A stretch of 63,019 nt of DNA, counting the filler, from Stramenopiles sp. TOSAG23-2 (taxonomy: Eukaryota), in the NCBI GenBank assembly GCA_900128395.1. It is 8 parts of 8 records of this genome, joined end to end, with 100 filler letters (N's around TTAATTAATTAA, not from the genome) between each part and the next. Parts side by side here need not be neighbours in the genome. Positions count along the whole stretch, not along the records: positions 1 to 8,744 come from LT650170.1; positions 8,845 to 17,548 come from LT650172.1; positions 17,649 to 26,346 come from LT650173.1; positions 26,447 to 35,137 come from LT650174.1; positions 35,238 to 43,914 come from LT650175.1; 3 more parts are not named here. The stretch is one strand, 5' to 3'. Positions 1 to 63,019 of the stretch are shown here, piece by piece; the stretch's first letter is position 1; each line of letters starts with the position of its first letter. The position numbers and the translations under genes are program-made. The notes below the pieces were generated by a model, which searched no databases, was not told the DNA's origin, and saw only the letters and a list, made by a program, of their open reading frames with translations.

Positions 1-68
1 ACGTAATATATTTACTAACAACATTACGTATATAATATTATATATATATTAAATATATAAACACACAG

Positions 69-515
69 GAACGTCCATTTGGATGTTTACAATTAAAGCC
101 TAATTTGCGTCGAGGGGCTCTTAAATTAGTTGATGAAAATAGTTTTGATTGCCCTGCTGGAACGTCTTATGAATACAATTTACCAATACCGGCAAATGTA
201 GATGAAATTACTTACCTATTGCGTTCAGCTAGTTATGCTATTACATTACGTATGTCATTATTAATAAAAGGTATTGGTACAAAGACCATATTAAGATTAA
301 ATGAATATCAATGCCATGAAACATGTATTGTTGGAAGATACAATATTTTTAAAGAGAATTTGGTGGAAGGTGGTAATAGTGAAATTAATAATAATGATGA
401 TGGTGGTGGTGAACGTGTTTTAACTATTTTTGTTGACAATTTACAAGCATGGATGTATGGATTGAAAATATTTACTGAAATTCGTGATAGTAAAACAGGT
501 AAATTATTGAAATAG
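69..515 (+). CDS. Terminal exon of an uncharacterised protein (5' part lies outside the window)
   Basis: Bases 1-68 look like an intron 3' end (ctaac branch point, AT-rich, ...acacacag). The frame is open from 69 (ERPFGCLQLKPNLRRG...) to the stop at 515. Confidence 0.55.
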   Translation, partial: ERPFGCLQLKPNLRRGALKLVDENSFDCPAGTSYEYNLPIPANVDEITYLLRSASYAITLRMSLLIKGIGTKTILRLNEYQCHETCIVGRYNIFKENLVEGGNSEINNNDDGGGERVLTIFVDNLQAWMYGLKIFTEIRDSKTGKLLK

Positions 516-830
516 ACATTCAAAATTTTACCGCCAAGATATTATGGGGTATATATATATATAACTTATCCTTTTTGCTTTTGTGTTTATTGTTGTTGTT
601 ATAATACCTATATCCTCTTCTCTTTCCTCCTTTTACGAAATAGCAGGTACATACCTGGTAGCATGAAAATTGCAAAAAATGTTAATGTGCAGTTGTTTGA
701 AAGAAATTTATTATTTGGTATAAAATAAACTAAATTCAAATTTAATAATAACATACTCGTGTATACATGTAGTGAATAAATAGTTTCGCGTTACATTATT
801 GAAATTATTGATTTTATCATGTAATTAATC

Positions 831-3452
831 ATGTATGATTCATTTATTGATACTATCTACAATGTGAAAATAATCGAAATAAATATCGCCTATGTTTTGG
901 TAACTATATTAATTGGATATATAACATATTTTGAATTCAGAGCTGTTTTAAAAAAAATATTTATACTGACTTTTTTTCCAGTTTGGCGTATTGTGGGTTA
1001 TAGGGAATATATGTCCAAGGAATATCGTCGAATCCAATGTGAATTAAAAGATCGTGTTGAAAAGAATGAAACTGTTTATCTTATTGGAATTACTTTAGGT
1101 ACACATAATGCAGGCGTTTCATTAGTCTCTGTATCGAAAAAAAAAGGCATTCATCTTATTTGTAACAATGAGGAAGAAAGGTTTAGTGGTATGAAACATG
1201 ATTGGAGATTTCCTATTCACTCTTTATCTAAATTAAAAGAAATCATTCAACAAATAAATAGCAAGCAAAACGATAAGATGGAAATTTTATGTTGCTTAGT
1301 ATCGTGGGATTTCATGGCATTTAGTGCTACTTGGTTTGATTACCTTATCAGTCATTTTCCATCCAATATTAAATTGTGGTTGCCATCAAAATCCTTGAAA
1401 AGTTTTATTGATTTGAATGCTATTATAAATGGACCGAAATTAATGTTTCGAGATCCATTTTTTTCCAATAATATTATTCATAAAAATCAATTCTTTGGCA
1501 GTAGGCATCATGATAACCATGCATATATGTCATATGGTATTTCACCATTTTACAATGCAAAAGGTTCCACGATGGTATTAGTCGTAGATGGTATGGGTGA
1601 TGATGCTTCCATTTCATTTTATGTATCGTCTGCTAGCAATAAGAAAAAATTGAAATTTATAGGCTGTAACAATTCCATCTTTAATTCTATTGGAATTTTA
1701 TATCAAGTCTTATCAAGTTCACAAGGTGGATGGACACCGCTCTCTAGCGAAGGTCGGTATATGGGCGCATCGGCATGGGGAAATTTAAATCGTCAAACAA
1801 ATTCATTTTATTTACAATTGCGTCAGATAGTTGAATTTGGTAGCAATGGTGATATTAAATTAAATACTAACATGGTTAATTGGCAAAACGACCCAATAAG
1901 TCGCCCATATAAGCAAAAATTAATAGATATTATTGGGATGCCAATTTTACCTAGCGAGTGTTGGAACCCTGATAATGTATTGAATGTCGATAATGTTCAA
2001 CATGCTCCGGCAACTATTGAACGTTGTGATAAAGCAGCTGCATTGCAAATGGTATTTGAGGATTGTATTTTTCACCTTGTTACTTATTTAATTTCCAAGA
2101 CGAAACAAATGTTTAATGGTCGTGCTAGTAACAATTTAATATGGACAGGTGGGTGTGCTTTAAACTGTGCTGCATCAATGCATTTGCTAGATCAATTTAA
2201 TAATACATTTTATGAAAGAGTTGATATCTTACACAACAATGCAAAGGAAACCGATAGCAATAAAATATATAATAAGAAAAGTCGTACATTGCATTTATGG
2301 GTACCGCCATTTCCATCTGATCCCGGTGTCGCTGCTGGTTCTGTGTATACTATGGCAATGCAAGCAAATATTGATCATTTATCTATCAATCCATTACGAC
2401 ATGCATTTTACTGCGGCACTGCATTTAATTCTATTGAAATCCAACAAACCATTTATAATTTCAATGATATTGGTTGTATTAAAATCTCAGATAGCAATAA
2501 TAATAATGTAATAACAAATGTAGCTAACTTTTTAGCATATGCTGTAGGTGTAAAAAATATGGTATTAGGTATTTTTCAAGGGATAGCGGAAACAGGGTAA
2601 GTAACTGCTGGATCAACAAAAGGATCTGAAAGTACAAGTAAAATTCTATTCCCGTAAACTTAAAAAAGGTATCCTCTCTAACAGATTATCATCACTCATT
2701 CATACACTACGCTCCACAAAAAGGCCCCGTGCCCTGGGTCATCGCACAATTGTTGCTAATCCAACCAATCCCAATACTTTGGAATTGTTAAATTCATTGG
2801 TTAAATACAGGGAGAAGGTACGTCCATTAGCGCCAATGATGACATTAAATGCAGCGAAGGAATATTTTCATTTAAAAGATGGTGCATCAGATGATGATTA
2901 TGTTGCATATAATTTTATGATATTAGCAGCAAAAGCAAAAAATGGGGTGAAAAAAATAGTACCAGCTATTGTCCATGCTGATAATAGCTCAAGATTACAA
3001 ATCGTTCGGAAGGAAACAGATTTATTTGTACATTCATATTTAAAATCTATGGGGGAATATGTTGGAGTCGAAATATCTGTAAATACCAGGTAAGCAAATT
3101 CTATTTCCCTAAACCTAATAAAAACGACATCGTCTCTAACACATCACTCATTCATACGCTGCGCTATACAAGTTTAAATGTCGGTACACCTATAGTACAA
3201 ACACCAAAGCAAGCATTACATGCGCTACGAAAATCAAAAGGTATGCATGGTGTAATTTTTATATCAGATAATAATGATATATATATTGCTTGGGACAAAA
3301 ATATGAAAAAAAAAATGAAATTACAAGAACAAATGAATCAAAATGAAAATTTACAAAAATTTAACAAGATTATTCAATTAAGTATGGTTGATGTATTGAA
3401 AGAATTTGAGCAAAAAACGAAGATAACATTTAAAAAAAAAGAAATATTTTAA
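831..3452 (+). CDS. Carbamoyltransferase, NodU/CmcH/TobZ family; 3 exons (831-2596, 2724-3089, 3173-3452)
   Basis: Motifs HNAG, EEERFSGMKH, HHDNHA, VVDGMGD, GGCALN, PSDPG and HADNSSRLQ. Splicing restores ETG|PRALGHR and NTS|LN in frame. There is an N-terminal hydrophobic segment. Confidence 0.92.
2597..2723 (+). mobile_element. Spliceosomal intron, introner-like family copy 1 (127 nt, with extra 5' sequence)
   Basis: GTAAGT...AAAAG, phase 2. Its 3' ~90 nt align with 3090-3172 and with the reverse complement of 42693-42775. Confidence 0.8.
3090..3172 (+). mobile_element. Spliceosomal intron, introner-like family copy 2 (83 nt)
   Basis: GTAAGC...ACAAG, phase 2, TCTAAC branch point. Shares aaattctatt-ccctaaacc...tctaacacatc...cactcatt-atac-ct-cgct with the other copies. 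Confidence 0.85.
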
Positions 3453-3925
3453 GGGGTTGTGTGAATTCCAAGAATTACAAAAGTATGAGTATAATATATA
3501 AACATACTGTACCTGTGTGCTGTTCTCTGGACACCAGAGGCATTTCCTGGTCCAAATATACGTTTTCCTACCTGATCTGTAGAGCTATTAATAAAAGTAA
3601 AAGGGAGGTAGACAGATAGTATCACTACAATCACAGCGTTGCACAGCATTGCAAGAACCAGTCGCAAGAACACTTCTAAATTCAAAAAAACATCATCATC
3701 GCACCATCATCAAAAATATCTTTCTTCTTATTCTACTTATTGGACTTAGGAATTAGATATAGAAGACACTATGTACATTTTAACAAAGGATAGACGACAT
3801 TTACTATTAGAACTATATGATATATAATTAGACAACAATTTTATTGTTTAAAAAAATAGTAATCAAACACGAAGTAAAAGTACAACAATCATATATAATA
3901 TACGTAATATACAAATTATAATATA

Positions 3926-5194
3926 ATGGCATCAATAACTGAACGTGAATCATTTTTATCAGACAACTGTCCACCAATGGGAATTTATGAAACTTTATAT
4001 GCATTCAGAGATAGTTTTGGAAAATTCATGCTTTCTGAGGGCACGCATCCATGGTCTCAAGGTTTCCCATTAACTACTCCTCTTGACAAATTTGATGGTC
4101 CACCACTTCCTGCCTCCGTTAACGTTACATGGGAAGATCGATTTTATCCAAAAGCATGGGGTCATCCAAAATTAAGACAAGCTATTGCAAATCATTATAA
4201 TAATAATTATGGTAGTAATATTGTGCCTGAGAATGTTATGGTATTTGCTGGTGGTCGACCTGGTATTTTAGCTGTTCTCGCTTTCTTGAAGAAGAAAGAC
4301 GTTCAAGTTCGTATTGGCAACGTTGAATGGCCGGCATATCTTGATATTATGACAGCGATGGAGACCAATTTTCGCGTAGTTCCATTTACAAAAGAAAATA
4401 ATTTTCATCCACCAAATAAAGATTACTTTGACAGGACTGGGCTTAATGCAAAGACTCGAATCATGCCTATTGTGTCAAACCCAAGCAATCCAACAGGGCA
4501 TACACGAAGCGGGGATGAATTGAAAGAATTGATTGAAATGGCAGAGAAGAACAAAAATGGAATTTTGCTGGATGAAGCTTATGAATTCTTTCATTCCCCT
4601 GCTGTATCTGGAATCAAATACGTTAAAGATTTGGATAATAGCAATGTTTTCATTACCGGCGCTTGTACAAAAGGGTTGCAATGTCCAGGAATTCGTGTTG
4701 GCTGGATGGTTGCATCGAAAAAAAATATTGAAACTTTGGCTAATTTTAGTAGCTTTGGCATGGGTGGTGTATCCCACCCTTCTCAATTATACGCTGTAGA
4801 ACTTTTAGAGTCTACGCGTGTGAAGAAGGCAATGAGTGCTGTGGAAAAACATTATGATTGGCAACGTGAGCGATATGGGGAAGCATTTAAAAAAATGGGA
4901 CTGGGCGTCTATACAGGCAAAGGTGGATTTTATCATTGGTTGGAACTTCCAGAAGGGTTAAATAGCAAAGAATTCAATAAACGATTGTTTAAACGCGGGG
5001 CTGCCATTTTATGTGCTTCTGAATGCGACATGGCACGTCCGCACGATAAAGAATTACTTAAAGATTATCAAACACCTTACGATCGTTTTTTCCGTTTTTC
5101 ATTTGGCCCATTATTGCCAGAAACGTTTGAATCTGATGTTACCATTATGAGAGAGGTATTGGAACAATATAAAAGTGATGCTGGTGTGCAATAA
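3926..5194 (+). CDS. PLP-dependent aminotransferase class I/II (aspartate aminotransferase-like)
   Basis: YPKAWGHPKLRQAIA, SNPSNPTG, LLDEAYE, TK(PLP Lys)GLQCPGIRVGW, FRFSF. Confidence 0.92.
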   Translation: MASITERESFLSDNCPPMGIYETLYAFRDSFGKFMLSEGTHPWSQGFPLTTPLDKFDGPPLPASVNVTWEDRFYPKAWGHPKLRQAIANHYNNNYGSNIVPENVMVFAGGRPGILAVLAFLKKKDVQVRIGNVEWPAYLDIMTAMETNFRVVPFTKENNFHPPNKDYFDRTGLNAKTRIMPIVSNPSNPTGHTRSGDELKELIEMAEKNKNGILLDEAYEFFHSPAVSGIKYVKDLDNSNVFITGACTKGLQCPGIRVGWMVASKKNIETLANFSSFGMGGVSHPSQLYAVELLESTRVKKAMSAVEKHYDWQRERYGEAFKKMGLGVYTGKGGFYHWLELPEGLNSKEFNKRLFKRGAAILCASECDMARPHDKELLKDYQTPYDRFFRFSFGPLLPETFESDVTIMREVLEQYKSDAGVQ

Positions 5195-5525
5195 ATTCAA
5201 TATACAACAGTTCGTACACGAGTATTAAAAATTATCGTTAAATATAACACTTCAATGTGTAATGTGTGTGTGAGTGTGTGTGTATTTGTGTGTTTGATGA
5301 ATGGGGATTTAAAATATATTACGACAAAATATTACGAAGTATATATATACCCCGGAGCCCGTCGTAAAAATTTTATATATATTAATAAAATTTTACATTC
5401 GGTGATGAAATACTAATGCTCAAAATACGTATCATACTAATTTTAACGTGTGGTTTTTTATTTTATTTAGATAATACTGGTGTGTATTCATACGGCGCGG
5501 GTATTTTTTTTCAATATTTAATTGT

Positions 5526-6065
5526 TCAAATATCATGATACAACTTCCCCAAATTCATATTTACATCCCATCCATATTTAATTTTTGCAATAATAGTAGC
5601 AATAGACATTTTATCAGAGAATGTTATCATATCTATATCGTTTGTATTAAATGAAATCTTCAATTCTATCTTCGCATTATCCGGTACTATTATAGTTTTA
5701 ATTTTATTTGTTTCATGATCCAGTACATAATATACATGTTGCTTTCTGTTACGAATCGTATTGTATTTCTCATTTATGTCAACAAAAGCATATTCCATGT
5801 TCTTGTTTAATATAATTTGTCTTAGGTCATGCTTATATTTTAATAAACGATTTCTCCATGTATTTAACCATATTTCTTTCCATGTTCCGACACACTGTTC
5901 TGCCTTTGCCGTTTGTACCCGGTTTGAAATATAATTATAATTCAATTCCTTCCTCAATTTAAAAATCGAATTGAAGATACAATTGAATCCATTTATTTCC
6001 TTTTCATTTTCCATCTTTGTATTAATTATACCACCATTATTATTTTTCTTGTTATCGTTATACAT
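5526..6065 (-). CDS. Hypothetical protein (likely start at an internal ATG of the 5526-6251 ORF)
   Basis: Long open frame in very AT-rich DNA; no recognisable motif. Confidence 0.4.
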   Translation of the reverse strand: MYNDNKKNNNGGIINTKMENEKEINGFNCIFNSIFKLRKELNYNYISNRVQTAKAEQCVGTWKEIWLNTWRNRLLKYKHDLRQIILNKNMEYAFVDINEKYNTIRNRKQHVYYVLDHETNKIKTIIVPDNAKIELKISFNTNDIDMITFSDKMSIATIIAKIKYGWDVNMNLGKLYHDI

Positions 6066-6219
6066 TAATAGGCTTGGGTTTTTGTAAAGTATATTATTTT
6101 TATTGAACGCTTCGTCTCTCCAAATATAATAAGTTTCAAATAGTGTCCGGTTAATTGATATTGCATACAAATGTTGTTGTCTATATTGATATATGTAATA
6201 ATGCGAGAATAAAAACAGA

Positions 6220-7107
6220 CAATACAGTCGTGTTGGAGGACAATTTTCCACGGCATATGCTAAAACACCGTTGGAATGGATAGAGTATCGTGCTAAACAA
6301 TTGCCTGGGCCACAAGATTATTATCCAAGGGAAAGTTTAAAGGAAAATTCATTTCGCTTCAGTGAAGCAAAACCCAAAAGCGATGTGGAATGGAAAATAT
6401 ATAGAGCAGCATCTATTCCAGGACCAGCTGATTACAATTTACAAAATTCAGGCTATGCATCAGGTGCAAGTGCAAAATTATTAGGTAGATTTGAGCGTGG
6501 AAATTATCAAACAACATTACCAGATGCAATACAGTACTCGCATACTACAATTAATTCAAAAGGTCCAACTCAATGCCGCGAAAAAGGTTCATTAGGTTTT
6601 CAACCCGATTCGATGAAGAAAACTGCCCCATCATTCCATTTCGGCGCTAAAACTAGGCAAGATCGATATGATTATGGTTTGATGTGTGATGATGAGAAAG
6701 ATTGGCGCCTATTGCAACGAAAAATGCTAGCCAAAAAAAAGAGAAAAAAGATGAAAAAGCGTTTAGAAGAAATGGGAGAGAATAAACGAATGTTTGGTTT
6801 TGATCCATTAGATTTAAATTTTTCTCAAAGTGTTTTAAATCATAAATTAAATAGACTGGAAAATGAAACGAAAGCATGGCACAATAATGGACATTCACAT
6901 AAACGACAACAAAAGTCATCAGAAAGCAGTCGTAATGATAAACGTTCAAGAAAGAAATTACGAAGAAAAAAATTTAAAAAGCAAAGAAGTAGTATGGAAA
7001 ATCTATCAAAACCGAAATATTGCAAAAGTTTGCCATCACTTAGTTACCATGCTGCAATGATGAGAGTAATAGAACAAAATCGTCAAAGACAAGAATTGCA
7101 TTATTAG
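6220..7107 (+). CDS. SHIPPO/PG-rich repeat (ciliary/flagellar) protein, probably a 3' exon
   Basis: Repeated FSxAxxKxxxEWxxYRAxxxPGPxDY units. The frame is open upstream of 6271 back to a possible AG acceptor near 6218-6227, with no in-frame ATG. Confidence 0.7.
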   Translation, partial: QYSRVGGQFSTAYAKTPLEWIEYRAKQLPGPQDYYPRESLKENSFRFSEAKPKSDVEWKIYRAASIPGPADYNLQNSGYASGASAKLLGRFERGNYQTTLPDAIQYSHTTINSKGPTQCREKGSLGFQPDSMKKTAPSFHFGAKTRQDRYDYGLMCDDEKDWRLLQRKMLAKKKRKKMKKRLEEMGENKRMFGFDPLDLNFSQSVLNHKLNRLENETKAWHNNGHSHKRQQKSSESSRNDKRSRKKLRRKKFKKQRSSMENLSKPKYCKSLPSLSYHAAMMRVIEQNRQRQELHY

Positions 7108-7835
7108 CAGGTATGGCACATCATATAAATTATATTACATATATATGTAATATTTTATCAGACAAGCAGGAGTTATGGATAGAAGAAAGTGAAGAGTAAG
7201 AAGATGTAGTGTATTTTCATAATTTTTTACAAGTTCAGGGCAATAATATCAAAGCCTAAAATATTAATAATTCTATGCCATGCGACGAGTAAAATATTTA
7301 ATATATGATATATATGATGGTTCACACACCACATTTATGAAAATGTTAGCAACATGTAATATTAAAATATTGATGATCATTTGAAATATTGAAATATTAC
7401 TGTATATTTTGTATACTGGTAGAGAGAGGATCCTCTCTCACACGCGTGCTCGCCAGCTCGCCCCCGAACCCGAAGCCTGGTGTACATATAAAAAAAAAAT
7501 GTGTGTAATGTTTTGCAAAATAAAAAAAGATAAATATACAGACATACGCTTCACAATATTTGTTTCCACACTTGCTCTCATCATGTGCTTGATTAATACA
7601 TCTCCTTTAAATATATAATAATATGCGGGGAACTTCGTACGAGAAGTATAATGGAAGAATATAGAAAAACCTATCATGCATAGCGCTACTTTTGTGCTTG
7701 TAGAGTATTAGACTGCAGACGTTTAGTATAAAAAAGCTTGAGATGTGGACACTATATTTGAACACTACTTATAATTTTAAAAACGTGTATATATCATATC
7801 AACTCATTTAGAGAAAACATATATATTATCTTTTA

Positions 7836-8109
7836 TTTAATACGGGGGTTCGTGTTCTCTTCTATTTCGAAGATGAAGTAGACGAAGACAAAACAAAGTT
7901 CACAATAATATCAACTTTTTCTAATGCACCTTTGCCAATATCACCACATGCTAATTTTTTTTCTTGTGGTTCTTTAATACGGGGGTTCGTGTTCTCTTCT
8001 ATTTCGAAGATGAAGTAGACGAAGACAAAACAAAGTTCACAATAATATCAACTTTTTCTAATGCACCTTTGCCAATATCACCACATGCTAATTTTTTTTC
8101 TTGTGGTTC
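7836..8109. repeat. Exact 137-bp tandem duplication covering the PPCDC 3' end
   Basis: 7836-7972 is identical to 7973-8109. Confidence 0.9.
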
Positions 8110-8658
8110 AACTATAGAACAACCAATTTCTTTTAATAAATTTAAATGCTTCAACGTAAATGGGTGATCCCACATCATAGTATTCATTGCAGGGCATATG
8201 ATTAATTTGTCCTGTTTAAAATCCCACGCTCTTGCAACACATGTTAATAAGTTATCGCATAAACCTTGTGCTAATTTGGCTATTGTATTTGCTGATGCAG
8301 GTGCAATTACCATTACATCTGCCCAACGTCGTAATTCTATATGTACAACTTCATCTTTACCAACCACCTTATACACATCCCATTCATCTTTATCTTCATA
8401 GACTTGAATATTTTCCATAGTATTAAATAGATCGAACATCTCTTTATTGTAAGTTTCCGTTAAATTCCAAAAATATTTACCACGTTGTGTCATAATGACT
8501 TTTACATTTGCAACTTTAGATAATTTAATAGCTAATTCAGGGCCTTTGACTGATGCTACACTTCCTGATACACCAAGTAATATATTTTGTCGTCGTTCTT
8601 GTTTATTACTATTGACATTATCATCTAGTATTGATGATGAAGATGTCAAGCTAGACAT
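7999..8658 (-). CDS. PPCDC: Phosphopantothenoylcysteine decarboxylase (HFCD flavoprotein, CoaC/Hal3)
   Basis: LLGVSGSVA, HIELRRWAD, PASANTIAK, PAMNTMM, LACGDIGKG. The ATG at 8658 is the likely start. Confidence 0.93.
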   Translation of the reverse strand: MSSLTSSSSILDDNVNSNKQERRQNILLGVSGSVASVKGPELAIKLSKVANVKVIMTQRGKYFWNLTETYNKEMFDLFNTMENIQVYEDKDEWDVYKVVGKDEVVHIELRRWADVMVIAPASANTIAKLAQGLCDNLLTCVARAWDFKQDKLIICPAMNTMMWDHPFTLKHLNLLKEIGCSIVEPQEKKLACGDIGKGALEKVDIIVNFVLSSSTSSSK

Positions 8659-8744
8659 ATTGTTGCTTTTATTATTATCATATTTTATATTATTGTTGTA
8701 ATACAAATATTATATATATATATTTATACTATTACTTTACTCTC

Positions 8745-8844
8745 NNNNNNNNNNNNNNNNNNNNNNNNNNNNNNNNNNNNNNNNNNNNTTAATTAATTAA
8801 NNNNNNNNNNNNNNNNNNNNNNNNNNNNNNNNNNNNNNNNNNNN
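8745..8844. other. Artificial contig spacer (also at 17549-17648, 26347-26446, 35138-35237, 43915-44014, 52685-52784, 61454-61553)
   Basis: Identical N44-TTAATTAATTAA-N44 each time, giving stops in all six frames; contig lengths decrease monotonically. Confidence 0.99.
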
Positions 8845-8921
8845 GTGGTATTGATGATCAAGGAAAAACAGGTGTAGCTTTATTTGGTGTTTTAGGTACT
8901 TTTTTTTATTGGTATTCTGTA

Positions 8922-9281
8922 ATGTTATTATATATAATAGGAGGTGTGGTATTGATCGTGATATCTATTGTAATGTGTATTGTGTTTGGATCGAAACCGA
9001 AACCGAAATCGAGTGTACCAATTAATCAAACGACTACACCAAGTGTGCAAAATAGTCAAGAGCAAAATAGTCAAGAGCAAAATAGTCAAGAGCAAAATAG
9101 TGAACCGGTGGATGGTAGTTGGGGTCCTTGGCGGGCAAAGGGCGAGTGTGACAAGGAGTGTGGTGGTAGACGTATTTTTGAGAGAAGGTGTGATGATCCC
9201 GAGCCAAGTGGGGGTGGGGATTCTTGTTGGGGTGTGAATTCTCAATTGTTGCCTTGTGGTCCTCAGTCGTGTACAAAGTGA
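8922..9281 (+). CDS. Viral membrane-anchored thrombospondin type-1 (TSP1) repeat protein
   Basis: N-terminal TM segment, QNSQE stalk, then VDGSWGPW...CDKECGG...RRCDDPEPSGGGDSC...C...C. Confidence 0.85.
   Translation: MLLYIIGGVVLIVISIVMCIVFGSKPKPKSSVPINQTTTPSVQNSQEQNSQEQNSQEQNSEPVDGSWGPWRAKGECDKECGGRRIFERRCDDPEPSGGGDSCWGVNSQLLPCGPQSCTK
9048..9101 (+). repeat. 15-bp coding tandem repeat caaaatagtcaagag x3.6 (QNSQE)
   Basis: Directly visible. Confidence 0.95.
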
Positions 9282-9324
9282 TGCGCAGGAAAAGTGAAAT
9301 AATTTTATATGTATTATTTCAAGA

Positions 9325-10140
9325 ATGAAAAAAGCAGTACTAGTGGGTATTAATTATTCTAATGATAATTCGGCGCGTTTGAATGGGTGTATTCAGGATA
9401 CACAGAATGTGAGGGATATTTTGATTAGTAAATTTGGGTACAAGCCTAGTGATATAACGATGATTAATGATTTTACGGAAACCAAGCCGACCAAGGATAA
9501 TATTATCAGGGCGTGTTTTGAGATGATTCAGGGTCAGGCTAATAATGACGTTGACCAGTTTTTCTTTCAATATTCTGGTCATGGTGCTCAGGTTCCGGAT
9601 CGTGATAGAGACGAATCTGATAACAAGGACGAGGTTATTGTCCCGATTGATTACAAGACTGCGGGTTTGATAAGTGATGATCTTTTGTTTAATTTGCTAG
9701 TGAAGCCATTAAAGTCGCATCAAAAGTTGACGTGTTTGATTGATGCGTGTAATAGTGGTACGATGTTGGATCTAAAGTATAATATAAAGGCAATGACAAA
9801 ACCGATATCTGGCAAGATATCAAAGCCTTATGATCACAGTGAATGGAATGCTCGTTTGGGTATTGATATTGGTACTCGTGATTCACCAAAGGGTAATGTG
9901 TTGATGATTTCTGGCTGTCAGGATCATGAGCAATCTAATGACGTTAGTATAGGAAAGACGTATCAGGGTATGATGACGTATTGTTTTTTGGATTGTTTAC
10001 GGTCGAATGATTGCAAGATAAAATTAAAGTATCTTGTAAAGGATATAAATTGTCTTTTAGATTTGTATGGATTCAAGAATCAAAACAGTCAATTGTCGGC
10101 TAATAACTATCCTAATTTGGAGGAAATCTTTGAGCCTTGA
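9325..10140 (+). CDS. Metacaspase (peptidase C14), no prodomain
   Basis: KKAVLVGINY, LNGCIQD, YSGHG (catalytic His), DACNSG (catalytic Cys), ISGCQDHEQS. Confidence 0.95.
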   Translation: MKKAVLVGINYSNDNSARLNGCIQDTQNVRDILISKFGYKPSDITMINDFTETKPTKDNIIRACFEMIQGQANNDVDQFFFQYSGHGAQVPDRDRDESDNKDEVIVPIDYKTAGLISDDLLFNLLVKPLKSHQKLTCLIDACNSGTMLDLKYNIKAMTKPISGKISKPYDHSEWNARLGIDIGTRDSPKGNVLMISGCQDHEQSNDVSIGKTYQGMMTYCFLDCLRSNDCKIKLKYLVKDINCLLDLYGFKNQNSQLSANNYPNLEEIFEP

Positions 10141-10260
10141 CCGACTCGTTTATTTAAGTAGAAACCATTTATCAAGGTTGACACACGTTATTGTCTCTAT
10201 CAAAAACTAAGTTCCCGGAGATTCACTTACATTTTTTTATATGACAACTACAAGAGTACA

Positions 10261-13200
10261 ATGAGTTATAATTTCAAGGATAATTTAGCTATTGACAATG
10301 ATCGCTATTTAAAGTGGTTTAATACGTCTAATGTGAAGCAGAATATTATAGGTTTGGATACGTCAAATGATTTGACTATAAATAATGGTGGTGGTTCGGT
10401 ATCTTTGAATCCTACGGGTTCAAGTCATACTTTTATAAATAGTGGTAATACTGGTGTGACGTTGATTGATAATAAACTTGGTGTGGGTTATAATACGACT
10501 GATAATACTAATTCGACATTGACTATGGCAAGTAGTTCATTTTTGTCTGTGAATACAGTATTTGGTAGTAATGATGGGTATCTTGGTATTACAGGTTCCA
10601 ACGAGTTGTCTCATTCTGCGGGTTCAAGTGTGATATCTTATGGTCAGAATCACGGGTCATTACCTGGTCATTTAGAGTATTATACTGGTACGAGTGGTGA
10701 GCATTCATTTTACACTGGTGCTGATACAAAGCGTGCTCAAATTTTGTCTGATGGTACTACTAATTTCATGCCTAATGGGAGTACGATTAGGTTATCTATA
10801 GAGGATACCATTTCAACGTTTGGGAACCAAGTTCATATTACGGATACTACGGAAGCAGTTAATGGTAGTACTGGTGCGTTGGTAATTAATGGTGGTTTGG
10901 GTGTGTTGGGAAATACTGTTATTGAGGGTACTCTAAGTATTAATAGTGTTATCGGAAATTTGGAGTTTAATAGTACTCGTCCTTCACTCAGTTACAGTTC
11001 AGGTAGTATGACTGTGGAGGGTGGTTTTGGAATACAGAGTACGGTGGATGCAGCGAGTGTGACTAGTGGTGGTGGGTTATCTGTGGCTGGTGGTTTTGCG
11101 TTGGGAAAGAAGGCTATTATTGGTGGTGAAGTAACAATAGAGTCTAGTACGGTGTCTACTAATTCTCAGACGGGTTCTTTGGTTGTATATGGGGGTGTGG
11201 GGTTAAACAAGACTGTGTATCATAAATCGGTGGCTCCTCATGTTAATTTTAGTCCATTGGTGACTGGTAACGAGTCTAGTATGCATTTTTATTCAAACAA
11301 TGATTTTACAGAGACATCTGGGACTGGTGGTGGATGGCACGTTGGTAATGGTGCGGTGAGTGTGGGGAGTGGTAATTTTAGTATAGGTCATATAACTAAT
11401 CCGAGACTTACGTTTCATGCTGATGGAAAAACAGTACTGTCTACGAATACTGGTTCACAAGTGTCTGGAGCATTAGAGGGGTTGACATTGACTACTGACA
11501 ATAGTACGGTATTTGCTGCGAATACTGATATTACGAATGTTAATCGACAATTTAATGTGTATAATGATAGTACAACGAATGATACATTTACTGCGCATTC
11601 GTTTCAGTCAGCGGCGGGTGGTACAGCAGATATAAAACACGTGGGGAATTCTACGAGTACAAGTCGTAAATTGGTGACTACACTAGACAATGTGGACATT
11701 GTTTCATTAGATTACTCTGGGATGACTGTCTTATCTACGACTTTGGTGGGAACAACAGTGAATTCTGTGTCTACCGTTGGTGGTGCATTGAATGTGGCAG
11801 GTGACCTAGTTCTAGGTGCATCCAAAACTATCCATATAGCACAGGGAGGCGTAGCGGCACCTACATTTACAAATAGGAGTGTAGGAACTAAAATAGTGTT
11901 GTATCCTGATATAGGTGCTGCCAGTGTAGATTTTGCAATAGGTATTGACGGTGGAACTCTGTGGCAAAGTGTACCTCTTTCAGCACATTTTTTCAACTGG
12001 TACGCAGGAACGACGAGTGTGATGACGTTGTCAGGTACTGGGAATATAACGTTATCTGGTACAGTGGACGGTCGTGACGTGGCTGCTGACGGTTTGACGA
12101 TAGACAATTTAAATACAACTATTGGTTTATCAGCTTTGAGTTCAGTGGAAGTGGATCAACTTGAAAATATAGACTCTGTGACTATATCAAATACTCAATG
12201 GGGTTACCTAGGGTCTTTAGATCAATCTTTATCTGTTGGAAGTAATCCTACGTTTGGGAATGTGATAGTAACTGGTACTGTGGACGGTCGTGATATATCG
12301 ATTGACGGTGGTTTATTAGATACTCTTTATACAACTATTGGTTTGAGTGCGTTAACAAGTGGTGAAGTAGATCAATTAGAAAACATTGATTCAGTGACGA
12401 TATCAAATTCCCAATGGGGATATCTGGGAGCGTTGGATCAAGCGCTATCTACAACAAACGGTGTGACATTTAACAGTGTGATCATTGATGGTACAAGTAC
12501 GGAAGCTTTACTAGTAAGAAAGGACGGAGACGTAGTCGACGGTGACGTATTTACAGTGGATACGACGAATACAAGAGTAAATATAGGTTCAGGAACTGCG
12601 AATCACACAACAAAGTTAAGTTTGTATGGTACTGCTAGTAGTGTTAATGGTCCTCATTGGGCTGCAACAACTACTGTGGACGTTTATCCAGTGTTTCAAA
12701 ATTTGAATCAAAATCATGACAATATATCATTGAATTTTGATATGTATTATGACGGTGTGAGTAATAAGAGTAGTGATCCCGGGAGTAATTTCAGGATATG
12801 GAAATTTGCTGACGCTTTAGGATTCTATTATGATAGTGGTGTGGCTGCAGGTAGTACAATGGTTACAAACAAGGTAGGTATGTCTATGAGTAATACTGGT
12901 GTGGTATCGTTTGAGCAAGGTATAATAGTGGACAAGTCTGGAACAGAGGCGTTACTCGTAAGAAAGGACACGGACGGTGGGGACGTTTTTGTGGTAGATA
13001 CAACAAATGAGATTGTGTGTGTGGTAGCAACGGCTGAATCAACAAGTGTAACAACGGGTGCATTCAAGGTATCAGGTGGTGTGGGTATATCAGGCTCGTT
13101 ATATGTGGGTGGTACATTGCATAGTGATGCATTATTCGAGTTGGCGAGTATTACGTTAGATAGTACGACTCCGAGTAGTAATTTAAGTACGGGTTCTTTG

Positions 13201-13902
13201 GTGACTCTGGGTGGTATTACTATAAACAAGACGAGTGACTCTGTGAGTTTGACCGAGGGTGGTTCATTAACGAGTGCTGGTGGTGCGAGTATAGCCAAGA
13301 GTGTATTTATTGGTGGTAATTTGGATGTATCAGGTACGAGTAACGAGTTGGGTGCGATGCAAATGTTGAATAATGACACTGGTGTTAGTTATATAACGGC
13401 GGCGGCATCTAGAACTAGTGGTCAGTATCAGTCAATATACATTACTGGTTACGACAAGACTCCGATTGTTGCCGAGTTTAATGCGACGGCTACGAGTTCT
13501 AGTTTGAGTACTGGTACACTAGTGGTACATAATGGTGGTGTTGGGATTAATTTTACGGACGATGCAGTTAGTATAACGAGTGGTGGTAGTATAACGAGTG
13601 GCGGTGGTGCGAGTATTGGTAAGCAATTGTTTGTTGGTGGGAATACCCAGATTGGTGATAATACTGTGACGCCTCAGCAATCATTGACTATAGGTACTGA
13701 AGGTTTTGGCACAAACAAGGATCATGGTATTAGAGTGTCTGTGAATGATGCTACGACTACGAGTCACACTAATTACAGGTACATTGATATGCGCTTGATA
13801 TCTAATGGTGCAAGTTCTTATAGGGGTGCACTTTTGGGTACGTTGGGTGGTGGAGTGGCAACGGAACATGAGTTTATTACGATGAATCAAACGGGTACCT
13901 AA
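10261..13902 (+). CDS. Large Gly/Ser/Thr-rich virion fibre/adhesin-like repeat protein, probably 3'-truncated
   Basis: Repeated GALVxxGGxG motifs, a duplicated ~70-aa GTVDGRD...QWGYLG unit and duplicated EALLVRKD units. The stop lies inside the 55-bp inverted junction. Confidence 0.8.
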   Translation: MSYNFKDNLAIDNDRYLKWFNTSNVKQNIIGLDTSNDLTINNGGGSVSLNPTGSSHTFINSGNTGVTLIDNKLGVGYNTTDNTNSTLTMASSSFLSVNTVFGSNDGYLGITGSNELSHSAGSSVISYGQNHGSLPGHLEYYTGTSGEHSFYTGADTKRAQILSDGTTNFMPNGSTIRLSIEDTISTFGNQVHITDTTEAVNGSTGALVINGGLGVLGNTVIEGTLSINSVIGNLEFNSTRPSLSYSSGSMTVEGGFGIQSTVDAASVTSGGGLSVAGGFALGKKAIIGGEVTIESSTVSTNSQTGSLVVYGGVGLNKTVYHKSVAPHVNFSPLVTGNESSMHFYSNNDFTETSGTGGGWHVGNGAVSVGSGNFSIGHITNPRLTFHADGKTVLSTNTGSQVSGALEGLTLTTDNSTVFAANTDITNVNRQFNVYNDSTTNDTFTAHSFQSAAGGTADIKHVGNSTSTSRKLVTTLDNVDIVSLDYSGMTVLSTTLVGTTVNSVSTVGGALNVAGDLVLGASKTIHIAQGGVAAPTFTNRSVGTKIVLYPDIGAASVDFAIGIDGGTLWQSVPLSAHFFNWYAGTTSVMTLSGTGNITLSGTVDGRDVAADGLTIDNLNTTIGLSALSSVEVDQLENIDSVTISNTQWGYLGSLDQSLSVGSNPTFGNVIVTGTVDGRDISIDGGLLDTLYTTIGLSALTSGEVDQLENIDSVTISNSQWGYLGALDQALSTTNGVTFNSVIIDGTSTEALLVRKDGDVVDGDVFTVDTTNTRVNIGSGTANHTTKLSLYGTASSVNGPHWAATTTVDVYPVFQNLNQNHDNISLNFDMYYDGVSNKSSDPGSNFRIWKFADALGFYYDSGVAAGSTMVTNKVGMSMSNTGVVSFEQGIIVDKSGTEALLVRKDTDGGDVFVVDTTNEIVCVVATAESTSVTTGAFKVSGGVGISGSLYVGGTLHSDALFELASITLDSTTPSSNLSTGSLVTLGGITINKTSDSVSLTEGGSLTSAGGASIAKSVFIGGNLDVSGTSNELGAMQMLNNDTGVSYITAAASRTSGQYQSIYITGYDKTPIVAEFNATATSSSLSTGTLVVHNGGVGINFTDDAVSITSGGSITSGGGASIGKQLFVGGNTQIGDNTVTPQQSLTIGTEGFGTNKDHGIRVSVNDATTTSHTNYRYIDMRLISNGASSYRGALLGTLGGGVATEHEFITMNQTGT

Positions 13903-13916
13903 AACACCAAATAAAG

Positions 13917-14738
13917 CTACACCTGTTTTTCCTTGATCATCAATACCACACGAAACACACCCAAATCACCAATATTCCATTCCAAAATCAATGGTTTATC
14001 ATTCTCAATGTAAATCTTCATATATGGTGACATACTCGTCGCCTTGATAAAGTAATTCAAATAATGTAACGAAAAATCACCCTTTATAATAGCATCCGAA
14101 GACTGAGTATATGTAATACGCTTCACATTATCATCAACTATCTCATTCTCTGATGGAGCTATCTGACGAAGAGTAATCTCACTCGACAACTTTGTTTTAT
14201 CACCATGATTCGTAAATACCAATTGTTGAGAATAAGACGTAATCTCAATACGATCCGAACCAAACCCAGACATCTCTTTGATAATCTCCTGAAACGTCTT
14301 GCTAGGTAAACTAATACAATGATCAGACTGAATATCACTCAACTTGAAAGGCTTGTCATCCAAAAATAACACCGGAAGATTATACTTTTTAATCTTGCCC
14401 TGAGAACTATTCTCCAATGATACACAAAGATGCGTAGGAGAATCTTGCTCCAAAGACAACGTAATACTGTCCTTTACATTCACATTCTTGATCAATTTAT
14501 AAAACTCACTTACCTCAATACCTATAATATACTTGCTCTTGCAGAAAAAAGACTCGAAATTCTCAGCACCCAAAAACGTATACGTAATCCACATGTCTGA
14601 CGAATCCTGCTTCGTAATCCTAATACCCTCGGGAGTAAACACAAAATTCAAATCCTTGATATACCCCTTGACAGTCTCGAAAAGATACTTGAAAAAAATA
14701 CTCTTTATCGTTCTCGCCTCAAACACATTAGAAGACAT
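13917..14738 (-). CDS. PCNA: Proliferating cell nuclear antigen (sliding clamp), NCLDV type
   Basis: FEARTIKSIFFKYLFE...DLNFVFTPEGIRI, FESFFC, LPSKTFQEIIKEM, FSLHYLNYFIKAT, ENDKPLILEWNIGDLG. Confidence 0.93.
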   Translation of the reverse strand: MSSNVFEARTIKSIFFKYLFETVKGYIKDLNFVFTPEGIRITKQDSSDMWITYTFLGAENFESFFCKSKYIIGIEVSEFYKLIKNVNVKDSITLSLEQDSPTHLCVSLENSSQGKIKKYNLPVLFLDDKPFKLSDIQSDHCISLPSKTFQEIIKEMSGFGSDRIEITSYSQQLVFTNHGDKTKLSSEITLRQIAPSENEIVDDNVKRITYTQSSDAIIKGDFSLHYLNYFIKATSMSPYMKIYIENDKPLILEWNIGDLGVFRVVLMIKEKQV

Positions 14739-14784
14739 TTAATAATAAACCCCAGTTTCGTTTAAATATCAATTTTCTACCCTT

Positions 14785-15477
14785 TTAAAAATTACCACCA
14801 AGCAACACTTGGGTCGTACTACGGTAATTCTTTTGACCCTTGATAGAATCATTCACTTGATGATCAATAAGAACCGGTTGAGTACTCGCATCCCTAAGAT
14901 AATCAATATACTGCTGCAATTGACTCGCAATCCTAGGAACAGTCTCGTTAATCACTAGTTCATTCAGTCTACGAGTCTCACTCACAGTATCATCCAGAAT
15001 ACGGTCCTTGTCTTCCCTCGATTTAGCTAGCTCCAATGAATTCGTATGTCTACCATACTGCAAATACATCGCACGCATCACAATCAATAATTCCTGACGC
15101 GATTGCTTATCAATCACTTGACCCATTTGCTTAAACACCGTAAAACGAATCAAATCCTGAAGATCATTCACATTACGCTCAGAAAAATACAAATAACTCA
15201 AAGGATTCTCAATATGAATATTACGCATCACCGCATTCGTATTTGATGCATTACCACTTTGCTTCACTTGAGTATCAGTCAATTGCCACATCCCAGGTGA
15301 CTTTAAATCCGAAACATCCACATTCGGAACACGAAACGTACGATCACTCTGTACACGACGAAGATCACTCTTGTTACCCGGAGTCGTATTTATATTCTCA
15401 AACAATTGAGGATGAAACGCAATATTAGGTATCCCATTTGTAGTATCTATTTGTTTATTAACATTGTAATGAGACAT
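14785..15477 (-). CDS. NCLDV conserved protein resembling the minor capsid P8 central region/DUF5761 family
   Basis: LSYLYFSERNVNDLQDLIRFTV...IDKQSRQELLIVMRAMYLQY...LNELVI...YIDYLRDAS; recognised by eye. Confidence 0.75.
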   Translation of the reverse strand: MSHYNVNKQIDTTNGIPNIAFHPQLFENINTTPGNKSDLRRVQSDRTFRVPNVDVSDLKSPGMWQLTDTQVKQSGNASNTNAVMRNIHIENPLSYLYFSERNVNDLQDLIRFTVFKQMGQVIDKQSRQELLIVMRAMYLQYGRHTNSLELAKSREDKDRILDDTVSETRRLNELVINETVPRIASQLQQYIDYLRDASTQPVLIDHQVNDSIKGQKNYRSTTQVLLGGNF

Positions 15478-15512
15478 TATTAATCATTACATATAAAAAA
15501 AATATCGGTTTA

Positions 15513-16292
15513 TCAAAAATCACCCAACTTTATTGCCCTTAATTCTTGTATACTCATACGCTTCTTCTCACCTGACAACGTACCATGTAGTATACTTTTT
15601 ACATTATCCGATAAATCATCATCAATTAGTAAACTATCCAACCCATCATATATATATTGATTCCACTGTTTATCCTCTGGTTGATCCCAAAGACACTTGT
15701 CTGTAAACAAAGTATAAAACATCAGACCCAAACACCACATATCAACCTTTTTAGGCACAACAAAAAAACCATCATATTGTTCTGGTGACCAACACCCCAA
15801 AGTACCAAACAATGTATTCGTTAAAGAATCAGCATTCCGAGCTGAACCAAAATCTATTAACCTTAACTCATTATTCTTGTTGACCAACACATTCTCAAGC
15901 TTGATATCACAATGCGCAATACCATTTTCGTGCAAATACTCGATTACCACCAGTAATTGCTCCCAAATACCTAATTTATTCACCATTACACCATTTGATA
16001 TTATATCAAACAAATCTTGCGATTCAAAATACTCCATACACATCACATTATTACTAAAATCAACATCAAACACAGACAATATACTCGAATGATCAAGCAC
16101 CTTGCCCATAGTATATTCCAAAGTCAATTCCTCACGCGATTTAACCTTTTTAACAACGTAATTCTTTTCAAAATTAGTTACCACACATACCTTGTTATGC
16201 TCATTCCCCTCAAATTTCTTTACACACTTGTATTTCGAGTCGTTAATCGTAGGATCAGATATCATTTTATACGTAAACTTCATCCCAATCAT
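15513..16292 (-). CDS. Ser/Thr protein kinase (viral)
   Basis: VVKK, HCDIKLEN, IDFG, GTLGCWSPE, DMWCLG. Confidence 0.93.
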   Translation of the reverse strand: MIGMKFTYKMISDPTINDSKYKCVKKFEGNEHNKVCVVTNFEKNYVVKKVKSREELTLEYTMGKVLDHSSILSVFDVDFSNNVMCMEYFESQDLFDIISNGVMVNKLGIWEQLLVVIEYLHENGIAHCDIKLENVLVNKNNELRLIDFGSARNADSLTNTLFGTLGCWSPEQYDGFFVVPKKVDMWCLGLMFYTLFTDKCLWDQPEDKQWNQYIYDGLDSLLIDDDLSDNVKSILHGTLSGEKKRMSIQELRAIKLGDF

Positions 16293-16310
16293 TGAAAATC
16301 ATCCTAAATA

Positions 16311-16502
16311 TTATTTATCAATTTTTACCAACAAAATACAAACCATCATTATAATCCAACGCATATCCAACAAAGTCTTTTTATACCCCAAAGAATCCAT
16401 ACCAATACCCCACTCGCGAAATTCACCATTACCCCTATACGTCAAACTAGGCTTCAGATAATGTATAATCAAAATTATACATACAAGCAAAACAACTTTC
16501 AT
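16311..16502 (-). CDS. Small two-TM viral membrane protein
   Basis: Two hydrophobic segments around KPSLTYRGNGEFREWGIG...KKTLL, resembling a small conserved NCLDV protein; fits the tight gene packing. Confidence 0.65.
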   Translation of the reverse strand: MKVVLLVCIILIIHYLKPSLTYRGNGEFREWGIGMDSLGYKKTLLDMRWIIMMVCILLVKIDK

Positions 16503-16532
16503 TAAACTTACCAGCTAAAATGTTTTTGTAAA

Positions 16533-16982
16533 TTACGTAAACAAAAAATCAACATAATCAAATATCGTCCTAGGATTAGATCTCTGATACTCTTCAATTA
16601 TAGATATACACTTGTTCATAATAGACATGTCACAATTCTCCAACACAATCTCACCCACCTTTGCATTCACAATACACACAGTATCAGACACATTCACTAT
16701 ATTCTTAATCAACAAAAACTTGTCCAACTCCATTATATGATGATTATTAACATTGATGTAATGCCTCGATTGAATCTTGTACAACATAAAATGAAGCTTC
16801 AACTTTTTATTCTCAATGTACTTGAATATTAAATAATTTTGAGTCCCCTGCTTATTCTCTGAATTTATACCAATATACTCTTTTACATATACCTTGTTCT
16901 TTGAATACTCACCAGAGTTATCTGACTCTACAACTTCAAATATATTCTGTTTCTTTGATATCACAGAAAAAGAATCACTCAT
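16533..16982 (-). CDS. Hypothetical viral protein
   Basis: ATG-initiated ORF filling the space in a co-directional gene run. Confidence 0.7.
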   Translation of the reverse strand: MSDSFSVISKKQNIFEVVESDNSGEYSKNKVYVKEYIGINSENKQGTQNYLIFKYIENKKLKLHFMLYKIQSRHYINVNNHHIMELDKFLLIKNIVNVSDTVCIVNAKVGEIVLENCDMSIMNKCISIIEEYQRSNPRTIFDYVDFLFT

Positions 16983-17002
16983 TCTACAATTAACCCCTAA
17001 AA

Positions 17003-17350
17003 TTATTTCTTTTTTCTCTTTACCTTGGACTTGGCTTTGTATTCATTACCCACCTCAATATATTCCACAGACCTTACATCAGGAAATCTATGCAACAACT
17101 TTTGTGTCTCAATTTCAGTCTTTGAACACGTCCTTGGACGATACCTAATATAAATCTGATTCGGCTCCAAAAAACGCACCTTGTAATCACTTACTTGTAA
17201 CACACTCTTTACATACTCAAAACACCCCGATACACTATAATCATAATCCAAAGAAGACATTGGTATTTCTATAGTCGCATGCGTCTCCTCTAAAAGTACC
17301 TTTTTACAACGCTCCAAAATTACACAATACCCCTGTGGTACTTTACTCAT
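17003..17350 (-). CDS. NCLDV DUF5759-like protein
   Basis: ILERC...EIP...Y...CFEYVKSVLQVSDYKVRFLEPNQIYIRY pattern; likely start MSKVPQ at 17350. Confidence 0.6.
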   Translation of the reverse strand: MSKVPQGYCVILERCKKVLLEETHATIEIPMSSLDYDYSVSGCFEYVKSVLQVSDYKVRFLEPNQIYIRYRPRTCSKTEIETQKLLHRFPDVRSVEYIEVGNEYKAKSKVKRKKK

Positions 17351-17385
17351 AATAATTACCAGTAAAATAATAAACACAAACACAC

Positions 17386-17548
17386 TTACTTCAAAATATT
17401 GTCAAACAATTCAGCAAAAGAACGCCGCACTGGATGCTCTTCTTGGTCTTGATCTTGATCTTGATCTTCGTCTTGATCGACTTGGTTCACCCATGGTTGG
17501 TTATTCATCATTTCCAGACAACGAGCATACAACTGCATAACCAATGGT
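17386..17548 (-). CDS. 3' end of a viral gene cut by the contig end
   Basis: Open frame PLVMQLYARCLEMMNNQPWVNQVDQDEDQDQDQDQEEHPVRRSFAELFDNILK*. Confidence 0.55.
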
Positions 17549-17975
17549 NNNNNNNNNNNNNNNNNNNNNNNNNNNNNNNNNNNNNNNNNNNNTTAATTAA
17601 TTAANNNNNNNNNNNNNNNNNNNNNNNNNNNNNNNNNNNNNNNNNNNNATATGATGATGTAATAATAAAATATATAGTAATAATAATAATAATTTCAATA
17701 TATCACCCCGCACCCCCCATTTTTTTCATTTCTGCAACATCTTCTTTTCATGCTCTTATAGGCTAAGGAGTTTACAAACAATACCCTTGTTTTTGAGTTC
17801 AAGTCCCTAACCCGTGATATTAATATAGGAAGAGTGTATTGTGTCACTCTTTTGTGGGAAGACTATAAAGAAACATATTAATATTAGACGACACCTACGA
17901 GACTATCAATTATCCTTTTTTGGGACCAATAATTATTACATTTCACAAGGAAAATTCGTCTTATACCGTTATCAT

Positions 17976-18323
17976 CTACACGTACACAATAGACCCTTGT
18001 TGCTTTTGACGATATCGATACTTATACACTTCTCGATCCTTCCAATACATACACATCAATTTTGACTTTATATATTCTCCTTTTGTTTGAGTACAAGCAT
18101 CATCATGCCATTGCTTACTCACCAACCATTCAGGTACTTTGGTTTTGTATTGTTCATGAGACAATATCATTAGGATAAGATATTTCAGAGCATGCAAATC
18201 TATTTTTTCTTCTCGAATTACGGAAAACTCCACATCTTGATCGTTGGGATGTAGGAATGTAATTTTCCTCCTCTTCGGTATATTTTCGTTGTTTTCAATC
18301 GTATGTTTTTTACTCATTGTCAT
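17976..18323 (-). CDS. Hypothetical protein with an NLS-like PKRRK
   Basis: ATG-initiated 115-aa ORF; no family recognised. Confidence 0.5.
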   Translation of the reverse strand: MTMSKKHTIENNENIPKRRKITFLHPNDQDVEFSVIREEKIDLHALKYLILMILSHEQYKTKVPEWLVSKQWHDDACTQTKGEYIKSKLMCMYWKDREVYKYRYRQKQQGSIVYV

Positions 18324-18392
18324 TGCGCTTTTTTATGCATATTATACTTCTTATATACTCCATATATTTGTTGATGATGCTGGGAAAATAGA

Positions 18393-18419
18393 AAGTTCGT
18401 AAAAAACCTTTACGAACTT
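18393..18419. other. Perfect short inverted repeat, candidate tyrosine-recombinase core site
   Basis: AAGTTCGTAA-AAAACCT-TTACGAACTT (10-11-bp arms, asymmetric 5-7-nt spacer), about 0.8 kb from the recombinase gene. The function is inferred. Confidence 0.4.
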
Positions 18420-18584
18420 AAATTACTATCCTAATATCACTAGCCATGCTATTTACCTATTATAATAGCACTGTGTTATCATTAACCACATACGGTACTT
18501 GCCTTACGTTTGCCATTTTTTGTTAACACTGGATTTTCGAAAAGCATAGACACAGCATTGTAGAACAGGTGAATAGAATTGCGA

Positions 18585-18773
18585 TTATAAATTTAAGGTG
18601 CCTTTAAATACCTGTTTTATTGCCATGGCACCCTCGTCTCCAATGCTATTCCCTTGTAAATTAATCCTTTTCAACGAGCCTCGTTGAAAAGGATTAATTT
18701 ACAAGGGAATAGCATTGGCGCAGAAGGTGCCAAGGCAATAAAAATGGTATTTAAAGGGACATTGGATTTATGA
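18585..18773. repeat. 189-bp palindrome made of two divergently oriented LRR C-terminal coding fragments
   Basis: Perfect 39-bp arms 18640-18678 and 18680-18718. + strand 18681-18773 = SLKRINLQGNSIGAEGAKAIKMVFKGTLDL*; - strand 18677-18585 = SLKRINLQGNSIGDEGAMAIKQVFKGTLNL*. Confidence 0.9.
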
Positions 18774-19229
18774 TAACAATATCCCCCGCAGTCCCACCTG
18801 ATAAGTATAGACTACACTACTAAATCCCCAAGGTTTTTTAAGCTATCTGTTGTGACTGTGTATACTAATTAGTAAACAAATAAATAATTTCCATGTGGAT
18901 TAGCATGGGGTTAGCCCCCCTATGTCAAAAAAAGTTCCATGTGGTGATGTTCCTATATGAAATTGGTAATGGACAAAGATAAAATGCGGGTTTTTGGAAG
19001 TGTTATGGAGATACGATGGATAGTGTGCAAGTGTGTGAGATGGGCGCAAGGTGGTGTGGATGGTTGGATGGACGAATATGTGCGATGGGTGTTGTTCGCA
19101 CACCTAATGTAGTCGGTTTTCGTCCATCTAAAAAAAAACTTATTTGAAGTATAATATGGTTATTCATTTTATGTATATATATAAATTTGGTATTTTTTAA
19201 AAATGGATATTGTATTGTTTATGTTAATG

Positions 19230-19859
19230 TTATAAAAAGGAACCGGCTGGTTTTTGTTTGTTTGCATGCAAATATATTTCTGTGGTGTTTTTGCTGGCGT
19301 GTCCAAGGAATTGTGATACTTCACTGATACCAGCACCATTTGCAAAGGCATCGGATGCGACGGTATGCCTAAACATATGAGGGGTTATTTTGGATCGTCC
19401 TCCGTTGAGTTCATCGGTCATTCGTCCTTTGCAAATTTTTTGTATCCAATTTTGTCCTGTTCGTGTGGATATTGGGCATCGTGGATCTTGTCCTGGAAAG
19501 ACATAGTCTTGTTTTCTTTCACATCGAGCAAGGTGTTCCAAATAATACCTTCCACGTGTACCGATGACAACGGTCCGTGTTTTGTTGCCCTTGCCCAATG
19601 TAGTAACGGTCAACTCAGTGGTTTCCTTTGGGGGTTGGTTCTTTCGTCGTCGAAAGGCTTGACGCTTTGGGATGCTACCGGCGAATTCATTGTGCTTGGT
19701 TTCCAACACAATATCTTTGTACCGAATCTTACATACCTCGAAGAGACGGAGACCGCCAAAGTACAACAAGGCAACGAACTTCTGTTTTTTTCCAGAGGTT
19801 TCCGCCAAGATAGATTCCATCTGGTCGTCCGGGATGACGTGCACATGTGTGGTGCGCAC
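19230..19859 (-). CDS. Tyrosine recombinase/integrase, XerC/D-like catalytic domain (ATG start possibly at 19820)
   Basis: Full catalytic set: LLYFGGLR(R), GKGNK(K), PHMFRH(H-x-x-R), LGH(H), TTEIY(Y). Visibly more GC-rich than neighbouring host genes. Confidence 0.93.
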   Translation of the reverse strand: MRTTHVHVIPDDQMESILAETSGKKQKFVALLYFGGLRLFEVCKIRYKDIVLETKHNEFAGSIPKRQAFRRRKNQPPKETTELTVTTLGKGNKTRTVVIGTRGRYYLEHLARCERKQDYVFPGQDPRCPISTRTGQNWIQKICKGRMTDELNGGRSKITPHMFRHTVASDAFANGAGISEVSQFLGHASKNTTEIYLHANKQKPAGSFL

Positions 19860-20129
19860 GTGCGTGTAAAATATTGTATATATATATAAAATTTGTATTT
19901 TTTACGCACGCACCAAAAAAATTTTACATGAAAAAAAATTAAATTGTATGATATATTGTGTCAGGTTAAAATCTACACGAACTTTTGTTACGATGTACGA
20001 CGTAAAGTTTTTAATCGGTAATATTTTTTATTAATACTGGAAATATATACTTCGTAAAAAAAATAAATAATACGTTCGTCGGTGTATATATAATGTTTTT
20101 TCAAAGAAATGATTTTTAATGTTAATATA

Positions 20130-20984
20130 TTATCTCTGTTCAAAAATATCTTGCACCTTTTCAAAAGTAACAAATAATATTAAATTAAATGTACCAATAC
20201 GGGCCCAATTGAAAAAGAAGCCTTTGTACAAACTTTTAAATCCTTCCTCTTTAATAATCCTGGCAACATATTTTGGTGCACTTAGGCCTTCAGCAACCGC
20301 ACTTTCTTGCATCAATCTGGTTCCTAATACATCCATTGGCGAGCCTAAAACAGTTGCAGTGAGACCAGAACATAAACTTGATGCAATATGTGTTTTTGTA
20401 TCATCTGCCCAATTTAATCGTTTCATTATAACTTGCTTTGAATGGAAATAGGCAACTAGCTCTGAGCTACCAATGATAATATTTCGTAGCAAATTTGCAC
20501 TATAACCCGAATATAAACCACGAAAAAAACCTTCTTCCTTTGATATTTTAAGAAGTACGCGTGGATCAGCTGCAAATAGAAAAGATTGTGTATATTTCGA
20601 ATTTCTTTGGCAGCGGACTTTTATTACATCCCATGGATTTGCAAATGTTATCGAAATAGCCGAAACTGGAATAGCAGTAACACATTTTGCAAGTAATGAA
20701 CCTTGTGATAAACCTAAAACGTTTGTTACATGATTAAGTGTATCTTCATAGACACCTAACCGTATTGCATTAAAAATTCCTGCCCGTATCATTGCAACTG
20801 AAGCACCAGGCCAAAAACTATGATTTGTATTATACATTTGTTTAACAGTTTGTAATGGCGAGGTATAAACTTTACCTAATGGATCTAATTGTAATTTCAC
20901 TTTTGCAGAGTCAATTGGCAATGTTGTTAATTCTGCACATGCTGCTGATACAAAGCCACATAGATAATCTGATGCCTGTGCCAT
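20130..20984 (-). CDS. Mitochondrial carrier (SLC25), uncoupling-protein/dicarboxylate-carrier-like
   Basis: Three Px[DE]xx[KR]-type signatures: PIDSAKVKLQ, PWDVIKVRCQ, PMDVLGTRLM; also EGFKSLYKGF. Confidence 0.93.
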   Translation of the reverse strand: MAQASDYLCGFVSAACAELTTLPIDSAKVKLQLDPLGKVYTSPLQTVKQMYNTNHSFWPGASVAMIRAGIFNAIRLGVYEDTLNHVTNVLGLSQGSLLAKCVTAIPVSAISITFANPWDVIKVRCQRNSKYTQSFLFAADPRVLLKISKEEGFFRGLYSGYSANLLRNIIIGSSELVAYFHSKQVIMKRLNWADDTKTHIASSLCSGLTATVLGSPMDVLGTRLMQESAVAEGLSAPKYVARIIKEEGFKSLYKGFFFNWARIGTFNLILFVTFEKVQDIFEQR

Positions 20985-22113
20985 TGTTGTCTTATATTTG
21001 AAAATTATTTCTGATGATGATGATTTTAGAAAAAATACAAAACTATGAATGCCTTTAATATTTTCACCACCTCTCCAATATTGTATTTTGTACTGGAAAA
21101 AAAAAACAATGTCCGTGTAAAGACAGGGGGGGGGGGGAGAGATTGCCCTCTATCCCTTCTGAAAAAAGAAAAGCTCTTGTTTTACTTTTTCTCTTTCTCT
21201 CTCTCTGTATAAATGTTTCCTCATTAATTTTATACGTACTTAGCAACTTATAGGTTATATTTAATATTACTTGATGTGTGGGAAAAAAGGCAGGTTGGTG
21301 CGTCGTTGTTGGAAAAAAAAAACTCTCAATATAATAGACTATATTTAAATATGTACTATACTGTAGTCTATTGTTGTTTTTATCCTATATAATTTCATTT
21401 AATGAAAAATATCATTTGAAACATTATTCGGATATATACAAAACTAAATATATAACAATGGGAATGCTGGTAATTTATGGAATTAAAATTATAATTATAT
21501 TAATATAGTGTTTATGTGTCATCACCCAGGGATCTTAAATTGTTTTTGATATTTGATGTTGGATTTCCATCCAGATTTCGTGGAATTTTAATGTCTTACC
21601 CTATATTATTATTGTACTTAGGCGATAAATATCATCCTATAAGAAAAGTTTATGAAGGAGAATGTGGCACAGATTAGAAGATAAATACTACTTAGTCTTA
21701 TGCAGTGCTAAATATAGGTAAAAAATCAAATGTGTGCGGTAAATTTAAGGTTTTTAATCGATTTGCGTGATTTTATACATAATTTAACATATAGATAACA
21801 TTTAATATTATTTATATGCTAATCTGTGCCACATTATCCTTTCACAACTTTTCCAATAGGATATATCTTTTTTTCGTATTATAGTAGTACGAAATTAATA
21901 AATTTATATCTATGCACGTTGCCTATCGATAGTGCAAAGGAAACTGCATTTATCGAACAGGGAAACAATGATCATATAAAACTATATTTATTTTCATTTC
22001 AACTATATTTATATTCATTTTGATATATATGTATATGATTGCCAATAAATTATAATATTTTTATAACATATTTTATTTAATTTAATTTAATAATTTTTTT
22101 AATTATTTTTAAC

Positions 22114-23532
22114 ATGACATCAACAACAACATTCAAAGCAACATGTACACCTGAGGAAGTTGGATTATCGACCATTGGATTAAAAGAAGCATTTGAAAAA
22201 GCAATGGAATTAGAACATGTATTATCTGGTCAACCGTTATCTGGTGGTACAATGTTTGTTGCAAGACATGGTCAAGTATGTTTTGTAGATAGTTTTGGTA
22301 TGAAAGATGTTAGTCAACCAGAAACAAAAATGACACCTGATACATTATTTAATATAGCAAGTATGACGAAAACAATTACATCCATTGGTATAATGTTATT
22401 ATACCAAGATAAATTATTAAATCTTGATGATGATGTTGCAAAAACATTTCCATGTATGGCAAAGGAAAATTTAAAAGTTGGTAAAATAGATGGAACAACG
22501 GAGCCATGTGAACGCCCAATTACTATAAGACATTTAATGACTCATACAGCAGGATTTAGTTATGGAATGTTATTTCAAGGGGGCTTAAAAAATCATGCTA
22601 AAACGGAAGCATTTAGTTTTAAATTTGGTTATAACAAACCAGAAGATTTTGCCAATACAACACTTGCATTTCAACCTGGCACGCAATTTAGATATAGCCA
22701 AGCAACAAATTTACTTGGTTTAATCATTGAAAAAATATCTGGTATATCATTAGAAACATTTTTTCAAAAACGTATTTTCCAACCACTTGGAATGATTGAA
22801 ACATCATTTAATGTTCAATCCAATTTATCAAAATTAAGTATTGAACAATATGGTACAAATGAACGTAGTGAAAAAGTAAATGTTATAAAGGTATTTCATG
22901 AAATTGAACGTGGTTCACCAAATGTTGAAAGTTTATCGTTAACAAATTTATCAAATCTAGGGCGAAGTCCAGAATTAGGACATGGTGGTTTATTTTCATC
23001 ACCATCAGATTGGTGGAAACTATGTCAAATGTTATTAAATCGTGGATATCCAATTATGGATGTATCTACATATTCAACCATGGTAGAACCAAATACACCA
23101 GAGTTAAATGATCATGGTGGATTTATTTCACATAGAACTGATAATCCAGATACTGGTGGTCATTTCTTATTTGCAAATTTTTTTCCAGGAGGTATTGCAC
23201 ATAATTTGACTGGCGAATGTGTTATTTCTACAAATAATATCGCAGGTGCATCAATTGGTACATTTGGTTGGGAAGGGATATTTACAACGAAATATACAAT
23301 TGATGTACAGGAAGATATGTGTATATGTTTTTTCTCAAATACAGCACCATGTTGGAGATATAATTTTAAAGGTGAAATTTTACCATTGGTATATAGGAGT
23401 TTACTAGAGCCAAACGTACCACATTATGAAGCATTCACAAATGCAAAATTTGCACCAACAGATACGAAATGGACACTAGGTGATTTGATACCAAGTCAAC
23501 ATGATATTAAAAAAACTTCATCCAAGTTGTAA
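22114..23532 (+). CDS. Beta-lactamase-family serine hydrolase with peroxisomal PTS1 (SKL)
   Basis: FNIASMTK (SxxK), IRHLMTHTAG, FQPGTQFRYS, GHGGLFS, FGWEG; C-terminal SKL. Confidence 0.92.
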   Translation: MTSTTTFKATCTPEEVGLSTIGLKEAFEKAMELEHVLSGQPLSGGTMFVARHGQVCFVDSFGMKDVSQPETKMTPDTLFNIASMTKTITSIGIMLLYQDKLLNLDDDVAKTFPCMAKENLKVGKIDGTTEPCERPITIRHLMTHTAGFSYGMLFQGGLKNHAKTEAFSFKFGYNKPEDFANTTLAFQPGTQFRYSQATNLLGLIIEKISGISLETFFQKRIFQPLGMIETSFNVQSNLSKLSIEQYGTNERSEKVNVIKVFHEIERGSPNVESLSLTNLSNLGRSPELGHGGLFSSPSDWWKLCQMLLNRGYPIMDVSTYSTMVEPNTPELNDHGGFISHRTDNPDTGGHFLFANFFPGGIAHNLTGECVISTNNIAGASIGTFGWEGIFTTKYTIDVQEDMCICFFSNTAPCWRYNFKGEILPLVYRSLLEPNVPHYEAFTNAKFAPTDTKWTLGDLIPSQHDIKKTSSKL

Positions 23533-23843
23533 AATAATTACGTATCAGAGAAGAGAAAGAAGAAGAAGAAGAGAGATTATTATACACTGTGAATTTTAAA
23601 TATAAAAAAAAATGTACGCGTATTCCAGTATTCGCGTACCGAGTATTTTAATTTTTATTCCTACTCATGACAATTCCTACTCTCAAAAGAATACAGTGAC
23701 TGAGCCAAATATTAATATCTCTATCTCTCACAAGATGTGTCGATAATTTCCGTAACAGAAATTACCGAGATGAGGTAAAATAGATGTTATCAACCCTACC
23801 GTTGATATATTTTTCGGCCATATTTTTACAAGAGAACACACAC

Positions 23844-26267
23844 TCATAACTCATCGTTATCACTACTAATACCACCACCACCATCGCCAATATCACCTTT
23901 TTTTTCCTCTTCTTTCTTCATCTTCTTCTCTCTCTCTTTCTTTCGTTCTAATTTCTCCATCTCTTCTTTTCTTTTCTTCTCTTGAATCATCGTTTCATCT
24001 AAATGTATCAATATTTGTGCTAAACTTTTATCGCTTCTTAAGACATTACTATATTTTTTTAAAAATGTCATAATATGTTTTGTTTCCGTTTTTTTACGAA
24101 ACTTTTTACGTTTCTTCTTTTTCTTTTTTCTCCGCTTTTTAGGATTCAAAGTTTCATCAAATGATTTACCAGAGATTCCATCACGTACTAAATATAAATA
24201 CGAAGCGCCAAGATCATTTGGATCGACATTCGGAAATATTGTTGGATCGACATGATTTTCAGAAATATCCATAATACCAACCATAATAGTTGGTATTTTT
24301 TCTAATAATTTAGCAAATGTTGCAGCAACATTTGTTATAGCCTCAAAATTTTCATGATTTCGATGTATCATAAATAATAATGTTTCTTTTACCTTCGTTT
24401 TAACAGGATTAACAACTTCATTATCTATTGTTCTTGCAACAATTTTTCGTATATGACCAGGTATCCATTTAGATTTCGGCACGTCACCAGAAGGATGTGT
24501 TTCCTTTAATGTACCTTCAAAATATTCCTCTATAAAATCTTTCATAATTTCTGGTGTCACACTTGGAACACCATTATCATCATCGTCATCATTGTTTTCA
24601 AACAATAAATCCATATTATTATACATAGCATATTTTTTGCTATTAAACGATGCATTGGATTCAATCACGAATACTGGAAATTGATCATCAATTTCATTTA
24701 AAGATATACCAAATTCAGTGAGACGGAAAAAATCACTTTTACCAACCCAAAGAAATTTCATTTTACCTAAATACTCTTTCGCAATGGATGTAAATGTAAC
24801 AAGGTCATTTCCATGTATCTGTCCTCTATGGTCCATGCCACCAGTATCATCATCACCTAGTAATTTACCTGGATCCCGATCGATATTTTTACCTAAAAAT
24901 AACATTCCAATTGGCACAACTTGTTGTATTAATAAATCACCTCGTATACCCCAATCAAAGCGTGAAATTAATGGTGTACTATGAAGCTTTAACCAATATG
25001 TTAAATTATACATATCCGTATTACTTTTGAATTTATAGGTTAATATTTCTTGGCTAAATTTACGAAAAAACGTTATGCCATGCTTTACACCATATTTTTC
25101 ACCCAATTTTAATGCGACATTATCAATTGCCATCGCACAATTCAATGGCATAATAGATGCAGGTCGTTCACCTTGTACAATCCCATCACGAAATGAAATA
25201 CATGAATTTTTAAATTCATTTATATTTGCTTTCACTTTATCTTTCATAGGTTTATCGAAAAAACCAATAGCAGTTAATGATTTCCCTTGATATGCTTTGA
25301 CTAAATCTTTTTCTGTCTTTATCATTTGTATCGCTGGAGTTAAATACCGTACCAATTTATTTGAAATAGCTTTTGAATCATCTCCTGCAATATTAATAAT
25401 AGATGGCATGGTTTTATTATCATCTTGTCTCCAGACATACATATTACATTTTTCAGGTGAAATATCAAAACGTGATGCAAATTCAATGTTTTCCATAGCA
25501 TTCATCCATCCAAATGTCATCTCTTTCACGCTATCAAACATATTATATATATTTGAATATTCAACAGCACTTTTTAAACATGTTCTTGAGTATGGAAAAT
25601 TAATGTACAAAATAACAATATCTCGAATTAAAATTTCCTTCTTTAAAATATCTTCTGTAAATGATATTAATCTCATTTCTGTTTTTAAATCAAAATATTG
25701 AAAAAAATTCGATGTAGTTTCATCCTCGTAATCTTGCCACATTTCCCAATTTTTCGTGACTTTAAATTTATTAATATCATCATTCTCCTTCACTGGATTA
25801 ATAAATAATTGATCGAAAAAATGTTCATATTTTTTAACTAGACTACAACTATAATATTTATTATTTGCAGCTAAAGTACATTTACTATTAACTTCATCTT
25901 TAACAATAACTTCTTCTCTGAAATTTAACCTATATATAGGTTTATCATCTTCTTCCTTTTTTCCTGCTTTACATCCATATATCAATTGGAAATTTGTAAA
26001 TGCCATGTAATGTTTACATTTTTTACCAGCATCTGTATATATATTAATGTATAAAGATCTATGATCTTGCCACCATGTTATTTTATTATTTTTCAATATT
26101 TTATTGTTTTTTTTTGAATTTGTTATTGTTGTTGATTTAGCAGCATTTATAGTATTATTGAAGAAGAAGAAAAATAAAAATAATAAAATAATACAATACA
26201 TGCCAACAAGATGTAATTTTTTTTGTTTCTTCATATTGGTTCTCGTGTTTTTCTTTAGGATCATCAT
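23844..26267 (-). CDS. ER-luminal PDI/thioredoxin-fold-like protein with NDEL retention signal
   Basis: N-terminal signal/TM segment; PDI b/b'-like segments (AIGFF, FGISL...FPVFVI, FIEEYFEGTLK, MDISENHV); C-terminal NDEL. No CGHC seen. Confidence 0.75.
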   Translation of the reverse strand: MMILKKNTRTNMKKQKKLHLVGMYCIILLFLFFFFFNNTINAAKSTTITNSKKNNKILKNNKITWWQDHRSLYINIYTDAGKKCKHYMAFTNFQLIYGCKAGKKEEDDKPIYRLNFREEVIVKDEVNSKCTLAANNKYYSCSLVKKYEHFFDQLFINPVKENDDINKFKVTKNWEMWQDYEDETTSNFFQYFDLKTEMRLISFTEDILKKEILIRDIVILYINFPYSRTCLKSAVEYSNIYNMFDSVKEMTFGWMNAMENIEFASRFDISPEKCNMYVWRQDDNKTMPSIINIAGDDSKAISNKLVRYLTPAIQMIKTEKDLVKAYQGKSLTAIGFFDKPMKDKVKANINEFKNSCISFRDGIVQGERPASIMPLNCAMAIDNVALKLGEKYGVKHGITFFRKFSQEILTYKFKSNTDMYNLTYWLKLHSTPLISRFDWGIRGDLLIQQVVPIGMLFLGKNIDRDPGKLLGDDDTGGMDHRGQIHGNDLVTFTSIAKEYLGKMKFLWVGKSDFFRLTEFGISLNEIDDQFPVFVIESNASFNSKKYAMYNNMDLLFENNDDDDDNGVPSVTPEIMKDFIEEYFEGTLKETHPSGDVPKSKWIPGHIRKIVARTIDNEVVNPVKTKVKETLLFMIHRNHENFEAITNVAATFAKLLEKIPTIMVGIMDISENHVDPTIFPNVDPNDLGASYLYLVRDGISGKSFDETLNPKKRRKKKKKKRKKFRKKTETKHIMTFLKKYSNVLRSDKSLAQILIHLDETMIQEKKRKEEMEKLERKKEREKKMKKEEEKKGDIGDGGGGISSDNDEL

Positions 26268-27396
26268 GATATTATTTGTTGCTGTTCTGTATATAATATA
26301 ATATGTAACATATGCTATCGACTATATTACTACTTTCGTCTTTTATNNNNNNNNNNNNNNNNNNNNNNNNNNNNNNNNNNNNNNNNNNNNTTAATTAATT
26401 AANNNNNNNNNNNNNNNNNNNNNNNNNNNNNNNNNNNNNNNNNNNNTTGAGAAAGCTTTAAATTGGGATGTATCTGTTGAATCAGATTGTTTAATACAGA
26501 AAATTACAGATGTAAGTGAGGATGAATTCCGCGAGAATCTGAAATCTTTTGTGGTTCTGTAGCGATTTTTAATTGGCAAAATGGCAGTGTCCCTTTGATA
26601 GTCCAATTACAACCCAAAAGAATACGCAATCAGATACCGGATGTTGGGTACAGTAAAAATAATTATAATCTAAGTAGACTATCAGCTACTAATATTATAC
26701 TAGGTAATATCATAGCGAAAGAAATTGCGCTGCCTAGGTATTAAATATCATTGGTGTATTTATGTATTTATGTAATTATTATGTAATTATTATTTATATT
26801 GTTTGTTAGCAACCACAGCAGAAAGAAATAGGCTATCCATCCTCAAGATTACAACCAACTACAACCTTCTGAAATGCACTACAATAGACTGCCGTAAAGA
26901 TCAGGACTGGTAGGAGGCGATAGCATGGTATGCTTTTTAAGCTGAGCCGTGTTAATGGTGTTTGTATGAAGATTGTATGGGGACTCAATCTAGAAATAGC
27001 ATAGAAATAGTATTGAAAAAAACAATTATACAAAAAAGATATTATAACTAAGATTTATCCAAATCACTCTCGCTAAATGATACTCTCTCTGTGTTGGTCT
27101 ACAGGACAGCTCCCAGAGCTATTACCTATTGTGTTTTATAATTGTTGATAATATTATTAAAATATCTACTACCATAGTAATAATAGTTGCAATACCATTA
27201 TCTATTATTGTATAAAAAACACGGAAGAAATTGCAAAAGAAGTTAAAACCACTTTTTCTTTCACACCCTGTTTATATTTTATATTTTTTCAATTTCATCC
27301 AAATCAAGCATACATCGTATATTAATACAAGTATATAGTCGTTTCTTCTTTTCAGCCTCGCGTCTGTAATAGTCGTCCATATAACGTGAAAGAGAG

Positions 27397-28260
27397 ATGG
27401 CAAAAGGTGGTAGTGATGGTAGCAGCGGTGGCGAAGGTTTGTGCGTTTTGGTTTTGTGTGCTTTTGACTTGACAATTTGTATGCCGTGGCATATATATCG
27501 ACACTATGTTCTTCATGAAATGAACGAAGAAGGCAAACGTATCTTATTGCGAAACAATATAAAAGATAAGGAGCTTATTCAAGAGCACGGTATTGCACGA
27601 GGATTTGAATTTGGTATTGTGGGTCGTGACAACGTTACATATAAGATGGTTGTAATTGAGATTACAGAAAAGACAACGACCAACTTTTATGTAAGAGAAC
27701 TAGGTAACAAGAAACTTTACGGAGGCAAAAAGAAAGACGCTTGTTGTTGTAATGTTTCGCCAGACATTAACCCAAACGGTACCCCTAACTCGATTGTTGG
27801 TTCTTGCTGCTGTTTTTATAACGCGTGTCACGGACGCAACTATAACAGCAGCGGGGAGAGAATGCCGTACGTAAAGTATACAAATCCATATGGCAATGTT
27901 GGAGAGTTGCCCGTTTCTGGCGTTTTGGATTGGATGCGCAAAGTTGAAGAGAAAAATAAAAATATAGCGTTAGCAAACAATCTTGCAAACATTTCAAACG
28001 GTGTAGAAGCTAGTGCTCCATCTAGTACACAAATGTCACGCAACAATAATCTTGTAAAAGATAATATTGGGCTTGTTACGAAAGATATTGAGCTTGTTGC
28101 GAAAGATGCTCTCGCACCGGATTATGCTCCCGATGGTGTTGAAATACAAGGACGAACAAGTTTTTCCACTGTTGAATCGCTATATTGCCATAAATGTGGT
28201 ACAGAGAAGTTTGAACCATCGCAGCAATTTTGCCATAAATGTGGCGAAAAATTTATTTGA
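27397..28260 (+). CDS. Cys-rich protein with a C-terminal zinc ribbon
   Basis: YCHKCGT...FCHKCGEKF; CCC clusters; a short 7-aa repeat (LVKDNIG/LVTKDIE/LVAKDA). Confidence 0.8.
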   Translation: MAKGGSDGSSGGEGLCVLVLCAFDLTICMPWHIYRHYVLHEMNEEGKRILLRNNIKDKELIQEHGIARGFEFGIVGRDNVTYKMVVIEITEKTTTNFYVRELGNKKLYGGKKKDACCCNVSPDINPNGTPNSIVGSCCCFYNACHGRNYNSSGERMPYVKYTNPYGNVGELPVSGVLDWMRKVEEKNKNIALANNLANISNGVEASAPSSTQMSRNNNLVKDNIGLVTKDIELVAKDALAPDYAPDGVEIQGRTSFSTVESLYCHKCGTEKFEPSQQFCHKCGEKFI

Positions 28261-28864
28261 AGAGGGTATCGTTCCAAAATATATAATATATATATTAAAA
28301 TATATAATTTCTCTCTTATATATATTTTTTTACTTTCTATTTTCACACCCAAATGTTGTTTCACGGAAATACCAATTTTCAAATTTATTTTTTTCATCAC
28401 ATGCAGGTGATAACCAGGCATGTGGTAACCAGAAAAGTATTTTTGGCTCGTCAAATCCTCCTTTTGTTTCATCATCGTTTGTATGTCTCCGTTTCTTCTT
28501 CTTTTTTTTTCTTTTTTGTAACAACAACTGATGATGTGCATTACTTTTTTTACAACCAAAATAATTATCATGGTATTGTAAATGGACAAATCCAACTATA
28601 TGCAACTACAATATCGATAAAAGACCATATGCCCTTCCAACTTCACCTTACGAAGTATGATGGTGCTAGCAGGCAATAATTCCTAAATAGACTACCCACC
28701 CACAAGACTACAACCAACTACGAACTCGATCTTTTGCAACCATATGTACTTTTTAATTATCGTAACGTTGCTAACATACCACCAGAAATCATAGATGTTT
28801 GATATTTAGGACACTACAAACAATCATACTTAACATGCCAATATAAAGGCTATCACACCTTACA

Positions 28865-29308
28865 CTACAAGATTAATATAACACTAGGCAAAAATAAGAT
28901 CTTCTGGCAGTGCAAAAGTTGCCACAGTCGTTCGCTGAATTGATTTAAACATAAAAAAAATAGTGTAATATAAAACCAACCCATATGATTATTATCACCA
29001 AATATGCCTAATAAATTGTAATCCGTATATATGTCAAAGAAATATAATCCTACATTAATGATAGCATGACCTATGCTTATGCCACGAAACCATGATGGGT
29101 GATTTTCTTTTGTTTTTTCAACTTGTTTTTTCAAATAACTTTTTTGACGTTTTATTTTATTTTTAATACTTTTTGGTGCAACTTTGCCAATCCCAACCGT
29201 AGCACCTGCAACAACTGCACCACCAATCGTAGCAGTGGTTAACAACGTATCCCCTGTGCTTAAACCAGATTCAATATCAACGGATGTTACATACGCTGAT
29301 GATGGCAT
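28865..29308 (-). pseudogene. N-terminal part of an XK-related-like membrane protein, interrupted or truncated
   Basis: LYFFDIYTDYNLL...GWFYITLFFL resembles the first XK-family helices. Coding character is lost after about 28940. Confidence 0.45.
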
Positions 29309-29630
29309 TGTATATAATATATATGTATAAATATATATCTTTGTTTCGTGTTATATAAATAACTATAAAAATGATTCAAATGATGATTTGTTTGTTTAAT
29401 GTTTTCTTTCTTTCTTTCTTTCTCTCTCTTGTCATCATCTCTCTCTCTCTCTCTGCAAAGATAGCTGATGATGGCATTGTATATAATATATATGTATAAA
29501 TATATATCTTTGTTTCGTGTTATATAAATAACTATAAAAATGATTCAAATGATGATTTGTTTGTTTAATGTTTTCTTTCTTTCTTTCTTTCTTTCTCTCT
29601 CTTGTCATCATCTCTCTCTCTCTCTCTGCA
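29295..29630. repeat. Near-identical tandem duplication (29295-29457, 29464-29630) containing CTTT/CT microsatellites
   Basis: The copies differ by one CTTT unit. Confidence 0.88.
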
Positions 29631-30464
29631 TCGATCCACTTACAATCTACATGTTTTTCTATGACGAAATGTGCGCTTGTCTTGTCTAACGAACACTTCT
29701 AGCTGATGAGAACACTTCATTTTTGTATACTAAAATCCTCGTTAAGTACAAAATAGAAATTTACCCGGACTCAATAAGAAGGGTGTAAATTACATAGTGA
29801 TACGTCTTATTTTATGGTTGTAAAACTACCTGCCAGGCAAAAATGTTGATAGGGCAGATGAAAAGTATGTCAATTTTAATCATGAAGATGATTATTTACA
29901 AAAACAAATAAACAACTGTGTGCAACTATAACAGCTCACACGAAATTCACTGGCGTTTGATGGAAGTTGTCACACACACTGAAAATAGAATTACATTTAA
30001 TACTTCGTACGTCGTACGATATCATAAAAATATACACTACTACGACGTATCATATCATATATATAATATATATATGAGTAGCTCTTTCGTCTAACTCTGA
30101 ATCACAGACAGAGGAACAATCTTTTGAATACTAAATAATTTTTACTAAACTTTATAAATCATTTTTGATTTGAGATGTTAATGAACGGGAGTAAAAGAAA
30201 TTTATATAATGTATGAGTAAGAGAACATTTTATATATGAGTAAGAGAACATTTTATATATAATATAATATACACAAATAATAATACTGAAGTATTATTTA
30301 TCTCCTCTAAAAATAACATGTTTTTTGTGACACGTTTTTTTTTATGATATGTACATCATACGAATAAAAAAATATTTTAATATGATACGAGTATTAATAT
30401 TTACAATCACTGCACACACTTTCTCGCGCTCTTTTCTTTCTCTCCTCTTCTGGTTTCGTGTTCT

Positions 30465-33400
30465 CTATTGATTTGTTCGTTTCTCACCTTGAGACAACTC
30501 AGTTGTCATCGGTGGAGCAGTATCAAATAAATAATTCATCGCACTTTCCCATGATCGTCTTTGGGTTTCTCCATTAAATTCACTTTTTCGTTCAAAACCA
30601 CCATTTCTACCTTGTGGCATAGGAGCATCTTCCGTTTTTTCATCACGTAATTTCATTAAAGCCGCATCCGGTCTTCCATGGGCATATTCACCGCTGCCAG
30701 TACGCATTTCATGTGCTATTGGATACAATTTCGCTGCAAGTCGAAAACATTCTTTCATACATAAATCCATGTCATCTGGCTTTGGATTTCCAATTCCATG
30801 CATTTCCATTAATTGTTTATCTTTATCGCATTGTAACAAACATTTTAGATGAGATTCAGCTATTCCATTGCCACCGAACGATCGTTTTGGACCACTAGGT
30901 ACCAATGGTTCTGCACCATCTTCACGATCTGCGGACAAAACTTGCACATCTTTTCCAATGGCAAATTTCTTTGCCAAAGACATCGGTTGAGATCCAATTC
31001 CATTATCTTCAATTATCGGATTTTGTTCATCATAGCCATCAATTTTTTTTCTCGGGAGTTCGGATGACGCCTCCCCTTGGTGAAAATGGGTCGAGCTATC
31101 TTTGTCTCCTAATGGCATGCCGGCATGTTTTAAAATATCTGTTAAAGAATATCCATACGGCGAGGATGCTTTTTTATTTTGTTGCCTCAGCATATTGTTA
31201 CCTAATAATTTTCTTCCCCCACGCAACGAAGCTTTGCTTTTACTATCACTATTTTTACTATCACTTTCGCTTTTCTTATTTGAATGTAATATACGATCGA
31301 AAAGGGAATCAGATTTTTGTTGATCCTGTGTTTTCATCATTTCTGGAAATACAGTTTTAAAACTATGTTTTTCATTTGATTGTTTCGAAGCCTTTGCTTC
31401 AAGATGTTTGTTCTCACTATTGCTCGGTTTCATCTCAGATTCTTTCTTTACTTTTGTTTCTGCTGCTAACTTTTTGTTGTTATTATTAGCATTAGTTTTC
31501 TCAATAGCATGTTCTGCATTGGCTATGCTTTCTTTCTTCGTGACAACAGGTGATTTTTTAAGCTTCTCAGTATTTGTTTTCTCTTTGAAATGGATTAATT
31601 GATGGGCATGGATTGGTGGGATAGGTGCAAAATGACTATTGTGTGGAGGTGCTGCTGGGTGTACATGATTGACTGGCGCAGTATGTGGGTGTGATGGGTG
31701 CGACGCTTGATAATGATGTACCACTGATGGATGCGCAGAATGAACATTTAAAGGAGCATGATGTAAATGCATTGCTCCTGGTCTATATCGACTCATAAAG
31801 GCATCTTTTGTAGGTTCTTTGCCCGTAAGCATTGATTCTAACAATGGCGGAACATCTCCCAATGCTGGGTGAACAACGTCAGGGTGCACACTACTAGGTG
31901 CTACAGCATGCGTTGGATATAACAATGGCAATTCTGCACTATTTTCAGGAACAAATGGCATATGCTTTTGCGCTTGTAAATCAGACTTTGGATTGTCCAT
32001 GTGTAAACCATCTTGAGAAGCAGTGCCAGGGTACATCAGAGGATCGCACATTTTCAATGCTCCTTTCACTATTTCTGCTGCTTTTTCCTCTTTTGCATTT
32101 GCCATAACTGCCGTAATACAAGCTTGGTGCGACACTGCGGTTGCACCGTATGGGGATTGATGGCCAGGCATAGCAAATGCGCCGCACAAATTCAATTTTC
32201 TTGCCAATTCATCCTTTGTAGTTTCCTCAGTCACGGTCGAGAGTGTCACGGAGTAACATGCTTGATGTGATAATGGCGTTGACTGACCGCTCACACCAGC
32301 TGCTGCTGCTGCTTGTAAAACTGGAATACCAGACAAGGCAGCTGCATTTACTGCATTTGAACCAACAGCAGCTAATTTACCTGAGTTCAGATATGCATGG
32401 CCTAAAATAGGTGAGCATTTTGACGTTATATCACTGACAACTTGTGGCGGTGTCTTTCCATCAGTTCCTTTTACGGCACTTGTTAGACATGACTGATATG
32501 CAGTAGCTGTTGGATTAATACCGGCTAAATGGTTGCACGAGTTGATTCCCAAGATAATATCCTCAGGCTTGGAATTTGGTCCAATGCCTGAAAATGCTGT
32601 CGATATACATGAACTGTGTGCGCTAGCTTCATAAGCTCCATGGTTATAGAGACCCCCAGACCAAAGAACCCCATCGCATCCCGATAGCAAGGCTTTTACT
32701 TCCCCAACACTTGAGGCTGCTTGCCCTTGATTTCTTAACATATTTTGAATACAGGTTTGGNNNNNNNNNNNNNNNNNNNNNNNNNCTTAACATATTTTGA
32801 ATACACGTTTGGTGTGCAGCTAATCCAGGATTTCCTCCAACAAGTGGTGCACATGCCAACAATCTCGTAGGCAATGCTTCAATATTTTCGTCGGTCAGCT
32901 CGGTAAGAGCCGTTTGATAACATGCTTGATGCGACTGCCAATGGCCATTGTACGGCTGCCCTTGTCCAGCTGGACCGGCTTGATGCAAAAAGCTTTCACA
33001 CGTATCCAATTGTGTAATTAATTCTTTTTGATCACTGCTTTTTGCTGCCTTTGCAATTTTTGAAGTTATGCAAGATTGATGCGCATGGCCAGTTGCACAT
33101 TTTGCAATTTCAGCCGCTATTTGAGACGTCGTTGTTTTCTCATTAACGGAAGCTATTGCTAATTTGTAACAGTGGTAACCATTATTAGCAGCTGTAGTTT
33201 CAAACGTATGAATCGGTATGCCATGGGTTACACCAGGTGCAAACAAAGGAACACCAGATACTAATGGGCTCCCTACTTTCACGCCACCACTTGCACTTGC
33301 TGCTGGCGTACCTGCTATTGGATGCGATTGTGCTGCGCAGGATACTACCATCAGAGCATCGCATGTGCTTAAACCTTTTTTCACATCTTCCATAGATTTA

Positions 33401-35137
33401 GCATCTTTTATTGCATCACCTCCTAAAACTTTCATGACACAAACTTGATGAGCCGCTGAATGTGGGGTTTGATACGAAGCTGCACCACAGGCACCAAATT
33501 TTTGTGGCACCTCTTCAGGCTTTGTTTCCTTAGTTAAACTCATTAAAGCTTGATAATAACACCAACAATGTGTTCCATGCATATATGGATTAACACCGTA
33601 CATTATACCTGCCAATGGATGTGCCGGATGTACCGGGAATGGATGTACCGGGAATGGATGTACCGGGAATGGATGTGGCAATACTCCTGGAACATATGGA
33701 TGTGGCAATACTCCTGGAACATATGGATGTGGCAATACTCCTGGATGCACATGACCGCCATGGGCGAAACTTGAATACAAATATTGATCACATGCAGCCA
33801 TTTGACTTTTCAATTTGTCTGGATCATCCTTAGCACTATTTAATGCTTGCATAACGCACGATTGGTGATGCATAGCAGATGGATTCCCAGCTGCAAGGGC
33901 ACCACATGCTGTGAATTTTGCTTGCAATTCTTCTGGTTTACCTCCACCACTACTAAGGGAGCTCATTGCTGAACTATAACATGCCATGTGTGCAATTGGT
34001 CCAGGCATTCCGTATGCGTTCCACCCATGTGCAGTATGGCCTAATCCAGCATATCCTTGTATTCCATACATTAAAAATGAATCGCATTGTCGTATCAAAG
34101 TTTTCGTATCTTCTTCTAATGGTAATTCTGGGTCAGTTGCGCTTAGTGTCGATATGACACCGGTCACACAAGAATGATGCGGCATGGCTGGCGATCCAAA
34201 GCCACCACTTTGACAGCCTTGAAATTTGTTATTAAAAGCAAGGACGGTCATTTCCTTATCTGCAGTTGCCATGATAGAATTATAACATGCAGCATGTTCA
34301 CCAGCATATAGACCTGGATGAACTTTTGCTAAACGTGCAGTTGTTGCTGCTTGTGCCGCTACATTTGGGTTTTCTCCAGCAAAAATTAATGGATCGCACG
34401 TTTTCAACATCGTGCGTATTGCGCAGGGAGCATTGTCGCATTCTTTTGCCGCTGCTGGTGGTTGATCTGCTTTCGATAGAACATTCATAACACCCATCAC
34501 ACACGCTTGATGCGGTAAAGATAAGTCAGATATTGATCCAAAATTGTTACACGAAAGTAGTTGACTAGCTGCTTGTTTTGTAGTGACCTCTTTTTTCCAA
34601 CCGGAAATGGTCATCTCGTAGCAAGACTCGTGTGCAAAAGTAGTGCCGTAATGACCACCATTACCACCACTAGTTGTTCCTAACATTCCTAACCATGCAT
34701 TATGATTATATCTAATGTTCGCTAATGAACCTCCAGATATAAAAGTTGTTAATAAAGTTGATATCGCACCTTGTGGATTCTTCACACCACAGCCTTCTAA
34801 GCAACCTTCTCCTAATGCTTTTCTATTTGATTCTTTTCCTGCCAAGTTAGCTTTGACTGATGCACCGATCAAACATTGCTCTGCGCAGATGACAGCGCCA
34901 TGTGCACTACCACCGGCCGCACCTGCATAGTCATGCATATTTGATCCAGGAGCTGGCATATATGGACTATTGACACCTGGAAAACTATTTCTCATTTCGT
35001 CACTACTTGGTTGGCCACTAGTTGCAAATGGTGTGCTAAATGCTTTTGAATATTGGTTCACAGATTCTACTGGTGGCCCACCACCAACCGGTGGAGATTC
35101 CCATGGTTGAATCTTCCATCCCGGGGATGGTGGAATC
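30465..35137 (-). CDS. Single >1500-aa Cys/His/Ala-rich repeat protein, 5'-truncated, split by a scaffold gap (32761-32785)
   Basis: The 27-nt flanks of the gap overlap (32734-32760 ~ 32786-32812). Merging them gives AHQTCIQNML-RNQGQAASS in frame. The frame is open to the contig end. About 16 HxxC...C units. Confidence 0.85.
33617..33746 (-). repeat. Coding tandem repeats (PGVLPHPYV x~3, HPFPV x3)
   Basis: 27-bp and 15-bp tandem units visible in the DNA. Confidence 0.9.
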
Positions 35138-36007
35138 NNNNNNNNNNNNNNNNNNNNNNNNNNNNNNNNNNNNNNNNNNNNTTAATTAATTAANNNNNNN
35201 NNNNNNNNNNNNNNNNNNNNNNNNNNNNNNNNNNNNNGGTACTTCTTACATTATCAAGCATGAAATTAGGCCTCTGTCGACCAACGGGAGACCCTCCTCT
35301 AGTTAAATATAAAATACCTAGAAGGTATATATTATAAGTAAAAATATGTGCATATGTGGATATCACTTATTCTAACTTATACCAGCCGCAGATATTGGAT
35401 AATTAGTAAAATCCAAAAATGGCCAATGTTAATTTGGATGAAAATATCAGAATATCCGATTTTATGAATTATTCAATGTTTACCTATTAAATATACACAT
35501 AAATTGGTATACTAAGCCTACCACCTGGCTAAGGCTGGTATAATATATAGCTACGCGTATGCACCTATTTATCCTCTCTGGTAGAAGACGACTGGTGGTA
35601 GATCGTGCGAAGATCCAAAATCTTATAATAAAATCGCGTGCTTTAGCTTATGATGATGCATTTAACTTCCTTTCGTCGTCTATGTATGCTGCTATACCAG
35701 GTCTGTCCGATCTATCTAATAAAAATTAGACATAATAATATTATATAAAATAGATTTAGATATAGATGTTATATACAGTTATAGATACAGATACAAGATT
35801 AGCACCTATTAATTGGTCTTTTCCTACATTAAAACTATTCCAATAGTTATATTCAAAAATACCTTTTGCTTGATAATACCATTTTCATCAAGTTTATTGT
35901 AATTACCAGATTTAAGATTAGTTGGCTCAAAATTACTTATATTGATCGATTTAAGTCTATATGATAAAAAAATAGAACGTCAACTTTCATAATCATTTCA
36001 TACTATC

Positions 36008-37273
36008 ATGGCACGTAATGGTGAATTGAACAAAGATACATTTGGTAGTACAATCCCTGGAGCAGAGCCATATTGGTACCAAGGTTACCACTCCCCATAT
36101 TACAATGATTCACATAAAAAATTTCGTAATGCTGTAAGAGCATTTGTTGAAGAAGAGATCAAACCAAATGTAGATGAGTGGATTGAAAGCGGAGAAGGGT
36201 ACCCTCAAGAGTTGCATAGGGAAGCATATAGGAGAGGAATACAAGGTGCTCTGTTTCCTGAGGAATATGGTGGTACTCCACCTGAAGGTTTCGATGCATT
36301 TCATGAACTTATCTTATGGGATGAATTAGCTAGAGTTGGAGGTGGAGGCGCACTAGGGCAGTTAGCCATCAATTCTATGGCATTACCGCCAATTATTGAT
36401 TACGGAACACAATACGTGAAAGATTTGACTATTGGTGGTCTTGTCAAAGGGGATATTAATGTTTCATTAGCAATTTCAGAACCTGGCGCTGGTTCCGATG
36501 TGTCGAACATTCAAACAACAGCTGTACGTGATGGAGAATACTTTGTAATTAACGGTTCCAAGAAATGGATTACAGGAGGACATATTGCTAATTATTTTAC
36601 CATGTTGTGTCGTACTGGCAAATCTGGTGCAGCTGGTACTACTGTTATTTTAGTTCCTGCCGATACACCAGGGTTGCGTGTACGTAAAATGAAGACACAA
36701 TTTGATAGTTGCCATGGTACAACATTTATTAATATGGATGATGTGAGAGTACATGAACGAATGATGATAGGGGAGGAAGGTAAAGGTTTTAATTACATTA
36801 CCAGAAATTTCAACCATGAGAGGTTTGTGATTGCTGCTGGTGTTGTTCGCATGGCACGTGTCTGCTATGAAGAAGCTTTCAAAGAAGCACAAATGCGAGA
36901 AACGTTTGGTAAAAAATTAAATCAACACCAAGTAATACGTTTCAAATTAGCTGAAATGTCGAGGTTAATTGAAAGTTTACATGATAATGTTGAACGGGTT
37001 GCATTTCAATTTTCACAAGGAATGAGCGATACACACCTTGGTGCCGCTTGTGCATTATTGAAAGTAAATTCAACAAAGGTATTTGAATATTGTTCAAGAG
37101 AAGCAAGTCAAATCTTTGGTGGAAGTTCTATTGTAAGAGAAGGCAGAGGGTATATTGTAGAACGCTTAGCAAGAGAAGTACGAGCACAAGCTGTTCCTGG
37201 AGGTTCTGAAGAAATTTTGCTCGACTTTGCAATCAGGCAAGCTATTGCAAGGCAAGGTAAATCGAATTTATAA
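36008..37273 (+). CDS. Acyl-CoA dehydrogenase, possibly peroxisomal (C-terminal SNL)
   Basis: LAISEPGAGSD, NGSKKWITGG, FNHER, RETFGKKL, QIFGG, GGSEEI. Confidence 0.95.
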   Translation: MARNGELNKDTFGSTIPGAEPYWYQGYHSPYYNDSHKKFRNAVRAFVEEEIKPNVDEWIESGEGYPQELHREAYRRGIQGALFPEEYGGTPPEGFDAFHELILWDELARVGGGGALGQLAINSMALPPIIDYGTQYVKDLTIGGLVKGDINVSLAISEPGAGSDVSNIQTTAVRDGEYFVINGSKKWITGGHIANYFTMLCRTGKSGAAGTTVILVPADTPGLRVRKMKTQFDSCHGTTFINMDDVRVHERMMIGEEGKGFNYITRNFNHERFVIAAGVVRMARVCYEEAFKEAQMRETFGKKLNQHQVIRFKLAEMSRLIESLHDNVERVAFQFSQGMSDTHLGAACALLKVNSTKVFEYCSREASQIFGGSSIVREGRGYIVERLAREVRAQAVPGGSEEILLDFAIRQAIARQGKSNL

Positions 37274-37532
37274 AACGTTTTTCACGGAGAAAAAGCAAAA
37301 AATAGGAGCACAAAAAGGAGAGAATTATTTTACACGTTAAATTAAAGGTGTGTACATTCGTGTACGAACATATCGTAATCGGTAAAATACGCGAGAAATT
37401 ATATTAAAATACATGTGTGTGATATTAATATTAATATCATACTCGTAGCATGCTATATGATGGTAATCATATAAAATAATATAATATTAATATATGTGTG
37501 TGTGTCTTATTTTTTACACACACAGATATTTT

Positions 37533-40500
37533 TTACATAACTACACAACTCTTGCCACCACCATTATTACTCCCTTGATTTGTAAATTCTTCCTCTTTTC
37601 TTGGCGGTACATTCATTGTTTGCAATTTTTTGTCCACACTTGAACCCCTCCTTCGTCTTTGTCTAAAAGATACAGAACCTTGATGAATTGAATGAGCTTG
37701 TATAGAAGTTCTACTGTTGTTACGCCCTAATCTAGATATTGTCAAATGTCCTCCAAGAAATAATGAAGTCCGTTTTGCACGACTAGGCGGTCGTACACCA
37801 TTCATAACAGAACCTAGCATTTTCCTCATAATTTTTCTATGTAAAAGGCGAGTTACGAATCGTGGTTTTTTAATTTTGTGGGAAAATTTTCTTGCACTAT
37901 GAAGTGCTCGTCCATAAAATCTCAGCCATAATTTGATGTCTTGTGGCGAAGTATGTACATCTAAAACATCTACACGACTTTCATTTTTTAAATAGTTTTC
38001 ATTTTTGAAATATTCTTGAATTTCAAAAATTACTTGAAAAACACATCTAGAGGTAGCTTCCTCCTTAGCATCTAAACGATCTTTCATTGTGTTACCAAGA
38101 AACGTGAAAAACCACCCTGAAAAAGAATGGTCGATTATAAAAATCAATAAATCCTGAGTAAATTGAAATTTATTTGGGAATTGTTCCATCAATTGGTAGA
38201 CGCAATCCATGAATTGAACAAATATAGGACCAGTTTCACCCCCATTGCTGTGCTGGCGAGTAAAGAACTTGTGGCCAAAATCACACCATTGATTTTGTAT
38301 TAAATATAAAAATCCTTGTATAGTCCTGTAAAATGGATCAACCATTAGCATTGTTAAAGCAGTTGCTTGTGGTGTTCTATCCCATCCATCACTACAATGA
38401 ACCAAAATAGATATACCTTTATCAAGTTTTTTTACACCATGTACGGCAGCAACCAAAAGCATAGTCACATGGGTTAACCATTTAGACTCTTTAATACCAG
38501 CTTCCCAATTTCCTTGGTAACCAAACAACATCAATTTTTGCAATGATCTTCGCATGACATGTATATTTTCAACATTTAACAAACTCATTGAAAAACTTAG
38601 AGAGTAATCCCTGATCTTTTCTGTGCCTTTACCGCCAACCTTATTCGCTACTACATTCAATAGTGGTCGCATATCCATAATATTCAACGTTTCTGAATTA
38701 TCGTTTTCAGCCATAAGCAAAGATTGGTGACTCATTGCAGTTTTTAACAACTTTTTGTTTTTATCTACCTCATCATTTATATTATTATTAGAATTTGTCT
38801 GATTGTCATTGTCTTTCTTCCCCTGGATTCTAGGGCAATCGTTCCTTTTATTACTACTGCTGATTTCCTTTTTCTCTTTATCATCATTTTCTGGCTCTTT
38901 TTTTTTACCATTATCAACTCCTCCGTTCTCACTAATTTCATTCTCTGGTGTAGAAAAAGTATTCACAACTTCTAAAACTCTTTCTCTATCACGTTTTTTA
39001 CGAACTGAAGATCTACGGTTGGCTTCAGAATGACTACATTCACTGATTGCAAGAAGCATTTTCTTGTCTATAGTAGAAGACTTTGATGTTAAACCACTCA
39101 ATGGTTGTGCACAACGGCATACTACAGCACCAGTATATGGATGTCGCCATACAATCGCAGGAATACGCCCTCTACTCCTATATTTACTCAATTGTTTTAC
39201 ATCCTCGTCTGTCATCGATGTTGGTACGTATATTGACGAAGGGTATGATTTACACAAGTGAAAATCTAGCTGTTCATATATCCTCCATCCATGCTGTTGA
39301 AAACCTAATCTTGTAGCATCATCTTCATAAGTGAATGCAAGATGTCTTTCTTCATCCACTCCTTCCTCCTCTTTGTTTATATCCCTTTCTTTCCCATCAC
39401 CTTCTTCCGCGACATCATTATTACTATTACTACCACTATTATCATCCTCACCATCATTAGGTATATCTTTGCCTTCCTCTACTTCCTTCAATTGTTCCTT
39501 TTCACCACTGCTATCATCTTCCCTACCATCCGCATTTATTTTGCTATCGTCTATTTTTGAAGTGCTCTTTTCACCTTCATTAGCATCTGCACTTACTTTT
39601 TCCAAGTTGTTATGGAACATTGACTTTGCTAATTGTTTTTTTGATAAGAGAGGATTTGAGACTGAAACCTTCATGCTATCACTTATATTATTTTCTTCGA
39701 CTTCAGTAATTAATTTCCCCTTGAATAAACGAGATTGTTGTTCTTTAATAAGCCATTCCATCTTTAACACTAAATTTTCCAACAGAATTTCAGGGCTGTA
39801 CGTTAACTGCTCTAGTGACACCTCTTCTATGGTTCGTGCATGCACAAATGGGTTACCACAACACCCTGGGCCTCGAATGTCCCCCTTTAATGTTTTTGCA
39901 CCAAGATGAAAATAATACATACCAGGCAATTTACATTTAATTTCTAATAAAGTACCAGCTGGACACACTGGACCTAATTCAACACCATCTACTAGTGACA
40001 TATCCATGATCCAACCTAATGGAATTTCCAAATGTTCTACTTGCTTGTAACCAGTCGTTGCTTTTGGTAATGGCAGAGAATTGCTTTTTTTATAGTTTTC
40101 TTGGCGACTTCCTTTTCTAAATGCAGCTCTATGTGGGATAAATATTAAACGATACGAACTTAAAACTAAAGCACCTGAAACCAATATATCACGCTCGTTA
40201 TCATGTCCTTGTTTACCTCCTACAAGGCATACATCATCGTATACTTCTTCAACAACTTCAACTAATGGCGAAGGCCAGAAAGGCAAAATTCGACTATGAA
40301 ATGGCATATGCGCTTTCTTCCCACTTTCAAATATTTTTAGATGTTTTGCATTATTTTCTTCTTCCTCTCCATTTGTTTCTATGTTACTATTCTTTTGCTC
40401 ATCATTTTTTTGAATATCGAAAATATGCTTTGTATATAGTTGATCTGTTTTTTCTACTGGTACATACTCATACATGTATGGTGGGGTATGTACTAAAAGC

Positions 40501-41564
40501 CGAGCTTTTTTTTTACCACTATTGCCCTTGGTATTGTGCATGGGTAATGTACACTTATATGTCAATTTTAATCGAACTTTTCCAACACCAGGAGGTTTTG
40601 TTATGACATACCAATTATCGACCGTTTTGTTTTGTCTTAACCCCCCTAACGGTACACGAAAACTTCCAATGGTTGAATCAACAGTAGCTAATACAGAATT
40701 AGTATTTTTCTTTTTCACTTTTATAATCAAGAAGCGTACTCCTATGTCCGAAGCGGCTTTTTGAACGTTAATTGTATGAACACTTCTCCAAGATGTGGAA
40801 ACTTTAGTTTTAGATTTATTGATAACTTTTCTATAACTTTGTCCCTCTGCAATTTTTATATTATCTTCACCATATACAGATTGACCGGAGACACCATCGT
40901 AAATAACTTCACAATAATATATAATACGAGGATGATTGAAACTACTATTTGCAAGCTCGCCAGTTGCAAGACGTTTCGAAAATGATCGACTGAAGCCACT
41001 GGATGTTTTGGTTCTATTATGACTAGACTTGTTTGATCTGTCTTCGTGTAATGATTGTGTTCTTCCTGTATTTTTATTTTTGTCTATATTGCCTTTTTCC
41101 ACCATACGTGAATGCCGGTGAAATGAAGACTCCCCTTCTTCCTCTTCAGTTTCAGAATCTTCCGCACTGTCCAAAACGGATTGAAGTTCATCTGTATCTA
41201 TAAAACCATCTATTACTTCTATTTTTACATGGTGCTTGCCTTTCCTATTTTTTTTCAACTTTGTAGAATCGCCGCCTTTTGCTTTTACCGCGGAGACCAT
41301 AAATGAGGATTCCTGTATTAATGCATCATCGTCACTATCATCCGTTTTTTTCTGCTTTCTTAATACTGCTGGTAATGACTCCACTTTTTTCATACTTGTC
41401 TCTCCAGATTTTGCTTTACTAGGAGATCTCATTTCCAACATGCTACCAAAGTAATAACTATTTTTTGAAGCCATTCTCGTCAACTTTTTTTTATTTTTCG
41501 GTGCTTCCTGTACATTATTATTACCACTTGTCTCCTTCTCTTGCTCCACAACTGTTGAAGACAT
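37533..41564 (-). CDS. Myotubularin-family phosphoinositide phosphatase with C2-like and PH-GRAM-like regions and a CaaX box
   Basis: LCKSYPS, RSRGRIP, RCAQP, NIHVMR, active-site HCSDGWDRT, DPFYRTIQGF, FGHKF; ends KSCVVM. Confidence 0.93.
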   Translation of the reverse strand: MSSTVVEQEKETSGNNNVQEAPKNKKKLTRMASKNSYYFGSMLEMRSPSKAKSGETSMKKVESLPAVLRKQKKTDDSDDDALIQESSFMVSAVKAKGGDSTKLKKNRKGKHHVKIEVIDGFIDTDELQSVLDSAEDSETEEEEGESSFHRHSRMVEKGNIDKNKNTGRTQSLHEDRSNKSSHNRTKTSSGFSRSFSKRLATGELANSSFNHPRIIYYCEVIYDGVSGQSVYGEDNIKIAEGQSYRKVINKSKTKVSTSWRSVHTINVQKAASDIGVRFLIIKVKKKNTNSVLATVDSTIGSFRVPLGGLRQNKTVDNWYVITKPPGVGKVRLKLTYKCTLPMHNTKGNSGKKKARLLVHTPPYMYEYVPVEKTDQLYTKHIFDIQKNDEQKNSNIETNGEEEENNAKHLKIFESGKKAHMPFHSRILPFWPSPLVEVVEEVYDDVCLVGGKQGHDNERDILVSGALVLSSYRLIFIPHRAAFRKGSRQENYKKSNSLPLPKATTGYKQVEHLEIPLGWIMDMSLVDGVELGPVCPAGTLLEIKCKLPGMYYFHLGAKTLKGDIRGPGCCGNPFVHARTIEEVSLEQLTYSPEILLENLVLKMEWLIKEQQSRLFKGKLITEVEENNISDSMKVSVSNPLLSKKQLAKSMFHNNLEKVSADANEGEKSTSKIDDSKINADGREDDSSGEKEQLKEVEEGKDIPNDGEDDNSGSNSNNDVAEEGDGKERDINKEEEGVDEERHLAFTYEDDATRLGFQQHGWRIYEQLDFHLCKSYPSSIYVPTSMTDEDVKQLSKYRSRGRIPAIVWRHPYTGAVVCRCAQPLSGLTSKSSTIDKKMLLAISECSHSEANRRSSVRKKRDRERVLEVVNTFSTPENEISENGGVDNGKKKEPENDDKEKKEISSSNKRNDCPRIQGKKDNDNQTNSNNNINDEVDKNKKLLKTAMSHQSLLMAENDNSETLNIMDMRPLLNVVANKVGGKGTEKIRDYSLSFSMSLLNVENIHVMRRSLQKLMLFGYQGNWEAGIKESKWLTHVTMLLVAAVHGVKKLDKGISILVHCSDGWDRTPQATALTMLMVDPFYRTIQGFLYLIQNQWCDFGHKFFTRQHSNGGETGPIFVQFMDCVYQLMEQFPNKFQFTQDLLIFIIDHSFSGWFFTFLGNTMKDRLDAKEEATSRCVFQVIFEIQEYFKNENYLKNESRVDVLDVHTSPQDIKLWLRFYGRALHSARKFSHKIKKPRFVTRLLHRKIMRKMLGSVMNGVRPPSRAKRTSLFLGGHLTISRLGRNNSRTSIQAHSIHQGSVSFRQRRRRGSSVDKKLQTMNVPPRKEEEFTNQGSNNGGGKSCVVM

Positions 41565-41917
41565 ATTATTTATTTATTTCTGAAATATTGTGTTCTTCTA
41601 AGGGAGATGGTGTAAATATTATTATTTATTTTTATGATGATGTGTTATTTGTTGATGTATATAACACCAGACAAACAAAGTAAGAAAAAAAAAAAGGGAT
41701 GATTGCGTGATCTAGGAATCGACTCAACACACACACACACGCACGCTCTCTCTTATACGCCACCAAGATTGTATATTCTTTTATTGTTATATATATATAT
41801 ATCTTTTCTTTTCTACATGTATAATTCACAATACGATGTGCAGCAATGGCAATGGTGCCAATATTAAAAAAATAGAAGATAATAATAACAAAATAAACTC
41901 CTTCTTCTTCATGCCAT

Positions 41918-42276
41918 ATTCCTGGCAATGGCTCTGGCAGGCCCAGCAGGCCCAGCAGGCCCTGGGCAGGCTCACATCATTGTAAAATAAATTATCGCTG
42001 ATTTTATCGACATTGAAACATTATTAGAATTATTGAAAAATCAAGAACCAGAGAGAAGGTTTGGTCTACTATGNNNNNNNNNNNNNNNNNNNGCATTCCA
42101 ACATTAACATTCCTGGCAATCTGGCAATGTGGCTCCGGCAGGCCCAGCAGGCCCTCAGGGCAGGCCCAGCAGGCTCACATCATTGTAAAATAAATTATCG
42201 CTGATTTTATCGACATTGAAACATTATTAGAATTATTGAAAAATCAAGAACCAGAGAGAAGGTGTGGTCTACTATG
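41918..42276. repeat. Duplicated ~160-bp segment on both sides of a 19-N gap, with a GGCCCAGCA minisatellite
   Basis: 41918-42073 ~ 42109-42276; differences are mostly in the GC-rich repeat. Confidence 0.85.
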
Positions 42277-42316
42277 GAGTACCATTGGCTAGTTTTACAG
42301 GGAATAAAATTAAAAC

Positions 42317-43515
42317 TCAAAAAAGAATATTACGTGTGACCCCAATAGCTATTCCACCTAAAAACATACATGCAGTCCCAATCATACTCTTTGTTCTTAA
42401 ATGACCCATCCCACTAATACCATGCCCAGAAGTACACCCACATCCGATTCGTGCACCCAATATTATTAAACTACCTCCAACAATTTGTTCTAAACTTGTA
42501 ACATCTTCACTACCGTCATATGGCCATGATTCTGGCCATATAAATAAACCATATGATGCAGTTGCTATTGCTGCTAAAAATACATATAAAAATTCCCACA
42601 AGTCGTTTAATTCTAATTTAATATCATATGATTTTTGTTTCTCAATAGGGACGAAATACATTAACAATTTGGCAGTCGCCGTGTAACCAGGTCTTTGGAG
42701 CGTAGTGTATAAATGAGTGACGATGTGTTAGAAAGGGATATCTTTTTTCGGTTTAGGGGAATAGAATTTACGTACGAAGTTCCTAAATGTTTGCCATGAG
42801 ATAACATTAATGGTATTTGCATACAACCGATAATAGCCCCGCATGCTATTGGATGCCATAGATTTTTTTCTATATGTCTCGGTAAAATTGAATTGCCACT
42901 ACCAGGGGATAGGATATCCACAACAATTGCAATGCCCATTAATAGAATAGACATTATTATGCCAGCTGTTATCCGATTTATATTAAGCCAAGTATGCAAT
43001 GTTAATCGATGTTTTTTTTTTGATGACCATTTTCCAAGCCATGATTGAAATGTTTTTAATGTTGTATTCAAACTTAGAAATATATTTGCACCGATAATTG
43101 CCCCCAAGACCGTGTAAAATCCATTTGGAACGTTACCACTTCCAATTTGTATGAACAATGTCCCTGGACATGCACCACCGATTTCCATACCCATACCAAG
43201 TAAACTTGTTGATACTACTACTGCGGGCAAACCAACTTTATTGGTTTCAAAATATTTTTTTTCCACAACATTCAAATTTTTATTATAACCAAACATATGC
43301 ATAAGAGTAAAAGATAACGTACTAAACGAAGCAGCTGATAAAAACATTTTCAGCATAATATTGCATCTGAATATAAATTGTTCTCGCATAACAGGTACAA
43401 GAAATACACCAGCTTTAAACATTGCCAAACCAAATAAGGACGAACATATTATAATTGTTAATAAAAAGTTCAAAGAGGATGTTTTTTCAATTTTATATTT
43501 CGTTGTCGTTTTCAT
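42317..43515 (-). CDS. YeeE/YedE-family sulfur-compound (thiosulfate) transporter; 2 exons
   Basis: GMGMEIGGACPGT and GARIGCGCTSGHGISG. Removing intron 42693-42775 gives HLGTS|PGYTATAKLLMYF and fuses the two ORFs. Confidence 0.9.
42693..42775 (-). mobile_element. Spliceosomal intron, introner-like family copy 3 (83 nt)
   Basis: gtacgtaaattctattcccctaaaccgaaaaaagatatccctttctaacacatcgtcactcatttatacactacgctccaaag; phase 2; homologous to copies 1 and 2. Confidence 0.87.
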
Positions 43516-44244
43516 TTTATATTAGATGTCTATATATATTTTGTATTCCCAATATAATCTCTTTGTTACTGCTTCAACACTATTTCATTTATAAAGGAAA
43601 AAGATGAAGAAAAGGGAAGAAGTGATGTACTGGGAAAAGAAGAAGAAACCATCCTCTCCTTTTGCATTTGTAGCATTCATTACTAAAAAAGAAATATACA
43701 AAATAATTGCTTTTTATTTTTTGCTACTATTATTTATTTCGCTTTTTCTTCTTTCTTCGGCGTGGGGAGCACTGGACTTTTTATTAAAGGTTGCTACCAG
43801 CTACCAGGTATAGACTTTGCAGCGTACGTAATTGTACTTGTTAGAATACGCACATACCAGGCTAAATTACTGGCGCAGTATTGGCAATGGCAATGGCAAA
43901 CCAAGCCAAACGTGNNNNNNNNNNNNNNNNNNNNNNNNNNNNNNNNNNNNNNNNNNNNTTAATTAATTAANNNNNNNNNNNNNNNNNNNNNNNNNNNNNN
44001 NNNNNNNNNNNNNNTGTATTTACATTAGAACCAAATATAAATATGTATAAATGGTCAGAAAAAAATTCAATTTTTTGGTTTGTGGATTTGTCTTTTGAAA
44101 TATTATGAATTAAAAATTGGTGTACAAAATATTAACGTACTAAGACGAAGAGACAAAAGATCACTACTTATACATATATACATATATACATATATACATA
44201 TATACACAAAACATACACAGGTATATAAAAAAATAAAAACAACA

Positions 44245-45784
44245 ATGGCGTCATTCTTACAAAAAGTATTCGATACGTTATCAGTAACAAATGCAGCAGA
44301 GGAAGATCGTAGACAACGCGAACGTGTATATTTATTACAGCAATTAAAAAATAGCTCAAAACGGGTTTTATCCAATTCAGCTGTAGGTGAAAATGCTGGC
44401 AGAATCAAATCAAGCGATCCTTTTGCAGAAACTTTATGCAATGATATATTAGCGTGTTTATTGCACGGTCTGAAACCAAATATAAAAAATGGATTATGGG
44501 GCATTGCAAATAAGGCCTGCAAACGAATTTTGTCAAAGCAGCAACTACTACAACAAAACGGTACTAATAATTCAAATATTTCAAAAGAAGAGCCTTTTCT
44601 TGATAGTGTTCAAGCTATTAGTTTATTAGATTTTGTAAAGACCCCGGAGGGAAAGAGTCGTGCATGGATCAGGCAAGCATTGAATATAAAGGCCATGGCT
44701 GACATTATAAGTATACTGCTTAAAGACGCGCCATTATTAGGATTTAGCTACGAAAAATTTAGTTTGATACGTTGTCCAAAAGGTTCCCAGTTGTTTGTTA
44801 GTATGGTTGCACCACTCGGTATTTTTGATTTTTGTTTTGATGTTGATTTAGCTTTGTTTGACCATCAAAATTTTCCAACACTCCCAGCAGAAGTATTTTC
44901 AACGCAAGATAATCAGAAAAAGACTAGATCACAATCATCACGTAGGAAGAAAGGAAATAGCAACAATAGCATGGAAAATAACAGTAACTTACCTTTGTCA
45001 GATGCAGAACAAGCAATACAAAATAAATTATGGCAAAGGCATACAAGCGAAGAGCAAGATAATCAAAGTGATATTAATAACACTAATTATTCCTCATCGA
45101 CATCAACAGCATTTTTCAATACAATGTCTATGATTAGTCGAGTAGCAAAGAACACCGCAATAAGCTTAACAAAAGACGCATCATCAGCATTTGATTTAGT
45201 TATTGATGGATTTGCATCAAGCAAAAGATTACAACAAGCATGTGGTTTTGAAGTTGAATTATCAGTATTATTGCGCAGTCCATTTCATTGCAGGTATGCT
45301 CGTTTAGATCCCAGACTTGGCATACCACGAATAGTTGAACAATGTTTACAATCATTAGAAAGTGGTAATGGTTTAGATACTACTAATTTATTTCATGTTC
45401 CACCTACAGAAGCTGATGTATTAGCCATGAAAGAAGCATATGGTTCAGGTAGGAAAATACCAACTAGTATATTTTCATCACACGCAACAGCTGCATTATT
45501 ATTGTCCTTTTTAATAAGTATACCAGATAATCTTATTCCACTTGTCCATCGTCCACCATTAATAATGTGTGCTACCCAAATTGAAGAGATAAGTGCTAGA
45601 AACAGGAATGTCTCATTTCGCTTGCAAGAATTACCATGGGGAAATCAACCAATATTATTGAATTTAATATTGTTTTTTAGAAAACTTATGGAAATAGAAC
45701 ATACTGTTAATAATGGACTAGATATAGAAAAAGTTAGTATTTTATTTGGAAAAATCTTATTCGGTGTTCAATATGATGCTGCAC

Positions 45785-45821
<37 letters not shown>

Positions 45822-47475
45822 TTTTGGAAATAGTGATCAAAATAATAATAGTAATAATGATGATAATGCTGACGAAGATGATTTAAATCGAAGGAGGTCC
45901 ATATCAGAATTAATTATGACATCTAAAGTATATTCTGACGATGAAATTGAAACTGCAAAAATTATATTAACAGGGGGTGAAGAAATTATTCGTGGTCTCG
46001 TAAAAAATCAAGATAATTATCAATTGCAGTTGAAGAACAAAGTAGAATTTTTAAAACTACAATACGAAAATCAATTTACACCTTTTAATAGTCGTAACCC
46101 ACAGCATGTGTCGTGCATGAGGAAATTTTGGCAAATCTTGTTTCCATTGGTTATCCTAGATAAAGAATCAATAGAAAATCACAGTGAATTTAGTTTATTC
46201 ACTGGTATATGGAGTCGTTTTGGTTTTCGTGGATCTGATCCCACTATTGATTTAAGAGGTGGAGGAATCTTTGCATTAGAGCAATTGGTATACATGTGCG
46301 AAAATTATACTGAATATTTTGTAAAGTGTTTAAAATGGCAATATGACACAAGTGTAGAAACGCCATTGGATGCATATCCAATAATTATTACATTTATTAG
46401 GGTATGTAGAATTGCAAATGAGATTATGAAATTGCATGTTGTAGCGGACAAAGGTAATAATAATAATGATAAAACTCGAAATGATAAAGGAAAAAATAAC
46501 AACGTTGGATTTTCAGTCAAACATATAAGTGCAGGACCATGTTGGCAATTACTCGATAATGGAGAAGTTGCTATTGGGGAACTATGCAGTCTTGCTTTTA
46601 TGGTATTTCATAAGAATTGGATATTAGACGAATCACATTTTGTTGATTATGAAAATGCATTGGATAGCTTACAAAAACACTTAAGTGATAGCATAACGAA
46701 GAAACATCCAGGCACTGTTAGCGAATTATGGGCATTGACGGGTAAAAATATCGAATCCAATCGTAAAAAAAAGAAAAAAACAAATGATAATATTCATATT
46801 ATTGGCCGTAGCTCTCGTACAAATAGCAAAGTTTCTGTTCCTTCAGAGACAGATGAGGATGGCGATGGTCTTGAATCGTTGAAAAAACGCGAGCCAACTC
46901 TTCATGCGAATGAACCTGGATCGCCATTATTAATGGACTCGTATATTTTAGAATTTTCCCATGTTGCAAAAATTGTATTAAATTTACCGTTGCAATATAG
47001 AGAGTATTCATGGAAGTGTGCATATTCTTTAGTAAGAGATGGTAAAAGCTATGCAACTTTGTACAAGAAAATTAAAGGATTCCAAGGATCGCTTTTAATT
47101 ATTAAAGATTCTGGAGGCCATGTATTTGGTGGATTCGCAAGACAGCCATGGTCCATGACCCATGAAGGTTATTATGGAACTGGCGAGACGTTTGTATTTA
47201 CATTAGAACCAAATATAAATATGTATAAATGGTCAGAAAAAAATTCATTGTTCATGATGTTAAACGACAAAGCAATAGCAATGGGCGGTGGTGGCTCTTT
47301 TGCGATTTATCTTGATAATAATTTATATTATGGGACAAGTGGTAATTGCGAAACATTTAATAGCCCATCCCTTTCATCACCAATTTCATTACTAAAAAAT
47401 AGCGATAGCTTGATTAAAGACAGTAGCAGTAAATTTGTATGCGTTGATTTAGAAATATGGGTATTCGACGTTTAA
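44245..47475 (+). CDS. Multidomain RUN - RhoGAP-like - ELMO - TLDc protein
   Basis: RUN (LLHGLK, GKSRAWIRQALN), RhoGAP-like (GIPRIVEQCL...NGLD), ELMO (GFRGSDPTIDLRGGG), TLDc (RDGKS, VFGGF, YYGTGETFVF). ATG at 44245 after aaaacaaca. Confidence 0.88.
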
Positions 47476-47757
47476 GATAAGTGTGTGTATGTGTGTGTGT
47501 GTGTGTACATTAAAAATATTTGGTTTACATAATATTATTTTTGTGTCTTTGTTTTTTTGGCACTTTTTGACCATTATTTTTGCCACACCACAACACACAA
47601 TTATTCATCAAATACAAGTATATGTATCTCATTCAATTCAATAATAATATTTTTTTTTATAAAAATAATAATATCTAGAACCTTCACGAACTATTTATTA
47701 ATATCACATTTTAAAAGAATCAATAAAACTAAATGTAAATAATCACTTAAAAATAAT

Positions 47758-48372
47758 ATGTCTAGAAAACGTTTCAATAAAGATGGATCTTGCATTGCTA
47801 CGAATGCAAAAGAAAATAACGAACAACAATCTCCTCCTCCTCCTAATACAACAACTAACACAATGATGTTAAATTACAATGTAATAAATAATAAGACAAT
47901 TTTTCAAAATATAGATACAACTATTCCAAAACAAGATTCGAATTTTTATAAAGACAACGATAATGAAAAAGTGATTTTAAATAATTTGCATGATAGAATT
48001 AAAAAGTTAGAACGTCTGAAGGATGAGTGGGAAAATCTAGTCATAGAAGGTGATATACTTGAAAAATCATATATGAATATAGGTAATAGTGGTGATAGTA
48101 AATTATACAGTTTGTTTCCAGCTGTATTTGAATGTAAAGAAATTTTCCGTATTAAATATAAAGACAACTTAGATAAGATGGAGGCATGCATTGGTGAGAT
48201 AGCCGAACATTATATTCAATTGAAAGATAGAATATGCGTCATCGAAGGAGTGATTACTGAGTTACAGAAAATAAATCACCCGGTTACAGATGTAATTAAT
48301 ACGAAGAAAGATGTTTTAAAGATTTTATATGCAATTTCTCAACATGTAGATACAATATTTTCAAAATCATGA
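47758..48372 (+). CDS. Hypothetical protein, predicted helical/coiled coil
   Basis: ATG-initiated 204-aa ORF with host-like composition. Confidence 0.6.
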   Translation: MSRKRFNKDGSCIATNAKENNEQQSPPPPNTTTNTMMLNYNVINNKTIFQNIDTTIPKQDSNFYKDNDNEKVILNNLHDRIKKLERLKDEWENLVIEGDILEKSYMNIGNSGDSKLYSLFPAVFECKEIFRIKYKDNLDKMEACIGEIAEHYIQLKDRICVIEGVITELQKINHPVTDVINTKKDVLKILYAISQHVDTIFSKS

Positions 48373-48535
48373 ATTGAAGATAATAATAATAAAAATGGAA
48401 ATAGAATCCGATAAAAAATAAAGAAAGAGGAGAGATTATAATTGCGAGTCATATGTAGTTCATTATAATATAATATACACATTATATATATACAAAATAT
48501 TACGACTCCCTTTTCTCTTGCATGTCCCTTTTCAA

Positions 48536-51500
48536 TCAATCTACAATTTCTCCATCTTCTAATTCTTCATATCCAATTCTATTTTTAGCTGATGTCTTTA
48601 TTGTGCTTGAAACAATTATTTGCTGTGGTAGTAATAGCGGAGGAGCATTTGCAGGAGGAGGTTGAAGCAATGGTGGAACAATTTTCTTCCCAATAGTAGT
48701 ATTAATAAGCGCATTACCAATATTCATATTTCCATTACTACTATTAACTATTCCATGACTATTAATTAAAGTAACAACAGGATTTTGATGATTAAGTCTA
48801 CCAAAATTTTGCTTTATCGACAGATCTATTTGCTTTGCAGTATCAAGTACATTCACTGGCCGTGACATCATTGATGGAAAATGTTGTTGTTTTGGTAGTA
48901 CAATTGATGTCGTGGTGACAATTGGTGTTGTGAGGCTCGTAGTGGGTAGTGCCAAAGATGCGTTTTTAATAGTGCCAACAATACCACTGCTACTGCTATT
49001 GCCAGTTGTGCCAACGATTACATTATTATTATTATTGTTCATAATCGCTTTTCTAAAATTTAATTTCGTTTTATCGATACATATGTACTTTCCATTTTGT
49101 TCAACATGTTTGATCAAGTCGTTCCACATTTCCGACGTTTCTAATGAGGTTTTCCTACCAACAACTAATAATGAATATTTTGCACGTGTCAGCGCTACAT
49201 TTAATCGTTGTCTATCATGTATAAACCCAATCCCCTTTTCGCTTGAATTTGCATCACCACGCACGGTGCTTACGATAATTATGTCTTTCTCCTGCCCTTG
49301 AAACCCATCAACAGTACGTATAACATGATTCGCTTGAACATTGATATTATTTTGTACATGTTGTAGTTGATTTTTTCCTTTACTTAGATATGGAATTAAA
49401 ATTGTATCATATTTCTGCCGCAACAATTTTACTTGCTCCGCATACATTGATATAATACCAATCCTCTCCAAGCTTATGTCGTTTGGGAATGTAAGCAATA
49501 AGTTAATCAATAAGTTAATACAATAATTGGCTTCATTTTCATTCTTATACGATAATGTTTTCTCGGTCAAAGATTCTTGACTAATTGGCAAGTCGTAGAA
49601 TACTAATGGGGAATATTCATTGTACTTGTGATAATTTTTACCAAATTTCTCCTTTGGCAATCCATTTTTCAACCGGTTACCATAAAAATATTGAGATGGA
49701 AACGAGCATATCAAAGGATGCATCCGATATTGATACAATAAAAAATGAACGTCATGCCCACCACGCTGCAATCGTTCAAACAAGGATTGGTGGTACAACA
49801 TGTTACTACCAGCACCATTTTTGCAATGAACTACAGCTGATAATTGCTGCGGATCGCCGCACAAAATGCATTGATCGCATCCAAGTTTTAATGGTATTAA
49901 CGTTGAAATTTCTGTACTTTGAGCTGCTTCATCAATTAAACAAACATTGAATCGATTTTCAGATAAAATTCGCAGTCCAGTTGAACTTAATGTGCTAAAT
50001 ACTATTTCAGCCCTTCCAATAAATTTCATGTATAAATAATTCTTAATATCATTAATATTACCATGTCTATTTCGATTGTTGTATCTGCTGTTATTGTTCT
50101 TATTGAATTGTTGTTGAGACAATTGATCACCAATGTACTCTCGTATTTCCAGCTCAAAACATGCATCATCATAATTACCTTTACAAGCAATGAATCTCCG
50201 TTTTAATTCTTCACCTTTTTCTTTGGTAATTTTCATTGCATTGACTGGATTCATTAATTTAAAAAAATAAAGTTTAAATATCTCCAACATGCTCTGTTTT
50301 GCTTCATTTTTTTTGTTTCTATGATAATTAGTCTCTAGGTACAATTTATTGGGATTATCTATTAATCTTAGCATGTTGTGTACTTCAGCTTCACCATTGA
50401 TATTGCTTACTTTTGAACTCTGTCCACTGCCAATTCGTATCATTCGCGGATGAAATTTATTTTGTCGACCATCAACAAATTTATTTATTAATATGCGATA
50501 TGCAACATTATCAACTGCGGCGTTTGAAGGTGCACACATTAATATTCTTGGTTTTGGCGGTAATTCTAGTTCACAAAATTTCTTCCACCAATACTCTGGA
50601 TCGGCAAACATCCTATTGTTTTCCATTTTAAAAGAATTGAAATGGCTATTACTACTATCCAATAAATTCCCAGTTGTTGCATCGAAACTACATTGTTTTC
50701 TTAATTTTCCCATCAACTTTAAAAAGTTTCTATGCAATTTTTTATGATTCTTACCAAATATATGAAGATGTAATGTATTCAAGACACCTAATAATGTCTG
50801 TGTTTTACCAGTACCTGGAGGTCCTTGTATCAACGTAAAACCTTTTTGTGTTGCAGATGTAATAATAGCATCGTATTGCGGTCGGTTATAATTTTCTTTT
50901 AAATATGATCTAAAATCACTACTTAATGTCAAATCGTTTTCATTACCAATGGCTAGCACATCATCATCATTTGTAGTGGTAGTACTTGTAGAATTGCCAC
51001 GTGATTTCCCTTTTTTTGATTTTGGAGGTGGTGATTTAATATCCAAACCTTGATTGTGTAATAATGAATCTAAAATATTCAATCTACCAACATGTAATAA
51101 TGCATCATATTCTCTTTGTGCTGTATTTAAAGAATCAATTAACCATCCACATATACGACGATTTGCAAAATTATTATTACTGTTATTATTACTAAAGCTG
51201 GAAAAAATATTTTCAAAACGTTTTGATGATACCTGTATACTCAATTGAAACAAAACTTGTTCACCAATATGTAACGTAGCATTTGATGGAAGACTGTAAG
51301 TCGATGGATTTTGTATATATTTAACATGTTTAACAATACCAAATGCAGCTGGTGAAAATGCATATAATTCTTCTTCAATAATTATATTACTATTATTATT
51401 ATCCTTATTAAGATGAAGACTTTGTGAATTTTTATCAGTATCTTTACTTTCTTTCTTCACTACATTATTACGAAATTTACCAAATGTATGTTTTTCACTA

Positions 51501-52324
51501 AATAAAATTACATCTGAATTACGTATACGATTTCGCATGTTATTCTTATTATTGTATTTCTTTTTACCATTGTTTGATAAATTGTGTATTTGTGAATCTA
51601 GTACATTATTTTCAAAATATCCACTTTGTTGATTGCCAACTATTACTAAATTTAAAATGTTGGAGGAGGATGAATTATGACCATGGTTGTTATTATTAAT
51701 ATTCCCCCCTGTTGATAAAATAATAAAACGTAGTGGTGGCGTCTTTGGAACAATTTTATTAAGATGATCAACATCACGAGTTAAGCGACTTGTTTGAGAA
51801 CGCACTTGCGCAATACTTTCATTAATATGTAATGGCAAAAATGTACTTATATATGCATTTGCACTTGGAAATCCTTTTTGGACTCGATTCAATCTTTTGG
51901 CAAGTGGGGATGGCAATGCATTGGAAAAAGGATCAATTTCAGCTACCCGTTGAAATAGATTATTACCTATTAATGAATTATTCTTATTGATGTTGTTATA
52001 ATTATTATTATGATTATTACTTCGTATGTGTCTTCGTCCAACTTTTCTTGACGTTGTCGTTTTCATTGTTTGTTTTTCATTCACATTAATTTTTAAAGTC
52101 GACTTTGTCACCTTTGCGTTAGAAGTTAAATCGACAATTGGACCATTATATTTCTCTATCCTACGGCTACTGCTACCATAAGTAAAACCGTTTCTGTTAT
52201 TATTCCTACTACTACTTCGACTACTATTGAAATATGATGTTTTTCTTCTTTTCCCTTTATTATTAATTTTGTTAATTTCTTCTGGTTTTAAAAATTTGAT
52301 TCCTTTTGGTTTCTTTCGTTTCAT
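48536..52324 (-). CDS. Sen1/senataxin-like SF1 (Upf1-like) helicase
   Basis: IQGPPGTGKT, CAPSNAAVD, IDEAAQ, GDPQQL, QYRMHP, TVDGFQGQEKD, RLNVALTRAK. Confidence 0.93.
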   Translation of the reverse strand: MKRKKPKGIKFLKPEEINKINNKGKRRKTSYFNSSRSSSRNNNRNGFTYGSSSRRIEKYNGPIVDLTSNAKVTKSTLKINVNEKQTMKTTTSRKVGRRHIRSNNHNNNYNNINKNNSLIGNNLFQRVAEIDPFSNALPSPLAKRLNRVQKGFPSANAYISTFLPLHINESIAQVRSQTSRLTRDVDHLNKIVPKTPPLRFIILSTGGNINNNNHGHNSSSSNILNLVIVGNQQSGYFENNVLDSQIHNLSNNGKKKYNNKNNMRNRIRNSDVILFSEKHTFGKFRNNVVKKESKDTDKNSQSLHLNKDNNNSNIIIEEELYAFSPAAFGIVKHVKYIQNPSTYSLPSNATLHIGEQVLFQLSIQVSSKRFENIFSSFSNNNSNNNFANRRICGWLIDSLNTAQREYDALLHVGRLNILDSLLHNQGLDIKSPPPKSKKGKSRGNSTSTTTTNDDDVLAIGNENDLTLSSDFRSYLKENYNRPQYDAIITSATQKGFTLIQGPPGTGKTQTLLGVLNTLHLHIFGKNHKKLHRNFLKLMGKLRKQCSFDATTGNLLDSSNSHFNSFKMENNRMFADPEYWWKKFCELELPPKPRILMCAPSNAAVDNVAYRILINKFVDGRQNKFHPRMIRIGSGQSSKVSNINGEAEVHNMLRLIDNPNKLYLETNYHRNKKNEAKQSMLEIFKLYFFKLMNPVNAMKITKEKGEELKRRFIACKGNYDDACFELEIREYIGDQLSQQQFNKNNNSRYNNRNRHGNINDIKNYLYMKFIGRAEIVFSTLSSTGLRILSENRFNVCLIDEAAQSTEISTLIPLKLGCDQCILCGDPQQLSAVVHCKNGAGSNMLYHQSLFERLQRGGHDVHFLLYQYRMHPLICSFPSQYFYGNRLKNGLPKEKFGKNYHKYNEYSPLVFYDLPISQESLTEKTLSYKNENEANYCINLLINLLLTFPNDISLERIGIISMYAEQVKLLRQKYDTILIPYLSKGKNQLQHVQNNINVQANHVIRTVDGFQGQEKDIIIVSTVRGDANSSEKGIGFIHDRQRLNVALTRAKYSLLVVGRKTSLETSEMWNDLIKHVEQNGKYICIDKTKLNFRKAIMNNNNNNVIVGTTGNSSSSGIVGTIKNASLALPTTSLTTPIVTTTSIVLPKQQHFPSMMSRPVNVLDTAKQIDLSIKQNFGRLNHQNPVVTLINSHGIVNSSNGNMNIGNALINTTIGKKIVPPLLQPPPANAPPLLLPQQIIVSSTIKTSAKNRIGYEELEDGEIVD

Positions 52325-53092
52325 AATGCAGTATCTTTTTCACAACAGCGATTTATCGTTATCGTTTTTCTTATTATGTACAAATGTAGATATGTATGAA
52401 GTGGAAAGAATGGTATATAAATGTGTTTGTATATTTTGTTAATGATTGATTGATTGATTTTATTAGTTGTTTGACTTCTGCCAGTCTGACTTCTGATTCA
52501 ATTTTCGATCATCACCAAATCGATTTATTGATTTTATACTTACTCGTAGTGTTTTGATAGTACATATAAATATCGGGTTGATAATGATCGAAAATAAACA
52601 TACCAAACATGCATCGAAGTATGGACTAGGAAGCAGGCGTTGTTCTAAGATATCTAAAGTAATCATATTGGTGATTATTTTTATNNNNNNNNNNNNNNNN
52701 NNNNNNNNNNNNNNNNNNNNNNNNNNNNTTAATTAATTAANNNNNNNNNNNNNNNNNNNNNNNNNNNNNNNNNNNNNNNNNNNNATATAATACAGTATAT
52801 TATAGTACTATAATAGGGTTGGACCGTAAAAAAAAAATAATATCTTTTTGCCTTTTTTGCGGATTGCAATGCTAATCCTATAATAAATCTTTTGTTCATA
52901 AATAATATCTATTTGTTGTTGTTGATAGACGACGAATAAGTGGGTGATGGTTTCACAATGTGATGATGTACATTTGTATGTATTATATATATTTGCGTGG
53001 ATATGTTTGTAGCATAGGCAGTATTATTGCTAGTATATTTATTATATTAAAAACAAAACTGAAGGAAATATATAATATATTTAAAAAACAAT

Positions 53093-54620
53093 ATGTCATC
53101 GTCTTTTCCTATTCATTCACCAACAACGCACCCGTCGTCTAAAAATTTAAAGGCATTAGTGGAAATGTTACATGACCTTGTTGATACACAGAAAATACCA
53201 CACTCGATCATTATGGTTGGAAAAGAAAATAAATTGATATTATGTGATGCATATGGTCACCAATCAATAGAAGAGAAGACAAATGTTATATGTAACGAAG
53301 GAAAAGGCAAAGATACTATTAATCGTACATTTAGTATGACAAAACCTATATTAGCGTTTACAACAATGGTATTGCATGAAAAGAAAATATTAAATATTGA
53401 TTTTCCAATTACAAGATATATGATGAATAATGAACCATATAAATTGGATAATTTAAAGTTAAGACCATTGTTTGGATCACCGGAAGTTATGCAAAAATCA
53501 TTTGATGAGTTGCCATCACCAGCACGAGAAATTACTATACGACATTTGTTAATGCATGTCTCTGGTATTTATCCAGATATTGAAGCAATATATTCATATA
53601 TAACAACAAGAATGGATGAAGAAAAAGTAACAGATCCACAAAATGTCTTGGAAATGTTTGCTTTATTGACTTGTAAGTTTTTCTCTATTTGTATATATAT
53701 ATATATATTAGATCTTATATTCATTATCACATTTACTCACATATTTCTAACATTGTATATACATATATGATATAGCACAATTTCCATTAATTCATGAGCC
53801 TGGTGAAACATGGAATTATGCATTAGGATTTGATTTATTAGGTTATGTAATATCACAAGCATGTAATGAACCGTTAGATGTAGTTATGAAAAAACATGTA
53901 TTTGATCCATTAGATATGAATGATACTGGATTCCGTATACCAAGAGAAAACATTGATCGTTTTGCAGATATGTATATTTCAACACAAGGTCGTGGTGATA
54001 ATGCATTTATGAATGTTTCGGATCAAATGGGTTCTGGAAAAATTTATAGAACTAAAAATACTTTTGATGTCCCTTCAAGATTTTATTATGGTGGGTCGGA
54101 AGGTCTCATAACGACAGCATGTGATTATTATAAATTTGCAACATGTTTATGTAATAATGGATTAGCATTAAATGGAAAGCAAATTATTACAAAGGAAACA
54201 GCAGATATGATGACAACAAATCAATTGCCAGAATTAATTAAACAAATACCAGAAATTTTAACAAAAGAAGATTTATATAATGTACGTAAAAATGGCAGCA
54301 CCGCAAATATCAACGATATAGAACTAGATTATTTTATGGATCCCATTACACTGAAACAAATGGGTATGCGTGGCATGCAATTTGGTCTAGGCGTTAGCAT
54401 ATTACACAAACCATTTCCAGATGGTTTTGGTAATGTTGGGGAGTATGGATGGGGTGGCGCTGGTTCAACAGTTTATTTTTGTGATAAAAAAGAAAAAATT
54501 GTCGTTGTATTTATGACTGAATTATTACAAGGACGTTTAAATATGAAACGAAGAATTAAAGAATGTTTATATGGTGTATCATTTCCAAAAAAGAGTAGAT
54601 CAACCAAGGCGAGGTTGTAA
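53093..54620 (+). CDS. Beta-lactamase-family serine hydrolase with PTS1 (ARL); 2 exons, intron 53673-53775
   Basis: FSMTKP, IRHLLMH. Splicing restores FPLIHEPGETWNY. Also YGWGGAGST; C-terminal ARL. The intron is GTAAGT...ctaac...TAG. Confidence 0.92.
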
Positions 54621-54929
54621 GGGGAGAAAAATATGATGAGAGATAAAGGTTATTTTTCTAAAAGCGTACGAGGTAATATAGTTTTTGTGATATTTTCGTA
54701 AAAATAATACGAAGTATATTATTATTCGAAAGAGTAATATATATTAATACCTCGTATCTCTATATATTTTAATATACAAACACACACATATATGATGTGT
54801 ATTTATGCTTATACTTTTTAACTCTTGGTACTACTGAGATATGCCACATTTTTATTACGCACGTACGCGCGCACCACTCGCTTTTCTTTTTTTATACCGA
54901 ATTAAATTATATATATACGAACGTTCGTA

Positions 54930-54964
<35 letters not shown>

Positions 54965-55003
54965 CGTCGTAAATTTTTTCTACCCCCGTAATTTTTATTT
55001 TTT

Positions 55004-56377
55004 TTACATTTTTTTATTATCATCATTATTCATTGTTGCTAATTGTAACAATCTTAATTGAGACAAAACATGGCCATTGTTGGCGTGTTTTTGTTCACGT
55101 TTAAGCATATCATCATGCAATGGTGGAGTATAAGCAACAATTTTAGCTGCTATCTTATATTTTTTATATTTTTTTTTCATTAAATGATCTTCTTCTTTAT
55201 TATCTCTTTCACGAAGTTCCTCTTCTCCTTCTTCTTCACGTGGTGAAACTTCAATTACATCATTTGTTTGTGAAATTTTATTCACAAATGTTGGTAATTT
55301 TAAGTTAAATTTACTAACATATGAATTTCGCAGTTGAATTGTACCGCTCAATTCATTTTCATCATCCTCATCATCATTATCATTATCATTATCATTGCAA
55401 CTACTGAATTTCAATTTATTACTTCTTCTTTCATGTAAATCCGTACTAGATATTGATGGTGCTAACATAACATTTTCCCCATTCCAATTGAAAACTTCAT
55501 CATTATCTGGAGATGACATAGGATACTTTGGCATATTTGCAAAGGATGGAGTAAATCTTGTGTCACGTACACTTACATTTGAATCAGTACGTCCTCTTGT
55601 TAAATATTGAGGTGTCGGTCCTTCATCATCAGGATATGGTGAATTGCATGACATTGGTGATGTTTTTGGCATCAAATCTTCATTTGAACTATTACTATCT
55701 TTTTTTACATTTTCTTTTTGTTCATCATGATGTTGTAGCGAAATACTTTCCTTTAATACAATTCTTTCTTGGGATTTTGCACGATGTATTCTATCTAACC
55801 CAATAGCTTCATACAATTTATTTCTTCCTTTTTGAAGAGGCTTATTATGATTGAAACCATTTGTAATAGAAATATTAGCATGTTTTACAGGGTATATCAA
55901 ATTTGACAATGATGAGGACTTTGTGACTAAGTTCCATTTTTTCGTATTTGTTGTTGTTTTTGTTGTTACATTGTTTTTACATTTCATATTATTTTTCTTT
56001 TTACTATTCTTGTTTTTCATTTGTAACGGCAATAACGTTGGCCTTACACGTTTTTGTGCATATGTATTTTTAATAGCAAGAATATCGTCGTTATTATCAT
56101 TGTCTTGACTATTGCTTTCTCTACTAAACGATGCAGGTGCAGATTGTGTTTTACGCCTTTCATAATCTCTTAAACCCATTGCATCAGCAAGAAATTCTTT
56201 ATGGCTATAAATTAAACCAGTTACTTCAAGGTTCCTAGGTTTTAATATTTTTTCAGTTGTCATTTTGTTTGTTCTTAATAATCTATTTCTTCGATTAATA
56301 ATAATATTATTCTTATGAATTGCAGGTAAATTGCAAAAGTTGCAACTAATCGTATTATTCAATTTATTCGATATCAT
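55004..56377 (-). CDS. Hypothetical low-complexity protein (true start may be internal, MTTEKI)
   Basis: 457-codon ORF with host-like Asn/Asp/Lys tracts. Confidence 0.65.
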   Translation of the reverse strand: MISNKLNNTISCNFCNLPAIHKNNIIINRRNRLLRTNKMTTEKILKPRNLEVTGLIYSHKEFLADAMGLRDYERRKTQSAPASFSRESNSQDNDNNDDILAIKNTYAQKRVRPTLLPLQMKNKNSKKKNNMKCKNNVTTKTTTNTKKWNLVTKSSSLSNLIYPVKHANISITNGFNHNKPLQKGRNKLYEAIGLDRIHRAKSQERIVLKESISLQHHDEQKENVKKDSNSSNEDLMPKTSPMSCNSPYPDDEGPTPQYLTRGRTDSNVSVRDTRFTPSFANMPKYPMSSPDNDEVFNWNGENVMLAPSISSTDLHERRSNKLKFSSCNDNDNDNDDEDDENELSGTIQLRNSYVSKFNLKLPTFVNKISQTNDVIEVSPREEEGEEELRERDNKEEDHLMKKKYKKYKIAAKIVAYTPPLHDDMLKREQKHANNGHVLSQLRLLQLATMNNDDNKKM

Positions 56378-56964
56378 TCACTTCTTATTATTTTTGTTGT
56401 TGTTGTTGTCGTTGTTGTTTTATTTTTTGTATATGTATCTAATGTTTGTTTGTTGCTGGTCATTTATTCTATATGTTTTCAAAATTAAATACCGGAAATA
56501 ATTTCAATAATGGCAAAGTGCAAAGTGGTGATGGATGATGCGTACTTTACGCACAACAACAAAATACCACAGGTACTGTAATTAACAAGTGCACAACATT
56601 AACATTGAAAATTTTTTTGACAAAAGCCAGTGTGTGATTGACATTATTTTATACAGAACATCCCTCCTGTACTGTGTACATGCTAAATGCAAACCAACAA
56701 CTTTTTGTTGTCCTCATTTTCCTCAAATAGTGGGGTTCAAATATGTATACATTTAGTATACTATATATATTTGATAGGTAGATCTTGTAGACATAAATCC
56801 ATAATAAAATCCAAAAATAGAGAGAAAGCTGCTTTTAAAATTAGTCGGAATACCGAATAATACCTGGAATATACCTGTGAATGCGGAGAGTGCGAGCCAT
56901 CACACGGCGGTGAGTTTTTTTAAATAAAAACAGATAAATAAAATCTGTTTGTGTTTAATTTTTT

Positions 56965-57957
56965 TTAATACTCCAATGAATAGAAAGCCATCACTTTATT
57001 ACTATATCGTTTAGACCTTTCTCTTGTTTGTTTGAAACTAATGCGATGTTTTACAAAGAGGTTTTTTACAGGTTTTTTCTTTTGATTTGGTTGCTGTTCT
57101 TGCGTGTTCCTAATTTCATCTTCGTAGTCATCTTCATCCTCTTCACTATATTCTTCTTCTTCAGGTTCAGATAATTCGCTGTTATCATTACTATCAACAG
57201 TGGATTCATTTTGACTATATTCATTATCTTGATCAATAGCAGCTCCTTCTTCAGTATATTCTTGTTCATTAACTTGATCAGAGATATTGCTATTATCTTC
57301 ATCTCCGTCTTCGCTTTTATCGAATACTCTGCTATTATCTTCGTCGTCATCAACAGCAGATTCCTTTTCTCTTTCCTCTCTTCTCCTTTTTTTTGCGTTG
57401 TGCAAATATTGAACTTCATTGGGTTTTAACCCCCTTTTCCTCTCGTTCTGGTCATGTGATAACAGACATACATGATTTATTTTATTTTTGCAATTACAAT
57501 TTTCATGTTCTTTGAGGTACTTGTAAAATTTTTTGCAGCCAATACATGGATCTGTTAAACACTGTAAAGCATCTTTCTTTCTGTTTGGATCTGTTTTATA
57601 ACCATCATTAGGATTTAGCCTATAACACCTAAATTGAAAAGTCCGCCTAAATGGACACTTTGCTCCCGTATAGTGTCCATTGTGTCCGCAACCCCAGCAG
57701 TCTACCCCGTATATTGATGATGTTCTTTCAAATGCTTCACGGTGATTACTATTGCCAATAGGCGTATTAATTTCGTCCACTTCTACACATAATCTGGGAA
57801 AAACTGATAAAACATCATTTGTATTCCTCAACTTAAACGTGCAGTGGAAATCACCAGTTTCTTTAACATGTTTTTCCCAGTTTTGCCTAAGGTTTATGTC
57901 GTATTTGGGATCCATATTGGGAAAATATTCTGAATAATATCCATATTTGTAGCTCAT
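56965..57957 (-). CDS. Zinc-knuckle (CCHC-like) protein with an acidic tail
   Basis: CWGCGHNGHYTGAKC; a second Cys/His cluster CIGC...HENCNC...HVC; NLS-like KKRRR; D/E-rich C-terminal half. Confidence 0.7.
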   Translation of the reverse strand: MSYKYGYYSEYFPNMDPKYDINLRQNWEKHVKETGDFHCTFKLRNTNDVLSVFPRLCVEVDEINTPIGNSNHREAFERTSSIYGVDCWGCGHNGHYTGAKCPFRRTFQFRCYRLNPNDGYKTDPNRKKDALQCLTDPCIGCKKFYKYLKEHENCNCKNKINHVCLLSHDQNERKRGLKPNEVQYLHNAKKRRREEREKESAVDDDEDNSRVFDKSEDGDEDNSNISDQVNEQEYTEEGAAIDQDNEYSQNESTVDSNDNSELSEPEEEEYSEEDEDDYEDEIRNTQEQQPNQKKKPVKNLFVKHRISFKQTRERSKRYSNKVMAFYSLEY

Positions 57958-58569
57958 TTATAATATCTTTAGATGGCTATAATCATTTGGATGAAGGTTA
58001 TAAAATTACTGTATTTGTTCTTGGGATCACAGATTCTACATGTATGTTTTACCATTTGTCTATTATATTTTCGTGATTTTACCAACAAAAACGCGCATGA
58101 AAAACGTTTTTGGTCTTCAAATTTGCTGAGCTAATACTGTGTTACCGAGGAAAAAGTTTAAGTTGAGTTAAAATTGGCATACGATTTTTGATATTATCCT
58201 ATATAAATATATATTTATCGTATACTAAATCTATACTGGTATCCCACGACACACGAACATTAACCTAAACCTGATGGACACCTTCAGAATTACCCGGTGT
58301 TTGCTGGTTTGCCAGTTTGCGTGTTAGCTGGTCTCCACTATAATAATTTCAAATAATAATTGATGAAATAAATAATTGAAATGAATGAAAAAAAACTATT
58401 TCTTCTTCAACAACAAATAAAATACTTACTAATCATTCAAAACAAAAGAACCTTTGAAATAGACACACACATGTAGATATACAAGTTCATATATATCCGG
58501 GATATCAAAAGAAAAGAAAATATATCTATAAAAAAAAAAAAGAAGTAACTCATAATATATTATACAAAC

Positions 58570-59259
58570 ATGAAGTCAGTAAAAGGATTCACTCGAATAT
58601 TATTATTTGTATTAGAACTTTCAATGTTCTTTTTAGTATATTATGCTATGACAAAAGATGTTGGTATTTCAAAAGCATTTACTTGGCATCCTATATTAAT
58701 GACTTTTGGATTTACTGTATGTATGAACGAAGGTTTGATTATGTATTATTTTGGTGATTTAGCAAAAGAATCTAGACATGATACACGTAAAAAACATGGG
58801 GTATTGCAATTATTATCAATATTATCGATTATTGCTGGTTATATAGCTATATTTATTGCTCATGAAGGAAAAAGTCAGTTTGGTGCTGGTGCACCTACCA
58901 TTAAGCAGGTTCATGTATGGCTTGGATATGTCGTTATCTTGCTTACAATATTTCAAGTTATCGTTGGTATTAATAAATATATCACCAAGACAAAGACTGG
59001 TGAATCGATTATGAAATGGCATGGATATTTAGGTTTAGTTGTGTATTTATTAGGACAAACGAATATTGTAATTGCTAGTTCCTTTTGGGGAACAAAATCG
59101 TTCAATAAATCATTGGCTATTATCTTTGTTATTAGTTCAGTTGTGATTTTAATGACAGTACGACATGTATCGATACAATTAAAAATTAAAAATGGTGATA
59201 AAGAAAAATTATTAGATAATGTAGATGTAAGTCAACCAAATTATGGTGGAAGAGTTTGA
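58570..59259 (+). CDS. Cytochrome b561 family transmembrane protein
   Basis: WHPILM, KKHGVLQ, VHVWLG and WHGYLG (four heme-ligand His) within TM helices. Confidence 0.92.
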   Translation: MKSVKGFTRILLFVLELSMFFLVYYAMTKDVGISKAFTWHPILMTFGFTVCMNEGLIMYYFGDLAKESRHDTRKKHGVLQLLSILSIIAGYIAIFIAHEGKSQFGAGAPTIKQVHVWLGYVVILLTIFQVIVGINKYITKTKTGESIMKWHGYLGLVVYLLGQTNIVIASSFWGTKSFNKSLAIIFVISSVVILMTVRHVSIQLKIKNGDKEKLLDNVDVSQPNYGGRV

Positions 59260-59655
59260 GGAAAAAGAAAAAAATATATATATTTTTTTTATAAAAAAAA
59301 ATATTTTAAATGTGTAAAAAATACGAGAGTAAATTTTACAAAGGTGACGCGCTTTTGATAGAGAGAGCATGTTCCGGTATATGATACATGTGTTTTGAGT
59401 TTTTTGTGTTGTGATAATATATATAAAATATATATTAATAGAAAACTATTTAAAATATTTTACACTCTCCTACGAAGTATATATAATATGTTTTTGTATA
59501 ACACCAGGTTTTAGAAATCCTCTTCCCGCCCCTTATACGAACGTTTCGTAAAAATATATTTTTAAAATTTAAAATATGATATTAATATATCTCCATAAAA
59601 TATTTACAATCACTCATGGTGTAATTTGTTTCTCTTTCCATTCACTCTAACAAAT

Positions 59656-60636
59656 TTAAACCAATGGTTCTTGCATACCTTGATGTTTGGTTGGCCACAT
59701 TTTATGTGGTGTATTTCTATTAAGAAATACGCGAATCAAACCAACGACGCCGACTCCAATAATGAAGCATATAGCAAAGTTTGCCCAATGAATAATTTCA
59801 GTTGACAATGGCATGGTACCTACTGGCCAAGATTTTACCGGGTTTGTTTGTTGACGGACAATACCAGCAAGCGCCCAACAACTTACAAATGCATAACATA
59901 CATCTGCACGTGTAATTTGTAAATATGCATTGATGACCATGACAACAGCAATAATCATTACACCGAAATCTGGAGGTGGGATCCATCCATTGTTAAAGCC
60001 AACGACACCAACGTTTAACGTAGTTGCTAAAACCAACCAAGCAGTTTGGAAACCAAATGGTGCATAGGTACATAATTTGCGTTTGATACCTACAATATTA
60101 CCATCGTTGTCTACTTGACTAAACCAATCGACTTGTAAATGTTGATATGCTTTTACGACACAATATAAATATCCAACAATTACAACTTGGCTCAACCACC
60201 ATAATGAGAATGAAAATATGATTAACCATAATCCATTCAATATAAATGCGAATATAACGTATGGTCTTACGTTATTAAATACTTGTAACTCGAACCCACC
60301 TCCGCGTGTGACTGGTAAAGCTTGATATATAGTAAAAAACATTTCAAATAAATAAATGATTCCCCATATACTAAACGTTAGACCATCTGGTGTCAAATAC
60401 GTAGGGTTGTTATCACTTTGCTGACTGTTGTTGTTACAAATTGGTTTTTCACCAATACCACAAATTGCATTTGACAATATATTGAATACTATCATAAATA
60501 CAAATGCTAATACAACTAAAATAGACTCATATCTGTTGTGTCTTGCAAAGCCAAAGATGGTTTTATATTCATATTTTGGATAATCACCATTTTCTTGTAA
60601 TTTAATATTATTTGTCGCTCCGTATGCAGATGCCAT
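59656..60636 (-). CDS. TspO/MBR-related tryptophan-rich multi-pass membrane protein
   Basis: LTPDGLTFSIWGIIY, LNGLWL, AWLVLAT, WALAGI. Confidence 0.8.
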   Translation of the reverse strand: MASAYGATNNIKLQENGDYPKYEYKTIFGFARHNRYESILVVLAFVFMIVFNILSNAICGIGEKPICNNNSQQSDNNPTYLTPDGLTFSIWGIIYLFEMFFTIYQALPVTRGGGFELQVFNNVRPYVIFAFILNGLWLIIFSFSLWWLSQVVIVGYLYCVVKAYQHLQVDWFSQVDNDGNIVGIKRKLCTYAPFGFQTAWLVLATTLNVGVVGFNNGWIPPPDFGVMIIAVVMVINAYLQITRADVCYAFVSCWALAGIVRQQTNPVKSWPVGTMPLSTEIIHWANFAICFIIGVGVVGLIRVFLNRNTPHKMWPTKHQGMQEPLV

Positions 60637-61264
60637 TGTTTTCCTTTTTCTTTTGTTTTTTTCTTGTTTCTTTGTAAATGCAATCTCTCTTTTGCTTTTT
60701 GTTTTTGTTTTCTTGTATATGTTGTATGATACATCACACGTACTTGCATCTGTTTTTATAAATCTATTAATTAAACAAAAATTTTTGTTCTTAGAAGGCC
60801 TATTACTATTACCACACGTGGTATGGTACTAGTATTGAAATACCACGTGATGTCATGACTAATCTACTTCAATATATTTATTTCAGAATTATGGTGTACT
60901 GGTACTATTATAGTACAGTGTCCGTATCAAGTGACCAAAGTTTGAATTAAGGAATTTACAGTAAATAATAAGTACTGGAGGTTTAGGTTAGAGAGGATCC
61001 GAGAGAGTGGAAATGCAATCTCCAATAGCATGCAATAGCACTAGCGGTTCTAACTAGCATTTTGTTCCAGGGTTGGCCCAAGCAGGCACAAACAGTTTTC
61101 CTGAAATTCCAATTTAGTATGGGAATAGCAGTAAAACGTTATAATTTCCTAAAAGTAGTAAATTTACACACATATATATACATTGACATAACATATATAT
61201 TTATACATCTACATATATGTATATTTCCAGAACTTTGAAGTGTTGTACAGGAAGAACCAATTAA

Positions 61265-61341
61265 AACGCCAGGTTCCCACTTAATATATTGTTTTTTAAA
61301 TTATCTCAAAAATATAATCATTTCAGTGGGAACTTGGCGTT
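61265..61341. repeat. Short intergenic inverted repeat (MITE-like/hairpin)
   Basis: aacgccaggttcccactta ... tcagtgggaacttggcgtt, 17/19 complementary. Confidence 0.6.
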
Positions 61342-61902
61342 CTCATGTTGACATACGTTTCACACATATTTTATGTTCATATCTTTTTACAATTTCTTTG
61401 AAAAACTTACCCATAGTAAACGTTAACTAAATGGAAAATATCACATAAAACACNNNNNNNNNNNNNNNNNNNNNNNNNNNNNNNNNNNNNNNNNNNNTTA
61501 ATTAATTAANNNNNNNNNNNNNNNNNNNNNNNNNNNNNNNNNNNNNNNNNNNNTATTTTCATCCAATGCAATGGTATTTATTATACAAGATATATAATAA
61601 TGGTAATACTAATAATACTAAATATATTGATAAGTATTATTATTAATTTCATTAATTCAATATTTTGATTATTGCACTATTGTTGTTGGCATTGCTGGAA
61701 AAATAAATAACTAAATAGATATGCCATTTTACAAAATAAAATCGGATATTTGTATTTTAATAATATCAATAATCGGCATATTTTGATCCAATTTCGTTCC
61801 GCTTGATTTCGTTCCGCTTGAACCCTACTCTTCAACTCTAATATAATGCTATTCCTATGCTAATATTTTCGGTTGGCTCCGATTTAATAATCTGCCGGGC
61901 AT

Positions 61903-63019
61903 GGTTTTGGTGGTTATTTTCCAGCAGCCTTTTTAAAAAAAAAAAAACAATTGCTGGATGATTGCTGGATTGCTGGATTGCCAGAACAGATTACCACCAT
62001 TCAAAAGAAGACGAACATATATTAATATTATACACACAGCACCACGCCACTATTTTTTTTTTCTCAATCCTGTACGTCGTGAAAATATATATTTATTCAT
62101 TAATTAAAAAAATAGTTCCCTAGACTCCTCTATTCCTCCAAAAAGCAAACACGTCTTCTACTAAAAGATACACTCTAGCAACGATTTCCACGAAACGATT
62201 GATTCTTATAAAAAAATTATATTCAACATCATAACCGACTATACTTGTATTTTATACAATTGATACTGACAAAAATAACTATGGCTCGCCATTTCTACTT
62301 TTTATTATTGTGCTTTGCTCTTGTGACTTTTGCTCATGGTGATTGTCTAGCAGATCAAGAGCGGTATGATAAAAACTTCCGTATGTGGGTCATGAAATGT
62401 TTGAAACGAGGGCAGAGGAAAGAGAGGATCCACGCGGAAAAGGTGAAGGTAGTAGTGGAAAATGGTGGTGTAGAAACGACACGTAAAGCAGAAATTTAAG
62501 TTACAGCGCATGTGGATATTTCACATTATATATAAGATTAAGAGACGTACGAGAGAATTATTGTTTTAATTTAAAAGTGTGTTATCCTCGTATGATATAC
62601 CAGGTATACGTAAAAGTGATAGGTACAAAAGTATTTATATTTTATATTTTATATAATAGGCAAACCATACAAAAACCTTAATAGTTTCTTTCAGGTATAG
62701 TACTGTATCTGCCCTAAAAAGATCAGGAGCGTAGCAGGGGGATAGTATTGCGGGAGGTTTTTGGTGGTTATTTTCCAGCCTTTTTTTTTTAAAAAAAAAA
62801 CAACAAAAGATTATTGCCAGCCGGGCCAGGATTGCCTGAATTGCCAGATTGCCAGATTGCTGGATTGCCTGGATTGCCTGGATTGCCAGATTGCCAGATT
62901 GCCAGAACAGATTACACGATTACACAGCCTGGACAGCCAGGACAGCTGGACAGCACCACGCCAGTATTTTTTTTCTCAATCCTGTACGTCGTGAAAATAT
63001 ATATTTATTCATTAATTAA
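61903..63019. repeat. Two diverged direct repeats (61903-62107, 62756-63019) with TTGCTGGA/TTGCCAGA arrays
   Basis: Shared ggttttggtggttattttccagc...cagcaccacgcca...tctcaatcctgtacgtcgtgaaaatatatatttattcattaattaa. Confidence 0.88.
62281..62499 (+). CDS. Small secreted protein
   Basis: ATG at 62281 with a signal peptide MARHFYFLLLCFALVTFAHG; two further Cys residues. Confidence 0.55.
   Translation: MARHFYFLLLCFALVTFAHGDCLADQERYDKNFRMWVMKCLKRGQRKERIHAEKVKVVVENGGVETTRKAEI

Follow-up and report, generated by a model that had tools for sequence, protein, structure and literature searches.

The origin of new spliceosomal introns is an old open question, and to our knowledge introners are the only route to bursts of intron gain. 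The locus studied here raises this question for an uncultured protist: in a window of 63,019 nucleotides from the assembly of Stramenopiles sp. TOSAG23-2 (by window we mean the whole stretch of DNA analysed), a sequence-only reading had noticed three introns in two genes that resemble each other well beyond their splice signals, and had proposed that they are copies of a mobile intron. Are they members of one introner family, and by what route could such a family have been copied? The window is a chain of ~8.7-kb contigs with linkers of the form N44-TTAATTAATTAA-N44 between them, and this chaining confirms that the third copy lies on a different contig, as well as in a different gene, from the first two.

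Introns 1 and 2 interrupt a carbamoyltransferase gene on the plus strand, at 2597..2723 (127 nt; nhmmer score 61.5 bits) and 3090..3172 (83 nt; 66.8 bits), and intron 3 (42693..42775, minus strand, 83 nt; 62.2 bits) lies in a YeeE/YedE-type sulphur-transport gene. The lengths and coordinates originally reported are correct, as is the assignment of all three copies to phase 2. In intron 1 the family core occupies ~2633-2723 and is preceded by an intron-internal extra stretch of 36 nt, which opens with the working GTAAGT donor. Both host genes are recognisable on either side of their introns. Carbamoyltransferase exon 1 (831..2596, plus strand) matches Pfam Carbam_trans_N (E 2.7e-18), exon 2 (2724..3089, plus strand) matches positions 21-133 of Carbam_trans_C (E 2.7e-29), and the translation of exon 3 (3173..3449, plus strand, to the stop codon) is colinear with the homologs P0002 and P0004; exon 1 of the sulphur-transport gene (42776..43515, minus strand) covers positions 6-197 of Sulf_transp, and exon 2 (42317..42692, minus strand, to the stop codon) continues with positions 211-309 in another frame.

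Homologs read through all three sites. P0002, an 83%-identical carbamoyltransferase relative that, like P0003, comes from either a DNA or an RNA assembly, passes both intron sites; P0002 and P0004 run uninterrupted across the intron 1 junction as ...AETGPRALGHR..., and across the intron 2 junction as ...VNTSLNVG... and ...INTSFNVAG..., respectively. Beyond two close relatives, the nearest carbamoyltransferases are bacterial and uninterrupted, with 59-64% identity. The homolog P0242 is continuous across the intron 3 junction, its residue 281 corresponding to the last residue of exon 1 and residue 283 to the first of exon 2, and on contigs from JGI, ENA and Logan a cluster of YeeE homologs, called as one ORF, likewise reads through this site.

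Transcripts demonstrate that the spliceosome removes introns 1 and 2 exactly. In poly(A) RNA from two independent studies (X15 and X17), contigs skip precisely 127 and 83 bases, bounded by GT..AG. X15 contigs cover 100 letters on one side of the intron 1 joint and 114 on the other, with no mismatch, and span the intron 2 joint with 140 and 126 letters; the short sides of the X17 contigs measure 21 and 55 letters. Both joints were thus seen in two of the four RNA runs examined, from different studies. A third run (X16) gave an unspliced contig into intron 2 only, together with numerous other loci that match the element in part, and in the fourth (X20) the intron region has no coverage; uncovered parts do not count as evidence. 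Retention of the segments in transcripts, which the sequence-only reading had named as an outcome that would undo its proposal, is therefore contradicted for both carbamoyltransferase introns. Intron 3 and the metagenomic copies discussed below are probably spliced in the same way, judging from reading frames and homologs.

The similarity between the three copies does extend beyond the splice signals, as had been claimed: they align over ~85 columns with a mean column identity of 80%. Two blocks, one of 19 nt that follows the donor and one of 22 nt that precedes the acceptor, each occur exactly three times in the window, always in these introns. The 22-nt block found no match in any of 100 shuffles, and the 19-nt block occurred 0.45 times on average, with three occurrences reached in 1/100 shuffles. 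When the family HMM is run over the window, the next best place after the three copies scores 2.8 bits. An ordinary intron at 53673..53775 (plus strand; GTAAGT, TCTAAC, TAG; 18% G+C) gives no match to it at E<=100. A second ordinary intron (1..68, plus strand) is a 3' part cut by the contig end, of which the full 109-nt form is found at L018:942-1050. Outside the family, a crude intron scan of the window gave only the intron at 53673..53775 and one false call, in agreement, once the cut intron is added, with the earlier estimate that the family makes up 3 of ~5; such counts are rough, because the scan yields false calls (e.g. 39224-39331, antisense to a myotubularin gene). It also holds that the copies are less AT-rich than their ordinary counterparts, with 36% G+C in the family vs 17-27% in four ordinary introns.

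The family is considerably larger than the three window copies. A pattern scan of metagenome contigs returned 30 loci, 29 of them true members and one (L020) rejected as a chance match. Iterated nhmmer over the window and these loci identified 47 copies. Once redundancy is removed, 32 complete sites remain, plus a further copy truncated at a contig end, distributed over at least 20 unrelated families of genes, which dispels the concern that only three exist. The 32 sites are located on metagenome contigs, of which only the loci overlapping the window are tied to it (95-99% identity); the loci are similar in G+C content (28-37%; 28-36.5% in the true members). The same pattern had 0 matches in prokaryotic genomes, which we take as a specificity control. 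Pfam matches were obtained for 26 of 30 flanking exon pieces, representing ~20 different families, and profiles continue over the element: besides Sulf_transp, this is seen in ABC_membrane (17-105, then 107-244) and RPE65 (2-104, then 111-302).

Among 496 pairs of copies, the elements share a mean identity of 0.771 (maximum 0.988) vs 0.499 (maximum 0.602) for their 80-nt flanks. The best pair, of which one copy interrupts a gene for a mitochondrial carrier (L002) and the other a gene for an ABC transporter (L030), differs by a single mismatch in 81 nt. Among the copies listed, the edge of homology falls exactly at the GT in 30/46 (5' offset 0) and at the AG in 26/46 (3' offset 0). Similarity is thus far higher than in shuffles, flanks or other introns. 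That the copies are unrelated ordinary introns, alike through strict splice signals and the biased composition of an intron-poor organism, is refuted and retains almost no probability: the strict signals are real (GTAAGT or GTATGT, CTAAC and YAG also occur in non-family introns), but the conserved blocks fall outside them, the bit scores and G+C contents separate the two groups, and one pair from unrelated genes is 98.8% identical. Duplication of genes or segments, or gene conversion between paralogs, without any transposition, would fit the two to four copies held by several genes (the carbamoyltransferase, the L003 gene, RPE65 in L022, an ABC transporter in L016 and a TPR gene); with flanks at the baseline of 0.50 and never above 0.60, hosts in so many unrelated families, and an edge of homology that in most copies coincides with GT and AG, this explanation is refuted too and can be given next to no credence.

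A giant-virus origin of the introns was also considered and rejected. In the window, contig 2 is virus-like, with P8 minor capsid, PCNA and metacaspase, and holds 0 of the window copies, and three scans of viral contigs gave 0 matches to the family; the contigs that do bear the introns contain eukaryotic genes, namely myotubularin, RUN-RhoGAP-ELMO-TLDc and a mitochondrial carrier. An ORF at 6271-7107 was spotted by eye to contain PGP..Y repeats, which we take to be typical of SHIPPO-type flagellar proteins. An Rfam search of the window found no RNA genes. Two Atlas look-ups and a myotubularin search found no close named relative, the nearest proteins being metagenomic with 99, 68 and 44% identity. 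The published account of MAST-4A (PMC5269757) gives a G+C content of 33.9% and 0.56 introns per gene; G+C and intron poverty are similar here, which is a resemblance and not a test.

How the elements sit in their genes is uniform. All 32 complete copies run in the sense direction, and their removal restores the frame: the open frame past the junction has a median of 210 codons with the element removed but of only 6 codons when it is left in place, and of 13 or 9 codons if one or two extra bases are removed. Keeping the element introduces an in-frame stop in 24/32 copies, and in two (81 and 84 nt) the frame stays open. Intergenic or antisense copies amount to 0/33, though 17-24% of this DNA is not covered by long open frames. 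Near gene starts and near gene ends, copies are found alike.

Each copy brings its own splice signals, with GTAAGT as the first six bases, a CTAAC branch site whose distance to the 3' end is most often 32 bases, and CAG as the last three; the median length is 83 nt. The branch motif noted earlier in the three window copies recurs as CTAAC in 32/32 family members, but because non-family introns also have CTAAC, we regard it as the branch-site consensus of the organism and not as a mark of the family. The common phase 2 of the window copies is likewise a coincidence and no family trait, for the 32 copies divide among phase 0 (11), phase 1 (5) and phase 2 (16). No proto-splice-site preference was found in these sites: position -1 is G in 10, T in 10, A in 8 and C in 4, and position +1 is T in 12, A in 9, G in 7 and C in 4. 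T at position -3 (18/32) is unconvincing after multiple testing. A 5-nt complement, of interest for the lariat model of Micromonas IEs (Simmons 2015), is present in perfect form (ACTTA) in 4/32 copies, with one mismatch (ACCTA) in 17/32 and in neither form in 11/32, a 5-mer having little statistical power.

We consider it very probable that these elements constitute one introner family, a mobile spliceosomal intron of ~80 nt in an uncultured, AT-rich and intron-poor marine protist. The interpretation first drawn from three copies is supported by the many further copies, by similarity above all controls and by the absence of the two carbamoyltransferase segments from transcripts. According to the working definition (Simmons 2015, Gozashti 2022), introners are similar introns at non-homologous positions whose similarity stops at the exons, which is what we observe; sense orientation within a transcription unit is observed as well, and spliceosomal removal is documented by RNA joints for two copies. 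The copies would then have arisen by transposition, as gains and not as ancestral introns. For the two carbamoyltransferase introns, we take them as gains because their host gene is of bacterial descent. Wherever an element inserts into a gene in sense orientation, it would be removed exactly by the spliceosome, and the coding sequence would be restored base for base.

Tests of flanks and termini bear out the claim that target-site duplications (TSDs) and terminal inverted repeats (TIRs) are absent. A 2-nt match between exon end and intron end exists in at most 2/32 sites; at shifted offsets, any pair within +-6 nt reaches at most 6/32 for k=2, 5/32 for k=3 and 1/32 for k=4, which is not above chance; and only 5/20 terminal positions are complementary. 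An RNA structure or central hairpin was rejected as a family feature, since the alignment of 32 copies lacks consensus pairs and the folding energies do not differ from those of shuffled sequences (in 10/32 copies folded, minimum free energies are -0.2 to -5.9 kcal/mol, with z from -1.19 to +1.07). Some copies have a short palindrome just ahead of the branch site.

Two routes of copying have to be weighed. The elements could belong to an unclassified non-autonomous DNA transposon, MITE-like or other, which carries the splice signals aboard, depends on a transposase or recombinase encoded elsewhere and leaves no footprint; movement of a MITE-like element by such an enzyme has been demonstrated for the IE1-type introners of Micromonas pusilla. 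Published surveys (PMC12130899, PMC9860276) assign most classifiable introners to DNA transposons and leave ~72% of families unclassified, so that a DNA element without TSDs is plausible. The terminal ~25 nt on each side are, moreover, more conserved than the variable centre, as if the ends were recognised, and a tyrosine-recombinase ORF is present in the window (19230-19859). On the other hand, TSDs at any offset and TIRs are missing, both splice sites lie within the conserved element and not in a duplicated target, and intergenic or antisense copies were not encountered in spite of the available non-coding DNA. A link to the recombinase ORF was rejected, since the family HMM scores nothing nearby, and a longer element sharing the same ends was not seen in 164 kb of loci. 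We regard a DNA transposon as a credible but somewhat doubtful explanation.

Our own tentative leaning, held weakly, is towards an RNA-mediated route of the reverse-splicing type. The spliceosome would reverse-splice the excised intron into a transcript or, within an R-loop, into single-stranded DNA; the insertion would then be fixed by reverse transcription together with recombination or repair. Such a route predicts an element that is bounded exactly by its splice sites, is devoid of TSDs and TIRs, and is confined to the sense strand of genes. However, we saw neither a reverse transcriptase nor a 3' position bias nor any intermediate, selection against unspliceable copies would explain the sense-only pattern under any route, and faster decay might hide intergenic copies from the search.

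Introner elements were reportedly described in Micromonas by Worden in 2009, and introner-like elements of fungi, reported by van der Burgt in 2012 and Collemare in 2015, are said to fold into stable structures. The family described here resembles the fungal elements as a multiplying intron that has all splice signals and no known transposon features, but differs in that no stable structure is predicted. Micromonas is a GC-rich green alga, in contrast to the AT-rich and intron-poor host here. The ABC-, D- and E2-IEs of Micromonas, as portrayed by Simmons et al. 2015 (PMC4540971), are many near-identical introns at non-homologous sites, in sense within transcription units and removed by the spliceosome; they are traceable in marine metagenomes, and their motifs of evident function are restricted to donor, branch site and CAG. 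In all this they are similar to our family, which is, however, probably shorter (median 83 nt) and has CTAAC in place of the branch motif GacUGAC; to judge from the published motifs, there is no sequence similarity. IE1 of M. pusilla (Huff et al. 2016, as reviewed in PMC11282704) is read as a MITE-like DNA transposon, with 3-nt TSDs and TIRs and a 3' AG co-opted from the TSD. It too is a short non-autonomous element with an element-borne donor that becomes an intron upon insertion, but here TSD and TIR are lacking and both splice sites are inside the element.

Further counterparts are introner families without TSDs and TIRs (Gozashti et al. 2022, PMC9860276; 2025, PMC12130899), one of which dominates in Parmales sp. 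'scaly parma'. They are equally footprint-free and of unexplained route, their hosts are aquatic and unicellular, and one family provides most recognisable introns, as it does in our window (3/5). The 2022 screen covered 520 eukaryotic genomes from Tara Oceans (PMC9860276), and our family may already be catalogued among the 1,093 families of these surveys. Candidate introners of mirusviruses (PMC12768974) are likewise groups of similar spliceosomal introns in marine metagenomic assemblies; there they reside in virus genomes, in contrast to the negative viral-contig scans here.

These data leave the known concept of introners unchanged and contribute a single well-documented family that may serve as a test bed. 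It is a very clean case: ~80 nt with all three splice signals, no footprint, restricted to the genic sense strand and spliced in nature, and it belongs to the minority of introners without transposon hallmarks, the class whose mechanism is unexplained. The fullest reading, that a footprint-free introner spreads via the spliceosome, through reverse splicing into transcripts or R-loop DNA, and recolonises the almost intron-free genome of an abundant marine protist, where the majority of introns are already its copies, two of them in a bacterially derived gene, is rather unlikely. Since ocean metagenomes and metatranscriptomes commonly contain the organism, the birth of introns could be tracked in wild populations at individual sites, and the wide sampling of ocean metagenomes would allow presence/absence polymorphism and activity of the family to be measured without culture.

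We conclude with high confidence that the introns at 2597-2723 (+), 3090-3172 (+) and 42693-42775 (-) belong to an introner family. The sequence-only reading had proposed this from the sequence they share beyond the splice signals; the observation is real, the positions it gave for the inserts are confirmed, and its interpretation is supported. The three inserts align with a mean column identity of 80%, and two blocks outside the splice signals, a 19-mer directly 3' of the donor and a 22-mer 5' of the acceptor, each have just three occurrences in the window, all within these inserts. That the similarity might be no better than among shuffled sequences does not hold: 0/100 shuffles contained a match to the 22-mer, and 1/100 had as many as three to the 19-mer. 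The family HMM scored the three copies at 61.5-66.8 bits and the runner-up site of the window at 2.8 bits, and at E<=100 the ordinary intron at 53673-53775 was unmatched. Intron 1 contains, within 2597-2640, 36 additional bases directly behind the donor, followed by a damaged family start (GTACAA...), so that its working donor resembles a duplicated or relocated 5' end. Short 5' additions akin to it occur in the marine metagenome loci L008:893-975, L013:1368-1451 and L026:3124-3215.

Excision of 2597-2723 and 3090-3172 unites three pieces of a carbamoyltransferase gene, with the Pfam N-terminal domain at 831-2596 and positions 21-133 of the C-terminal domain at 2725-3087, and excision of 42693-42775 (minus strand) unites positions 6-197 and 211-309 of the Sulf_transp profile. 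At all three junctions uninterrupted protein homologs are continuous, with zero residues gained or lost: P0002 (83% identical), P0003 and the bacterial-type P0004 for the carbamoyltransferase, and P0242 for the transporter, whose residue 281 aligns to the final residue of exon 1 and residue 283 to the first of exon 2. Introns 1 and 2 are spliced out in RNA. Contigs from four RNA runs (X15, X16, X17 and X20) were aligned to window contig 1; X15 and X17, poly(A)/oligo-dT libraries from separate studies, each contain one contig skipping 127 bases and another skipping 83 bases, and every gap fits GT..AG at the borders that had been predicted. The anchoring stretches are 100 + 114 and 140 + 126 letters in X15, with at most one mismatch, and are shorter in X17 (21 and 55 letters). 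In X16 one contig extends from exon 2 into intron 2, which means either carry-over of DNA or an unspliced transcript, and many others match the element alone with foreign flanks; X20 left the region of the carbamoyltransferase introns uncovered.

The family is considerably larger than the three copies of the window. An iterated nhmmer search of the window and 164 kb of loci yielded 47 copies, which refutes a restriction to three; merging by shared flanks reduced them to 32 complete insertion sites and one copy truncated by a contig end. Two short blocks separated by a gap served as the query pattern for three kinds of sequence: viral contigs gave zero matches, prokaryotic genomes (596 Gb) likewise zero, and contigs from marine metagenomes 30 loci. 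One of these, L020, which is without GT, CTAAC or other homology, was rejected as a chance match. Contigs with true members carry 11 distinct record prefixes. Because the loci are 95-99% identical to the window where they overlap it and have a similar G+C content (28-36.5% in true-member loci), their sources are the organism of the window or close relatives of it. A 114-nt intron at L010:642-755, outside the family by HMM score, begins family-like (GTAAGTAAATT) and contains a block like the family 3' block, positioned upstream of its CTAAC; it may be a relative that has diverged or been rearranged.

Family members have a median length of 83 nt (79-88 nt in 28/32 copies), the longer ones having their additional sequence close to the 5' end. 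Of the 32 copies, 20 open with GTAAGT, 24 end in CAG, six in AAG and two in TAG, and CTAAC or CTAAT is present in all 32; the distance from the branch A to the 3' end is 32 nt in half of them (16/32) and 33-42 nt in the remainder. Conservation reaches at least 90% in most columns over about 25 nt 3' of the donor and about 30 nt 3' of the branch site, and both the sequence and the length of the A-rich centre are variable. G makes up 8.7% of the sense strand and G+C 36%, compared with 17-27% G+C for four ordinary introns from these loci. No consensus pairs were found in an RNA fold of the 32-copy alignment, and 10 copies folded individually gave -0.2 to -5.9 kcal/mol (z -1.19 to +1.07).

Could these be ordinary introns that are alike through strict splice signals alone? 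This reading is refuted by three observations. Over 496 pairs the elements have a mean identity of 0.771 (maximum 0.988), against 0.499 (maximum 0.602) for their 80-nt flanks, the baseline of unrelated AT-rich DNA; the closest pair, with one difference, has one member in a mitochondrial carrier gene and the other in a gene for an ABC transporter; and non-family introns of the same DNA (window 53673-53775, L018:942-1050, L005:2754-2914, L022:2755-2868) have only GTAAGT/GTATGT, CTAAC and YAG in common.

The homology border coincides with the chosen GT in 30 and with the AG in 26 of the 46 copies tabulated, the remaining borders showing slippage by a few bases in runs of CA or A, or the use of a donor slightly further 5'. 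The median open frame past the junction is 210 codons with the element removed and 6 with it kept, and 13 or 9 codons when one or two further bases are removed; retention brings an in-frame stop in 24/32 copies and leaves the frame open in two, of 81 and 84 nt. Pfam families were matched by 26/30 flanking exon pieces, and profiles resume past the element (ABC_membrane 17-105 then 107-244; RPE65 2-104 then 111-302). The hosts comprise ABC transporters, a mitochondrial carrier, SLC26/STAS, Na/sulphate symporter and MFS sugar transporter; RPE65 oxygenase, P450, FGE-sulfatase, Stealth, ThuA, EML/WD40, LRR and TPR; and methyltransferase, acyltransferase-3, a pectate-lyase-like fold, BNR, DUF6817 and RING (a weak match). 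The earlier remark that all three copies are phase 2 is correct for the window, but as a family trait it fails: 11, 5 and 16 of the 32 sites are in phases 0, 1 and 2, so the agreement within the window is coincidence. Several genes contain two to four copies. Four lie inside 2 kb of one gene at L003:350-2335, a gene that includes an LRR region, with a fifth in the adjacent EML-like gene on the opposite strand, and three lie in one RPE65-type oxygenase gene at L022:2-2141; such pile-ups may reflect local hopping or ascertainment.

Past two close relatives, the best matches of the carbamoyltransferase are uninterrupted bacterial proteins, including Planctomycetaceae and Nitrobacteraceae, with 59-64% identity over exon 2. 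To judge from these matches the gene (831-3449) is probably of bacterial descent and was acquired before gaining its introns, both of which would then be gains. P0002 is continuous across both sites, its source contig being either DNA or RNA.

The window consists of eight contigs of about 8.7 kb, longest first, joined by spacers (N44-TTAATTAATTAA-N44), and is not a single chromosome stretch; its G+C content is 27-44% in 2-kb steps. Seven of the eight contigs carry eukaryotic genes with long unbroken frames, such as a 1,343-aa myotubularin-like phosphatase, a RUN-RhoGAP-ELMO-TLDc protein, a mitochondrial carrier, an acyl-CoA dehydrogenase and an SF1 helicase. Contig 2 (8845-17548) looks giant-virus-like by gene content, with a metacaspase (9325-10140), a 1,213-aa repeat protein of strongly positive GC skew (10261-13902), PCNA (13917-14738), a P8 minor capsid protein (14785-15477) and a protein kinase (15513-16292); it contains zero family introns and may represent an infecting or an integrated virus. 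A tyrosine-recombinase ORF at 19230-19859 (-) (Pfam Phage_integrase, E 1.2e-24) adjoins a mitochondrial carrier gene and may represent a Crypton-like element or derive from a virus or bacterium. An 83-nt intergenic stretch at 23636-23715, 92.8% identical in opposite orientation to the unrelated locus L014:5018-5098 and with no match in Rfam, is either a small RNA gene or a second short repeat in the host genome.

In line with the sequence-only reading, target-site duplications (TSD) are absent, both at the borders and at any offset pair up to 6 nt, as are terminal inverted repeats (TIR), with complementarity at just 5/20 terminal positions. The flanking exon bases have no proto-splice consensus. 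Intergenic or antisense copies number 0/33 in DNA of which 17-24% is not covered by open frames of 80-150 codons. If 20% of the DNA were non-coding and only antisense exonic copies were purged, about 1/3 of survivors would be expected to be intergenic, and the chance of 0/33 would be ~2e-6, provided that intergenic copies are equally detectable. On the one hand, excised intron RNA might be reverse-spliced into a transcript or R-loop DNA, a model discussed for Micromonas elements (PMC4540971). Since this model predicts the lack of TSD, TIR and proto-splice consensus and exclusively sense-genic copies, an RNA-mediated route is weakly favoured, and we propose it tentatively, at somewhat less than an even chance. 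On the other hand, an unclassified DNA element combined with selection is compatible with the data and fits the footprint-free, sense-genic pattern too. DNA mobilisation by the tyrosine recombinase of the window finds no backing, as the family HMM reveals no sequence link between that ORF and the introns.

Established hosts of introners are Micromonas, Aureococcus, fungi, dinoflagellates and many further aquatic protists, and surveys count 1,093 families across 201 species and leave ~72% of these families unclassified (PMC12130899). Families without TSD or TIR are already known, and a 2022 survey took in 520 Tara Oceans eukaryotic genomes (both from PMC9860276), so the present family may already be catalogued there. 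The G+C content and intron poverty published for MAST-4A (PMC5269757) resemble those of the host, a likeness at the level of these figures. The family provides a very clean case of an introner that is tiny, self-contained and footprint-free, with copies in a bacterial-type gene that are spliced in situ, and it is easy to track in ocean data.

Follow-up and report, generated by a model that had tools for sequence, protein, structure and literature searches.

A probable Imitervirales fragment of the Mimivirus AB-566-O17 population in a stramenopile assembly, most likely carrying an inverted join

Most marine giant viruses have no known host, and few routes exist by which one can be proposed; finding a virus in company with a single cell is one of them. 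Two kinds of association between giant-virus DNA and eukaryotic sequence are relevant here. Giant endogenous viral elements (GEVEs) are giant-virus genes inside protist and algal genomes. In single-cell virus–cell pairs, e.g., that of a choanoflagellate virus, viral contigs lie in one cell's amplified genome, and such pairs are said to comprise near-complete viral genomes and repeated cells. The locus described here is like both, in that giant-virus genes occur within a eukaryotic assembly and as a contig of what may be one cell's amplified genome, but it consists of a single 8.7-kb contig from one run. Aylward et al. 2021 (PMC8575486) place the choanoflagellate virus, which was found by single-cell genomics, in IM_08. 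Two further systems bear on the contig through its genes, namely the deposited Mimivirus AB-566-O17 and the Imitervirales family IM_18.

The window, i.e., the whole stretch of DNA that was analyzed (63,019 nt), is a chain of contigs ordered by falling length, with N/TTAATTAATTAA linkers between them. Positions 8845–17548 are a single complete contig of 8,704 nt, bounded on each side by a 100-nt linker (N44-TTAATTAATTAA-N44); because the contig is complete and linker-bounded, the absence of a host junction that the earlier note had pointed out is true by construction. The DNA of this contig comes from a giant virus and not from the host. Its coding share is 93%, with eight complete ORFs and one ORF cut at the right end, and none of these ORFs is split, which bears out its description as intronless, densely packed, and free of gene decay. 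GC content is 0.377, compared to 0.305–0.357 in the large neighboring contigs. The coding strand had also been called G/T-rich and compositionally distinct, and here the G part stood: GC skew on the viral coding strand averages 0.37 (0.24–0.48), whereas 12 ORFs from the window's other contigs average 0.13 (−0.05 to 0.28); T-over-A skew is marginal (−0.03 to +0.10). The remaining contigs of the window encode ordinary eukaryotic proteins, and 0 of their 26 ORFs had a relative among the 160 viral loci described below. A tRNA scan found none, an Rfam search at gathering thresholds gave no match, and scans for sigma-70 promoter-like and terminator-like signals stayed at chance level.

Four proteins of the contig, namely the metacaspase, P8, PCNA, and kinase, can all be traced to one 7,639-nt contig in the deposited record of Mimivirus AB-566-O17, with 99–100% identity. 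P8 is identical at 227 of 230 residues to SAGO17_0093 and the metacaspase at 270 of 271 to the entry "putative viral metacaspase 1 [Mimivirus AB-566-O17]," while the exact PCNA and kinase sequences are present on the 7,639-nt NCBI contig. The differences thus come to 4 in about 1,033 compared residues; all four are radical (A>E twice, S>R, and F>I), and instead of variation between strains they could reflect mistakes in one record or the other. The two contigs differ in length and setting (7,639 nt in the AB-566-O17 record; 8,704 nt within a eukaryote assembly here) and were compared by proteins alone; judged in this way, they are the same species-level virus. With four proteins 99–100% identical to an earlier deposit, the virus itself is therefore already known. 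AB-566-O17 is named among the Mimiviridae taxa of a harbor metagenome. A limited literature search found no published host link for it, and the name AB-566 is absent from the supplements of Aylward et al. 2021.

We then compared the surroundings of P8 across 160 P8-anchored loci from metagenomes and IMG/VR, counting neighbors within 10 kb. PCNA and a conserved 149-aa protein (unk149) were each neighbors of P8 in 41 loci, the kinase in 38, and the fiber N terminus in 35; rarer neighbors were unk126 (5 loci) and the metacaspase (2 loci). The order common to the relatives is DUF5759-NMT-unk149...RING-kinase-P8...fiber...PCNA-DUF5767, with the kinase directly upstream of P8. D5 and TopoII were found in the relatives' loci; on the 8.7-kb contig, Pfam detected none of MCP, PolB, A32, VLTF3, or D5 primase-helicase. 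An IMG/VR scan with a single protein yielded no DNA of close relatives, and alignment-based scans reached relatives only at ≤45% P8 identity, a clade at 58–74% being seen as proteins.

When 24 GVMAG names were sought in the table of Aylward et al. 2021 (PMC8575486), 17 were found, and 17 of 17 were Imitervirales. The four GVMAGs with a full-length P8 match belong in that table to IM_18, genus g200 (GVMAG-M-3300017788-3, -49, GVMAG-M-3300027798-19, and GVMAG-S-1035082-103; supplement 1). These resemble the contig in P8 itself, matched over its full length at 37–43% identity, in the neighborhood DUF5759/unk149/kinase/P8/fiber/PCNA common to both, and in grouping with the window's clade in a P8 tree. 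They differ in having NMT and RING genes interspersed among the shared ones, in carrying the fiber on the opposite strand, and in coming from fresh water according to the table rows consulted in PMC8575486; a metacaspase was near P8 in just 2 of the 160 loci. In the P8 tree, which is a quick search with one short protein, the window, its close clade, and IM_18 were split from IM_01/12/13/14 with an SH-aLRT of 99. In this tree, the clade that includes the window lies outside the IM_18 group and may be its sister lineage. From this one short protein tree, synteny, and the depositors' name, the contig can be assigned to the order Imitervirales, with IM_18 as the apparent nearest classified family. 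The earlier note had called the gene set reminiscent of Imitervirales/Algavirales and not assignable further. Imitervirales agrees with the 17 GVMAGs found and with the marker phylogeny that the note had proposed, Algavirales found no support, and the assignment can be taken further than the note had held.

Table 1. Features of the viral contig and its flanking linkers, in window coordinates
Feature	Position	Strand	Evidence or remark
Artificial linker	8745..8844	.	N44-TTAATTAATTAA-N44 between contigs
55-nt exact reverse-complement copy of 13895-13949	8845..8899	+	Holds PCNA 3' end
119-aa TM/Cys protein	8922..9281	+	Hydrophobic helix at N terminus, low-complexity linker (QEQNS x3), Cys-rich module at C terminus
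Metacaspase (Peptidase_C14), 271 aa, without prodomain	9325..10140	+	PF00656, 2e-27
Fiber gene, 5' 1,212 codons of a longer gene	10261..13902	+	Homology to relatives' S74-bearing proteins
Breakpoint of probable inverted chimeric join	13894..13895	.	Palindrome GGTACC spans breakpoint
PCNA sliding clamp, 273 aa	13917..14738	-	Pfam PCNA_N 2.7e-14, PCNA_C 1.2e-16
AAAATTGA, mimivirid early-promoter-like motif	14769..14776	-	30 nt upstream of PCNA ATG
Minor capsid protein P8 (P8_CR), 230 aa	14785..15477	-	Pfam PF19065, 2.2e-24
Ser/Thr protein kinase, 259 aa	15513..16292	-	Pfam, 7.4e-33
AAAATTGA inside AAAAATTGA	16318..16325	-	25 nt upstream of kinase ATG
Conserved 149-aa protein (unk149)	16533..16982	-	Homologues at syntenic place, 41/160 loci
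DUF5759-like protein, 126 aa from GTG	17003..17383	-	hhalign to DUF5759-bearing syntenic ORFs
3' gene end, 53 codons + stop, acidic DQ-repeat tail	17386..17548	-	Cut by contig end
Artificial linker	17549..17648	.	Between contigs

The gene content is summarized in Table 1. For P8, the Pfam model PF19065 (formerly DUF5761; cut-off 26.9 bits) was present in 66 of 66 P8 protein matches, and the contig protein also matches P8 of PBCV-1 (PDB 6ncl, E 0.002). PCNA carries both tandem clamp domains, PCNA_N and PCNA_C, and solved cellular PCNAs match its residues 4–267 with E ~1e-24. The fiber consists of a conserved N-terminal part of ~375 aa followed by repeats. Residues 2–375 are 42–47% identical in 25 distinct homologous ORFs (35 loci with a fiber match), and a C-terminal Peptidase_S74 domain is present in 19 of 22 syntenic homologues; Pfam gave no Peptidase_S74 in the contig ORF even at E≤10, the ORF being cut before the place where this domain would lie. 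The sole PHROGs match was "tail protein" (0.005), for the fiber, and a PDB sequence search with the fiber gave no match. An NCLDV-type PCNA, a P8-like/DUF5761 protein, and a fiber-like protein had all been named in the earlier note, and the first two identifications were confirmed, while the third was supported by homologous proteins in relatives that end in a Peptidase_S74 chaperone. Its DUF5759-like protein was confirmed in part: the 126-aa ORF has no direct Pfam match to DUF5759 (PF19063) even at E≤10, but hhalign relates it to the syntenic PF19063-bearing ORFs of relatives (probability 91.8%, E 7.5e-7). This ORF has tblastn matches in 5 of the 160 loci, and starting from its first ATG, at 17350, it would be 115 aa long.

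PF00656 covers residues 2–257 of the metacaspase, whose sequence holds YSGHG and DACNSG, which we take to be the catalytic motifs (His-Cys dyad). The 119-aa protein had no homologues in the 160 relatives' loci; a thrombospondin type-1 repeat was considered for it and rejected, the likeness being by eye only and without Pfam support. No Pfam or PHROG match was obtained for unk149. The metacaspase, the Ser/Thr kinase, and the probable wrong join at 13894/13895 are absent from the earlier note.

We next consider how the contig was joined. Read on the + strand, its first 55 nt (positions 8845–8899) hold the last 10 codons and the stop of PCNA and then 22 nt, and they probably mark an alternative, native join from PCNA to the next gene. 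The 55-nt repeat is an assembler k-mer overlap; 55 nt is also the terminal-repeat length of another contig (44015 / 47193). The last codon and the stop of the fiber ORF come from this 55-mer. Compared to the 2,071-aa relative P0206, the fiber is 64–65% identical as far as its residue 1212, which is the codon straddling the breakpoint, and P0206 extends 768 aa past the matched end, to a Peptidase_S74 domain. Among the 150 fiber matches listed, the best stretch reaches the query end in 12, and all 12 of these relatives continue for 305–768 aa, 11 of them with S74. The fiber ORF thus stops exactly at the 55-mer boundary, a point past which 12 of 12 relatives continue. Together with the inverted 55-nt copy, this makes it most likely that the contig is an inverted chimera with a wrong join at 13894/13895, newly recognized here, and that the change of strand at 13.9 kb is an artifact of assembly or amplification, not gene organization. 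We infer a native order, all on one strand, of DUF5759-like protein, unk149, kinase, P8, PCNA, TM/Cys protein, metacaspase, and fiber, in which the fiber gene would continue beyond the contig; an amplification chimera may lie behind the inverted join. It is improbable, in our view, that the contig is colinear as assembled, with a 1,213-codon fiber converging on PCNA and the left 55-nt copy as an artifact. An independently built contig from sequencing run X1 (13077–16590, depth 12.7, 0 differences) does bridge the fiber/PCNA join, at the highest depth seen, and therefore most of the reads there follow the assembled join, although this contig may derive from the same data as the assembly. Distant IM_18 relatives likewise have the fiber on the strand opposite to P8 and PCNA, which fits the assembled form and not the inferred native order, and 3 of 22 relatives' fiber homologues are without a detectable S74 domain. 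However, colinearity would leave homology to longer relatives stopping ≤1 codon from the 55-mer boundary, and a matching segment that is internal in 12 of 12 relatives, a coincidence unexpected for a native join. A chimera of the kind we favor cuts the fiber gene and creates the false appearance of both converging genes and a switch in GC skew, and gene-order or skew arguments from such assemblies need a chimera check.

As to how viral DNA came to be in this assembly, we consider it highly probable that the contig is an exogenous, uncultured Imitervirales fragment of the AB-566-O17 species-level population, sequenced with a eukaryotic cell and inverted as a chimera at 13894/13895. That the virus is exogenous is very likely, and the earlier note's preference for this over an old endogenous element was well placed: the former is far likelier because the ORFs are intact, the proteins are 99–100% identical to a viral record, and there is no host-DNA junction. 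An endogenous insertion, i.e., a GEVE fragment in the eukaryote's chromosome, would fit NCLDV genes within a eukaryote-labeled assembly, and a tyrosine recombinase ORF stands 1.7 kb away in the window, but on a different contig. In contrast to GEVEs, the locus has neither decay nor introns, its ORFs being dense, and linkers rather than host DNA lie at both ends; its composition is unlike that of the host contigs, and run X2, of the same organism label, has next to no words of the contig (no proof of absence). We therefore hold an insertion to be extremely improbable. For an exogenous virus, a noninfective association is the somewhat favored account, whether the cell had ingested the virion, the virion adhered to the cell or was sorted along with it, or the DNA was carried over between libraries. 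The same virus type is recorded under its own virus name, independent of any cell, and the contig is free-standing, with an inverted chimera of the amplification type. It was also found in one of three runs, at low depth: run X1 contains 0.91 of its sampled words with 0 differing letters, at a word depth of 2–13, and its words are next to none in X2 and in X3, of another label, which is no proof of absence. The 4 residue differences mean that the contig is not simply the DNA of the AB-566-O17 record and so speak against carry-over of exactly that DNA, leaving the other noninfective routes unaffected. These differences, together with the shared assembly with eukaryotic contigs and the exact presence in X1, are also what a true host link can draw on, according to which the eukaryotic cell was infected when sampled and is revealed by the contig as host of the AB-566-O17 lineage. 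Such a link is possible but doubtful, given the single run, the low depth, and no second viral contig in the window. The virus–host link proposed in the earlier note was not upheld, its sole basis being the shared assembly, and it presently stands as a lead only, of one contig in one run. That the metacaspase-carrying AB-566-O17 lineage, as a marine sister of the uncultivated Imitervirales family IM_18, has its natural host in the eukaryote behind the assembly appears unlikely. If true, however, it would connect a particular protist with an orphan virus already on deposit and with that virus's much-cited metacaspase, giving the first host assignment for the AB-566-O17 lineage and a system for studying the role of a virus-encoded metacaspase.

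The genes of the contig suggest a division of roles. P8 and the long fiber would form a virion set, the fiber having a conserved N-terminal part that may anchor it to the capsid and a repeat-rich shaft, and ending, as its relatives suggest, in a self-cleaving Peptidase_S74 chaperone. The metacaspase belongs to a type through which such viruses may direct cell-death proteolysis in the host, and the further content comprises a small, putatively membrane-bound, Cys-rich protein and two conserved proteins without assigned function. The PCNA clamp and the Ser/Thr kinase, each with AAAATTGA 25–30 nt before its ATG, would make up a replication and early set. This early-promoter motif is known upstream of genes in Mimivirus and CroV. 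Only two copies occur in the contig, both on the gene strand before the kinase and PCNA ATGs; in the whole window the count is 14 versus 14.9 expected, i.e., no excess over chance, and position alone is telling. Among the relatives, the exact AAAATTGA was present in 2 of 27 PCNA upstream regions.

Eight ORFs on the viral contig are complete and a ninth is cut; no gene is split, coding density is 93%, and GC content is 0.377, compared with 0.305–0.357 in the large neighbouring contigs. Coding-strand GC skew was 0.24–0.48 (mean 0.37), whereas 12 host ORFs averaged 0.13. The earlier note had described a dense, undecayed giant-virus contig of distinct composition and thereby recognized real viral DNA correctly; of the G/T-rich coding strand it reported, the G-richness stands and the T-richness is marginal. 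Pfam supported its calls of a PCNA (PCNA_N, 2.7e-14; PCNA_C, 1.2e-16) and P8 minor capsid protein (P8_CR, 2.2e-24), and also matched a metacaspase (2e-27) and a protein kinase (7.4e-33). Its "DUF5759-like" 126-aa ORF had no match in a direct Pfam search but aligned with relatives' syntenic DUF5759-bearing ORFs (hhalign, 91.8%, E 7.5e-7).

Judged by its protein sequences, the contig comes from a virus that has been deposited before. P8 matched SAGO17_0093 of the deposited "Mimivirus AB-566-O17" at 227 of 230 residues and the metacaspase matched that virus's "putative viral metacaspase 1" at 270 of 271, while identical copies of the PCNA and kinase sequences lie on a 7,639-nt NCBI contig, the same size as the contig of the AB-566-O17 proteins. 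In 2017, Wilson and colleagues reportedly sorted single virus particles and highlighted one viral metacaspase. According to one review (PMC10583209), it was Wilson et al. 2017 who found metacaspases in Imitervirales and Algavirales from the sea, and the role of these proteins is unclear. In a metagenome clade 44–88% identical, metacaspase, PCNA, and P8 lie on equal-sized contigs (6,389, 8,057, 4,805, and 29,716 nt; database proteins P0003/P0082/P0199, P0008/P0088, P0203/P0085, and P0204/P0090), so that the three genes are probably linked there too and the metacaspase would therefore be a stable feature of that clade, unlike in relatives from the Imitervirales family IM_18.

A word-based search returned only eight PCNA relatives, all metagenome proteins (44–92% identity), and solved cellular PCNAs matched at no more than about 89–93 bits. 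Among 160 P8-anchored loci from alignment-based scans of metagenomes and IMG/VR, with some contigs present in both collections, tblastn of the window genes placed PCNA and unk149 (a conserved 149-aa protein) within 10 kb of P8 in 41 loci each, the kinase in 38, the fibre N-terminus in 35, unk126 (the 126-aa ORF) in five, the metacaspase in two, and the small Cys-rich protein in none. Annotated relatives show the order TopoII ... DUF5759-NMT-unk149 ... RING-kinase-P8 ... fibre (opposite strand) ... PCNA-DUF5767; helicases of the D5 and SNF2 types are encoded close by. The DUF5759/unk149/kinase/P8/fibre/PCNA neighbourhood is common to IM_18 relatives and the viral contig; in these distant relatives NMT and RING genes are interspersed, and the fibre gene is on the strand opposite to P8 and PCNA. 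Of 24 GVMAG names sought in the taxonomy table of Aylward et al. 2021 (supplement 1), 17 were listed, all as Imitervirales; the four GVMAGs with full-length P8 matches fell in IM_18, genus g200, and weaker, centre-only matches in IM_12, IM_13, IM_14, and IM_01. In a quick maximum-likelihood tree of P8 (36 rows), the viral contig, its close clade, IM_18, and syntenic loci stood apart from other families (SH-aLRT 99), with the contig's clade outside the IM_18 group (97). In our reading, the virus would be a divergent member or sister of IM_18; together, tree, GVMAGs, and synteny favour the Imitervirales half of the note's "Imitervirales/Algavirales" and lend Algavirales no support.

The first 55 nt of the contig are the exact reverse complement of an internal stretch, the match ending at 55 (see table). 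Because a second contig also shows a 55-nt repeat, 55 looks like the assembler k and such ends like graph junctions; that second repeat probably reflects either overlapping assembler k-mers or a wrong join within the RUN-RhoGAP-ELMO-TLDc gene. Read forward, the 55-mer holds the end of the PCNA gene (its final 10 codons and the stop) and a further 22 nt, with a promoter-like T-run and the small ORF directly after it. Two joins therefore compete: fibre and PCNA convergent and 14 nt apart, as assembled, or PCNA, small ORF, metacaspase, and fibre in succession on a single strand. The fibre's last 364 residues, scored against 1.84 billion representatives, gave 1,320 matches. Aligned with the best, P0206 (2,071 aa), the fibre is 65% identical over residues 3–379 and 64% over 924–1212, and the alignment stops at residue 1212, the codon straddling 13894/13895. 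Beyond this point the fibre ORF of the viral contig has a single codon and a stop, both from within the 55-mer; P0206 extends 768 residues further, to a Peptidase_S74 domain. All 12 matches listed whose best stretch reaches the query end continue for 305–768 aa (11 with S74), and S74 occurs in 19 of 22 syntenic fibre homologues.

Since homology stops within one codon of the 55-mer boundary, a native gene end is unlikely, and the contig is most likely an inverted chimera, mis-joined at 13894/13895. The less likely alternative, that the contig is colinear as assembled with the fibre gene convergent on PCNA, is favoured by a contig of sequencing run X1, possibly the same data as the window, which crosses the fibre/PCNA join at a depth of 12.7 and zero differences, and by the opposite-strand fibre of distant relatives, but it leaves the loss of homology to longer relatives at exactly this boundary to be explained. 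Multiple-displacement amplification is subject to snap-back template switches, with which the palindrome GGTACC on the breakpoint would be consistent. With a genuine chimera, the switch in GC skew at 13.9 kb would be an artefact. The fibre also holds two pairs of repeated units, the second with many copies in relatives such as P0206.

The promoter-like motif AAAATTGA occurs in the window at chance level (14 observed versus 14.9 expected). The viral contig has two copies, both on the gene strand, one 25 nt upstream of the kinase start codon and the other 30 nt upstream of that of PCNA. Positions 20–60 nt upstream of a start make up about 2% of oriented positions, and because both copies fall there (odds by hand arithmetic of ~1 in 1,000 to 1 in 100), their placement, unlike the count, looks non-chance. 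Relatives carry mostly AAAATTGA variants followed by ATTTAAAA, with the exact motif in 2 of 27 PCNA upstream regions. A T-run (TTTTTTTAT) precedes the ATG of P8, fibre, and small ORF by 20–30 nt, likewise before relatives' fibre genes. From what is known of mimivirids, AAAATTGA and the T-run are predicted to mark early and late genes, respectively.

X1 contained 0.91 of the viral contig's sampled words, in 13 aligned pieces, each at least 99% alike. No letter differed, even at the residues distinguishing AB-566-O17, which makes X1 the same type as the window and maybe its source. Runs X2 (same organism label, other sample) and X3 (other label) contained next to none of these words, though this does not prove absence. 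Across the viral contig, word depth ranged from 2 to 13. The evidence is of physical co-sampling of virus and eukaryote once, no more, which may reflect infection, ingestion, attachment, co-sorting, or carry-over. Seven 100-nt linkers (N44-TTAATTAATTAA-N44) cut the window into contigs ordered by decreasing length; the "no host junction" of the earlier note is true as seen but holds by construction, the contig being bounded by linkers. Its preference for an exogenous virus is upheld, an endogenous viral element being very unlikely. Overall, this is a real contig of a known virus, probably chimeric, and a candidate host link only.

Because the window consists of separate contigs rather than one molecule, neighbouring genes are uninformative on linkage. 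The other contigs encode a myotubularin phosphatase, the RUN-RhoGAP-ELMO-TLDc protein, a mitochondrial carrier, an acyl-CoA dehydrogenase, an Upf1-like helicase, and a cytochrome b561, and on this content are ordinary eukaryotic DNA; none of their 26 ORFs matched in the 160 giant-virus loci.

Coordinates of features in the window
Feature	Position	Strand	Detail
Viral contig	8845–17548		precisely one contig, 8,704 nt
unk149	16533–16982	−	
unk126	17003–17383	−	
Contig-end 55-mer	8845–8899		reverse complement of 13895–13949
Second 55-nt repeat	44015–44069		contig's first 55 nt; exact, same orientation at 47193–47247
Fibre units, first pair	12039–12344		two of 72 aa, 216 nt apart (TVDGRD...LENIDSVTISN.QWGYLG)
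Fibre units, second pair	12499–12985		two, 444 nt apart (TEALLVRKD..GDVF.VDTTN)
Tandem duplicate	7833–8106		137-nt unit, direct, 99% identical
Inverted repeat	18578–18780		101 nt, 1-nt spacer, 86% complementary
Tyrosine recombinase ORF	19230–19859	−	Phage_integrase, 1.2e-24
Long frames	30465–35181	−	773 and 845 aa, stop to stop; GC 0.36–0.44
Split beta-lactamase-family gene	53093–54620	+	two ORFs, profile positions 5–109 and 168–312
Intact paralogue of the split gene	22114–23532		

On a eukaryotic contig separate from that of the virus, the tyrosine recombinase ORF and the inverted repeat, ~450 nt apart, may form a Crypton- or DIRS-like element. The 137-nt duplication, over the 3′ end of a Hal3/PPC-decarboxylase-like flavoprotein gene, is either a genuine tandem repeat or an assembly duplication. 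The two long frames enter a 25-N gap from either side and are probably a single very large gene; they contain repeated ~70-aa "HQAC...C" modules and His/Pro-rich stretches, with no Pfam match and no relative among the giant-virus loci. The split beta-lactamase-family gene suggests, from its sequence, an intron or small exon between the ORFs, or a frameshift; its paralogue is intact.
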